Assembly (NCBI RefSeq): GCF_964213995.1
Contig: NC_135827.1
Location: 8,804,001-8,868,000, forward strand
Direction: 5' to 3'
DNA: 64,000 bases
Source of the DNA: Mustelus asterias
Taxonomy: Eukaryota
The notes below the pieces were generated by a model. The model made no database searches and had not been told where the DNA came from. It worked only from the letters and a program-made list of their open reading frames with translations. This document shows, piece after piece, positions 1 through 64,000 of this stretch. The position numbers were made by a program, and so were the translations under genes. Position 1 is the stretch's first letter, and each line of letters opens with the position of its first letter.

Positions 1-611
1 CAGAGAGGATTTGCACATTTTATTAAAAAATAATCTACGACATTAGTGCGATGTGGTTGCCAAATTCTGATATACTTGCTGAGGCTATTCCCCTTGATGT
101 GCTAATTAACATTCTTCGCTGAAAGCTCAGTTTTGAGACAAAATTTGCAGCTGTGATCATTATAAATAAGTTTAATTATGTTTTTAACCAATTTACTTTC
201 TCATTGATGGAAGTGAAACGATCATACTAATCCATAAAGATTCCACCTGACCTCTGAGTCTGCTGTCATGTGGGAGTTAGCACAATTATTTCTTATGAAG
301 AAAGATGTTAAAGTTACTGCAACTCTCACCCCTCAAAAATATACAAGTAAAGAACTGACAGCCATATTCTGTGAGTCACAGACCAGTGAGTGGGCAGGGA
401 AGGTGGGGTCAGAAGTTGAATGTTTTTCACTCTCAATGGACAAGCTTGATATCGTAATGTGAATTTTAATTCTCAAGGCAGAAAGGAAACCTCCAAACTC
501 TGGAAATGATGCCGCGAAATACCAGGCAGTTCCAGCCACACTTGATGAGCAGTGAGGAGAAAAAGCCAAGCTTCACTATGAGGAAAAAGAAGAAAATTTT
601 AAAAACTGAAC

Positions 612-1040
612 AAAAGCAAATTACTGCGGATGCTGGAATCTGAAACCAAAAGAGAAAATGCTGGAAAATCTCAGCAGGTCTGGCAGCATCTGTAAGGAGG
701 GAAAAGAGCTAACGTTTTGAGTCCAGATGACCCTTTGTCAAAGCTAAAAGGCACAGAAAGTGGGAGATATTTATACTGTCGGGTGAGAGAATGAAGGGTG
801 AGCCATAACCACAAAAACAAGGGGAAAGGCTAAGAGGTGCTAATGGCAGTCCATAAAGAGAATGGAAGGTGTGAATGGCCAAACGGCAGAGAAGCTGAAA
901 TCAGAGGGTTAAACTGTGACAGATGAAGATGTTGTTGGGGGGGGGGGGGGGGGTGGAGATGGGTGGAAGAGAGATAAAATTGAGAGAAAGGGGGAAAAGG
1001 GGAAGCAAAGTGGGAGAAAAGATAAAAGGGGGATAAAATT
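612..1040 (-). mobile_element. Second PLE-type family, 3' end/pLTR with hammerhead-like motif (706-745)
   Basis: Reverse complement of 40730-41172. Motif AGCT-TTGACAA-AGGGTC..GACTC-AAAAC-GTT-AGCT. Confidence 0.7.
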
Positions 1041-1621
1041 TTAAACCTGAAGGAAATAGCTGAGAAGAATGTTGAAAACAAAATTGCCAAGTACACTGCA
1101 GTTCTGAAAGAATATGGTGTTCTTTTTTAATATATTCACTCAGAGACATTGACAATCATAGAATCCCTACAGTGCAAACAGAGGCTATTCAGCCCATCAA
1201 CCTGCACCAACAATAATTCCACCCAGGCCCTATCCTTGTTAACCCCATGTATTTACCCTGCCAATCCCCTGACACTAAGGAACAATTTAGCATGGCCAAT
1301 CCACCTCACCCACAGCTGTGGGAGGAAACCGGAGCACCCAGAGGAAACCCACACAGACACGAGATGAACATGTACACTCCTCACAGACAGTGACCCAAGG
1401 CTGGAATTGAACCCGGGTTCCTGACACTGTGAGGTAGCAGTGCTAACTACTGTGCCACCAATAAGCGCTGTGGAAAAAAAAATACCACAATGCCACTTGC
1501 TCGGGCCAGAGGTCTGTGCTACAAAGAAATGTTAGGATAACCTTGGACTTCGGTCTACAGGCAAAATCAAAGGAAATAAAACTTTACAAGACAAACAGGA
1601 GGACTGAGGAGAATAATTTAC

Positions 1622-1738
1622 AGTAAGAAGTTTAACAACACCAGGTTAAAGTCCAACAGGTTTATTTGGTAGCAAAAGCCACACAAGCTTTCAGAGCTGC
1701 AAGCCCCTTCTTCAGGTGAGTGGGAATTCTGTTCACAT
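1622..1738 (-). mobile_element. Neptune pLTR mini-insertion with hammerhead
   Basis: Homologous to 51750-51853. Minus strand CAC-CTGAAGA-AGGGGC..GCTCT-GAAAGCTT-GTG. TSD AATAATTTACAG at 1612-1623 and 1739-1750. Confidence 0.85.
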
Positions 1739-4700
1739 AATAATTTACAGCAGTATTTCAAGTTAAGCTAATCACTGAATGGAAATGAAAAGTAAAGGGC
1801 AAAAGGTAAAGGTATAACTGATGCCACACAGCGATCAATGTCTGAAATGGTTTTCTTAGAAGCATATGTGAGAAAGAATGAGAGAATCCTTACCGTACAG
1901 AAGAGGCCATTCGGCCCATCGTGTCTGTATCACCTCTCTGACAAAGTATCTTACCCAGGCCCCTACCCTATCCCTGTAACCCCACACATTTCCCATGGCT
2001 AATCCATCTAACGTACAAATCTTTGCACACGAAGGGACAATTTGGAATGGCCAATCCACCTAACCTGCACATCAGTGGAATGTGGGAGGAAACCAGAGCA
2101 CCCGGAGGAAACCTACGCAGACACTGGGAGAATGTGTAAACTCCACACAGACAGTGACCTGAGGCCGGAATTGAACCCGGGTCCCTGGCGCTGTGCAAAC
2201 CAATGTGCCGCCACTCCACCCCATTACTGATCATCAGTGTGTGTTAGTCATGGCTCAGCTGGCAGTACACTTGCCCCTGGTTCTGGGTTCAAGTTCCACT
2301 CCAGAGACTGAATGCGAAAGTCAAGTCTGACATTGCTGTCCAGCACTGAGCGAGTGCTTCACTGTCAGAGGTGCTGAAATCAGATAAGATTTTTGACCAA
2401 AGTCTTATGTGCTTGCTCATGTCAATGCCCTTCCAAGTCTTGATTCTGTATTCAATTTTTCCTCACGTATTTTAATTCTTCACATTGGATCTACCTTTCA
2501 TTAGCACTAATTATGCAGTGCTTAATGGAAAGTAAAATTGGCTGAAGTATAAAGCTGATGGCCGCTCTGATACCAATAGTTTTCAATGTTGGTGGATCAG
2601 CTTAAAGTTAACATCACATCCACCCTCACAAAACAAGAGGCAATATCAATCTTTTTCCATAAGTACAAAGTGCTGGTCGTGAAATAAACTGACAAATGAA
2701 TCATTCAGAAACAACAAACTGCAGGATGGCATGGTGGTGAAGTATGCTCATGTGTGTAGAATGTGGTTTTGCCCCTTTGCAATCAGTTCCCAATCTGCTT
2801 CATATAGAAACAGGCGGCAGGGAACAAAATATGCAGAACCAACAGATCACCATACACCCTCGCGAAAATGGCAAAGTAGATTTGTGTAACAGTGGGAGCA
2901 AAGCATACCATCTAGGATGCTGGAGATGGGAGAAGTGTTTGAAAAAGAAACAGCAGAATTGTAAATAACAAGTAGGGAAAAGACAAAGCAAGTCAGATTG
3001 ATTTGTCAAGAAATATGAAGAAAATCAAGATGGTCCTGTTTGTGAAATCAGTAAAGCAATCTTTTATTTAGCCTGCCCACTTATCATACTATTTTTAATC
3101 TCAGCATAGTTTATCTCAGTTGGTGAGTATCTCAATCCACATCAGTGAAAGCCAGGGGCTATGTCCTCAATTTAGGGAAATTATTGTGACTTTAGTTACA
3201 CTGAGACTGCATCAGTTAAAACAATGCATATAAAAGCAGAATGTCTCTCTGAAAAAAAGACAATTGAAATACCAGTGGTTTGAATAATCTGAATCAGTTG
3301 GTGTTCTCTGCAACAGTGACAGTTGACGATGGAAAAAGACGATGAAATTATTTATCTCAGTCCTCATCTCACTGGAGCACTCATACTGTGCATGTTCACG
3401 ATAGCTAATGTATCCTGAATACTCTGATTAAATCAAGCAAGTCCAGTCTAACTCCTCCAAGGCTCTGAGGTGTATAACACTGGCCATGATATTTCCAGGG
3501 AGCGGGTGGACTTTTTTCTTGGAGGGATAAACCTGCAAATGCCAGGAAGATTGAGATCCCGCTGACTTTTATAGATATCTTGCCCGGCATCTAATCAGAT
3601 TCCGGTGCGGCTGCAGATGACAAATAGGCAACATTGCGAGTTGATTGGGGGACAGAGGGGAGAGATGAGATGGGGTGGGATTGGTGGTGGAAGCAGAATG
3701 GCAGTTGGGAGGGAAGAAGCACCGGTCAAGATCGTAGGAGTTGGGGGTTGGTGTTTTTTATTTATTTATTAGTGTCACAAGTAGACCTACATTAACACTG
3801 CAAGGAAGTTACTCTGAAAGCTACCTAGTCTCCACACTCATGTTCCCATTCGGGTACACTGTGGGAGAATTTATCATGGCTAATGCACCTAACCAGCACG
3901 TCTTTCGGACTGTGGGAGGAAACCGGAGCACCCAGAGGAAACCCACGCAGACACAGGGGAAACATGCAGACTCCACACAGACCCAAGCCGGGAATCAAAC
4001 CCGGATCCCTGGCACTATGAGGCAGCAGTGCCAACCACTGTGCTACCGTGCTGCTGCTGCCCCTTGTTGGTGTTGGTTATTATACCCCTTATTTTCAGTG
4101 CTACATTGCAAAGTCTTTGCTGATCCTGCTGTGGTGTTGAGAAGCAGGAGAGAGACTGGAGTTCAGTGCTGAGCCACCCCCATTCAGTGCAATAACTCTA
4201 TTCTGGGATGGTTGCTGCAGTTGTCTTTGCAGCAGTGACAAATGAAACACAGTTCAGAAAATAGGCACCTCGCACTGGACTGTTCAAACCTGGCAGAGAG
4301 GTGGGCGGTAGACTGAGGGGAATAAGGAGACCTACTTCAGAGTCAGAATAAAGCAGCCACAATTCAAAAATACCAGGATCGAATAATTCACCAATATTTC
4401 AGATGATTAGAACAGCCAAACAAACGGGATAACTGCTGGTCTCATTGCCAATAGAATTCACAGGCAAGAAAATTAAGCACGACAATTCCAACCCATGCAA
4501 TAGAATTCCTCAATTCATTTTAAAATATGAGAGAGAACAAGACAAAAAAAGTATGTACTTTCAACAAATCCTGGTTATGTCTTCAGGAAACACTGTCAAG
4601 AACATCCCACAGCTTCTTTCATGTGCGGAGTGGGTATGCAGAAAAATTCTCCAAGTGCAGACAAAAAGTATAATCTCCCCTTGGTTTCTAAAGGCAACCA

Positions 4701-5414
4701 TGGACACCAAACCTTACAATGTACATTAATCAATCCTGACTGGTTGACATTCTCTCGATCCCTGCAGGTTTGGAGCAGCAGTGTTGATGAAGGGGGATAA
4801 TTCTGACTGTACTTACCCCCTTCAATCGTCAAGTCCCAGCCTGAATCAGAAATCTATTCAACTCTTATTTTTTTAAGTGTCACAACATGAATTATGCTTA
4901 ATGGAAGTTGATTCCACCCAAGGTTCTATTAGAAAACAATTAATAGAGCATCTCACCTCTGGCTCTGACTTGCAGTCATTTGTTCACTCATGTGAAAGAA
5001 TACAATCATTCACTTACATCTACAATCCCCACCAGGGACTGAGCTGGCACGTTTGTACAAGAATGAGCCAAGTTGGCTGCCTGCAGTTTGGTCTCAGCAC
5101 TGGCAGAACTGACTGCTTTGCAAGCAGATGCTGGAAGTTGCTACAGGGTTTGAGAACAGTTGGTGGAAGTCGCCGCTGGACAGCTAGCAGTCCAAGAACA
5201 AGAACAGTGGGAGGCAGAAGGAGATACTCAAGAAAACAGAAAGAGTAGCCAGCGGATTGTTATCCAAAACACCTGCAATATCCACACACCAGCTTTGCAA
5301 ACTTGGTCAGTCGCATTTGAGCTTTGTTGCACTCTGTGATTGCAACACTTAAACACAGTGCCAGTTTCATCAACGATGTGTTACGGGGAACAAAAAAAGG
5401 CAGAATCAGGTGAA

Positions 5415-6140
5415 GAGTATTGTAGTTAATACTGTCAAGAATATTGAAAACCAATTTAAGATTTTCAGCCAGGCTCACAGTGTGACTAATTTGCGCATTT
5501 TGGAAGCAGCGTATATTCACACAGACAACGCGGTGGCACAGTGGTTAGCACTGCTGCCTCATAGCACCAGGGACCCGGGTTGGGTCACTGTCCATGTTAA
5601 GTCTGCACATTCTCTCTCTGTCTGCGTGGGTTTCCTCCGGGTGCTCTGGTTTCCTCCCACAGTCCCAAAGATGTGCTGGTTAGGTGCATTGGCCATGTTA
5701 AATTCTCCCTCAGTGTACCCGAAAAGGTGACGACTGGGGGATTTTCATGGTGTTAATGCAAGCTGACTTGTGACACTAATAAATACATAACTAACTAACA
5801 ACTATGCCCTTTGCAGACAGAAGGAACATGTCCAATCATTGTGCCTTTTTCAACTAAATAAAAATTTGAGGAGCAGTCATTTCCAGGTTCATTAACCAGG
5901 ACAGTGCCTTGACCAATTAGAGTCAAGCTGCCTCATTTGAAAAAAAATGATCAGTTAACTGTTCCACACTGCATTCTCCATGACAATGCCTACTTCAGAG
6001 TCTACTTGGCAATCAATTAGCACTGTCTTCTGATGTGGGATAAATTGTTGCTCCTCTGTACTGTTGGTAACTTCTTGTCCTAATGAGTGCAAGACAAAAA
6101 ACTTTGATAGCATGTCTCTTTTTTCAACAATACTCAATAT
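5415..6140 (+). mobile_element. Third PLE family: GIY-YIG C-terminus + 3' region, interrupted by a SINE
   Basis: ENQFKIFSQAHSVTNLRILEAAYIHT | SINE | LCRQKEHVQSLCLF. Decayed hammerhead GTC-CTAATGA-GTgcaagAC-AAAAA at about 6077-6110. Confidence 0.6.
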
Positions 6141-6439
6141 CATTTTTCAGAACATAAAGTTACATTTGAGGGAGATAAAAGACCAAGGCCGGAATTCTTC
6201 AGCCGCCGGCAACGCAACACGACCTGCGGGTTTCCCGTCAGCATGGGTGACATCAATGGAAATTCCTATTGACAGCGGCAGGACCAGAGTCGGGCCGCCT
6301 GGTTTGAATTTGAACAAAACTGGGCAGTGAATGGAGGGAGGGAATGTTAAAGGTGGTGGATGGGGTGCCAATCAAGCAGGTTGCTTTGTCCTAGATGGTG
6401 TCAAAGCATTACGTGCTGTGTGCTTGTCGGACCCTCAAG

Positions 6440-8020
6440 CCTTTAGGTAATGCCCGCAAGATCATCGTTGATATTTTACCTTTGAAAGAGGCATTTAAAG
6501 CAGTGCAGGTGGACCCTACATAGTGATGCATAATCACCCCGGAGACAGAGATAATCTCGGGGGTTTACTTTGTGAAAGTAATCACAGTTTGTCTGCAAGT
6601 AACAGACTCATTGACTGTGGGAGGGATCCACTTGCTGGGAAAAACATCAGGGTACGTGTTTGGTGCCTGGTGGGATGACTCGTTATACTCTGATGAGACA
6701 CTGGGCAAAGTAGTCCAAGAAGCTATGGGAAATCACCCATGAATAAATTAGGCACTTCAAAGAACAGATTCATAAGGGACGTATCCAGGTGAAGTTAGCG
6801 ACCCAGATTGCCACCAGTCTGAAACAATCAGGAACACACCATTGGTGGGACATGTTTGTTCCAGGACTGGCAGGGAACCGCCGAACTGATTGGTGGGAAA
6901 TAATCAGGATGGGGATGACCGTAGTGACGAGAGTTATGTTATTATGGGCCACCATATTGTGCTGTTATCAAAGAAAGTCGGTTAAACTGCTGGCACCGGC
7001 AGTACCTCGCTATGCTCCTATGGATCCCTGTAAGGAAGAAATAGGATAGCCAGCAGCTGAAATTTACAGCAGAATCGTTTTGGAAACCTCTGGACGACGA
7101 GCCACCTGAAGGATTCGGAGAGTATTCTCAACATCCTATTGGTCTTTTTGGGTGGTCACACAATGGCCAAAGGGGGGACTGAAAGGGTTAATCGTCACAC
7201 AAGTTTAAAAATCACACAAGCTGCCATTAAAAACAAAGGTCTTCTTATAAGAGTCTTCACAGACAGACACCAAGGTCGTTAGTCTGGACATAGCTCATTA
7301 TATCAGATATCAGCATTGGACAAGGAAGTGATCCATGTTCTAATAACCAGGAACCAGGGGCCGCACGGTGGCACAGTGGTTAGCACTGCTGCTTCACAGC
7401 GCCAGGGGGCCGGGTTGAATTCCGGCCTCGGGTCACTGTCTGTGTGGAGTTGCACATTCTCCCCATATCTGCGTGGGTTTCCCCCAGGTGCTCCGGTTTC
7501 CTCCCACAGTTCAAAGATGTGCAGGTTAGGGTGATTGGCCATGCTAAATTGACCCTAGTGACAGGAGATTAGCTGGGTTCCGGGAATAGGGCCTGGGTGG
7601 CATTGTGGTTGATGGGCTGAATGGTCTCCTTCTGCACTGTAGGGATCCTATGATTCTATGAACAGTTGGAATGCAAAAAGATAATGGAAAACAATATTCA
7701 ATTGAGGCAAGTAAAAACATTAAGTCAATTGGATATTATAATTAAGCAAGTGTAAGGTGATTACGATTGGTTTTAAAAACCATACTTTCATGTGATGTAA
7801 CCTTTTATGATTGGATGGAGACAACTCTATTCTTTTTTATTGGTATATGCTAATTACTTGTAATCGAAGCTGAGACTTTAATTGCTGATGTATTTCTGAA
7901 TTTTTCACTCTCAGTGCTCTGAAAGGATATTCAAGATCCTGTAGCTATAGTAAAGTTAATCTTGAAACCACTCCATTACTTGGTTTGACTACTTGAGGGG
8001 AAAGATAGCTTTTAAATACA
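6440..8020 (+). mobile_element. 3' end of an LTR retroelement/ERV: env-like remnant, PPT, 3' LTR (HE1 inserted in the LTR)
   Basis: Disrupted frame ending EQIHKGRIQVKLATQIATSLKQSGTHHWWDMF..WWEII..VMLLWATILCC..stop at 7049. PPT AAAGGGGGGAC at 7169-7179, then TGAAAGGG. ATTGG boxes, AGTAAA, and a CA end near 8020. Confidence 0.6.
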
Positions 8021-11000
8021 ACAACAAAACTATCACAACAGCCCCGAACTGTTCCCAAACCAGTTTGTAGCCCAAAAACGTTTAAACCTGTTTACCTTAT
8101 CATGCAAACCTAGAAAAATATTGGGTTCGACTCGAGGGATAAGAGAGCTGGATTTGGCAGTAAGAGGCGTCTTAGGCTTTTGATCTTCCAAATCCAACTT
8201 GTCACATTCAGAGCAAGTGAGGCAGCAAAGATATTCAAGTAAACAAGAAGAACAAGCTATGCCACAATATCTCTCATAAAACACTAGTTTGAGTCAACCA
8301 TTTTTTCCCCCCCGCTCACAGATTTTAGATGATGCCCAGAAAGTAACGTTAAAATCATACAATAAAACAAGTTGTCACTGGAAGAAATATCGAATTCTCT
8401 GAAGTGGTACTCAGTGCTGGCAGCATTGGCAAGATCTGAAAATTGGGCATGATTGTAGGTTTGAGATACATCGGGCTGCGTGAATCACTCTCACATCAAC
8501 TCAATCCCAGCTGCTTTCAAAACCTGTCGATACCAACATGAGAACAATGTTTTCTCTTTTAATAAATTAAAATTACTAAAAAAAAAACTTTATAAAATAA
8601 CCGGTTACAAGAATTCAAATTTCTTAAATTGTCAAATGCTGATTGGGATTTGGCAATTTTCTTGGTCTGTACTCAGACGATGGTATTCAGGATCAAATGA
8701 GGGTCACAACTCTGCATCACGTGGGGAACAGTCACCCAGCAGTTACTTTCCCGCAAATTGGCCAATTAGTGGGCAGAGAGCTAATTGTCCAATTACAATT
8801 GGTGGGCCCGCACTTGAAGCTGGAGGGCCAATGGGCCACCTTCCAGCACAGAAGCAGCAGCAGAGTGCATCTTCAGCTGAGAGGGAGAGAGCGAGAGATG
8901 GTGCCTGTGGCTGGAGACATAGGCAGGCAGATGGGGAGGTCCTCAATCCCTGTCAGGTGTGCTGGCACCATCCCCCATCCCCACCCCTGGTCAGCTGCCA
9001 GACGGCCTTCTCTGGGCAGCTCACCCAACCCTGCCCTCTCGGTGCATTTGAGCTCTGGCAATAGGTCTTAACCAGACTTTGATTGACTTTGCCTTGCAGT
9101 GGGGTGGCCAGTAAAATAGCACATTGGCCATGCCTCTGTTTTCGCCTTCAATGGGGGTTAAACATCCTGCCTGAGGAGTCATTGTGGCACAGAAGGAGGC
9201 CATTCAGCCCACCAGCCATTCCAGCTGTTTGCAAAACCATCAAGCCGTACCCATTCCCTCACTCAATTCTCACAGACCTGCAAGTTTATTCCACTCAACT
9301 TGCTCATCCAATTTCCTTTTGATTGTCTCCGCTTCCATTACCCTTGATGTCCCGGGCCATTATTACTTGCATCACATCTCTTGCCCAAAACCCTAAATCT
9401 GTATCCCCTACACCTTCCACCATCAGTTCATTGGAACAGATTTTGTTCATCACCCTTTTTTTCATTCATTCGTTGACACGAGTGTCACTGGCTGGCCAGC
9501 ATTTATTGCCCATCCCTAGTTTCCCGATGGCAGTTGAGAGTCAACCGCATTGCTGAGGCTCTGGAGTCACATGTAGGCCAGACGAGTAAGGACAGCAGAT
9601 TTCCTTCCCGAAACAACATTAGTGAACCAGATGGGTTTTTCCAACAATCAAAAATTCTTTCATGGTCGTCATTAGATTCTTAATTCCAGATGTTCTTTAT
9701 TGAATTCAAATTCCACCAACTGCCATAGTGGGATTCAAACCTGGGTCCCCAGAATATTAGCTGAGTTTTTGGATTAATTGTCTGAGCGGTAATACCACTA
9801 GGCCATCGTCTCCCTCTTTGTCTAAGCCTGTCATCACATCATACACATCTATCAAAGCTCTCCTCAATCTCCATTGTTCCAAGCAGACAATTGTTGATCA
9901 TGTTAGCAATGTGGGACCCTGTAAGCATAAACCAAGGCTAGCTTCGGAGTTAGTTGAGAACAGATGTTGCTCATTAAAGCCTCTATTTAAGAGCTGGGTT
10001 TTCCCCCAGTCTGGGGTTGCTTCTGGACAGGGAAAGGGTTTGAAAGGGAGGCATGGGAACTAGTATTTGTACTGAACTCTAATATAACAATAAAACTGTT
10101 GTGAGTCACATGATGTCTTCTGTTGCCTGATTAGGTAAATGACTATCCACCTGTTAAACAATTGTGAAACTGTCCAATTTCATGACTGATTTGATGCAGG
10201 AATGTAACTCTTAGCTTTGTGGAAATTAAATAGACTCCCTGGAATTCAGAAATCAGATTACCCAAATACTTACGCATCAAAGGTCCTTCCAATTGTACTT
10301 ACAAGGTTAGAATTAGATTAGTGACAGCCATAAGATGGCAAGTGGGCCTGTTTCACTGGGTAACTGAAGACATCTGAGGAGAATTGTCCTGCCTTTGTTA
10401 GGGATGCAGATTATTCACGTAATATCCCAGGTCAAAGTAACTGCTAAATGGGGGAAGATCTTAAAATACCCGTATACTTTTCAGATCAAAGCGATGTTTT
10501 GGAAACTAAAGTTAGTTAGTTTAAATCTCTATCTGGGACATCGTAGTCTTGTTGCTGTGGGGATAGATTGCAGGGAGGCAGTATTTTGTTTCTCTATGTG
10601 CTTTCTCACAGGCAAAGGCAAGGAGCGAAAGCTGCCGGCAATGAGTGCTTGGAAGCGACTGAGGCGAGCAGCAAAGGGCTATCAAAAACAAGGGTGCTTT
10701 TTGATTTTGGAGTTGAGCGACAATGCATTGAAGTCCATGTTTGAGTCGAGATGCCCACAGTTGTGTGGTTCTTAAACAGAATTGGAGAATCGCCTAGCCA
10801 AATGTTAGTGGAAGGACCCCAAGAAATGTCGTATTTCGGAGAGCAGCAGGAACATTGAGGAGAATTAAAGTGAATTCCCCAGAGCTGTGGCACATCTTGG
10901 TTTGTTTGCAGGAGAAATGAATGAACACTCAGGATCTGGTAATATAGAGGGAAACTCTTGGATGTAATTGCAAACAGAAGAGGAAGGAGTCTATTAAGAT

Positions 11001-11568
11001 TATTGGTGTGAAAATCTAAATGTTTATTGTGTTAAATGGGGAGGCAATGGCCTAGTGGTATTATTGCTAGACTATTAATCCAAAAACTCAGCTGATGTTC
11101 TGGGGACCCAGGTTCGAATCCTGCTGCAGATGGTGGAATTTGAATTCAATAAAAATAAATCTGGAATTAAGAATCTACTGATGACCATGAAACCATTGTT
11201 GATTGTCAGAAAAACCCATCTGGTTCACTAATGTCCTTTAGAGAAGGAAATCTGCTGTCTTTACCTGGTCTGGTCTACATGTGACTAATGGATAAGGTCA
11301 TCACTGTCCCCCTCATGGTCTGGTCTACATGTGACTCTACATGGCTGGTGGGCTGAATGGCCTCCTTCTGTGCCACAAATTAATTTTTAAAAGTAGCACT
11401 TGTTTGTTTAATTCTTGTCGAGTAAATCCTTTTATTTAAAAACAAAATCTTGTGGCGTAGTTCTTTCAGGTAGTAGCTGAGAGTTTGAATTTGCTTTTGA
11501 AAGTTACTGTTCTGCCTCTAAGCCATATCACATTATGCAGGTACAATGTTATAGTTTCTGCTGTTGGT

Positions 11569-11588
11569 CACACACACACACACACACA
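11569..11588. repeat. (CA)10 microsatellite
   Basis: Read directly from the sequence. Confidence 0.9.
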
Positions 11589-13147
11589 TGGCAGGCTGTA
11601 CCCAGTCTCATTACACAGGCTAGATTCATGTTCAACTTCTGTATCTCGGACCTATCTGTTCAATCTGGTTTCCATCAGCTGAAGCAGTTCAAAAATGCAA
11701 GCATTGTTGTTTGGCTAGAGAAGGCAGACTGAACAGCTGGGAGGCAGCTTACGGATGTCAGGCTTCCAGGATTTGAATCATTTTTTGTTTAAAAATCAGC
11801 ATTAATAGACTCTAACAACAATTAGCAGCTCGTCGAACAGCGTTAAGCAGCCTGATTTTTCTCGGGACGTTTAAAGCCAGGATTAATTCTTCAACATTCA
11901 TGTTTCAATTCAAATGGAAAGATGCAGTGACGAGTTGAGATTCAGGATTATCTTGTTGCGATGCAAGTGGCAGATTTTATTTTTTGTTCATGAAACGGTC
12001 ACAAAGTGTGACACTTAAAAAGTTTCAGAACTGTTACAACAAAATACTAAAAAGATAACCACTCTCCAGGAACGTGAGAGGTCGTAAATGGTGCATCTGC
12101 TTTGGGGCAAAAAATAATATAAAGTTTACCGATTCAGCAATGTTAAGCGACATCTTTTCAAAATTCACAGTGGTACTCAGCTGAGGAAATCCTCACATTT
12201 CTACAAACTTTGTGAGATTAAGGATTGAAGGCAGCAAGAGATTGCACTGTGTTGCTGAGGGTCTAGTTGACTGCATTAATGCAGCTCAACTTGGCTTAGC
12301 TTAGCTTAACTCAGATAAGGGCATTAGCTTTTTCTTTAATCTTTGCTTTCTCTCATATACTCGCATAGTTTATTCGAGAGAAGATCAGGTACATCAGAAA
12401 GTTTGATAGAGATGTCCATGTGTATCATTGAGCCTTAGCTATAGGTGTCAGCTTGGGAAAAAGGAAATGGGTGAGAATTCTGCAATCGGCAGAGAATGGA
12501 CGGTACTCGTTGTTCACTGTACTTAGTGCAACTTGTGGTAATTGTGGCGAGTCAAAATAATGTGGTGCTCTCGACAGGGATCCTTGGACCTGTGTTGAAG
12601 AATCCTGCGATACGCAGACTGCAGAATTCAATTCCATCACACCTGTGTTTTTGGCACCACGGGTGCTAGTTTACATCCAAAATTCCTGCACACACACATT
12701 GGTGCGGGCTGTGCCAGGTGTATTGTGGATATATCAGTTGTGCTAGTGCTACAGGCGTGTATGCAAGGTAGACAGATCGTGATATCGGTCAGTGTGTCAT
12801 GTTGACTGGACTCGAGCGGAGCCATTTTTGACCTCAGTACTTCAGCCAATACCCACTCTGAAACTCTTACAGTTGAACATACAAACATGCATTCAGTATT
12901 GGGAATGAGCCTGCTGCCCACATCCCGCCCCCACCCAATCCCCACCCAGCTGCTGCTCCAGTGCAGAATGGATCATCAGCCAATAATCAGGTTCATTGTC
13001 CACTGATTTCTACTGGCTATTGCTTTATCAGTCAAAATGCTGGTTGTTTGGACTGCCATTTATATCCAGGGAAAGTCCAAAGGGAGAGGCTTATTATGTG
13101 GTGAAGGTCTTGGTTCTGACTATGATGGCTCCTTAGGCACTTCGAGT

Positions 13148-13193
13148 CTTATTGTGCTTACCCCAGTCCAACGCTGGCATCTCCACATCATGA
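13148..13193 (+). mobile_element. Neptune pLTR 3' tail fragment
   Basis: cttattgtgcttaccccagtccaacgctggcatctccacatcatg matches 51850-51893. Confidence 0.7.
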
Positions 13194-13293
13194 CTAATTC
13201 GACACCAGTTATTGGTACAGTTCTATCAACCCAGCATTTAGACGGAACAGTGTTTCTACATGAACCACAGCACTGCTTCACTAAGGACACATT

Positions 13294-15818
13294 GGGCCTG
13301 ATTTTACCATTTTCATTCTAAGTGCCGAATCTGGGCGTAATGCAGATCCGACTTAGAAATCTGCTTTCAGGCGCCCCCATACACTCTCAGCCATCTCCGG
13401 TCCCATTCGCGCTGTGGGCGGGGCTTAGCACGACCGAAACGATCGGAGCTCAGAACCGCACATGCGCAGTTTGAAAATTTGAAAAAGCGCGCCCGTGTCA
13501 GATCGCTCCCGGGCTGCAGAAAGCAGAGAAAGCGGCCCGAGAGCGAACAGCGGGAGCGATGGTGTACACACACACATCACTGTGCCCCATATCCACCCCC
13601 CACGACCCCACACACATCACTGTCCCCCTTATCCACCCCCCCCCGCTACCCACACATATCACTGTCCCCCTTATCCACCCCCCCGCTACCCACACACATC
13701 ACTGTCCCCCTTATCCAACCCCCCCGCTACCCACACATATCACTGTCCCCCTTATCCGCCACCCCCGCTACCCACACACATCACTGTCCCCCTTATCCAA
13801 CCCCCCCGCTACCCACACATATCACTGTCCCCCTTATCCACCACCCCCACTACCCACACACATCACTGTCCCCCTTATCCACCCCCCCCGCTACCCACAT
13901 ACATCACTGTCCCCCTTATCCACCCCCCCACTACCCACACACATCACTGTCCCCCTTATCCACCCCCCCACTACCCACACACATCACTGTCCCCCTTATC
14001 CACCCCCCCACTACGCACACACATCACTGTCCCCCTTATCCACCCCCCCACTACCCACACACATCACTGTCCCCCTTATCCACCCCCCCACTACCCACAT
14101 ACATCACTGTCCCCCTTATCCAACCCCCCCCACTACCCACACACATCACTGTCCCCCTTATCCATCCCCCCACGACCCACACACATCACTGTCCCCCTTA
14201 TCCACCCCCCCACTACGCACACACCTCACTGTGCCCCATATCCACCCCCCCACGACCCCACACACATCACTGTCCCCATTATCCACCTCCCACTACCTAC
14301 ACACATCACTGTCCCCCTTATCCACCCCCCTACTACCCACACACATCACTGTCCCCCTTATCCACCCCTTCACTACCCACACACATCACTGTCCCCCTTA
14401 TCCACCCCCCCGCTACCCACATACATCACTGTCCCCCTTATCCACCCCCACGCCACTACCCACACACATCACTGTCCCCCTTATCCACACCCCCACTATC
14501 CACACACATCACTGTCCCCCTTATCCATCCCCCCACGACCCACACACATCACTGTCCCCCTTATCCACCCCGCCCACTACTCACACATAACTGTCCCCAT
14601 TATCCACTCCGCACTACCCACACGCATCACTGTCCCCCTTATCCACCCCCCACTACCCACACACATCACTGTACCCCTTATCCACCCCCTCCACTACCCA
14701 CACACATCACTGTCCCCCTTATCCACCCCCCACTACCCACACACATCATTGTACCCCTTATCCAACCCCCCACTACCCACACACATCACTATCCCCCTTA
14801 TCCACCCCCCCCACTAACCAGACCGATCACCACCACTGCCCCCCTCCCCACCGATCGCCCACAGAGTGGCAGCAGACCACCCTGCCTCCCCACCAGAGAT
14901 CCATCTGCCCCCACCACCAGAGCTCCATCCGCTCCCCCCACCCCCCACCACCAGAGATCCATCCGCCCCCCCCCCCACCACCAGAGATCCATCTGCCCCC
15001 CCCGACCAGTGAGCGATTGGGCCTCCCCCCCCCCCCCCCCGCCGAGATACATCTTACCAGCCTCCCTCCTCCCCCTCCCCCCCAGACAATGATCTGGCCT
15101 CACTACCCCCCCACCCCCCCCCCAGAGAATGGTCTGGCCTCACCCACCCCCCCCACCATACAACGTTCTGGCCTCACTACCCCACCCCCCGCCCCAAACA
15201 ATGAACTGGCTTCACTCCCCCCCCGCCCCCGCCACCCCCCAGAGAATGGTCTGGCCTCACTCCCCCTCCTCTTCAGAGGAACATCTGACCGGCCTCCTCC
15301 TCCCCCACCACCAGACAACGGTCGGCCCTCTCGCCCCTCCCCCAGAGATACATCTGACCCTCCTCCTCCTCCCCGCCCCCCAACCAGACAATGATCTGGT
15401 CTCACTCCCCTCCTCCCCCCTCCAACCAGAGAATGATCTGACCAGCCTCCCTCCTCCCCCCCACCACTGATCTGAGTCAGGGAACCCGTTGGAAGCTCTG
15501 AACGCGCCTCTTCAGCAGCTGGAGCACCCGATTCAGACTTTTATTTAGCAGGTCCATTACGGCGCGGTTCCGGATTGGCAAACACGGTGGTAAAGGGGGA
15601 AATGCTGATAAAGTTAGGCGGGCAGTTCATTAATTCAATTGAAATGCATGCAAATACATTTAAATCGTCGTTGCGCCCGTTTTGGGCGCGAATCGAATCG
15701 CCTCTATTCCCGGGTTTCGGTAAAGTGGGGATCTGCGCGGATGCAGGTGCGGATCGCGATAATGGCCTCTCGCCCGACTTTACCACGTTTTCGCGCCCGC
15801 AATGGTAAAATAGGGCCC
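13294..15818. mobile_element. PIF/Harbinger-type non-autonomous element hosting a minisatellite
   Basis: TIRs GGGCCTGATTTTACCATT / AATGGTAAAATAGGGCCC, 3-bp TSD ATT. Homologous to 54680-55693. Confidence 0.8.
13567..14815. repeat. ~40-bp C-rich minisatellite, about 31 units
   Basis: Unit CACACATCACTGTCCCCCTTATCCACCCCCCCACTACCCA with C-run length variants. Looser C-rich repeats follow at 14890-15470. Confidence 0.97.
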
Positions 15819-16389
15819 ATTGTCAAACATCTGCAGGCAGAGCTGGGTTAGGACATTTCACTGAGTATGAATTATTCTTAATTGTAAGGAGGTGTGGGCA
15901 TGAACTGTAGACTCACTTGTGCCCTTATAGACACTGACTGAAACAATGGTTGATTGGTTAGGAGGCGTATGCTTGTAATGTGTAACTCAGTAAATAACTG
16001 TTTATAAAACGTGTGAAGATTGGCTCCAGTTCAATCCTTCACTAACTAACTTTCTGGGATACGACGCTAACACTATTTCCAGCAGCCGTATCGGTAACCA
16101 TGGTCATGGGCTTCTTCACTCCCCACTCCTTCCAGACTGGTGCAGGGAACATCTCCAGCAGTTTACTGTCCACTGTTGTATTGGGAGGTGACTGACCCAC
16201 TGAATGCAACAAGAGGGGAAGACAGTGCCTCCTTTCTTTACAGACAGAAACTGGTATAGCATCTGAAGTGGTTAAAGTCATTGAATGCAGGAGAGTTCCC
16301 CTCTGAATTCAGTACAGCAGAATTCCCCCGGGAAGCTGATGTGAAGTTATTTCTGTGCAATTCCCACCATTACAAATGGGCTGCACAAA

Positions 16390-17090
16390 CTAGCTGAACA
16401 AGGGACAAGAGCGTGGGAACTTTGATAAACAAGAAGGAGAACAGCCATAACAATGAAGGTCTGTAGGCGTGGATGTTTGGATGGTGCAATTTAGGCATGA
16501 TTTGTAGTAATTGAATATTATAATTCCACAAGCATTTAGAGATTGCAATTGGTTAACTATATTCACTTGACAGAAAATAAGAAATGAGAACTATTAGCTG
16601 TAGCTGGATATCAATGACTTCAGAACAAATGTATACTTGTGATCAGTATATGCAAGTTATTTGTAAGATAACTAAAAGTATAATTGCTCATGCCATGTAT
16701 AATTCAGGAAGTCTGTAAACTACCTCATGGAAGGTAGACATCCCTGCTCTAGCTTGAATAAAGGCCGATTTAAAAGTCCAAAATCTCCGACTGGTCATTC
16801 GGTGGAGATAAAGGTCAGGGATTTCTGGGCTGCTATTTTCTAGCCCCAAACAACTCTAACAAATGGCAACGAGGAATGGGATCCGTGCAGGCCAGTTTTG
16901 ATGGCAGAACTACAGTTTGGCGAGTATTATCTTGGAGTATAGTCGTAACTGAGTATTTTGTAGGTCAACAGCCAAAGAGTGGATCCAAGCCAAGCATAGG
17001 CCAGACGAATGGGGTAAGGGGGAAACTAAATACATGGTTGTGAAGTTTTCCTTGAGCCAAGAGTGGTCGGTGAACCACAGATGAATTTAA
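16390..17090 (+). mobile_element. 5' LTR + tRNA-Ser(GCT) primer-binding site + leader
   Basis: AATAAA at 16757; LTR end ..AACA at 16861; then TGGCAACGAGGAATGGGAT (16864-16882) vs the complement of the tRNA-Ser(GCT) 3' end, TGGCGACGAGGATGGGAT. LTR start uncertain. Confidence 0.65.
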
Positions 17091-19300
17091 GACCATAAGA
17101 AATAGGAATAGCAGTAGGCTGTTTGGCCCCTCAAACCTCCTCAGCCATTCAATAGGATCATAGTTGATCCAATAATCCTCACACCCACTTTCCTACTCTT
17201 TCCCCATAACCCTTGATTAATGATCAAAAACTTATCCCAGCCTTAAATATACACAAGGGGCATCAAGGTAGATAAATCCCCAGGTCCTGATGAAGTGTAT
17301 CCCAGGACATTGTGGGAGGCTAGGAAGGAAATTGCGGGTCCCCGAGCAGAGATATTTGAATCATCGATAGTCACGGATAAGGTGCCTGAAGATTGGACAG
17401 TGGTAAATGTTGTGCCTTTGTTTAAAAAGGGCTGCAGGGAAAAGCCTGGGAACTACAGGCCAGTGAGCCTCACATCTGTGGTGTGTAAGTTGTTGGAAGA
17501 TATTTTGAGGGACAGGATCTACAGGCATTTAAAGGCGCAAGGACTGATTAGGGACAGGCAGCATGGCTTTGAGAGTGGAAAATCATGTCTCACAAATTTG
17601 ATTGAGTTTTTTGAAGGGGTAACCAAGAAGGTAGATGAGGGGTGTGCAGTTGATGTTGTCTACATGGACTTTAGCAAGGCCTTTGACAAGGTACCACATG
17701 GTAGGTTGTTGCATAAGGTTAAAACTCACAGGATCCAGGGTGAGGTATCTAAATGGATACAAAATTAGATTCTTGACAGAAACCAGGGAGTGGTTGTAGA
17801 GGATTGTTTTTCCAAACTGGAGGCCTGTGACCAGCGGTGTGCCTCAGAGATCAGTGCTGGGTCCACTGTTATTTGACATTTATATTAATGATTTGGATGA
17901 GAATATAGGAGGCATGGTTAGTAAGTTTGCAGATGACACCAAGATTGGTGGCATAGTGGACAGCGAAGAAAGTTATCTCCGATTGCAAAGGGATCTTGAT
18001 CAATTGGGCCAGTGGGCTGTTGAATGGCAGATGGAGTTTAATTTAGACAAATGCAAGGTGATGCATTTTGGTAGATTGAACCAGGACAGGACTTACTCAG
18101 TTCATGGTAGGGCGTTGGGGAGAGTTACAGAACAAAGAGATCAAGTGATACATGTTCATAGCTCCTTGAAAGTGGAGTCACAGGTGGACAGAGTGGTGAA
18201 GGCGGCATTCGGCATGCTTGGTTTCATCAGTCAGAACATTGAATACAGGAGTTGGGATGTCTTGTTGAAGTTGTACAAGACATTGGTAAGGCCACACTTG
18301 GAATACTTTGTGCCGTTCTGGTCACCCTATTATAGAAAGATTATTATTAAACTAGAAAGAGTGCAGAAAAGATTTACTCGGATGCTACCGGGACTTGATG
18401 GATTGAGTTATAAGGAGAGGCTGGATAGACTGGGATTTGTTTTCTCTGGAGCGCAGGAGGCTGAGGGGTGACCTTATAGAGGTCGATAAAATAAAGAGGG
18501 GCATAGATAAGGTAGATAGTCAATATCTTTTCCCAAAGGTAGGGGAGTCTAAAACTAGAGGGCATAGGTTTAAGGTGAGAGGGGAGAGATACAAAAGTGT
18601 CCAGAGGGGCAATTTTTTCACACAGAGGGTGGTGAATGTCTGGAACAAGCTGCGAGAGGTAGTAGTAGAGGCGGGTACAATTTTGTCTTTTAAAAAGCAT
18701 TTAGATAGTTACATGGGTACGATGGGTGTAGAGGGATATGGGCCAAATGCTGGCAACTGGGATTAGCTAAGGGGTTTAATAAAAAGGGCGTCATGGACAA
18801 GTTGGGCCGAAGGGCCTGTTTCCATGCTGTAAACCTCTATGACTCTATGGCAGGATTTTCTGGTACGCTCTCCCCAAAACCGGAAAATCCTGCCCGAGGT
18901 CAATGGACCTTTGTATGGTCAGCCACCCCACCCGCAATGATTCCTGTAGTGGGCAGGTTGGGAAAATTCCCCCTCAGACTCTGCCTCCACAGGTCTCTGT
19001 AGCAAGGAGTTCCAAAGACTTACAACCCTCCGCGAGAAGAAACTCCTCTTCATCTCAGTCTTAAATTGGCACCCCTTTATTCTGAGACTATGTCCTCTGG
19101 TCCTTGATCCTCCCATGACAGGAAACATCCTTTCAGCATTTACTCTGTCAAGCCCATTAAGAATCCGATATGTTTCAATGAGATCACCTCTCATTCTTCT
19201 GAGTTCCAATCAATAGAGTCCCAACCTGTTTAACCTTTCCTTGTCAAGCAACCCCTCCATACGGGGGATCATCGCATTGAACCTTCTCTGAATTGCCTCC
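17091..19300 (-). mobile_element. CR1 3' fragment split by the plus-strand CR1 and a MITE (pieces 17091-17258 and 18974-19300)
   Basis: RRMRGDLIETYRILNGLDRV..RTRGHSLRI. The two pieces are colinear when compared with 30452-30795. Confidence 0.85.
17259..18848 (+). mobile_element. CR1/HER1-type LINE, 5'-truncated, frameshifted ORF2 RT
   Basis: PGNYRPVSLTS, QHGF, DFSKAFDKVPH, SGVPQ.SVLGPLL, KFADDTK. 3' tail gggccgaagggcctg..ctctatgactctatg. Confidence 0.95.
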
Positions 19301-21427
19301 AATTAAATCAAGTAAGGTGAATGCTGAAAAGGTGGGGCTCGAGTTCATTGCAGTGAGGGGGCGATGTTCCTCCACATAGCCTGAAAATATCATAAACTAA
19401 TTGGGGAAATGCAAAAACTAGGGCTGGATTCCAACAGACACCCTGCTGCACATTACAAACTGGTGGGAGAGTCAAACAAGCGGCAAAGCCATTGTCATAA
19501 TTTTGAAACTTTAATCGCAGACAACAACAATCCTTCAACCCCATGGCCCTGTGGTGGTTGTGACCCTTTATCCAGTGATGGTGAAAGCACAGCATGATGG
19601 GACCCAGATAAGGAACATCTTAACAGTGTCTTTTATTACCACCGTCTTTTTGGAGGTAACTCATCCCTCAGAAAAATTGATAAAATAAAAAATAAAAGTT
19701 AGGTTGCAAATGAAATAGAGGCCTGTGTTAAACAATTCTTGCATCCGTTTCGAAGTCTAAGTCTCTCTGGGTCTCATAGTCTGGACCTGGGTAAGATGTT
19801 CTTTCAAAGAGTTGGTGCAGACTCAATGGGCCGAATGGCCTCCTCCTGCACTTTGGGGATTCTAATCCTGTATAGCTCACTCTGTCATCCAATTAACTGG
19901 TGTGTTTTGGCACTCGAGCTGGAATATGAAAGATCCCAGACAAGCTTATTGTTCCACAAATGGTAGATAAGCGTCAGTGTCTCAGACTAGAGTGTGACAA
20001 ACTATATGCTGATCAAGAAGTAGACTTGTCGGGCTTGTGTGCACAATGTGAAGTAAAATCACTCATATTTCCCAGCAAGTTACAAAGCTATAGCAGGAGC
20101 AATCATGAATGAATATTTAGGCAAATAATACTTTGAACATTCAAAGTAATATTCGATGGGCAACTTTTAAATGCGAAATTCGGAAAGACTTGACTGACAG
20201 TGAAGCCCTAATCCAAGTAACACCATGATTGAGGCACATTACTTTTCATGCTCAATGCCTCGTGATAACATTCATGCTTTTTTGTTCAGCATTAGCAAGT
20301 TTAAGCAATATAATTTTTGGCAGAGCTTTGTGATATCAAACAAGCCTCCTTGAAAGGTACAATGGATATACTTGAAAGACGACTGCAGAGTTTTGAAATC
20401 TATTTCAACTGTAGTTTTCAATTTTGCCCCACGCTCTTATTAATCCAGTCCATGCTAAGCTTCCACATTGTTCCAACTCAAATAGTTATCGCCTCCCACA
20501 AAACATTTCATCTAAATCTCAACATCACTGTGCGCCAACAGCGAGGATAATAATATCCTGTGTGTTCCACATTGTGTTTGCGTTCCTCTTATTATCTGAG
20601 TCAGTCCCCAAGTGTTGCTGAACATAATTAAAGCAAAACATTTCCAGCACAAAGAGGCTGGAGGACTCGAGAGGGTTTGTGTGTGTTGGGGGGGGGGGGG
20701 GGGGGGGGGTGTGGTGGTGGGTGTGCTGAAGCCTCGGTGTGTTCTATCAGCTGTGATCAGGTGTCTGCAAATCTCTGCCGCTGCTGGAGAGACCTGGCTG
20801 TAAACAGATTTCTGCCAGACTCGCTAAGTCTTTTTCTATGCCTGGATTTGCCAAGGTTGTGATGAAGTTAAATGTCACCATTCCTCATCACAAAACGCAG
20901 TCTTTTCACTTCATGTGGCAGAGAAAGATAAAACTGTCGGCTCTGCACTTCAAGATTATCAATTCAGGCTTTTGATAAGACCGTTCATTGTGATTTTAAT
21001 TGCTGCAGACACGATGATATGGTTTGTTTTTCAGGCATGTAAATTTGTTCTAGCTCGGATTGTTCCACAGAAAATGGATTGTGTTGGTCCATCTGGCTTT
21101 CATTGGACGTTCATTGGGATAAAGCTAATCGACATCGATCCAATGAGTATTTTGTGTCTACTTGACAATGGCACTTAGTGCTTTCAGATCACGGAGTGTG
21201 CAGACTATTAACAAGATCGAATATTCTGTCATGTACTGAGAACAACACTTCAAGAAATTAAATATTCAGGAGATACCCGATATCTAACAGGTGACAGTGC
21301 CATTTAATTCCTTCCTTCAAGTGGTTAATAGACCTTAACCCATTTACCATGTGACTATTGGAAAGGTGTTAGAGAAGTCATAAGTGAGTTCAAAAGCACA
21401 TACTGGTGTTCAAGGCAGAATAATTAA

Positions 21428-21561
21428 GGCCAGGATTCGGTCCCGCCCAAGAATATGGTGCTCTCTATGGCTAGCCTGCCCGGCCAGTAGGGAACCCGCC
21501 GCTAGTTGCCTTTGGCGGGACTGGAAGATCCATCAGTGGAAAGAGCTGGAAAATCCTGCCC
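21428..21561. mobile_element. Small Harbinger-type MITE
   Basis: TIR GGCCAGGATT / AATCCTGCCC, TSD TAA. Confidence 0.7.
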
Positions 21562-22625
21562 TAAGAAACTACGGCTGGGATTGTGGCAGGACCCACTGCG
21601 GCAGATTTGGTGGCCCAGTCCAGTGATGTTCATAGAATCATAAAATCCCTACACTACAGAAGGATGCCATTTGACTCATCAAGCCTGCACCGACAGCAAT
21701 CCCACCCAGGCCCTATCCCCATTACCACACGTATTTTCCCTGCTCATCCCCCTGATGCTAAGGGTTAATTTAGCATGGCCAATCAACCTAACCTGCACAT
21801 CCTTGGACCGAAGGAAACCAGGCAGACACGGGGAGAATGTGCAAACTCCACACAGACAGTGACCTGAGGAGGGAATTGAACCCGGGTCCCTGGCGCTATG
21901 AGACTTCAGTACTAACCACTGTGCCGCCGTGCTGCCTTTCTGCAGACTGGACAATCCTGGTGGTGAATGGGACTGGAAAAGCCCACCCAGTGATTGCGAA
22001 TGCTTGTGGTGGGTGGGTAGAAAAGGAATTTGCAGTCACTAATCCTTTCCTCCCTCCCAAGTTCTCTTTCCATTAATACAAAGCAATTTGTCTAATAGTT
22101 GTAAACTGAATTTTAACAGGCTGCAAAATGCACTTATAAAGTTGACACATTTCAAAAATGTTCTTTCTGTTCCTTGAGGGAGGAGTCGTGTAGAAGTCAG
22201 CATCCAAAAAGTTTGTGTGCATAATAGGATCCTGAGGGAAAGCCAATCTATCAGTGAACACAATTTCCATACAAGTATTTGTTCTGATTTCTCAAGTGTT
22301 GGAACAATTCACCCTGGTGAGACTATCGAGAAATAGGGATATACTTGGGTTAACTTCCTTGTGGAAGCGGAGTTGCAGTTTCAAAAGAGAACAAATGAAT
22401 TAAAGAACCAAAGGGCCACTCTCTCTAAGAGTAAGCAAGTGAAGGACATGCATGACTCAAGGTAAGTCCCACAATCAATTGAAACCTCTCTTGAAGTTGT
22501 TTCAGAAGCAAAGAATAGACCAAGAGGCTGGCGACCAGCACAGAAAGGCCAGATGCATCTAATGGAAAGAGTGACCATCAAGTGGAGTAACTAAAATACT
22601 GTTTATTGATAGGATATAACTTTCA

Positions 22626-22978
22626 GGGGAGGCGAAGGCCGAGTGGTATTATAGCTAGACTACTGTTTCAGAAATTCAGCTCAGGCTCTGGAGACCTGGG
22701 CTCGAATCCCACCACAACAGCTGGCGGTATTTGAATTCAATAAAAAATATCTGGAATTAAGAATCTACTGATGACCATGAAACCATTGTCGACTGTCGGA
22801 AAAACCCATCTGGCTCACCAATGTCCTTTAGGGAAGGAAATCTGCCATCCTTAACTGGTCTGGCTTACATGTAACTCCAGAGCCACAGCAATGTGGTTGA
22901 CTCTCAACTGCCCTCGGGTAACTAGGGATGGGCAATAAATGATGGCCAGCCAGCGATGCACATATCCCATGAATGAAA
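22626..22978 (+). mobile_element. Second tRNA-derived SINE family (also 9455-9816(-), 11038-11336(+), 29630-30000(-), 31785-32168(-), 34068-34452(+), 45765-46475(-), 56008-56140(-), 56748-56940(-))
   Basis: Family A-box TGGCCTAGTGG and B-box GGTTCGAATCC (best seen at 11038; diverged here). Tail gggcaataaatgctggcc..atgaat is shared with LINE fragments at about 29530-29600, 35970-36230 and 59920-60240. Confidence 0.85.
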
Positions 22979-23356
22979 CTAACTATTTACAGATAGTGAT
23001 AAAGACGCTACTGATTACTTCGACTCCAGACTGTCTGGGAGAGCCCACGCTCAGCTCCAGGATTCACGCTCTTCAACCCAATTGGCCAAATGGGTCACAT
23101 GACCCTCTGAACCCTCACCCCTTAAAGGGGCTCGCTGCTACAAAAACCTTCCTCTGTATTATTGTTTTCCTGTTCCTTGAAGCAATTATTCACAATTGTC
23201 TACCTAAGATACAACACAAATTAAATGTGAGTTCTCTTTTCAGAACTTAATCTGAAGCACAGCAATTTTACAAGCTGATAAACTCCTGACAAGTTACCAA
23301 ATAAAGTTTATTATTGAGCTATGAGATATTTGTATTGTTTTTTATTTTTAGCATTT

Positions 23357-24100
23357 GTCAGCTCGGTGGAAGCATTCACTCTTGAAGCAGAAGATTCCGA
23401 GCTTTGGTCACGGGCCAGGATCTGAGTACAACAATCTACGCTGGCACTTCCGTCCAGTACTGAGGGAGTGCTGCACTGTCAGAGATGCTGTCTTTTGAAT
23501 GAGACATTAAACTGAGGTCCCGTCTTCCCTGTCAGATGGATACAGAAGATCCCACAGCATGATTTTGAAGGCCTTGACGAATCATTATCCCTCAATCAAT
23601 ATCACAGACAAAAACTGATCAGACAATCCCTACAGTGCAGAAGGAGTCCATTCGGCCCATCGATCCTGCAGCGACTACAATCCAACCCAGGCCCTATCCC
23701 CATAACCCCACATATCTCCCCCGTCAGGCTCCCTGACACTAAGGGCCAATTTAGCATGGCCAGTTAACCTAACCCGCACATCTTTGGACTGTGGAAGGAA
23801 ACCAGAGCTCCCGGAGGAACCCCACGCAAACACGGGGAGAAGGTGCAAACTCCACACAGTGACCTGGGGCTGGAATTAAACCCAGGTCCCTGGAGCTGTG
23901 AGGCAGCAGCGCTAACCATTGTGCCACCGTGTCGCCCATGATCTATCTCATCATGGTCACATCAAGGTTGTGGGAGTTGGCTGTGCACAAATTGGCTGCA
24001 GTTTATGACAGTTACTCAATTTAAAATACCTTATTGACTGTACAGCACTTTGACTTGCCCAGTGGCCCAAAGGCACTATATAAATGCATGTCTTTTTTTT
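23357..24100 (+). mobile_element. DeuSINE (SacSINE1/AmnSINE1-like), split by HE1; partial copy at 2240-2420
   Basis: Deu-like block cagtactgagggagtgctgcactgtc..gagacattaaactgagg; tail gcactatataaatgca. Confidence 0.75.
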
Positions 24101-25344
24101 CTCTAGTCAACTTTAACCTTTAACTCTAATCCAATAGGAAATGAGCTGAATCTCGATTGTGCTGCCCACAGTGGCATGGCAGCACCGATAGGATAAACAG
24201 TGAAACCTGTCGGGTAGCAACCAAAGCAGGGTCCGAGGACAAGTAGGGTGCACAAATTTTCTATGCATGCTTCCTCTCCTTAGAAAGATGTATTCAAAAT
24301 TATAAGGGGTCCAGACAGCTTAACTATTTCCATTGGTGGAAAGGTCAAGAATCAGGGAGACTTGGGTAAAACAATCAAAGGTTACGGAAAGAAAGACTTG
24401 TTTTTTTCCTTGCACTGCAAATGATTATGATCGAGAAGCACTGTCTGGAAGTGATGGTGAAGGGAGATTCAATGGTGGCTTTCAAAAGGCAATTGAAAAT
24501 GAACTTGAAGGAAAAATAATATAAATATTATAGAATCACTATAATGTATAAAGAGCCCATTTGGCCCATCAAGCCTGCACCAACAACAATCCCACCAGGC
24601 CCTATCCCCGTAACCCCAATGCTAAAGGGAGAGGGAGGGAAAAATAGGTCTTGAAAAATTATTCTTGCAAAGACTTGGCATGGATTTCATTGGCTGAATG
24701 CTCCTCACTATTGCAAGCATCTGCTATTCTTGCCAGTAATGGGAAGCTTGGCGAAGGGAGGATTTAATTTGGCGTGAGGACAAAATCAGTTTCCCCATGG
24801 CAGGATGCACTTTCGGGATCAAGCCCTTGGGGCTATAAAGGCAGGTTAAAGGCAGATCAAAACTGCCTGAGGAATAAATTCAGGAAGCCCTTTTGCATGC
24901 ATCAGCAAGTCCTGCATGGTCATTAAAAGACCACCCCGCCAAAATTAAACTCTCCCTCCAAATTAAGTTCTCTACTGGGGAATATTCACTTCGGATATTC
25001 AGTTTTACGACTGCACGTAATTAAGTGGCATTCACCTGAAGAGGTAGACGCTTTCCATGATAAACGTTGCGTTGCTGCTACATTATCCTCTTTGGGAGCA
25101 CCTGTAAATGCCAGCCTATGCTCGAGACCAGGTGGTGGCAGTAAAAATTGCATGAGGGATGACCAAGGAAGTGTTAGCAGGAAAGGGTGGAGCAATAGTC
25201 AGGCAAAGGTGGCAGGGTAGTGCCCACACCCTCAACCCCATGAGGTAATGGCAGGAATTGCAACTTGCTGCCTGGTACTGCCTGGTTCCCATGAGAATTA
25301 CTGAGTTGCTCTGAAGAAGGATGTCCTTTCTCTTGAGGAAGTGC

Positions 25345-25780
25345 AATGAAGGTTTACCAGGCTGATTCCTGGGATAGCAGGTCTGTCATATGAAGAGGGA
25401 CTAAGTCACTTAGGATTATATTCATTGGAGTTTAGAAAAGTGAGGGGGGATCTCATAGAAACTTTAAAAATTCTAACAGGCTTAGACAGGATAAATTCAG
25501 AAAGAATGTTCCTGATGGTGGGGGAGCCCTGAACTGTCATAGTTTGAGGATAAGGTGTAAACCTTTTACAACTGAGAGGAGAAATTTCTTCACCCAGAAA
25601 GTAGTGAATATATGGAATTCACTACCACAGAATGTAGCTGAGGCCAAAACAGATTTCAAAAAAGGGGTCAAAGGATATGGGGGTTCAGGATATTGAATTC
25701 GATGATCAGCCATGGTCAAAATGAATGGCGCAGCAAGCTTGAAGGGTTAAATGACCTACTCCTGCTTCTAGTTTCTATGT
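25345..25780 (+). mobile_element. CR1 3' fragment
   Basis: aggtttaccaggctgattcctggg..ggggatctcatagaaac; tail cctactcctgcttctagtttctatg. Confidence 0.85.
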
Positions 25781-26268
25781 AATGAGCTGAACAGTGCAGG
25801 ATCGTATGTGGTCAGCCATCCTGCGCATCCCCCCCATGCCCAACAGAAAACAATCCCACTTCAGCACCCCCTATCGAATTTAGCCTCCAGAACTGATTAT
25901 TCCAGCCTATGGTTCCAAGATGTCAAATTATTTTTTCTTCCTTCACTTATAATTCTTTCAGAGATTGTTTGGATGTTATTTGTTTTCCTTTTCATCCATT
26001 CATCATTTGATGTTTGGAGTTGGACGGATACGCTTAAAACTTATTTAAAATGATAAGTAGCAGCAGTTGAGTGAGAATTATATACTAGCTAATGAAGTAT
26101 GTCTGTCAAACAGAAGGCAACACAAGTCTTTCTTGTAGTTCTCAGCCAATAAAGAATTTGGCTTTTTCAAGCTTTAATCTGTGAGCAATGTGTTTCTTTT
26201 TTCTCTCTGCTCCTCAGTGTATCTCGCCACTCGATCTTTCTCCCACTTATTGCCCATAAGCAGTTACT

Positions 26269-26394
26269 GGGGCAAATTTTCCCATTCTGCCCACCACATG
26301 AATCATAGCGGGTGAAGGGCGGACCATGGAAAGGTCCGTTGACCTCAGGCAGGATTTTTCGGTTTCAGGGCAAGCGTAGCCGGAAAGTCCCACC
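26269..26394. mobile_element. Small MITE (family also at 18849-18973 and 28324-28450)
   Basis: Imperfect GG..ATTTTCC TIRs. TSD ACT here and CCT at 28321/28451. Confidence 0.7.
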
Positions 26395-27920
26395 ACTATC
26401 CCTCTGTTCACCTCCCATTCATGTGTCTATCAAGATACGCCTTGAATGTTGCTAATGTGCCTGCTTCCAACATCTCTACTGGCAGTGACATTGTACTGGA
26501 AATTGGTGTTGACGTTGCTGTGTGGTGGCAAGTGTAAGGTTTGATTCCCACAGGGGAAGGAACAAGTAGCACGTGCATCACCCTCGGACCAGTTTTTGCA
26601 CCCGTCGTGGTGGACAGTTTCTGGTTCCCAGACGACAACCTGGCAAAGAGTTGTTCATCGCCCTTTTCAGCCACAGAAGACAGAGAGGTGCCAAGGAGAA
26701 AACTCTTGCCAACAAGAAAAAAAAGTCCTGAATTAATTGAGGCAAGCTCATCAAACATTTCATGCATGCAAACAAATTCAGGATAAACACTTGGGATGAA
26801 TCCAACAAACTCAATTTGCACATCAACGGGCACAAATATTTCAGGTGTCAGACATCGTAAAATGTGATCTAATTGAAATAGGTTGAAATAAGTGTCAGTT
26901 TCCAGCCTAGTCGTTTGAAATAAGCTCATGAATAGGATATATTTTGAAATGAAGGACCTTGACACAGAGTGCAACCAAAGAAGTTTAAATCAAATTTCTT
27001 CTGAACAGATTCTCTTTATTGATGCCAAGAGGTCATGGTCGATCGCAAACACTGTTAGCAGTTGCCTGTCTTAAGAGTGGGTCAAGCTAATTGAGAAAGA
27101 TTGCAGTTCAAGGATGACTAAAATTATTTCTCTTTGCCAGAGTTCACTAAATCTCATTGATGCTGGATTTACAAAGCACTAACATGACAGAGCAGTCAAA
27201 CTAATGTTAGCTCTTACATTACATCCAAAGAGATATCTTGAAAACATCACATTAAGTACTTCTTAATGTGCAGGATGATTCTTGATGCTGACCGTTCCAT
27301 TAATTAAATATCAGTATTGGAGAGAAGGAAGTTCTGATCTGACAAGTTTACGACAAATGCAGGGTGATTTGCAACCAAAATGTTTGCTCCATTAGAAGCT
27401 GCGGTCTCCACTGCCCTTGGAAAAAGAAATTATGCAATGCATTTCATAAATATCATGCATATTCTGACATTTAAATAGCAAGCATTATTATGGGATCCCT
27501 CCCAACAAAGTGAAGCTTTAAATTAGCTTAATTTTGTTTTTATTCTACCTTGCTTTCTTTGGTATGTTTTAGACAATAAAAGTTAATGACATAATAAAAC
27601 TGATTTAAAGCAATTGCAGTCCAGGGCTGGAGGAAACCTTAATCAGTCTGAACATGTGGGTTGGTAAAGCAAACTCGATGAAAAATGCAAGGGATTATTC
27701 CGCTTAGACTCAGTTATGTAGTGTGTAATTATGAACTGGGCAGAAACATTGCAAAGTTTGATAAATAACCAGAATTTAACTGGAGATATTGAAATCAGTT
27801 GTCTCCATGGACAGAAATTGAGGATATGAGCTGCAACTTTAGTGATGGTAAAGAACACTAATAGAAGCACATTAATGTATACTGATGGTCATGCTTTACG
27901 GAAGCTGATGACTTGCTATC

Positions 27921-28605
27921 GTTAAGAAAGCACACCAATGCCTCTACTTTCTCAGATGGCTAAGGAAATTTGGCATGCCTCCGACTCTCAACAATTTTTA
28001 CAGATACACCATAGAGAGCATCCTTTCTGGATGTATTACAGCTTGGTATGGCTCCTGCTCTGACCACAAAACTACAAAGGATTGTGAATGTAGCCCAGTC
28101 CATCACACAAACCAGCTTCCTATCCATTGACTCTGTCTACAATTCCCGTTGCCTCAGAAAAGCAGCCAGCATAATCAAGGACCCTGGACATACTCTCTCC
28201 CACCTTCTTCCGTCGGGAAAAAGACACAAAAATCTGAGACCGCATACCAACCGACTCAATAACAGCTCTTCCCTGCTTGTAAATGGAACTAACATATATT
28301 AAGCTGATCTTTCTCTCCACCCTGGGCGTGATTTTTCGGCCGCGCTCACCCCGAAATTGGAAAATCTCACCTGAGGTCAATAGACCTTTCCATGGTTCGC
28401 CCCTCGCCTGTTCCGATTTCCATGGCAGGCAGAAGGGGAAAATTTGTCTCCCTATCTGTGGCTGTCATACTATATTCTGCACCCTCTCCTTTCCTTCTCC
28501 CCTATGTACTCTCTGAACCGTATGCTTTGTCTGTAAAGCACGCAAGAAACAATACTTCGTACTCTATACCTATACCTGTGACGATAATAAATCAAATATA
28601 ATCAA
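27921..28605 (+). mobile_element. Rex1/Babar-type LINE 3' fragment (MITE nested)
   Basis: Same family as 36455-37325; (AATCA)n-type tail. Confidence 0.85.
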
Positions 28606-30451
28606 AAAATGATTTATCAATTCCAAAGGCATTCTTGCAATACTTACAGGCTGTTTTTTGTTTGAAAGAATTGCACAAAAGTTTGGAATTTGCACCAAGT
28701 TAAGTCCCAGAAGCCATGCAGTGAGTTTTATGTTATACGTGTGATAGCTTGCTGCGAACTTACTCTAATGCATTGATTGTGCCCACAGGCTGGTATCAAC
28801 AGGGTCGCACAATCTGCATGACAGCAATAATAGTCAGTTAGTTGCTTTCTTGCTGTAGTTTTAACAGCAGATTAGCACCTTGTCAAAGTACCACGAGCAT
28901 TTTCAGTTTGCAGGTATTTCCCCAATCACCGAATGTCACAGAAAAGGCCTGGCACCAAACAAATTATATTTCTCCAATATGAAAAGGCCTCTTCCAATTA
29001 GGTGAAGAAAATTGGGGAATTATATAATTGAGAATATAAATTACATATGACTTTTCCACCAGTAGGCACTCTGCAAACCAGGAAAGGTATTGCACCTCAA
29101 TCTGCAAAATTATTGTCAGCATTTCATATAAAGCATCAACTGTTATCTAATCTTTGTTGTCTCTGAAACTGTCAACAATTGAGAGCTCCTGGAACATGAG
29201 GCCTCCGAGAACAAGGGGGCAGCATGGTGACACGGTGGTTAGCGCTGCTGATCCCCGGCTTGGGTCACTGTCTGTGTGGAGTTTGCATGTTCTCCTCCTG
29301 TCTGCGTGGGTTTCCTCCCACAGTCCAAAGATGTGCGGGTTAGGTGGATTGGCCATGCTAAATTGCCCCTTAGTGTCAGGGGAACCAGCTTGGGTAAATG
29401 CACGGGGTTATGGGGATAGGGCCTGGGTGGGATTGCAGTCAGTGCAGACTTGATGGGCCGAATGGCCTCTTTCTGCACTGTAGGGATTCTATGATTCTAT
29501 GAACATTTCTCCCTTCATTCCAGGGATTTGAGGGCCAGCATTTATTGTCCACCCCCAATTGTCCTTGAAAAAATAGTGGTGAGCTGCCTTCTTGAACCCT
29601 GCACTGTGTGTCAGTGGTGGAGGGGGTTTATTATTATTCGTTCATGGGCATCGCTGGAAGGGCCAGCATTTCTTGCCCATCCTTAAGTTCCCTAAACTGA
29701 GTGGCTTGCTGAGCCATTTCAGAGGGAATTTAAGAGTCAAACATATTGCTGTGGGTCTGGAGTCACATATAGACCTGATCAGGTAAGAATGGCAGATTTC
29801 CTTCCCTAAGGGGCATTAGTGAATCAGGTAGGTTTTTACAACAATCGACAATGGTTTCTTGGTCATCATCAGACGTGTAATTCCAGATTTTGACTGAATT
29901 CAAATTTCACCATCTGCCATGGTGGGATTTGAACCCAGGTCCCACAGCATTAGCCTGTGTCTCTGAATTACTATTTCAATACCACTACGCCACCGCCTCC
30001 CGAATGTTTAAGGAGGTGAATGGGTGCCAATTAAGTGGGCTGTTTCGTCCAGCTTCCTGTGTATTGTTGGAGCCGCACTCATCCAAGCATGTGCGTTCCA
30101 TCACACCCCTGACTTGTACCTTGCAGATGTAGATGGTGGACAGGCTTTGGAGAGTCAGGAGGTGAGTTCCTCACTAAAGAATTCCCAGCCTCTGACCTGC
30201 TCAGTATGCTGACTGTGAAGAAGTTCATAAGAGTTGTGACTTCTGTACTTACCCAAGACAATGAGGGTGAGAAATTAATTTATGCTCGCGTGCCAGCATG
30301 ATCTGGGCCCAGGACATGACCGTGCCCAATGATGAGCCTTGGGTTCACTTACATGAGAATTGACGATGTCTGCTGGACATCACCAAGTAGTTTGCTGACA
30401 AAATGGATCTGAATTTCAGGCTGCTATATCACTGGCATAGGCTCTGACCTC

Positions 30452-30795
30452 CATAGGACATCGGAGCAGAATTAGGCCATTCAGCCCATCAAGTCTGCTC
30501 CGCCATTCAATCATGGCTGATATGTTTCTTAACCCCATTCTCCCATCTTTTCCCTATAACCTTTGATCCCCTTACCAATCAAGAACCTATCTATCTCTGC
30601 CTTAAATACACTTAATGACCTGGCCTCCACAGCCTTCTGTGGCAATGAATTCCATAGATTCACCACTCTCTGGCTGAAGAAATTCCTCCTCATCTCTGTT
30701 CTTCCCTTTACTCTGAGACTGTGCCCTAGATCCTAGTCTCTCCTACTAATGGAAACATCTTCTCCACGTCCACTCTATCCAGGCCTTTCAGTATT
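30452..30795 (-). mobile_element. CR1 3' fragment
   Basis: cataggacatcggagcagaattaggccattcagcc is the reverse complement of a CR1 tail. Confidence 0.85.
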
Positions 30796-31816
30796 CTCGG
30801 TCCTGGGAAAGTGAGAGCACTATGATTGCTAAGAGGCTGGTAACGATAGTCTGCACAAACGCTCGGGCTGGCTTCATGTGAGTAGTTTTTGTATTTTATT
30901 TACCTTTTTTTCTTCATGTCGGCCTACAGTTATGTCTGGCCACATGTAAACTTGAAGTTACTTGATCCTGCATGACAGTATTCAGAGCAAATCACTTTCA
31001 GTCTCATGACTCTCATTGACTGGAATGCAAGTCTGAATGTTATGGGTTGCTCAGAAGGCCATTTGGTATATTCACAGACCAAGTTGAGAGATAGAGCAGT
31101 ATAACGTAGGACGAGGGAAACAGCACAAAGGTCTCCTGTACTACGGCAAGGGAAGAAAGAAGATCAAATTAGCGAGTCACCATAGGCCGCAGTGACATCA
31201 GAAGAGCCCTTTGCAGCAGACCACTTGTGCTCCATCGTTACAAGAGCAAAGAATATGATGTGACTTCAAGAGACAAGCGGAAAAAAAAAGCAACAATTGG
31301 GTGCATCAGCTCGAAACATTGTCAGCACCTAATGGCACAGAAATACCTAATAATAAGCCAGCGCAGTAACCTTGGAAGGCACCAGCTTCAAGAGTGCAGA
31401 GACTCCTGGATATTAGAGAGTTATATTCTGTAATTAATGCCGGAAGGGGTTAGCCATGTCAGGAGTGGTATAACACAAATTAATTCAAAAATGTGCAATT
31501 ATAAATGAGAATAGTTCAAAGGAGCAAGTGAAGGGAAATGCTGGAATCTTAAGTTTATATTTCAAAAGCCTAAGATTTATGAGGCCATGGTCTGGTTGTA
31601 CAAAGTCTAACTCGATTAAATATACATTTTAAATGGACAAGAACAAATACGCTAAAATGTGCTACCAAGCAGAATAACACACAAAAAAACAAGAACAAGA
31701 TTACAAACTGAATTTGAAATGTCCTCAGTCCATGAAGCACACGGGAATCTTGTGGTCAGTTGCAGATATCATGCTGAGTTTTTAATTCAGTCATGGGACA
31801 TGGGCATTGTTGGCTG

Positions 31817-31938
31817 TCATGATGTGGAGATGCCGGCGTTGGACTGGGGAAGAAGGGGCTCAGAGCCTCGAAAGCTTGTGTGGCTTTTGCTACCAAATAA
31901 ACCTGTTGGACTTTAACCTGGTGTTGTTAAACTTCTTA
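31817..31938. mobile_element. Neptune pLTR mini-insertion (inverted tail + truncated hammerhead) inside a SINE
   Basis: TSD CATTGTTGGCTG at 31805-31816 and 31939-31950. 31817-31849 is the reverse complement of the pLTR tail. Confidence 0.85.
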
Positions 31939-32707
31939 CATTGTTGGCTGGCCAGCATTTATTGCCCATCCCTAATTGCCCTTGTTCAGGGAGTAGTTGA
32001 GAGTCAACCATATTGTTGTGGGTCTGGAGTCACATGTAGGCCAGACCAGGTAATGACGGTAGATTTCCTTCCCGAAAGGACATTAGTGAACCAGGTGGGT
32101 TTTTCTGACAATCGACAATGGTTCCATGGTCATCAGTAGATTCTTAATTCCAGATATTTTTTATTGAACTGGATAGCAAAGGACAGAAGGCTGGAATACT
32201 CCTCAGTTTTGGGGAGAAACTTTGGTTGGCTTGTTTGCGCCATTGGGTGGACTTTCTTGCCCACTGTGCCCTCTTTGGGCAATGAAATCTCCGGTTCTGA
32301 AGGTCCCTGGGCTGTCACAGGGAGGCCGCCTCCATTAAGCTGGCAGCCTCTGTATGTGACACGGGAATGTTCCACCACCTGCGAAATGCCAGCAAATCAG
32401 TGAATTTGTTTCCAATTGCATTGTTAATTATGTAAATCAGCTGCCACTTTAACAGTAGCTGACCTACATCCCTGTCCGTCCTAGGAAATCTTGCCAGCAA
32501 CGGGAATGTCCAACTTGCGGTTCTCCAGTTCTGAAGCAGCATCATATTCGGTTCGAAATGATAACTCTGTTTCTCACTCCACAGATGCGACCAGACCTGC
32601 TGAGTTTTTCCAGCATCTTCTTTTGGATTTAGCTGATACTTCTATTTTCTTTAAAAAAAAACAATTTTTAGCCCATCCAGTATCTCAACAAACTCTTTTC
32701 ACACTAT

Positions 32708-32843
32708 GACCGGAATCTTCCAGCCATTCACGCCCTGCTGCCGCTACCGGAGAGAATGGAGAATTTGGGTCTTAGCCAAATCTCCATTCACTGCGGGAGG
32801 ACTGGAGAACCCCAGCTGTAGGCGAGGTTGGAGAATTCGGGTC
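32708..32843. mobile_element. Small MITE (family also at about 37841-37977 and 63064-63199)
   Basis: TIR GACCGGAATCTTCC / GGAGAATTCGGGTC, TSD TAT. Internal hairpin gagaatttgg..ccaaatctcc. Confidence 0.7.
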
Positions 32844-33556
32844 TATGATTTTGGCAGCATTTCCTTTGCACAAACTAATCCAAAATGCTCATTTTGTACC
32901 TCAACCATGACTTCTGCCTCGATGCAGAGCTCCCTTTTTGGCTCTGAATTTGCCCCTCATGTTAAGATGTTTTCAATATTTATACACTCTGATTTGCTTG
33001 ATTTTAGACATGGTTTTGTTCTGGGGAAGACAGCTCAGGGACAAAGGAAATTTCTCACTGAACTTATTTGTAAGCTAAATAACTCTGTTTTTTTTAATTT
33101 TCCACAGTCGAATTGAATAATGCTAAAACAGATGCCAAAAGTTAATGAAAAAATTAACAATTTCCTTAAACTACCATTGCGATAGCAGTATACACATGTC
33201 ACAAGGCTTCAAATCAAACATCTGTAGAAAACTTGCCCTACTCTAATTTCTAGTCGTCGTGTCCCAAGTAAACAATATCTTTAGGAATGTGAATGAAGTG
33301 ACTGGGAATAGTAAGCCGAGAATAGCATCAGCATATTTTATGGATGACCACCTAATGAGTTCATCTCCCCTGCTTGGTGCTTTATTAGAGTCATAACAAA
33401 TCTGTTTTAAATGACTCAATACTTGCACAAAAATAAAAAGATAATTTAAGACAAATGCATTTCATGTTTATCCTCGAATATCACCAAGGCTAATTTCTGT
33501 GCCTCAGAAACGCCAAAGAGATTACTCATCAATTCACCCAGCAAGCGAACAGTACA

Positions 33557-33925
33557 GCTTCCATCCATTGACTCTGTCTACACTTCCCGCTGCCTCGGCA
33601 AAGCAGCCAGCATAATTAAGGACCCCACGCACCCCAGACATTCTCTCTTCCACCTTCTTCCATTGGGAAGAAGATACAGAAGTCTGAGATCACGCACCAA
33701 CAGACTCAAGAACAGCTTCTTCCCTGCTGCTGTCAGACTTTTGAATGGACCTACCTTGCATTAAGTTGATCTTTCTCTACACCCTAGCTATGACTGTAAC
33801 ACTACATTCTGCACTCTCTCATTTCCTTCTCTATGAACGGTATGCTTTGTCTGTATAGCGCAAGAAACAATACTTTACGTTGTGCATTAATACATGTGAC
33901 AATAATAAATCAAATCAGATCAAAC
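33557..33925 (+). mobile_element. Rex1/Babar-type LINE 3' fragment
   Basis: Homologous to 28115-28605; tail tgtgacaataataaatcaaatc. Confidence 0.85.
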
Positions 33926-36454
33926 CAGAGAAACCCAAATGATCTTTAATTGAAGGATAATAGGCATGACAGACAATTTACAATCGAGTCCATGTGGCAT
34001 CCCCCAATATTACTGCTTCATCATCTTGACTTGTTCCAAGTTTTGAGTGATTGTTGCTCATCATGATGGGGAGGTGATGGCCTGGTGGTATTATCACAAG
34101 ATTATTAATCCGGAAACTCAGCTAATGCTCTGGGGACCTGGGTTCGAATCCTGCATCGGTAGATGGTAGAATTTGAATTCAATAAAAAATATTTGGAATT
34201 AAGAATCTACCTGATGACCATGAAACCATTGTCGACTGTCAGAAAAACTCATCTGGTTCATGAATGTCCTTTTGGGAAGGAAATCTTGCCTGGTCTGGCT
34301 TACATGTGACTCCAGAGCCACAGCAATCTTGTTGATTCTCAGCTACCCACTGAAGTGGCCTTGGAAGCCACTCAGTTCAAGGGTAACTAGGAATGGGCAA
34401 TAAATGCTGGCCCAGTCAACAACACCCATGTAACACGGATGAATATAAAAAAAAAGAAAGCTCTTGCCCTCTGATTTCTGCTGGCAGCATCATAGAACCC
34501 TTATAGTGCAGAAGGAGGCCATTTGGCCCATCGGGTCTTCACCGACTCTCCTACAGAGCATCTTACCCAGGCTCTATCCCCATAGCCCCATGTATGTACC
34601 CCACTAATCCCCGTAACCTACACATCTATGAACACGAAGTGGCAATTTAGCATGGCCAATCCACTGAAACTGCACAGCTTTGGACTGTGGGAGGAAACCG
34701 GAGCAAACCCATGCAGACAATGGGAGAACGTGCTGGAATCGAACAGGTTCCCTTGTTCTGCAAGGCAGCAGTGCTCACCTCTGTGCCTTCGTGTCATATC
34801 GGGAGCTGCCCAAATTATTAAATAGGAAGACACACTCGTATTCTTTCATGATATGTGGGCGTCGCTAGTTAGGTCAGAATCAATTGCCCATTTTTATTTG
34901 CTGGAGAAGATGGCGGGTGGCCTTCGAAATATCACTGCGCTGGTCTCACAGCCGGAAAGTGCAAGGTCGGGACCCCCATTTGGTCTTGATGTCAGGGTCC
35001 CGAAATGCACGGGAAAATCCTCCTCGATGATGCTGTGTATAAAGCAAGTGACGGCACTGCCTCTTGAAGGCCAGTGTTTATTAATCACTCTATCTCCACT
35101 TGAATGTAAATTATTCTACTTGTAAAAATGTACCTATCAATCAGTTAGTTGAATAAAGAAAATGCCATGAGGCATGTGTTGTTTACCCTGCAGTTAAAAT
35201 GGTATAATGAAAGAAATAATTGGACAGGTATGTTGGAATACTATCAGGTCTGGTCAACCAATAAGCCCTTCAAACTTGAAAACTGCAACATAGTGAACTT
35301 TCCACTCAGCCCATTAATTGTGCTCTTAAGTATATATGCAATTATTCTTGCTAATAGTTATCATTGTATCCTTCATTGCCATGATTGCTGGTAAATGCTT
35401 CTGAACTCTATTATCTTGAAGAATAACAAGCTCGTAAGCCAGAAAACATATTCTGCAACTGTAGATTAGATGATAGATGCAATCACGTTCTCTGCCTCAC
35501 GGTTACTGTGGGCTGGATAAAATTCTAATAGGAGTGTTTTTTGGCCAACACTGCACCCGCAGATAATGATCTTTCTGTTTGTGTACAGATGATATGGCGC
35601 TCTTTATGTTTGTACTGTTGGTTTAAATAATCAATCACAGTTGAAATTGCTTAAAAAGGATGGGCAAACAAAAATACAATGAACAACTGCAGCTTCCCTA
35701 CAGAGAGTCACTTAGCGATATCTGTCCTCACTGGGTGATCTGAGCCAATTCGTACTTGTTTGCGAAAAGGAACAATTTGACACAGTACTGATTTCCTGTC
35801 TCTCAGGTGTCTCTCATGAGGAGATGAAGGCCAAGAAAATCTGTTGCACAATCACGCAAGAGTGCATCCTTCTAACAGCAATGCTGCACATTGATCACAA
35901 TACTCTTTCCACTTTCAAAACGGAACTCAAAAGTATCTGCCCCTCTCAGGCTACATTTACTTTCATTATTTATTCATAGGAAGTGGGCTTCACTGGCAAA
36001 ACCGGTTTGTATTGCCAATCCCCTATTACCCTCGAGAACGGGCCTCGTTCTTGAACTGCTGCGGTCAGTGTCGAGTGGGTACACCCACGGCACGGGGTTT
36101 CAGGATACTGACCCAGTAATAAGGAAGGAATGGCAATATATTTCTAAATCAGAACCATGAATGACTTAGAGCGGAACTTGCAGCTGACAGTATTCCCAGT
36201 ATCGTGCCTGCAGCTCTGCTCTTCCAGGCAATTGTGGTAGTCTGGCCCCTTTAAGAAGGCGATCCCTGAGAGTCATGTGATCAGGCCTCACCCTATGGAG
36301 TAGCAGCGCAGGAAGCCAAGCCAATCGGGTGCAAGGGCGTGTGTCCAGGGTTGGGGAGGATCCTCATTTGGAGCAAGGGAGGAGAGTTATGTATTGAGTT
36401 TTGTCAGACTCTTGTTTGTAAATATTGTTAGTAATTATCCCTTTTGTAACTTTT

Positions 36455-37325
36455 CTGATTTCATTTATCATTGTCACATGTATTAGTATACAGTGAAAAG
36501 TATTGTTTTTTGCACGCCATACATACAAAGCATACTGTTCATAGAGTACATTGAGGAGAAGGAAAGGAAAGGATGCAGAATATATTGTCACAGTCATAGC
36601 TAGGGTGCAGAGAAAGATCAACTTAATATACGATGGGTCCATTCAAATATTTGATGGCAGCAGGGAAGAAGCTGTTTTCTAGTCAGTTGGTACGTGATCT
36701 CAGAGTTTTGTACCTTTTTCCTGCCCATGGTACAGTGGTTAGCACAACTGCCTCACAGCTCCAGGTTCGATTCCGGCTTCAGGTGACTGCCTGTGTGGAG
36801 TTTGCACGTTCTCCCCAAGTCTGCATGGGTTTCCTCCCACACTCAAAGATGTGCGGGTTAGGTTGATTATCCATGCTAAATTACCCCTCAGTATCAGGAG
36901 GACTAGCAGGGTAAATAAGTGGGGTTATAGGGCAGAGCCTGGATGGGATTGTTGTCAGTGCAGGCTCCATGGGCTGAATAGCCTCTTTCTGCACTGTAGG
37001 GATTCTATGATTCTATGGAAGAAGGTGCAAGACAATATGTCTGGGGTGTGTGGGGTCTTGATTATGCTGGCTGCTTTTCCGAGGCAGCGGGAAGTGTAGA
37101 CTGAATCAATGGATGGGAGGCTGGTTTGTGTGATGGACAGGGCTACATTCACAACCCTTTGTAGTTGCTTGCGATCTTGATCAGAGCATGATCCATACCA
37201 ACCTGTGATACATCTGGAAAGGATGCTTTCTATGGTGCATCTGTAAAAGTTGGCAAGAGTCATAGCGGACATGCCGAATTTCCTTAGCCTCCTGAGAAAG
37301 TAGAGGCGTTGGTGGGCTTTCATAA
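36455..37325 (-). mobile_element. Rex1/Babar-type LINE 3' fragment (HE1 nested at 36725-37016)
   Basis: KAHQRLYFLRRLRKFG..FYRCTIESIL..CITGWYG; tail tgtgacaatgataaa. Confidence 0.85.
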
Positions 37326-39059
37326 CAAGTCGCCTTCAAGGTATTACAGCAACATAGGTCAGAGACTTGGATGGTGCTGTCCAATGAGCCTTGGTGAGCA
37401 ACTGCAGTGCATCTTGTTGCTATGAAAAGCCAGTAATGGAAAAAGCTAAGTGGGTCGCTTTGCCCTCAATGGTGGCAAGCTTTGAGTTGCATGCTGTTGG
37501 AGTTGCATTCATCCAAGCAAGTAAAAAAAGTATTCCATCACACTCTGGACTTGTGCCTTGCGGATGGCGAAAATGCTTTGGCAAGTCAGGAGGTGAGTTG
37601 CTCACCACAGAATTCCTAGCCTCAGACCTACTCTTACAGATATAGTATTGTATGCCTGGTCCAGCTAAATTGCAATTCAACGGCGATCCCCATTGATGAT
37701 GGGGGTTTCAGTGATGGTAACGCCATGGCACAAGGGAAGTTAAAATGGATTATTATTTGTTGGAGATGGTGATTTCCTGGCACCTTTGTGACAAGAGAGT
37801 TACTTTACCAGCCATCAGCCCAACTCTGAAAGCATATCTGGGGGCACGACCTTACCTGCCGTTCACGCCACGTTCCTGCTGCAGAGAGGTCGGAGAATTT
37901 GGCAACCAGCCAAATCTGCGTTTACTGCAGCAGGATGGGAAAATCCCGCCGGTGTGAATGGTGGTACGATTCTGGCCCAGGTCTTTCTGAATGCAGGCAT
38001 GGATTATTTGATTACCAGAGGGGTCTTGAATGGAAATACGATGGAATATATTTTGTCGCTTGTATATAAATTTATTTTGTTCTTGTCTGGTTATATTTTA
38101 CTCAAAAATTTGCTCACATTCTTGACCTCTGAGCTGTGGAGAAGATGGAGGTCAGTTAATTCCAAACAAGGGGCTGAGGATGGAAGCATAATGAAGAAAC
38201 AAAAAAAACAAGATAATAGGACATGAATGCGTCTTCTTAAAAAGAGGACAAGCTATAACAATTCACCAGCACATAGCAAAATCTGCACTCTCTAACTGGT
38301 GGTCATTTGTGGATATCAGCTAGATTGTTACACTTAAACAAACATCTTCCCTCACAATACCATCACACCTTTTCTTTGTAATACTGCATTTGGATGTTAA
38401 ATGCCAAAAGGGTACATTCAAGTGAATTACAGCCTGGTTGGGAAGGAAGACCAGCCAAGTATATCATTAATCAGCATGACAGTCTGAATGGAGTAGACCA
38501 GCAGTGTCATCTGTCCCTTCAGCATAATTGTTGGGTATGTTATCCAAGGTGTAATACTGAGATGCGTTTTAAGTTTTCAAACTATCTCCAGAGTGGTCGA
38601 CGTTCTGCATTCCTAAACAGCAGTCACCAAAGTGGGATTCTGTAATCCACTTTAAAATGAGGCAAAACAACTGTAGAATAAAAATGTCAAAATTTGTCCA
38701 GTGTGTCAACAACAATCTTCGACTGTCACACTAAAATCACTTACAATGACAAGCAAATTCTCAATAATGATCCCAGAAAGAGAACACACACATGAACCAG
38801 AAATCCGATTTACATAATGAGAGGATCTTGCAGACAGACCAGCTGAATCAATGTGCCTTCATTTACAATTCAGTTACCATGTAACAATGAACTTTCTCAG
38901 ATCCAAACAACAGCTCCTTCCTTGCAGAATTACTGTCGCTATAGTTTCAATGTTCTAACTTATCTTACATTTAGAAATAAGACATAATGGCCTCGAGTTT
39001 CTCCGATCTTTATCTGCACAATGAACAAGACAGTACACGCTACTTGAATTTATATAGCA

Positions 39060-39420
39060 TCATAAATGCAGACAAACATCTGGAAGTGCTTCGCAAGAGC
39101 CTATTATCAAACAAAATATGAGACCAAGCTGCGTGAGGTGACATTCAAGCAGATGACAAAAGGTGGAAGGAGGTAGGATTGAAGGAGCTTCTGAAAGGGT
39201 AAAAAAGAAGTAGAGGGGTTCAGGGAGAGGATGCCAGAGATTAGGGCTTTGGCAGCTGAAAAATTGGCTGCCAATAGTGAAGTGGTTAAAAGCAGGATAT
39301 TCAAGAGGCCAGATTTGGTGCAGAGTAAACATCTCGGAGTGCTGTAGGGCTGGTGGGCATTACAGAAATATAAAGGGGTACTACATGGGGGATTTGAAAA
39401 CATTGTTGAGAATTGAAACA
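39060..39420 (-). mobile_element. Old L2-like LINE 3' fragment
   Basis: Minus strand AFNHFTIGSQFFSCQSPNLWHPLP resembles the L2 ORF2 end (G.R.FS...P.LWN.LP). Confidence 0.55.
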
Positions 39421-40729
39421 TCAAGTGTGGAGTTTGCACTTTCTCCTTGTATCCGCGTGGGTTCCCTCCGGGTGCTCCGGTTTCCTCCTACATTCCAGTT
39501 TAAGTGGATTGACCATGCTAAAGTGTCCCTTCGGTTAGATAGGCTGGCCGTGGGAATGATGTGGTGTTGCGGGGAAAGGGCGGGGGAGAGGGACTGGGGA
39601 AGATACTGTCAGACAATCGATGCAGACTTGATGGGCCGAGTGGCCTCTTCTGCACTGTAGGGATTCTATTCGAAGTCATTGTTTAAATGGTTAAATCAGC
39701 CAAAACAGTGCAAAATATCGTGGAAACTCAAGTGAACATTACGTCAAACATAGCGATCTTTCAACATTAGTTTATAAATCACTGCACCCAAAACTGAGCC
39801 ACATGAAAAACTGGACACGTGCACACATTGAAATACTGGGCATCGTGAGACTGTACATGCAAGGGAGCTATTCCAATTGATTTTCTCTTCTTAAGCACAC
39901 AGATATGTTTTAAAAGCTTTTACATGTTGAATGATATCTCGCTGACAAACTGACTAATGAAACTAGTAAATAGTTTAGTACAGCTGTTCTTAAATCAGTT
40001 TCAGTGATTTTAAATCAGGTTAGTCACTAATGCTGGACCTTACATTATTCTTTGAGATGAATCTACTTTCAGCTTGTGAATACAACTGCACCGGGTTATC
40101 TACACAGATATGATTTCTATAAATCAATGGAGGCATTTTTAAAATTTTATTTATTAAAGCGATATGTGGACTTCATTCATTCATACACAAGCAGGGTGAA
40201 GTGCAGGTGCGTCCAGTGCAAGAATCATAGAATCCCTTCAGTGCAGAAACAGGCCATTTGGTCTATTGTGCCTACGCCAACACTCTCTCATCCCACCCAG
40301 ACTCGATCCTCGCAACCCCACATATTTATCCCGCAAATCCCCCTAATCTATAGGATGCTTTTAGAACACTAAGGGGCAATTTAACATGGCCAATCCACGT
40401 AGCCTGGATATTCTTGGACTATGAAAAGAGTATGAAGCACCCGAGGTTTCAGCCTTTCCCTGACCCCCTCCTCCCCGCCCCCCCCCCCCCCCCCCCCCGC
40501 CAAATTAAGTCTCTAAAATGCATATTATGCATCAGCATGAATAAAAATTCTGCATTCATAATTACAGCTTTATTTTACATGAAAAAGAATATCATGATAC
40601 TGACTGGACATTCTCATTGTTCCCCACTTTTCACAGGATATGTATCAGTAGGAACACATACTATAATGTGCCAAACCTTCCATGGAGTGGCAATCGATAT
40701 CGGATTGCTACTTTTTATTGTCTTTTTTT

Positions 40730-41172
40730 ATTTTTCTTCCCTTTCACTCTTTCTCCCTACTTTATCCCCCCTTTTCTTACTTTTTCTCCCCCTTTGCTTC
40801 CCCTTTCCCCCTTTTTCTAAATTTTACCTCTCTCCCACCCATCCTCCCCCTCCCCCCACATCTTCATTTGTCACAGCTTACTCTCTAATTTCAGCTTCTC
40901 TGCCGTTTGGCCATTCACACCCTTTATTCTCTCTATGGACTGCCATTAGCAGCCTTTCCCCTGGTTTCTGTGGCTATGACTCATCTTTCATTCCCTCACC
41001 CTGCAGTATAAATATCTCCCACTTTCTATGCCTTTTAGCTTTTATAAAAGGGTCATCTGGACTCGAAACATCAGCTCCTTTCTCTCCTTACAGATGCTGC
41101 CAGACCTGCTAAGAGTTTCCAGCATTTTCCCTTTTGGTTTCAGATTCCAGCATCCGCAGTAATTTGCTTTTA
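40730..41172 (+). mobile_element. Second PLE-type family, 3' end/pLTR
   Basis: Homologous to 612-1040. TATAAATA followed by a decayed hammerhead at 41037-41078 (GACTC-GAAAC-ATC-AGCT). Confidence 0.7.
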
Positions 41173-41919
41173 TCCAATGCTTTTTTGTGTATTGACATAG
41201 TTTCCGGGGTGAGAGTGGCTGAAAATGAATAGTTCTGAAAACATTTTTGTGACAGGAATCAAGTACATTTTGGAACTCAGCAGCAGCAAAGTCACTGCAG
41301 CCCAAAGAGCTGGAAATTACACCACGTTTTATGACCTGTAGTGAAATGCAAATGCTTCTCAACCACTTCAAATGGGTGAAGTGATGAGACTTCAAGTGGG
41401 TAGAAACATTAGTGTTGCTTTTGTTCATTCCATTCCCAGCAAGACCAATGCATTCGTAGAAGATCACCAAAGTAACCTCAAGCATTTCAACATCGTCAAC
41501 TTTTCACGCAGTTAGTGCACGTACAAAAGACTAACGACTGAACGTGACCTTCCTGGGTTTATGCATCTCATAGACAGGGAAGCCTCAGTAACGGGGCAAA
41601 GAAGGTTGCCATCTGACAAGTCTCTGTTCACCGCCCAAGGTGAATCAGTACCAGCCATTCAAAGCAGTTAACAGGAGGAGCTCAAGATATCATTCATCCT
41701 GAGTTCCTTGGTATTTTCTAACAAGTTTGAATTTTAAATACTATTCCCAATTTACAACAATAAATGAGGATCAGATTTGTGTCACAGTCAAGATATGAAA
41801 GATAAAATTATCTCTCTATTCATCTGCTGGACTATTTCATGAAGGTATTTTTTTTAAGGTCCACCAGAAAATAACAGTTTCTCAAAGATCAAAAGCAGCG
41901 GTTCCGACTCACAGCAACT

Positions 41920-42500
41920 ATTTATTATTGTCACATATGAAAGTATACAGTGAAAAGTATTGTTTCTTGCGCGCTATACAGACAAAGCATACCGTACATA
42001 GTGAAGGAAAGGAGAGAGTGTAGAATGTAGTGTTACAGTCATAGCTGGGGTGCAGAGAAAAGTCAACTTAGTGCGAGGTCGGTCCATTCAAAAGTCTGAT
42101 GACAGCAGGGAAGAAGCTGTTTTTGAATAGGTTGCTATGTGTCCTCAGACTTTTGTATCTTTTTCCCAACGGAAGAAGATGGAAGAGAGAATATCCAGGG
42201 TGCATGGGGTCCTTAATTATGCTGGCTGCTTTTCCAAGGCAGCAGGAAGTGTAGACAGTGTCAATGGATGGGAGACTGGTTTGAGTGATGGACCTTCATT
42301 CATGACCTTTTGTCGTTTTTTTGCAGTCTTAAACAGAACAGGAGCCATACCAAGCTGTGATACAACCAGAAAGAATGTTTTCTATGGTGCATCTGTAAAA
42401 GTTGGTGAGAGTTGTAGTGGACATGCTAAATTTCCTTAGTCTTCTGGGAAAGTTAGAGGCATTGGTGGGCTTTCTTAACTACAGTGTCAGCATGGAAGGA
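41920..42500 (-). mobile_element. Rex1/Babar-type LINE 3' fragment
   Basis: Reverse-complement homology to 27921-28605. Confidence 0.85.
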
Positions 42501-43199
42501 CCAGTTCTAGACCACTGCCGAGCTTGCACCAGCCCTGGTGTACCAGTTGCAGAGGATAAGATGCAGAATTCATTTCCTCCTATTCAATCTTCCTCTCAGC
42601 AGTCCCCCACGAATATTTTGGACTACACAATCTGTGGCCCAGAGGTTGATATTATAATAAATGATGGGTTTTTTTGGTATTATTGTTCACTGTTGCATTA
42701 AAGAAAAATCACACTTTCTGCTTTTTTGAAGTTTACTTTTCTTCAATGAATTTACATCTAAAATGTTATAGCAACATATTTTAACTATTTATAAAACTTA
42801 AAATTAATATTTAATTGACAATCTCAATCCAGTATTAACATCACTAGCATTTCAATCTTCAGCTACCATCCTTCATGCGTTGGTACCTACCAATACTGCT
42901 ATACATAGAGGGCTGTTAACCATACCATTTTTATTTGCTGATTTCATTTTCATTAATTGTCTCTTGTTGAATTAACCCGAATAGAGTTTCATGTTCTTTT
43001 TTCTCATCTGCTGTTACACTTTGCAAAGCTCTAAGGCAGTATCGTCTGCCCACACAGCAAATTGAGTTCCCTCACCACCAATTCCATCCTCCTGTCTAGC
43101 CTCAGTTGAGAGAATTAGAAAAGAAACTTCCCAAGAAGTTTTTACAGACTGAGGGTCCACATGAATAGTCACTTTTTTAGTCATCTAGGGATTGAGGTG

Positions 43200-43415
43200 T
43201 GAGGGGGTGGTTAGCTCAGTTGGTTGGATGGCTGGTTTGTGAGGCAGACAGATGCCAACGGCATGGGTTCAATTCCCGTACCGGCTGAGATTATTCTTGA
43301 AGGCCCGGCCTTCTCAACCTTGTCCCTCACCTGAGGTGGGTGATCCTCAGGTTAAAATCACTACCAGTTAACTCTGCCCTTTGGATTACGGTCATCTGGG
43401 ATGATGGCGAGTTTA
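43200..43415 (+). mobile_element. Additional tRNA-headed SINE
   Basis: A-box TAGCTCAGTTGG and B-box GGTTCAATTCC, followed by a non-tRNA body. Confidence 0.6.
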
Positions 43416-43737
43416 TGAGATCCATAAATCAAGACCAGACCAGATCAATCACACCTTCAGTTTGATAGATGTGGCATGATAAATGCCATGGATCCAGCAT
43501 TGATCATCATCAAATGGGACATTTAGCGAAGTAACATGCAACAAGTTTTTGTTAACTGTGATGAGACTATGAGTGGAGAATCAAAAATGTCCCAGCAAGT
43601 TATAGCACAATGTAAATAATGCCATAACTCACTGCATTATTTCCTGGTACACTGTGTATTATCAATGGCACACACCATTAATGCATCATTGCTAAGTTTC
43701 CAACAAATTCAAACCCATTATCAGTTAAAGGGATATG

Positions 43738-44330
43738 AATACGAGTATAAAAGTTGGGGTCTGATGTTGCAGATGTATAGAACGTTGGTTCGGCCGCATT
43801 TGGAATACTGCACCCAGTTCTGGTCGCCACACTACCAGAAGGACGTGGAGGCTTTAGAGAGAGTGCGGAGGAGGTTTACCAGGATGTTGCCTGGTATGGA
43901 AGGGCTTAGTTATGAGGAGAGATTGGGTAAACTGGAGTTGTTCTCACTGGAAAGACGGAGGATGAGGGGTGACCTAATAGAGGTGTATAAAATTATGAAA
44001 GGCATAGATAGGGTGAACGGTGGGAAGCTTTTTCCCAGGTCGGTGGTGACGTTCACGAGGGGTCATAGGTTCAAGGTGAGGGGGGGGCAGGTTTAACACG
44101 GATATCAAAAGGACGTATTTTACACAGAGGGTGGTGGGGGCCTGGAATGCGCTGACGGGCAAGGTGGTGGAGGCAGACACACTGGGAACATTTAAGACTT
44201 ATCTAGATAGCCACATGAACAGAGTGGGAATGGAGGGATACAAAAGAATGGTCCAGTTGGGACCAGGGAGCGGCGGGGGCTTGGAGGACCGAAGGGCCTG
44301 TTCCTGTGCTGTATTGTTCTTTGTTCTTTG
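43738..44330 (+). mobile_element. CR1 3' fragment
   Basis: YRTLVRPHLEYCTQFWSPHY..RRMRGDLIEVYKIMKG; (TTCTTTG)n tail. Confidence 0.92.
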
Positions 44331-46091
44331 AATAGCATGGAATTAGAACACTGTTCCTTTATCTATGAGACTTGGCTCCAATCTGGTACAGACTGAAGGG
44401 ATGAAACCATCTATATGAGGCCCAAGTGAAATGCAGAGTTATTAGGACACATTATTCCAAAGATTAGGAAGAGTTTTATTGTGCATCTGTCTGCCTTTAG
44501 GAGATCCTGAAGCCATTTCGCAGCAGCAGTCATACAATGAGCCCATTTGTTTTTCTTTAGAAGTGCTCCAGAGGACCTTTCCCTTTTGCAAACTGGCAGC
44601 CATCATTATTAAAATCTTTTTAGTCCTGAGAGGAGGAAAGGAGAGAAGAAATATTGCTGCCACAGTAAGTCTTCTGTACATTCTCATCGCTCGCAAAGCA
44701 AAAATGACACCAACAAGAGCTCAGAGGGTGTAATTATTATCCCATTAAGGTGGCACGGAGAGGATTGAATTGATGCTGTTCAGCACTGTGGGCATGAAAT
44801 GGAAGGAAAGGCTCCCTGCAATTTCCCACACACATTTCCACTCAAATGTACAGCTGAGAATGGATGTTGGAGCAAAGAGGAAGAAATGGTACAATAAAGG
44901 AAGGAAACAAAGGAAGGAAACAAAGTCAGAAGGTGAATCACCTATCATGTATTGCTGGCCTCTAAGAAGCTATCATTATCAGACATGTTCTTGCACTTCA
45001 GCTAAAGAACAGTGAGTGCTAAAGCAAAATGCAGAGGAAAGAAGAAAAAAAACAACATCCACTAATACAGGGTACATTAAATCATTGGGCATAATTCATG
45101 ATCCCATATTCATGAGAGCTATAATGCGCTGAGCCATTCTAAGATCCATCGACTCCAGTGGGACTGGAAAATCCCACCCATTATCTCCAGGCCCATCCGA
45201 GGGTCAGCAGATCTGGCAGCATGTGGAGAAGGATGAGGAATAAATAAATGTTAATGTGAGCCAAGTGAGTCGGGCCGGGAGGGCATAAGGGAAACCCTCT
45301 CCAGTGACAATGTCAGTGCTGCGAAGGCATCGTTTGCTGCCAGCGGACCACTCCCTGCACCGTAGAGCCACTGGCTCTGATCACCACCCACACCCATTCC
45401 CTGAAAAGCTGCGAGGAGGCCGTCTCAATGCACCTTGAGGCCTCCCAATGTGACAGGACACTGTTCTGCCATTGGAAAACAGTCTGCAGCCCAGGAACAT
45501 CACCTGTAACTGGGCCATGGCAGATCAGCTGCTTCCTTCCTTTTAGCAGGCAACCGAACTGCTGCCATTCCTGCTGCTGGAAAAGAGCTCCACAGCATCC
45601 TTCCATCTCTCTCATGCCCCAGTCCACCAGACACCAACTCTGTTTCTCTCTCTCCACAGATGCCGCCAGCCTGCTGAGTACTTCCAGCATTGTCCATTCT
45701 TATGTCAGATAGTCACAACCTGATTTATCAGAATCATAGAAGTCCTGATTGGAAAAGCACTTTTTGTTTTAATCGTTCACGGGACATGGGGAGTGTTGGC
45801 TGGGCCAGCATTTATTGCCCATCCATAGTTGCCCTCGAACTGAGTGGCTTGTTAGGCCATTTCAGAAGGCAATTGAGAGCCAACCACATTGCTGTGGCTC
45901 TGGAGTCGCACGTAGGCCAGACCAGGTAAGGACAGCAGATTTCCTTCCCTAAAGGACTTTAGTGAATCAGATGGTTTTTCCTGACAATTGACAATGGTTT
46001 CATGGTCATCAGTAGATTCTTAATTCCAGATTTTTTTATTGAAATAATCTTGCATGGCGGGATTCGAACCAGCATCTCCAGAATATGTGAT

Positions 46092-46426
46092 TGGGCGGCA
46101 TGGGGTGGCACAGTGGTTAGCACTGCTGCCTCACAGTGCCAGGGATCCAGGGTCGATTCCCGGTTTGGGTCACTATCTGTATGGAGTTTGCACATTCTCC
46201 CCGTGTCTGTGTGGGTTTCCTCCAGGTGCTCCGGTTCCCTCCCACAGTCCAAAGATGTGCGGGTTAGGTGGATTGGCCATGGTAAATTGCCCCTTAGGTG
46301 TCAGGGGGATTAGCAAGGTAGATATGTGGGGCTACGGGGATAGGGCCTGGGTGGGATTGTAGTCGGTGCAGACTCAATGGGCCGAATGTCTTCCTTCTGC
46401 ACTGTAGGGATTCTGTGATTCTATGA
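46092..46426 (+). mobile_element. HE1-type V-SINE, representative copy. Others at about 1154-1460(-), 1882-2220(-), 7358-7660(+), 21630-21935(-), 23622-23940(-), 29215-29502(+), 34490-34795(-), 36725-37016(+), 39425-39670(+), 40222-40445(-), 48862-49175(-), 52730-53065(-), 53693-53965(-), 60832-61170(+)
   Basis: tRNA head TGGCACAGTGG with B-box, V-domain gtggagtttgcacattctcccc..tttcctcccacagtccaaag, CR1-type tail ttctgcactgtagggattctatga. Confidence 0.92.
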
Positions 46427-46865
46427 ACATTAGCTGAGTTTCTGGATTAACAGTCTAGGGAGCCATCACCTCCCCTATAACTTCACGCTGAAGTTTCACT
46501 TCAAAATTTTCAAAAGGGTTGGGTTGGGCAAATAGCCCAATGGACAAATGCTGAGTGGAATGTGTTCTCGAGCCATGTGGCTGAGAAAGTCCCAAGATTA
46601 ATTCCTTGTGTTTGTCTATCTTAGCCAAGTCAGCAGTGTGCCAACAGGCTTCTGCATCCTTGGCTCTGCAGGAGTTCTTTCACCTCTGAACACCGTCCAC
46701 GAACAGACGCCATCTGGCCACAATTACACATTCAACCCTGGAACATTTCAGCAGCTTCATGATGCAAACTGCATTGTTTCACACCTCAAAATTATTTATT
46801 CAGTTGAGGTACCAGGAGGCTATCCGGTGGGATCATTTCCTGGCAAGAGTTTGTGCTTAAAAGTG

Positions 46866-46997
46866 GTCCACTTACCTGATGAAGGAGCAGCGCTCGGCAA
46901 GCTCGTAATTCCAAATAAACCTGTTGGACTTTAACCTGGTGTTGTGAGACTTCTTACTGTGCCCAATCCAGTCCAACGCCGGCAACTCCACATCATG
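46866..46997 (+). mobile_element. Neptune pLTR mini-insertion with decayed hammerhead
   Basis: CTGATGAAGGAGC..GCTCGGCAAGCT. TSD GCTTAAAAGTG at 46855-46865 and 46998-47008. Confidence 0.85.
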
Positions 46998-47512
46998 GCT
47001 TAAAAGTGATGAGCAGTGCAAACTTGAAATGGGCAAGTCGGTACAACTTGTGGTCAAGAGTCAGTTTAGGGATTTTTATTTAAAATGGCAGTGTCCAATC
47101 ATGGTAAAAACACAAGTATTGACATGTTAGGCTTAAAGGTAATGTTACTTATATCTATTTTATATGAATTATGGATTTTATTTTTAGTTATATTATTACA
47201 TTTAACAGTGTAATTTTACAAATGTGAGACAGTATAAGCTCAGTATGTTTCAAACTACCTCTTAATTTAAGGTTAAAAAAAAAATCTCCTGATGTCAGGC
47301 TGGACTGAACTCTGCCCAGCCACAGGCTTATGTCCAGGTTGCTGTGGGGATCGGATTCAGGTCACAACCCATTGAGTAAGGTGCAGGCTTTAAAAGCAGG
47401 ACACAAAGGAAGAAGCTGCTGGCCTTATTGTGCATGGACAGGCAGATTCTCAGAGACAGTCAGAGGAAGAGACTTGGGTGAAGACAACCCACAATAGATG
47501 TTGCTGTATTCA

Positions 47513-47684
47513 ACAGGTTTATTTGGAATCACAAGCTTTCAGTGTGCTGCTCTTTCATCAGGTGAGTGAAGGAGCGGCGCTCCGAAAGCTTGCGATTCCA
47601 AATAAACCTGTTGGACTTTAACCTAGTGGTGTGAGAGTTCTTACTGTGCCCACCCCAGTCCAACGTCGGCGTCACCACATCATG
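47513..47684. mobile_element. Neptune pLTR mini-insertion with inverted arms
   Basis: Minus-strand hammerhead (about 47530-47557) joined back-to-back to a plus-strand copy. Imperfect TSD GCT(G/A)TATTCA. Confidence 0.8.
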
Positions 47685-47921
47685 GCTATATTCATGTAGG
47701 AGGAAATGGCTGCTTTTAGTGCACACACCAAGCTGTCCTCTGGTGAGGATTGAAACCATGTGCAAAAAAACATGGATTGTGAAGAGTTACCAACATATGA
47801 ACATACAAAATAGAACAGAAGTGGGCCATTTGTGCTCTGGAGCCTGCATCACCATTCAATAAGATCACGGACGATCGGTTTGAGTTTTGGATTCCACATT
47901 CCCATCTACCCTCGATGACTC

Positions 47922-48200
47922 TGGAGCTTTGACAAAGGGTTCTCTGGACTCACAACGTCAGCTCTTTTCTCTCCTTACAGATGCTGCCAGATCTGCTGAG
48001 ATTTTCCAGCATTTTCTCTTTTGGTTTCTGATTCCGGCATCCGCAGTAACTTGCTTTTATCAAGTATCACTCTCATCCTATTTTCTGTTGTCTTCAGCTC
48101 TGATGAAGGGTCATCCAGACTTGGGACATTAGCTCTGTTCCCTCTCCACAGATGCTGTCAGACCAGCTGAGGTTTTCCAGCACTTTCTATTTTTGTTTCT
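47922..48200 (+). mobile_element. Two tandem pLTR units of the second PLE-type family
   Basis: Hammerhead-like motifs at 47924-47964 (TTGACAA core) and 48096-48135 (CTGATGA core), each followed by acagatgctg..aga..gctgag..tttccagca. Shorter fragments occur near 32565-32630 and 45637-45690. Confidence 0.7.
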
Positions 48201-49824
48201 TCTTGTATACTTTGTCCTAAATTGTGGTTACCATAAAGGGATCTGTAGACAATTCCCACTAGTGATTTATTTCCTTGACTATTCCTTATCTCCACCCAAA
48301 CTCATTCTACATCGTGACCTCCTGAACCAAAGTCATTTCTAACAGTTGTACAAATGCAATTCTTAATTAATGTTTGGAGACCATGAAATCACCAGAGGGA
48401 ATCTTGCAATGGGATATCCACTTGATTATGCTCAATAGGTTATGAAAGGAATTTTCTTTCATATTAGACTAGAAGATTCACATTGGTGAATCAGGGAGAT
48501 GGGATACTGTTGACATTGGGAGGATCTTTAGACTTGAATTCATGACTACATGTCTACAGAAAGTTCAGCACCATGTACAAGCATGGTGTGGGCTTTTCAG
48601 TTGTGTTAAGTTAAAGGAGAGGATACCTTTGCTGTAGTTTAGTGGATGAGTTGCAAACTAAGAAATGTTGAAACAAAGTTGATTTTAGTTGGTTTGTTAC
48701 AATAAATGGCTTAAGACATGAAATCTTGTGTAATTCTCTGCATGGGTCACTGGGAAATCCATTTTGCTTTTTGAAAGTCATTGACTACCAGGGGAATCAG
48801 AAGGATATTAGTGTCAAACTGTGAATCCTACTCAGAGCACAAGCAGTCAAGTTAAGCATTGGAATCATAGAATCCCTACAGTGCAGAAGGAGGCCATTCG
48901 GCCCATCGAGCCTGCACCAAAGACAATCCCACCCAGGCCTTATCCATGTAACCCTACGTATATTTATCCATACAGCACTCCCCAACATTAAGGGGCAATT
49001 TAGCATGGCCAATCAACCAGCCAGAAAATCTATGGACTGTGGGAGGAAACTGGAACACCCAGAGGAAACCCACGCAGACATCCAGGGAACATGCAAATTA
49101 CACACAGACAGTGGCCCCAGGCCGAATTGAACCTGGGTTGCTGAGGGGGAGCAGTGCTAACCACTGTGCTGCCACTGCTCATGGGTCATGAAGCAATAGG
49201 CATCAGGCTATTAAAAGATATTGGAAATTATAGATATGTGAGCACTTGTACGCATTATAACTTACCAGCTCAGATTTGTAATGTTATTGCTGACTACAAA
49301 AAGAATAATTTCAGCGCATGAAAAGATGCTTCTGGCAAGGTACCTCATCACTCCACACAAATTATGGAGAACCCACTGGGTATGTAAAGCAGCGAGACTG
49401 GTGAATGAAACACTAAAGCAAACTAAGGAACATTCAACCATGACTGCATCCATTTGAACCTGAATCGATAAATACAGCCTACATTCACACCTCAGTGATT
49501 CAAAAAGGTTTTAAAATCAACAGTAATATTTTTGTTGTGTGTTTTTAATTGTGATTTCAACATCTTAAACTGCCTTTGAGTCTCAAATAGCAGGAACATA
49601 CAGTCATTCTGTACTCAAGGGCCCATGTGCCAAAAAATGCACTAATTGGCACTAAATTACTCATATCACTCTTGGAGGTCACAGCTGAATTATGAAATGG
49701 AAATTTGTCACATTATGGAAGCGGTAGGTGTTCTTCAAAGGTTAGATCGGGGAGCCTTCCTCTACATTTACTATACTGCACCTGGTCCGACAGAGCTTGA
49801 TGCTGTCACTGGGTGCATATGATG

Positions 49825-51891
49825 GTAAGAGGTCTCACAACACCAGGTTAAAGTCCAACACATTTATTTGGTAGCAAAAGCCACTCGCTTTCGGAGCGCT
49901 CATTGCTCCTTCGTCAGGTGAGTGGGATTTCAGTTCACAAACAGGGCATATAAAGACACAAACTCAATTTACAAAATAATGGTTGGAATGTGAGTCTCTA
50001 CAGGTAATCAAGTCTCAAAGGTACAGACAATGTGGGTGGAGAGAGGGTTAAGCACAGGTTAAAGAGATGTGTATTGTCTCCAGCCGGGACAGTTAGTGAG
50101 ATTTTGCAAGCCCAGGCAAGTCGTGGGGTGTTACAGATAGTGTGACATGAACACAAGATCCTGGTTGAGGCCGTCCTCATGTGTGCGGAACTTGGCCATC
50201 AGTCTCTGCTCAGCGACTCTGTGCTGTCGTGTGTTGTGAAGGCCACCTTGGAGAACGCTTACCCCAAGATCAGAGGCCGAATGCCCGTGACCGCAGAAGT
50301 GTTCCCCAACAGGAAGAGAACACTCTTGCCTGGTGATTGTCGAGCGGTGTTCATTCATCTGTTGTCGTAGCATCTGCATGGTCTCCCCAATGTACCATGC
50401 CTCGGGACATCCTTTCCTGCAGCGTATCTGGTAGACAACGTTGGCCGAGTTGCAAGTGTATGAACCGTGTACCTGGTGGATAGTGTTCTCAGGTGAGATG
50501 ATGGCATCAGTGTCGATGATCTGGCACGTCTTGCAGAGGTTGATGTGGCAGGGTTGTGTGGTGTCGTGGTCACTGTTCTCCTGAAGGCTGGGTAGTTTGC
50601 TGCAGACAATGGTCTGTTTGAGGTTGTGCGGTTGTTTGAAGGCAAGAAGTGGGGTTGTGGGGATGGCCTTGGCAAGATGTTCATCTTCATGAATGACATG
50701 TTGAAAGCTCCGGGGAAGATGTCATAGCTTCTCTGCTCCGGGGAAGTACTGGACGACGAAGGGTATTCTGCCCTCCGTGTCCCGTGTTTGTCTTCCGAGA
50801 AGGTCGGTGCGGTTTTTCGCTGTGGCGTGTTGGAACTGTCGATCGATGAGTCGAGCACCATATCCTGTTCTTATGAGGGCATCTTTCAGTGTCTGGAGGT
50901 GTCTGTTGCGATCCTCCTCATCTGGGCAGATCCTGTGTATATGGAGGGCTTGTCCGTAGGGGATGGCTTCTTTAACGTGTTTAGGGTGGAAGCTGGAGAA
51001 GTGGAGCATCGTGAGGCTATCCGTGGGCTTGTGGTACAGTGAGGTGCTGAGGTGACCGTCCTTAATGGAGATGCACGTGTCCAAGAATGCAACCGATTCC
51101 GGAGAGTAGTCCATGGTGAGTCTGATGGTGGGATGGAACTTGTTGATGTCATCATACAGTTGTTTCAGTGATTGTTCACCATGAGTCCAAAGGAAGAAAA
51201 TGTCATCGATGTGTCTAGCGTATAGCATCGGTTGAATGTCTGGTGCAGTGAAGAGGTCTTGTTCGAACCTGTGCATGAAGAGACATGGTACATTGGGGAG
51301 ACCACGCAGACGCTACAACAACGGATGAATGAACACCGCTCGACAATCACCAGGCAAGAGTGTTCTCTTCCTGTTGGGGAACACTTCAGCAGTCACAGGC
51401 ATTCAGCCTCTGATCTTCGGGTAAGCGTTCTCCAAGGCGGCCTTCACGACACACGACAGCGCAGTCGCTGAGCAGAAACTGATAGCCAAGTTCCGCACAT
51501 GAGGATGGCCTCAACCGGGATCTTGGGTTCATGTCACACAATCTATAACCCTCACGACTTGCCTGGGTTTGCAAAATCTCATTAACTGTCCCGGCTGGAG
51601 ACGATACACATCTCTTTAACCTGTGCTTAACCCTCTCTCCACTCACATTGTCTGTGCCTTTCAGACTTGATTACCTGTAAAGACTTGCATTCCAACCATT
51701 ATTTTGTAAATTGCGTTTGTGTCTTTATATGCCCTATTTGTGAACTGAAATCCCACACACCTGACGAAGGAGCAGCGAGCGCTCCGAAAGCTAATGGCTT
51801 TTGCTACCAAATAAACCTGTTGGACTTTAACCTGGTGTTGTGAGACTTCTTACTGTGTTTACCCCAGTCCAACGCCGGCATCTCCACATCA
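49825..51891 (-). mobile_element. Penelope-like retroelement (Neptune type), 5'-truncated, with inverted 3' arm
   Basis: Minus frame 51276->50131 has one stop (at 50722). It shows RT YARHIDDIFFLW, thumb HPKHVKEAIPYGQ, Cys linker PCHINLCKTC and GIY-YIG NVVYQIRC...WYIGET...MNEHR. 51280-51853 is an inverted copy of 49825-50403. Flanked by TSD TGCATATGATG(G). Confidence 0.93.
51755..51800 (+). ncRNA. Minimal hammerhead ribozyme in Neptune pLTR
   Basis: CAC-CTGACGA-A-GGAGC(agcgagc)GCTCC-GAA-AGCT-A: intact core, 5-bp stem II, palindromic AGCT stem III. Confidence 0.8.
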
Positions 51892-54089
51892 TGCATATGA
51901 TGGGACATTGTTCTATTTCCCAGAGCCAGCATCTCTCATTTTGAAAAGTACAAAATTCACGAGGGATAAAACATATTTAAAAATACCTTAACTGCGCTAT
52001 TTTTTGTGACTATCAACAGTGCTAGTGTTAGTCTCATCAAACTCAGACAAAGAGCCATAATGCTAGAGAGGTAGGCCATTCGCCCATTGAGTCTGCTTCA
52101 GTCTTCCATTCTACTGCTCTGTCCCAGCAGCCCTGGGTATTAATGGCTCAGGTTTCTGCTGTAGATGGTGAAGAATTGGTTTGAACTATTTACCTCACGT
52201 TACTGCTGTCCACAGACATTTAGCAATGGAGATCTGGAACAATTTGGCATCAGTTTGAACTTGGTGCTCCCAAATGGCAATCTGTGACCAGAAGAACTTT
52301 TCAACCAGATTGAGTGCCTCAGCGAGGCAGCAAAGCAGGAGAGGTAAATTTAATTCAAACCATTAGGAAGGAACATAAAAACAGGGACATTTATTCAGCT
52401 TTAAGTGCATACAAAGAAGTGAATAAAAACTTTTTTAAAATGTGGAATTTTTCTTTTGTTTAAGTCTATAATATTATTCTGACGGAATGAGACCCTACAC
52501 TTATTAAATTATCCTTTTAGAGGCTGAGGGGTAAGTAACATTTACATTTGCTGTCAAACTTCAGGCCGAGATTGTTCAGCTATTTTTGAAACAGAAATAT
52601 CTTATTTAGTTTAGATTCACACCATGACTATGAAGTCTGTGCTGATTCTATCAGCACAGATTGCAACAGCACAGCCTGTGGGGGACCAAGGATCCTTTGA
52701 CTTCCAGATTGCCAATTATTGAATTATTGGATCCCGACAGTGCAGGCGGAGGCCAAATGGCCCATCGAGTCTGCACCGACTCTCTGATAGGCTATCTCAC
52801 TCAGAAACCCTGCCCTACCCCATCCTCTAACCCTACACATTTACCACGACTAATACATTTAACCTACACATCTTTGACACTGAGGGGTAATGTTACTGTG
52901 GCCAATCCACTTAACCTGCACATCTTTGGACTGTGGGAGGACACCCGAGTACCCGGAGGAAACCCACGCAAACAGAAGGTGCAAACTCCACACAGTCACC
53001 CAAGGCCAGAATTGAACTCACGTCCCTTGTGCTGTGAGGCAGCAGTGCTAACCACTATGCTGCTCAGGTAGACTCAGTAATTGCCTCAACTTAGCTTCGA
53101 CAGCAAAATACAGACCAATAAAACATTTACTGCCGCAGGATGTGAGAGATGCACTTTCAGCAGTTACCATAATTAAACGATTAATTGAGGTAAAATAATT
53201 TATATTTCGTCAAAGGCAAATTAAATACAAAATTAGAGGTCAAAACATCCTTTATGAAATGGAACCACAAAGAGAGTTACAAATAGATGAGACAATGCAG
53301 TGCCTCTGCAACCCAACCCCAAAGTCAATTCCAGGTATTGATCACCCAATGCATGAAAAATGTTTCCGGTTATCAGTCCTGAACTAAACTTCTCCCAACT
53401 CAAATCTATTGCTCTTTGTCACCCAGTTGTATTTTAACCTGAATAATGCTTAGGATTAACCTGTTCCATTCCATTTTGCATCTTGTCTCCGAGTATAAGG
53501 CTCTGCCTCATCCTTCTAATTTCAAGGCAAAATTATATATTTTTTTCATTTTTGACTATCCCCGCTCCACCACCCACAGCCCCCACACCCCCCTCACCCA
53601 TAATCCCACCCCACCTTCCCACGGGGAGTGCACTGTGAAGGAAACAAAGTTGAGAATTTTCCTTGTGTGTGCGCGCGTGCGCGTGAGAGAGAGAATCATA
53701 GAATCCCTACAGTGCACAAGGTCCATTGAGCCTGCACTGACAACAATTCCACCCAGTCTCTATTCCCATGACCCCATGTTTTTACCCTGCTCGGCCCCCT
53801 GACACTAAGTGGCAATTTTAGTATGGCCAATCCACCTAACCAGCACGTCTTTTGGACTGCGGAAGGAAACCGGAGCACCCGCAGGAAACCCAGGCAGACA
53901 TGGGGAGAAGATGCAGATTCCACACAGACAGGAACTCATGTCGGGAATCGAACCCTGTGAGCAGCAATTTAAATTTAAAATGGTGGATAAATAAGACACA
54001 CACTCTCATTATGATGTATACAAATAATGTATACAAATATGCTTAATAGATTGGAGAGAGGTAATTGCTCTAGCCACTTTTTGCAACTT

Positions 54090-54350
54090 CCATTGGGAAA
54101 AAGATACAAAAGTCTGAGGTCACGTCCTAACCGACTCAAGAACAGCTTCTTCCCTGCTGCTGTCAGACTTTTGAATGGACCTACCTCACACTAAGTTGCT
54201 CTTTCTCTACACCCTAGCTATAACTGTAACATTACATTCTGCACTCTCCTTGCCTTCCCTATGAATGGTCTGCCTTGTCTGTTCAGCATGCAGGAAACAA
54301 TACTTTTCACTGTATACCAATATATGTGACAGTACCAAATCAAATCAACA
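54090..54350 (+). mobile_element. Rex1/Babar-type LINE 3' fragment (another at 63240-63385, minus)
   Basis: gactcaagaacagcttcttccctgctgc..tgtgacagtaccaaatcaaatc. Confidence 0.8.
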
Positions 54351-54679
54351 ACATAAATAAATGCATTCAAAAAGGATGCTTTTCATAAATTGCAACTCAA
54401 AGAGACAAGAGCAGTTTAAGTCCCTTGCTATTTACTTCTCCCAAAGCTTCCTTTAAAAGTTCAGCAGCAGCTAATTTGATCTATCCACATCTGATAAACA
54501 CAGAAATTTCCAGTTATAAATGCACAAAAAATATACAATCTTGCACATGAGGTGACTCACCCTGCTTTCTATCTACCTGTATTATTGCGAGGTTAAACAA
54601 CAGCAATTCCCTTGTGACTTGGATCAGCTCATCACATCGATCACACATGCACCTCCTCAATTTTTCCAAAAGACACTTT

Positions 54680-55693
54680 GGGTCCTATTTTAGCTTTTTG
54701 ATTCGAAGTGCTGGGTGGATTTGAAACTGGGCGTGTTTCAGACCCAACTTTTCGATCCGTCCTCAGGCGCCCCCATACGCACTCTGCCTGAAAAAATATC
54801 AGCGAGTCCGAATCGCGCTGCACAACCCTGTGGCCGGGGCTTAATGCGCCTGAAACCCTGCAGCTCCGATCAGCGTTTCCAACTGCGCATGCACAGAAAA
54901 AATAATGATAGAATAACTCTCCCCTGCCACATTGCACCCGGGCCAGATAATGCCTCCCCCTGGTCCCCACAGACATTGCCCCACCCCCACAACATTACTG
55001 ACCCCCCTTATCCCTCCACCCTCTCTGCCACCCAGACCGACTGCAGGCCCCTCCCCCCCCTTCCCCCTCACTGATCTCAGGCAGAGTGGCAGCGCCCCCC
55101 CCCCCCTTACCCCACCCATCAATCTAAAGCAGGGAGCCATCGGACCCACCTTGCCCTCCCCCCCGCCCCTCCCCAACCAAGCTCAAGCAGAGAGTTATCG
55201 GACGCTCGGCACTCTAATCGGACTTTTGTGGAGCATGCCTGTTTCGCACCGATTCTGGATGGGCGAAAGCAGTGCCAAAGCGGAAAGTGCCGGTATGTTT
55301 AAAGCGCGGATGGATGGATTCCTGATCGGTAAGGGAATTAAGGGTTATGGGGATCAGGCGGGTAAGTGGTACTGATCCACGTCAGATCAGCCATGATCTT
55401 ATTGAATGGCGGGGCAGGCTCGAGGGGCTAGATGGCCGACTCCTGCTCCTATTTCTTATGTTCTTATGTAAGGTTGGGCGTGCAGCTCATTAAGTCAATT
55501 TAAATGCGTGCAAATGCATTTAAATGGCCGTTGCGCCCGTTTCGGGTGCAGTCTCGATCGCAGCCATTTTCGGGCCTTGGTAAAGGGGCAACCGACGCGG
55601 AGGCGGGTACGGATCACGCTACTCGCCTCATGCCCGACTTTGCCAAGTTTCCGCGCCTGAAAACAGACGCAACGTGATGGTAAAGTCAGGCCC
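54680..55693. mobile_element. Related Harbinger-type non-autonomous element
   Basis: Ends GGGTCCTATTTTA / TAAAGTCAGGCCC. Shares caggcgcccccatac and cgttgcgcccgttt blocks with 13294-15818. Confidence 0.75.
55293..55468 (+). mobile_element. Young CR1 3' fragment nested in a MITE
   Basis: CpG-rich; ends ctcctgctcctatttcttatgttcttatg; the MITE sequence resumes after it. Confidence 0.85.
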
Positions 55694-56513
55694 ATTGGGT
55701 TACCAGTGGATGAAGCGAGGCTGGAGTTGAATGATTTAAAAGGCTTGATTTCATAGTCAGGTGGACGCACTGAGTTCAACTGGTATAATTAATTTCCAAC
55801 GAATAACATAAACTTGATTACTAATCTGGCCTCTTCCGAGGCCCTGTCGCCTTCACAACTTCTCTTGTCGCAAACAGCAGGTTGCCTGTTTGATGTTTGT
55901 GTCTCTCTTTTTACCCCCAGCGTCACCGACAGAGATCAAAGTGTTTTCAAATGGAACAGGGAGAGAGCTGTTTTCCAATTGTCCAGTCAAGCTAAGGAAT
56001 TAGCACTCTTTTTTTATTCATTTGTGGGACATGCGCATCACTGGCTGGCCAGCATTTATTGCCCATCCCTAATTGTTGAGAGTCAACCACATTGGTGTGG
56101 CTCTGGAGTCAAATGTAGGCCAGACCAGGTAAGGATGGCATCTGGAGCAGTTACGTTTAATGTTTATTCAGTAATGTTTAATGTTTATTCATTAATGTCA
56201 CAAGTGGGCTTATATTAACGCTGCAATGAAGTTACTGTGAAAATCCCCTAGTCGCCCACACTCTGGCACCTGTTCGGGTACACGGAGGAAGAATTTAGCA
56301 TGGCCAAGGCACCTAACCAGTATGTCTTTCAGACGGTGGGAGGAGACTGGAGCACCCGGAGGAAACCCACGCAGGCACAGGGAGAACATGCAGACTCTGC
56401 ACAGACAGTGGCCCAAGCCGGAAATTGAACCCAGGTCCCTGGCGTCGTGAGGCAGCAGTGCTAACCACTTTGCCACCGCGCTGTCCAGCAAAGAAAGCCA
56501 GCAGGCGGGCTCA

Positions 56514-56580
56514 TGCCAAAACCCAGGATTGAACCACGGACCTTTAGATATACATTCTAACACTCTCCTCACAGAGCTTA
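56514..56580 (-). pseudogene. tRNA-Phe pseudogene
   Basis: AGCTCTGTGAGGAGAGTGTTAGAATGTATATCTAAAGGTCCGTGGTTCAATCCTGGGTTTTGGCA aligns with vertebrate tRNA-Phe AGCTCAGTTGGGAGAGCGTTAGACTGAAGATCTAAAGGTCCCTGGTTCGATCCCGGGTTTCGGCA. The 5' acceptor strand is lost and the anticodon loop is mutated. Confidence 0.85.
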
Positions 56581-58500
56581 GTGAGTGAAGCCAAAATGCT
56601 CTTCAGGGAGAAAGGGGCAATAGAAAGCCTCTTACCAGATCTTGGTAATCAAAATTGTGCAAGTGAGTACTCTGGGGGAGAAAGAGATCTGATTCGCTGT
56701 GGTTAACTCAGAACTAAACTGTGTGTGGAGTTTGCACATTCTCTGGAGACTCTGGAGTCACATGCAGGCCAGACTGGGTAAGGATTTCGTTCCCAAAGGA
56801 CATTAGTGAACCAGATGGGTTTTTCCGACAATGGTCATCAGAAATTCCAGATATTTTTCATTGAATTCAAATTCCACCATCTGCTGTGGCGGGATTCAAA
56901 TCCGGGTCCCCAGAACATTAGCTGAGTTTCTGCATTAATGTTGGTGCATAAACTCAGAATGAATAAATTGTTTCTATTTAATTTTTATTTTATTACTAAG
57001 CACGTGTGTCTGAAAATCAGACATCTCACAACTTTGCTGTGAACATTAAGACGTCAGAATTAAATCAAAGTGACCGCCCCCCATTTCTCGTGATTTATTT
57101 TCAAGTTATGACACATCTCTCAAGATTGTTTGAGACAGAGCCATGGACCACATCAACAATTTATATCTGACCTACTGTAAGGTGCCATTCTGCATTCCCA
57201 TGAAGTCATAACTGACAGAGAACTGTGATTAAAAAACACACACGCACATGTTTCCCAAGTTATTCAACAGTGCAAACAAAATGCATATTGTGAAATCATG
57301 AACTGTGGTTCTCAATAAACAAACCATAAAATAATCCTTCCTGTCACTCACCTTTCCTCCACTAAAACATTGTGACTGACTGGCTCACGATGACAGCGAC
57401 AAAATATTGGATAGGTCTGTGACAACAGAAAGAACTTCTTTTGTTTTACAACTGACAGGTAAATGTGGCTGCAAAATGCATCAGCTATTAGTACTAAGCA
57501 GAAGCTATCCTGAGCGGAGGAAGATTTTGAAATCAGAGGATGATGAAGGGTTCCATGTTCCGAAGGAAAATGGCAGGACTGTCCTTGAGTTACAACTGTC
57601 TGCATACTCGCCTTAGACTGTTCGACAGCAGGTAAGCGATCAACATTAGGACCTCTTCGTGGACTATTTTGAAATATGCAAGCACATTACAGTATGGGCC
57701 ACTGGTTGATTTGCTCTCACTGTGAGGAATACTGAGTTCTTGATCTAAATAATCATCAGTCGCTACAATTACAGCTATGAGTACACCATGAGAAAAATTG
57801 CAGAACAGGCAGATATATGACCAATCCACATTACATCACATAAGATGATCAGTACATTGTGTTGTTGCAAAGATTCTTTAATTTGACTAAATTTGGAAAG
57901 TTGCATCTGACACGCCGGTCAGTTACAAAAGCAGAGTGCATCAATATGTCTCAACTTTCAACACCTCTTGAAATAATGATAGGTAAATATCCCATGATGA
58001 AATAATGGCACATGAAGACTCGAGACAAAAATCAAATTGCTTTCAAGCTACTGCAGCAACTTAAGAGTCTTCCCAATACTTCCAATCAATAAACATGCAT
58101 CTGCTAATTACATAAGTGTCATAATAATACAAAGTGTAACATGAACATTGAATGCTTTTGCACTGATCCTACCATCCTTATTCCAGGATTAAAAAGAATT
58201 TTGGGCTTCACTTTAACTTATTCAAAACCCATTCACGTGCAGAGAATTAGAATCAGGCCCAGTGATTTCTGGTGTCTCTTTCAATGTTAAGTTGGCAAGA
58301 ACAAAAAATCCTATTTGTAAATTACATTACGTTACAGACAGTTACATATATTTCACCCACCAGTAATAAGCAATACCTGCCTGCCCTGGATTGGAGTAAA
58401 CCTCTTTTGTTAAGGTGTAATTTTTTCCATTCACTGCTCATTAGTGTCCTGTCTCTGTGGTTCTATGCCAATTAGGTTTACACAAGAATAGGTCCCTTAC

Positions 58501-58626
58501 CTGATGGAGAGAGGTGGTGCCATGTCACAGTGGGTTCTGGCCTTCCAATAGCGAGGCACATGAGGGTCACATTGCTGCCCTCATTCACAGAGACACTGCT
58601 GGAGATGTTGACGATTTTTGGTGGAA
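58501..58626 (-). CDS. OPCML: Internal exon of an IgLON-family gene (OPCML-like), first half of Ig domain 2
   Basis: Minus strand: cttctgtgtttgccttctcAG | 126 nt | GTaagg, phase 1-1. Translates to [55 protein letters not shown] matches OPCML as I recall it, and the exon size matches the IgLON pattern. IgLON membership is secure; the paralogue call (vs LSAMP/NTM/NEGR1/IGLON5) is less so. Confidence 0.85.
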
Positions 58627-59534
58627 CTGAGAAGGCAAACACAGAAGGCTTGTTTTAATACGATGAAGTGAGAAGTCGTTGATGTATTTCTTTGAGATTA
58701 AGCTAGTTTGTGTGCTTAAAATCTATTAATGCCTCACAGTACATTCCTCGCCGTAAAGATGCATCAAGCAAATGTATTTCAAAGTCAGTTTCCTCTCAGC
58801 CCATGTCAGAGGAAGAACACAACGCATGGCTTTATGATAAATGACAAGAAATACGGAGTTGTTAGAAATAACTCAACATCCCTAATCATGGTTCAATATT
58901 CAATTGTTAAGAAACATCAGAATCTCAAATAATGGTTAAATTCCAGTCTCTAAGGGCTACCCCAAATACTGGTATTTCCACCTGCCTCTGATACAGGTAC
59001 ATCAGTGACAGATACATGAAATGAAAGCCAAATAATAAGCAATTAGTGTTCAACATTCAGCTGTAAGGGCTGTCAAAATACTTCTGCAACTCAAGTTCTT
59101 TTTTGTGCAAAGGACAAAATGACAGACAAGTTTTACAGGTGTTTCACAATAGCTGTACCATGAAGTGGCACCCATTATGTTGTATGTTTATATGCAAGTC
59201 TGGTTCTGCTCAAAAGGCCAAATCGATCTTGAAATCTGCACTCAAAAGTATCACTGGATCAGTTCAATCCAGGCAGTCTATGCCATTTACCAACAGCCGC
59301 TAATGAAATGCAATCATCCCCAAGAGAAATAAAAAGGCTGTTCAACAAGCTTTTGCCACAAATATTCACAGTGAAACCTTCACAAGTGCCACTTGCTGCA
59401 TGGTTGAGTACTCTGTATAGTAGACTGATGCACAATTCAATACAACAGCAGTGCCATTCTGGAGGAATATTGTTACATGCTTAAATGCATACAAAATGTT
59501 CTCACAGTAATGGCTTGCATTTCAAGCTTTAAGT

Positions 59535-59832
59535 TCATTCATTAGTGTTACAAGTAGGTTTACATTAACACTGCAATGAACTTGCTGTGAAAATCCCCTA
59601 GTCGCCATACTCCGGCGCCTGTTTGGGTACACCGAGGGAGAATTTAGCATGGCCAATGCACCTAACCAGCACATCATTCTGACTGTGGGAGGAAACCGGA
59701 GCACCCCGAGGAAACCCACACAGACACAGGGAGAATGTGCAAACTCCACACAGACAGTGACCCAAGCGGGAATCGAACCCGGGTCCCTGGCACTGTGAGG
59801 CAGCAGTGCTAACCACTGTGCCACTGCCACCC
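59535..59832 (-). mobile_element. V-SINE with HE1 head and an alternative 3' tail (also 3758-4052(-), 5528-5800(+), 56185-56482(-))
   Basis: Same head and V-domain, then aattctccctcggtgtaccc..gcagtgttaatgtaa..ttgtgacactaataaa. Confidence 0.85.
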
Positions 59833-62800
59833 ATGCACTTCTTTAGAAAAAAATAACATCCCACATTTTTCACATGGTGTAATGGGAAATTCTTTTTCCA
59901 AAACCCAGTGGGAATCACTGGCTCAGCCAGCATTTATTGCCCATTCCAAACTGCCTTTGAAAAGGTGGTGGTGAGCTGCCTTCTCGTAGGTACACCCACA
60001 GTGCTGTTAGGGAGGGAGTTTCAAGAGTTTGATCCAGCGACAGTGAAGGAACAGCAACATATTTCCAAGTCAGGAGGGTAAATGACTTGGAGGAGTGCTT
60101 CCACGTGGTGGCATTCCCATGTGTCTGCTGCCCTTCTCTTTCTAGATGGTAGTGGACATAGGTTGGTAGTGGTCATAGGTTCTGCCTAAGGAACATTGGT
60201 GAGCTCCAGCGGTGCATCTTGTAGATGGTAGACACTGCTGCCATTGTGAAGCAAGATAAAGGGGGTGGTTCTAGAAAAGCCATAGAGCTTAGCAGAAAGA
60301 ATGGTCAAGAATTGGGCCTGGGTGATTGAGGAAAAGGCGAAAGGAAGGATCTAAATTTGAATAAATGGGAATTTTTATGGGGTCAGAGAGTTTCGAGTTG
60401 GATGAAGAAACATAGATAGAGAAAGCTGATGTCACAAAGGGACTTAAAAATGATGCCAAAGATTTTTCATTTGTGAAGAAGAAGCCAATATTGGTCAGAG
60501 AACATTAGTGGCTGGACAGTGAGATGTGCTGTGGACAGGATAAACACAAAACGTACAAAGGATGAGGATAGGAGATGAACCAAGAAAGTAGAGGATAAGT
60601 CAGCCTCAATGTTATTGTATTGCAACTTATTCCAGAGATATTCAGCCGTTAGCCTATCCTGCATCCTCCAATCCAATTAGTTCCTTGTGCCATCTCTGGA
60701 TCATTTGCCAATCATCTTCCATTTGCTCATCCCCCCAAACGATTGACAACAGTTTTTTTGTTATTTATCGAATTAATACCTGTATCTATATATCTTCTCT
60801 CAGCTTCCTCTGCTCCAAGGTGAACAGCAATTGGGCGGCATGGTGGCAAGCCTGCCTCACAGCGCCGCCAGGGACTCAGGTTCGATTCCCAGCTTGGGTC
60901 ACTGTTTGTGTGCAGTTTGCACATTCTCCCCATGTCTGTGTGGGTTTCCACTGGATGCTCCGGTTTCCTCCCACAGTCCAAAAGATATGCGGGTTAGGTT
61001 GATTGACCATGCTAAATTGCCCCCGAGTGTCTCCTGATGTATAGATTAGAGGGATTAGCGAAGTAAATATGTGGGGTTGTGGGATAGGGTCTGGGTGGGA
61101 TTGTTGTTGGTTCAGACTCGGTGGACCGAATGGCCGCCTTCTGCACTGTGGAGATTCCATGATTCTATGAACTCGAGCTTCACCGATCTGTCCACATAAC
61201 TGTGATACCTGATCCATGGAACCATTCCAGTGAATCTCTTCTCTATCCTCTCAAAAGCCTTCACGGCTTTAGTTGCACACAATTGTCCAAGTAGGATTTA
61301 ATTAATGTTTCACGTAGCTCAGCAGTACTTTCTGGTTTTTGTAGCCTGTGCCTCTATGTATAAACCTCAGGATCGCCTTTCCTTTGTGAACTGTTTTGCT
61401 CGCATGTCGTTCAAAGATACATGCCCCAATACCCTGAGGTTGCTCTCTTTTCCAGTCCCCTTTAAAATTGTATAATTTATCTTGTATTGTCTCTGTTCAT
61501 TCCTTTGAGCAAAATGTATCACCTCACACTTTTCTGCACTGAATTGCATTTACCATGAGTCTACCCATTCCAAAGGTAACCTGAAGCATGAGGCTTATTA
61601 AGGACATGCGTAGCTTCTGGCATTATTGACTGCACTGCATCCATTTTTTTCTCACTATCAATTCTTGGAAAATAGATATCTAGATGCAATTCTAATTTTA
61701 AAAAGAATATCGGATACCTCTTTGGTGATGAATATTTTAACAGAAAACAGCTAGAACGTGTAAAATCCTCAATCACAAAAATAGGAAACTCCATTGAAAA
61801 CTTGCTGGGATCAAAAGTCATACCACATTTGCATTGATCTGCCGAGCAAAATTTCTCTACAAGACATCGTACGAGTCCCTCATGGGTGTAGACCATACAT
61901 CTATAAAGGAACTAACAGCGGCTCTCCTTTTGAGGGCAGTTTGTGACAAGACAATTTAATTTATTACAGGAAATGTATCTTTGTGCCAATCATCAGCCGC
62001 ACTGTACAGAATATTATGGTGGACAGATAGTTTTGAAACTAATCAGCATTTGAATTTAATTGGAAATAGGTTGGCATAATTAGAGGGGTTGAGTGACAAT
62101 AAGGAAGAAATGTCATTCTGTCTTGTATTTCATTATTATTGCCATTTGAGTACCACAACTGCAGCCCCTGAGATATGGCATTTTTAACTGAATTTTAACT
62201 GAAATAAAAAGGTCTCTTATTTGCCAACCCACAAGCGGGGAGCTGGTGGCCCAACTCTGCTGGAGTGAAGCGGGGCCATGGAGGCCCCTCTGGAGCTCGA
62301 TGGTAAGGGGGAGTGCCTCCTGGCACTGCCCAAGGGGCTAAGTGGCAATGCACAAGGGGCATCTTGGCACCACCCACCAGGCATCGGGCAGTGCCAAGGT
62401 GGCGGGGCCTCTGGGGCACTCAGTGATGGTGGGAGGTCCCACTGCCACTCTGCATTTGGGATCGTAAGCAGAGGGAGTGAGGACAGCGATTGTGCTGGCC
62501 GGCGGTTGGGGGGTGGGGGGGGGGGGGAGGGGGATCAGGACCGCCATGGGTGGGGAGGGAAGAGATAGATGTGAGCCAGGAACTGTTGGGTGAGGTGAGG
62601 GGCAGGCCCGGAGATGTCTGGAAGGACAGCGTTCAGGGGATGGGGGATCGGAGGGGCAGCATTGCGGGTTTGAGGGGCTGACAATCGAGAGGCGATGGGT
62701 GCATGCAAAGTGGCCCACTTTAACCTGTGCTGCCGGCCTGTCCAGTGGGATTAGGCCCGCCCACAGATTTTCAGCGTGATTCACACAAGGGCAATCTGTG

Positions 62801-64000
62801 ATGCAGAGTGTGGGAGATTCATTTTGAAAGTCCCACTGAAAAAAGCAGCAGATTTACTCCAGTTTTTACACAAATTCGGCACTATTGGTGACACAAAAAG
62901 AAATCCAAGCCAGATCGAGTCGAGGGTGTAATGATGAATTAAGTGGAATCAGCATTTATCTTTAGATTTATTATTACAAAAAGAACCGAATCTTCTGCAA
63001 TCAAATATCCTGTTGAAGGGACATGGCACAGCCGAATGAATACAAGACTTTTTTTTAAACACAGAGTGTGATCTTACTGGCCATTCATGCCATGCTCCCG
63101 CTGCAGTGAAGTTGGAGAATTTGGCAACCAACCAAATCTCCGTCCACTGCGGCGGGATGGGAAAATCCTGCTGGAATGAACAGTGGTAAGATTCCGGCCA
63201 GAGACTGTACACTTTTTAAAAAGGAGTTTTGTTTTCCTTGGTATTTGATTTGATTTATTATTGTCAAATGTATTAGTATACAGTGAAAAGTCTTGTTTCT
63301 TGTGCGCTATACAGGCAAAGCATACCGTACATAGAGAAGGAAATGAGAGAGTGGAGAATCTACTATTACAGTCATATCTAGGGTGTCGGGCTCACCATTC
63401 CTGTCTTTTAAAACAGAATTCCTCATATGAAGAGCAAGATCTCCTTTACTCCAAAATACAACTCTGCAACGAGCCACTGGAAGAGATACAAGAGTGACCT
63501 GCATTGATTCACTCAACTGTTCCCTTCCAAGAAGCATGTGGTCTCTGCTCCATATATCTTCAGTGACACTTGTCACAATGTGATGAACTTGCATCTTATC
63601 AATCTATTGCACAGCAGGTTAGTGCTCCACCATAACGCACCACTGTTTCGTTTGTACTTCAGATAGATTTATTGTTTATGTTGCACACATTTCCACACAA
63701 GCTAAATAATGACACATTCTGTTCGGCCTCAACGAGGGAAAATCTAATTTCCCCGAGATTGATTTGTAGCCTGGCCCGGGATGAGCTCCACACAGATCAT
63801 GTTTCCATGGAACTGATGGAGTCGCCAAAAACGAATTACAAGGTAATCATCCAATCAACTTAAAACAGAAATCCTAAGAAGGGAAATGTAAGTGGCTTAT
63901 CAACAACTGCAAGCAACACCAAGCATTCGACCAAACAAAATGCTTTATTTAGCTTAGATTAATGCAGGTTAAAAAATCGACGTAACATTTAAAAGTTAAA

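Follow-up and report, generated by a model that had tools for sequence, protein, structure and literature searches.

A Penelope-like hammerhead ribozyme family of Mustelus asterias that carries a U3:A8 core pair

Hammerhead motifs occur at four places in the window (the whole 64-kb stretch of DNA analysed here), and three of them have U and A at core positions 3 and 8, where the fourth has C and G. The locus raises the question of whether the two positions changed together repeatedly, in independent insertions, or only once in a master copy, and whether the ribozyme of that master could still cut RNA.

Hammerhead copies of the window and their host element

The features are as follows.

612..1020, minus strand: copy 1, the 3' end of a U3:A8 Penelope-like element, which includes a portion of the 3' UTR, the TATA box, the hammerhead and the long tail
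770..775, minus strand: TATAAA box of copy 1, read from the sequence, 30 nt upstream of where the ribozyme begins
707..745, minus strand: hammerhead of copy 1, damaged by the private changes G12A and C17U
745-742 (AGCT) with 710-707, minus strand: stem I of copy 1
741-735, minus strand: core of copy 1, TTGACAA (U3:A8)
733-729 with 723-719, minus strand: stem II of copy 1
40782..41174, plus strand: copy 2, the 3' end of a U3:A8 element, with TATAAA at 41007-41012
41037..41076, plus strand: hammerhead of copy 2, with AGCT at 41037-41040
41041-41047, plus strand: core of copy 2, TTTATAA (U3:A8, with G5U and C7U); the copy is damaged by G5U, one extra A and G16.2A
47925..48061, plus strand: copy 3, short, from the first base of stem I to the long tail end
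47925-47963, plus strand: hammerhead of copy 3, with AGCT at 47925-47928 and core TTGACAA (U3:A8) at 47929-47935, damaged by G12A and A13C
48063..48199, plus strand: copy 4, the end of a related C3:G8 family, with the short tail end
48096-48134, plus strand: hammerhead of copy 4, with AGCT at 48096-48099 and core CTGATGA at 48100-48106, damaged by A13G, A14G and G16.2A
32526..32632 (approximate), plus strand: an older, decayed relative with a C3:G8 core and another stem I pairing (U2.2:A1.2)
45630..45710 (approximate), plus strand: a tail-only fragment of a relative, without the ribozyme part

The four motifs could all be placed on the sequence where an earlier note had located them and, as it had stated, each copy carries private inactivating changes. 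Its view of them as copies of one frame holds for the frame but not for a single family: copies 1 to 3 are mutually 88-93% alike over their shared end, whereas copy 4, the C3:G8 relative, is 76-78% alike to them. The last two relatives listed above had been missed by that note. When any base was allowed at positions 3, 7 and 8, the motif frame gave 5,547 exact matches in the genome and 0 for the reversed control, and it is therefore not due to chance. Across the five window copies, which are few and related sequences, 49 of 50 cells of the structure are paired. An Rfam scan of the window returned no hammerhead model, its sole match being a chance miRNA; since minimal hammerhead forms fall outside the Rfam models, this is no evidence either way.

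The majority core of the family reads U3 U4 G5 A6 C7 A8 A9, G12 A13 A14 A15.1 and G16.2 U16.1 C17, and is canonical at every core base except 3 and 8. An extra unpaired A is inserted between positions 9 and 10.1 in 107 of 109 copies, and G10.1:C11.1 (G10.1 in 99/107 and C11.1 in 96/108) closes stem II. Stems I and II, of 4 and 5 bp, are both present in the predicted fold, the triplet is GUC, and stem III is replaced by the loopless, self-complementary palindrome ACGU (A15.1 C15.2 G16.2 U16.1). The naked 39-mer is predicted to fold into a closed hairpin burying G5-A6-C7. It should be noted that the two-core dimer is pseudoknotted and its energy not scorable, and that the one-core value is not comparable with it.

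The host element was characterised from a 732-aa frame that matches RVT_1 (E 6e-7, 29.8 bits with a cut-off of 29.6) and carries at 636-669 a C-terminal GIY-YIG match (E 0.006, 17.3 bits, below the cut-off of 22.6). The translations show a CX4CxxC linker and, between GIY and YIG, two cysteines; Neptune/Nematis elements have been defined by such a cysteine pair and a CX2-5CxxC linker between RT and endonuclease (PMC8557442). On these sequence characters the element is an RT plus GIY-YIG Penelope-like element with a Neptune/Nematis-type linker. The ribozyme repeat occurs on both sides of the ORF, on the 3' side after the 3' UTR. All 20 of 20 long-ORF loci have it downstream of the ORF, and 12 of 30 loci of the ORF 5' part have it in front; five of these start exactly at stem I and none at the cut. 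Both repeat-ORF junctions were seen, in different loci; no single locus with both repeats and no full-length element was found, the four loci that were extended all being truncated. The consensus architecture and the place of the motif in the repeat of an RT/GIY-YIG element agree with the minimal Penelope-type hammerhead that had been proposed. A non-LTR retrozyme was rejected as the identity of the repeat, which joins the RT-endonuclease ORF on both sides and whose copies are dispersed.

A probable single change of the 3:8 pair

Genome-wide, 2,452 of the 2,593 exact family matches carry U3:A8 together with an intact GAAA and a GUC cut site, in agreement with the claim that the master element had this non-canonical core and that its GAAA was intact. 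Copies chosen by their downstream sequence only gave a similar picture, with U3:A8 in 95/109 and C3:G8 in 0/109. By contrast, the sister family has C3:G8 in 56 of 82 copies, C3:A8 in 13 and U3:A8 in none. The two families are alike at 123 of 137 repeat bases, one with U3:A8 and GUC, the other with C3:G8 and GUU. Of the 39 ribozyme positions, six distinguish the two consensuses, namely 3, 8, 17, 1.1 and two in the loop; within the core, the changes are limited to positions 3 and 8. Each of the six leaves the fold intact or strengthens it (GUU to GUC; a G-U pair of stem I to A-U).

The C3:G8 core is also found in the older relatives, which have a double change in stem I (pair U:A versus C:G in the family), and in 54 of 57 matches, within the retrieved DNA, of three other hammerhead families whose stems I and II are different. 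In contigs from four other organisms U3 accounts for 92-99.7% of the depth, and position 8 is A, with no other letter at 2%. One of these four contig sets carries U17 rather than C17, so in a related lineage the U3:A8 pair outlasted another change. The family itself is young and homogeneous (3.0% non-CpG divergence).

It had been proposed that both positions change together in independent insertions, and on that reading positions 3 and 8 covary repeatedly and the copies themselves show selection on the ribozyme. The five window copies (U:A three times, C:G twice) and the near-perfect association of the two positions across all families are what it would predict; however, the association is that of family structure. 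Within the family (n=2,539), the 2,452 U3:A8 copies are accompanied by 45 C3:A8, 41 U3:G8 and one C3:G8, against an expected 0.76 double changes (p=0.54), so that the positions vary independently, and the single-position rates of 1.6-1.8% match those of ordinary transitions. Nor do the single-change copies form lineages. The 37 U3:G8 copies (from 40 of the 41 places) and the 30 copies with C3 (30 of 48), with divergences of 4.2% and 3.8% against 2.6%, share no diagnostic base, apart from a C7 to U change beside the new G8. We consider repeated covariation highly improbable. The insertions are independent, but the change is a single one, a fixed difference between masters: U3:A8 was inherited from the master and did not arise by repeated covariation. 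Taken literally, the independence within the family is the outcome that the earlier note had named as refuting its proposal, but it is uninformative on the master itself, as dead copies must show exactly such decay.

A stepwise route through a U3:G8 or C3:A8 master was also considered and is rejected on the same absence of a common diagnostic base, and no subfamily intermediate between C3:G8 and U3:A8 was found among the family copies. The source copy thus likely swapped a single core base pair once. That only positions 3 and 8 changed in the core favours selection for a working ribozyme, and the ribozyme of the master source copy would likely still have cut RNA.

Copy ends and the RNA that was inserted

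The ends of the copies bear on which RNA was inserted. Among 144 copies, 73 start with the opening base of stem I, a point 30 nt downstream of TATAAA in both families, and only 3 start within 3 nt of the cut. With half of the copies starting where the ribozyme does and almost none at the cut, the RNA that was copied appears to have been mostly uncut. The 73 starts are not all independent, 49 of them being arms of inverted insertions, and the sister C3:G8 family is inverted about as often (32/60); an inverted copy lies directly upstream in 77 of 144 copies. The 3' ends cluster at two tail sites, separated by about 35 nt, with 66/144 and 64/144 copies. Target duplications flank 13 of 32 non-inverted stubs of the U3:A8 family (control, 0.7%). 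As to a cap signature, 13 copies had no excess of G before AGCT (5 G, 5 A, 3 C).

A cut-site footprint was sought in 144 and 150 sampled copies and genome-wide, where 100 of 228 and 100 of 283 copies were listed, and none was found beyond microhomology. Homology is lost just before the cut in 228 family copies. Among the 100 of these listed, about 3 start cleanly at the cut, and clean starts at -4, -3 and -2, sorted by eye, number about 7, 4-5 and 3-5; about 20-23 of the same 100 are inverted joints through AGCT, which microhomology explains equally well. In another hammerhead family group, 7 of 116 copies start exactly at the cut (6 of 115 without a duplicate), with p=0.14 when compared to the U3:A8 family alone and 0.017 when compared to both sisters. 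The C3:G8 sister is also without a footprint, and the absence is therefore not tied to U3:A8.

Explanations of the swap and relation to known systems

We think the following account reasonably probable. The motif would be the minimal type I hammerhead in the terminal repeat of a Penelope-like retrotransposon with RT and GIY-YIG domains; in the master of this element U3:A8 would have replaced C3:G8 a single time, and the ribozyme would have remained weakly active, with cutting predicted to require pairing or the help of protein. Insertion would have been mostly from RNA that appears to have been uncut. The change of G8 to A would probably have been helped by CpG deamination at C7pG8, and C3 to U would then have restored the pair. 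Judging from the copy ends and the TATA spacing, transcription would start at the first base of stem I, and reverse transcription in the tail; priming on the 5' repeat would run off the 5' end of the RNA and leave stubs of 100-140 nt, and priming on the 3' repeat would give longer copies. Two ribozymes, from both repeats of one transcript or from tandem copies, may pair through ACGU and cut after GUC; such cutting would occur late or to a small extent, and would take off the cap or shorten read-through RNA. Against this explanation stand the hairpin fold of the naked 39-mer, the absence of a footprint and of a locus with both repeats, and the fact that the covariation is a single event, one step of which lies at a hypermutable CpG.

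Alternatively, the ribozyme may be a non-functional relic. In a master with no need of cleavage, G8 would have become A by CpG deamination and C3 have become U by chance, and promoter or protein-binding duties at the start would hold the sequence. We regard this as unlikely, though with a real chance of being right. In its favour, no cut-site footprint was found, the copies would stem from uncut RNA, the CpG at C7pG8 decays fast, the motif overlaps the putative start site, ribozyme mutants of an anole element left in vitro insertion unaffected (PMC11167929), and Naiad elements are reported to proliferate without canonical hammerheads (PMC8557442). However, the C3:G8 sister shares the absence of a footprint, and the changes among the 11 conserved core bases are confined to the two partners of a single pair, an outcome of about 1 in 55 if two core bases changed at random (CpG bias ignored). 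The fold-preserving character of the other four consensus differences and the persistence of U3:A8 beside a different base 17 in a related lineage also argue against a relic. Selection for a non-catalytic role seems quite unlikely: U3 and A8 complete an interrupted palindrome, CTTTG-A-CAAAG, beside AGCT, present in the U3:A8 family sequence only, which could help cDNA ends to fold back or to join, with the ribozyme tolerated and not required. The frequent inverted insertions would fit such a role, but the sister is inverted about as often without it, and the palindrome is unused by the predicted minimum-energy fold.

Returning to the weakly active ribozyme, a further and rather unlikely version is that U3:A8 is a selected down-tuning, a gated decapping switch that fires only when two copies meet or the protein of the element binds, and that let the young family out-amplify its C3:G8 sister. 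On this reading the hammerhead would form the first 39 bases of a TATA-driven transcript, so that cutting would remove the cap.

The U3:A8 variant itself is already known and not new. It has been described in the Cercyon Penelope hammerheads of Schistosoma mansoni, with about 1,300 matches (Cervera and De la Pena 2014, PMC4209133), and natural U3:A8 cores are reported to be active in vitro (Perreault et al. 2011, PMC3088659, citing Przybilski and Hammann 2007). The hammerheads of the first study, said there to cut weakly and only as dimers, resemble the present ones in the minimal type I form, the extra base between 9 and 10.1, G10.1:C11.1, the palindromic 15.2-16.2, the short stem I, the pLTR location, the mostly single dispersed copies and the U3-A8 swap. 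Here, by contrast, the host is a vertebrate, stem II has 5 bp rather than the 7-8 bp given for Schistosoma, the family is young and homogeneous where those sequences are heterogeneous, and the C3:G8 sister and older relatives set the direction of change. The natural U3-A8 hammerheads of PMC3088659 share the compensated pair, but section 8 of that review does not place them in Penelope-like elements and, unlike them, the present motif is without stem III and cannot fold alone.

As described for endonuclease-bearing Neptune/Nematis elements (Craig et al. 2021, PMC8557442), the element has a single ORF with RT and C-terminal GIY-YIG, the cysteine pair and linker, a pLTR, inverted 5' copies, a 30-40 bp tail and a putative start site in the pLTR; unlike Penelope, for which that paper gives an internal promoter, it has a TATA box 30 nt upstream of the putative start. 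The green anole PAc Poseidon element (Frangieh et al. 2024, PMC11167929) is reported to have a ribozyme that needs protein, two internal sites at which reverse transcription begins and which give rise to the tail, as would be the case here, and uncut RNA as the main substrate, the cut site being devoid of reads. Its core is C3:G8 and its ORF begins within the ribozyme, whereas the ORF of the present element likely begins about 170 nt downstream of stem I. Animal non-LTR retrozymes, reported in the sole cartilaginous fish sampled, have type I hammerheads related to those of Penelope-like pLTRs, but are non-coding tandem units where the present copies are dispersed ends of a coding element (bioRxiv 10.64898/2026.07.22.740005). 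Our literature searches found no report of Penelope-like Neptune elements in sharks, the supplements of PMC4209133 and of the bioRxiv preprint being places where shark or U3-A8 families may be listed, and, for pLTR start sites, no report of a TATA box.

Taken together, the value of the finding is modest: the U3-A8 minimal hammerhead, already known, now also includes an abundant Penelope family of a vertebrate. Counts based on CUGANGA miss thousands of copies in this genome, as had been anticipated for the U3:A8 core, and the copy ends, which come from a second clade, lend genomic support to the insertion of uncut RNA that had been observed in vitro. The function of Penelope hammerheads has been described as a question still open (PMC8557442). 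The genome offers a natural pair of families, U3:A8 with GUC and C3:G8 with GUU, for which the direction of change is known and which, if the decapping switch were true, would be a ready test of the purpose of the Penelope ribozyme.

Hammerhead copies of the window and their families

Re-reading of the window sequence bore out the positions of the four motifs and their recognition as hammerheads in the earlier note, together with the private inactivating changes, the core being damaged separately in each copy. The four had been taken as one repeat, which held for the copies at 735(-), 41041 and 47929 (88-93% alike over their shared end) but not for the copy at 48100, which is 76-78% alike to these three and belongs to a related family. 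The three copies are members of the U family, a young Penelope-like family with reverse transcriptase and GIY-YIG domains and a U3:A8 core. When the frame common to the motifs was searched in the 3.68 Gb genome, which is probably that of a shark judging by its repeat types, with positions 3, 7 and 8 left free, 5,547 exact matches were obtained, compared to 0 for the reversed control. The following features were also observed in the window.

51761(+), 49917(-) and 1715(-): minimal hammerheads with the canonical C3:G8 pair, belonging to other repeat families, with different stems, of the palindrome AGCU type
49825-50128 / 51550-51853: inverted repeat in which 51761(+) and 49917(-) are the two arms of a single inverted insertion
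54766(-): CTGAGGA ... GAAAC motif that could form a stem II, without evident stem I or family, which may be due to chance
13559-15470: C-rich array with a period of ~40 bases
47964-47982 and 48013-48031: region of two polypyrimidine tracts ending in CAG, 3' of the ribozyme and at the same places in all copies, which resemble splice acceptors

Core consensus and direction of the change

Copies picked by core-containing queries were set aside from a sample of 400 copies (1.37 Mb) and the remaining ones were sorted into families by the four bases downstream of the cut. The core was U3:A8 in 95/109 U family copies and C3:G8 in none (0/109), whereas the sister family, a close relative, had C3:G8 in 56/82, C3:A8 in 13/82 and U3:A8 in 0/82. 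The C3:A8 copies of the sister are attributed to CpG decay, at a rate equal to that of its other CpGs. In the U family majority, every core base except 3 and 8 is canonical, an extra A follows A9, stems II and I are of 5 and 4 bp, a loopless ACGU replaces stem III and GUC is present at the cut. The two consensus sequences differ at 6 of 39 positions, namely 3, 8, two loop bases, 17 and 1.1. For both families, ViennaRNA predicted a fold in which stems I and II are formed and the core is shut in a hairpin. As C3:G8 is found in older relatives, together with a double change in stem I, and in 54 of 57 matches of three other hammerhead families, U3:A8 is the derived one of the two states. In five older relatives (L127:831(+), two copies in L266, L245:2237(+) and L215, minus strand), position 6 is a U (CUGU-N-GA), possibly marking another core-variant family.

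Positions 3 and 8 had been proposed to change together across independent insertions. Among the 2,593 genome-wide copies with the exact U family background, 2,452 were U3:A8, 45 C3:A8, 1 C3:G8, 2 C3:C8 and, counted by hand, 41 U3:G8, 14 U3:C8 and 10 U3:U8; by subtraction, 28 had a purine at position 3. The single double reversion to C3:G8 matches the 0.76 expected (p=0.54), so that the two positions vary independently within the family and U3:A8 is therefore one fixed difference between masters (the source elements), with copies decaying neutrally. A subfamily behind the single-mismatch copies was rejected, as these copies formed none. The covariation argument is thus weaker than had been thought. 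The case for selection is instead that a single event struck exactly both partners of the only core pair, that the other consensus differences keep the fold and that U3:A8 persisted in contigs from four other organisms. In these contigs, aligned at 85% likeness, both U3 and A8 were present, the depth giving no copy number. In one of them, organism F (run X14 on L078:1542), U17 accounted for 97% of the depth, and this form is a related U3:A8 subfamily with GUU.

Carrier element, copy starts and the cut site

Upstream of the repeat, long copies contain a 3' UTR as well as the terminal part of an ORF. In this ORF, GIY and YIG are separated by a stretch with two cysteines, and a CX4CxxC linker is present, both of which are described for the Neptune and Nematis clades in PMC8557442. 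The U3:A8 repeat was found behind the ORF in 20/20 fetched long-ORF loci and in front of it in 12 of the 30 loci found by the 5' part of the ORF; all front repeats with position 3 covered were U3:A8 (11/11). A single locus with both repeats was not found, the extended loci (4/4) being truncated.

In the U family (144 copies), the first base of stem I was the start point of 73 (40 of them to the exact base), while 23 copies extended beyond the TATA box and 3 began no more than 3 nt from the cut. For the sister (n=150), the corresponding counts were 60 for stem I and 12 for the vicinity of the cut, the latter being a per-base rate equal to that of the ribozyme interior. Many stem I starts are arms of inverted insertions and hence non-independent. 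Each of the two families has TATAAA 30 nt ahead of stem I, although only 33/60 upstream bases match between them. The exact stem I start was also seen in five long copies reaching into the ORF, and 13/32 non-inverted stubs (copies of ~100-140 nt beginning at stem I) had target duplications. Taken together, copy starts, TATA spacing, long copies and target duplications suggest stem I as the site of transcription initiation and uncut RNA as the template that was copied into the genome. The 3' ends of copies form two clusters ~35 nt apart, apparently the same kind of tail as in the element of PMC11167929, which ties the tail to two internal priming sites, gives uncut RNA as the main substrate and states that the ribozyme needs protein.

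At L344, L347, L357, L358 and L346 with L372, the 5' part of the element or an ORF piece is directly followed by a stub, as if the reverse transcriptase had reached the end of one RNA and switched to a second one. At L094, L114, L118 and L064, a second repeat family that also bears a hammerhead has its ends inserted within these ribozymes or immediately behind them, which may reflect a target preference.

In another hammerhead family group (further hammerhead-bearing repeats of the genome), the predicted cut is the exact start point of 7/116 copies, two of which are duplicates.

L064, L131, L163, L192, L127, L334/L335: cut-start copies of this group, four of one subfamily

In the U family, 228 copies showed genome-wide the pattern of homology lost just before the cut, compared to at least 7,821 family copies. 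The 100 listed of these 228 contained ~3 clean starts, no more than at neighbouring places, as well as inverted joints via AGCT (~20-23), CT (~10) and GTCA (8-9), counted by eye. No clear cut-site peak was seen among the 100 listed of 283 sister copies. The cut-start rate differed weakly from that of the other group (p=0.14 for the U family, 0.017 for both sisters). Because the C3:G8 sister is also devoid of a clear peak, this absence is not specific to U3:A8, and cut-site ends speak neither for nor against cutting by the U3:A8 ribozyme in the animal.

Relation to known U3:A8 hammerheads

The observation in the window is real and the U3:A8 core itself is already known. PMC4209133 describes U3-A8 in Schistosoma Penelope hammerheads, with ~1,300 matches missed by the first descriptor, and a low, dimer-dependent activity of minimal hammerheads; natural U3-A8 hammerheads are likewise reported, and in vitro activity cited, in PMC3088659. 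No paper on a U3-A8 Penelope hammerhead in sharks came up in the literature searched. What remains useful is that the two sister elements form a natural pair, U3:A8 / C3:G8, and that the ribozyme is placed at what would be the transcript start.
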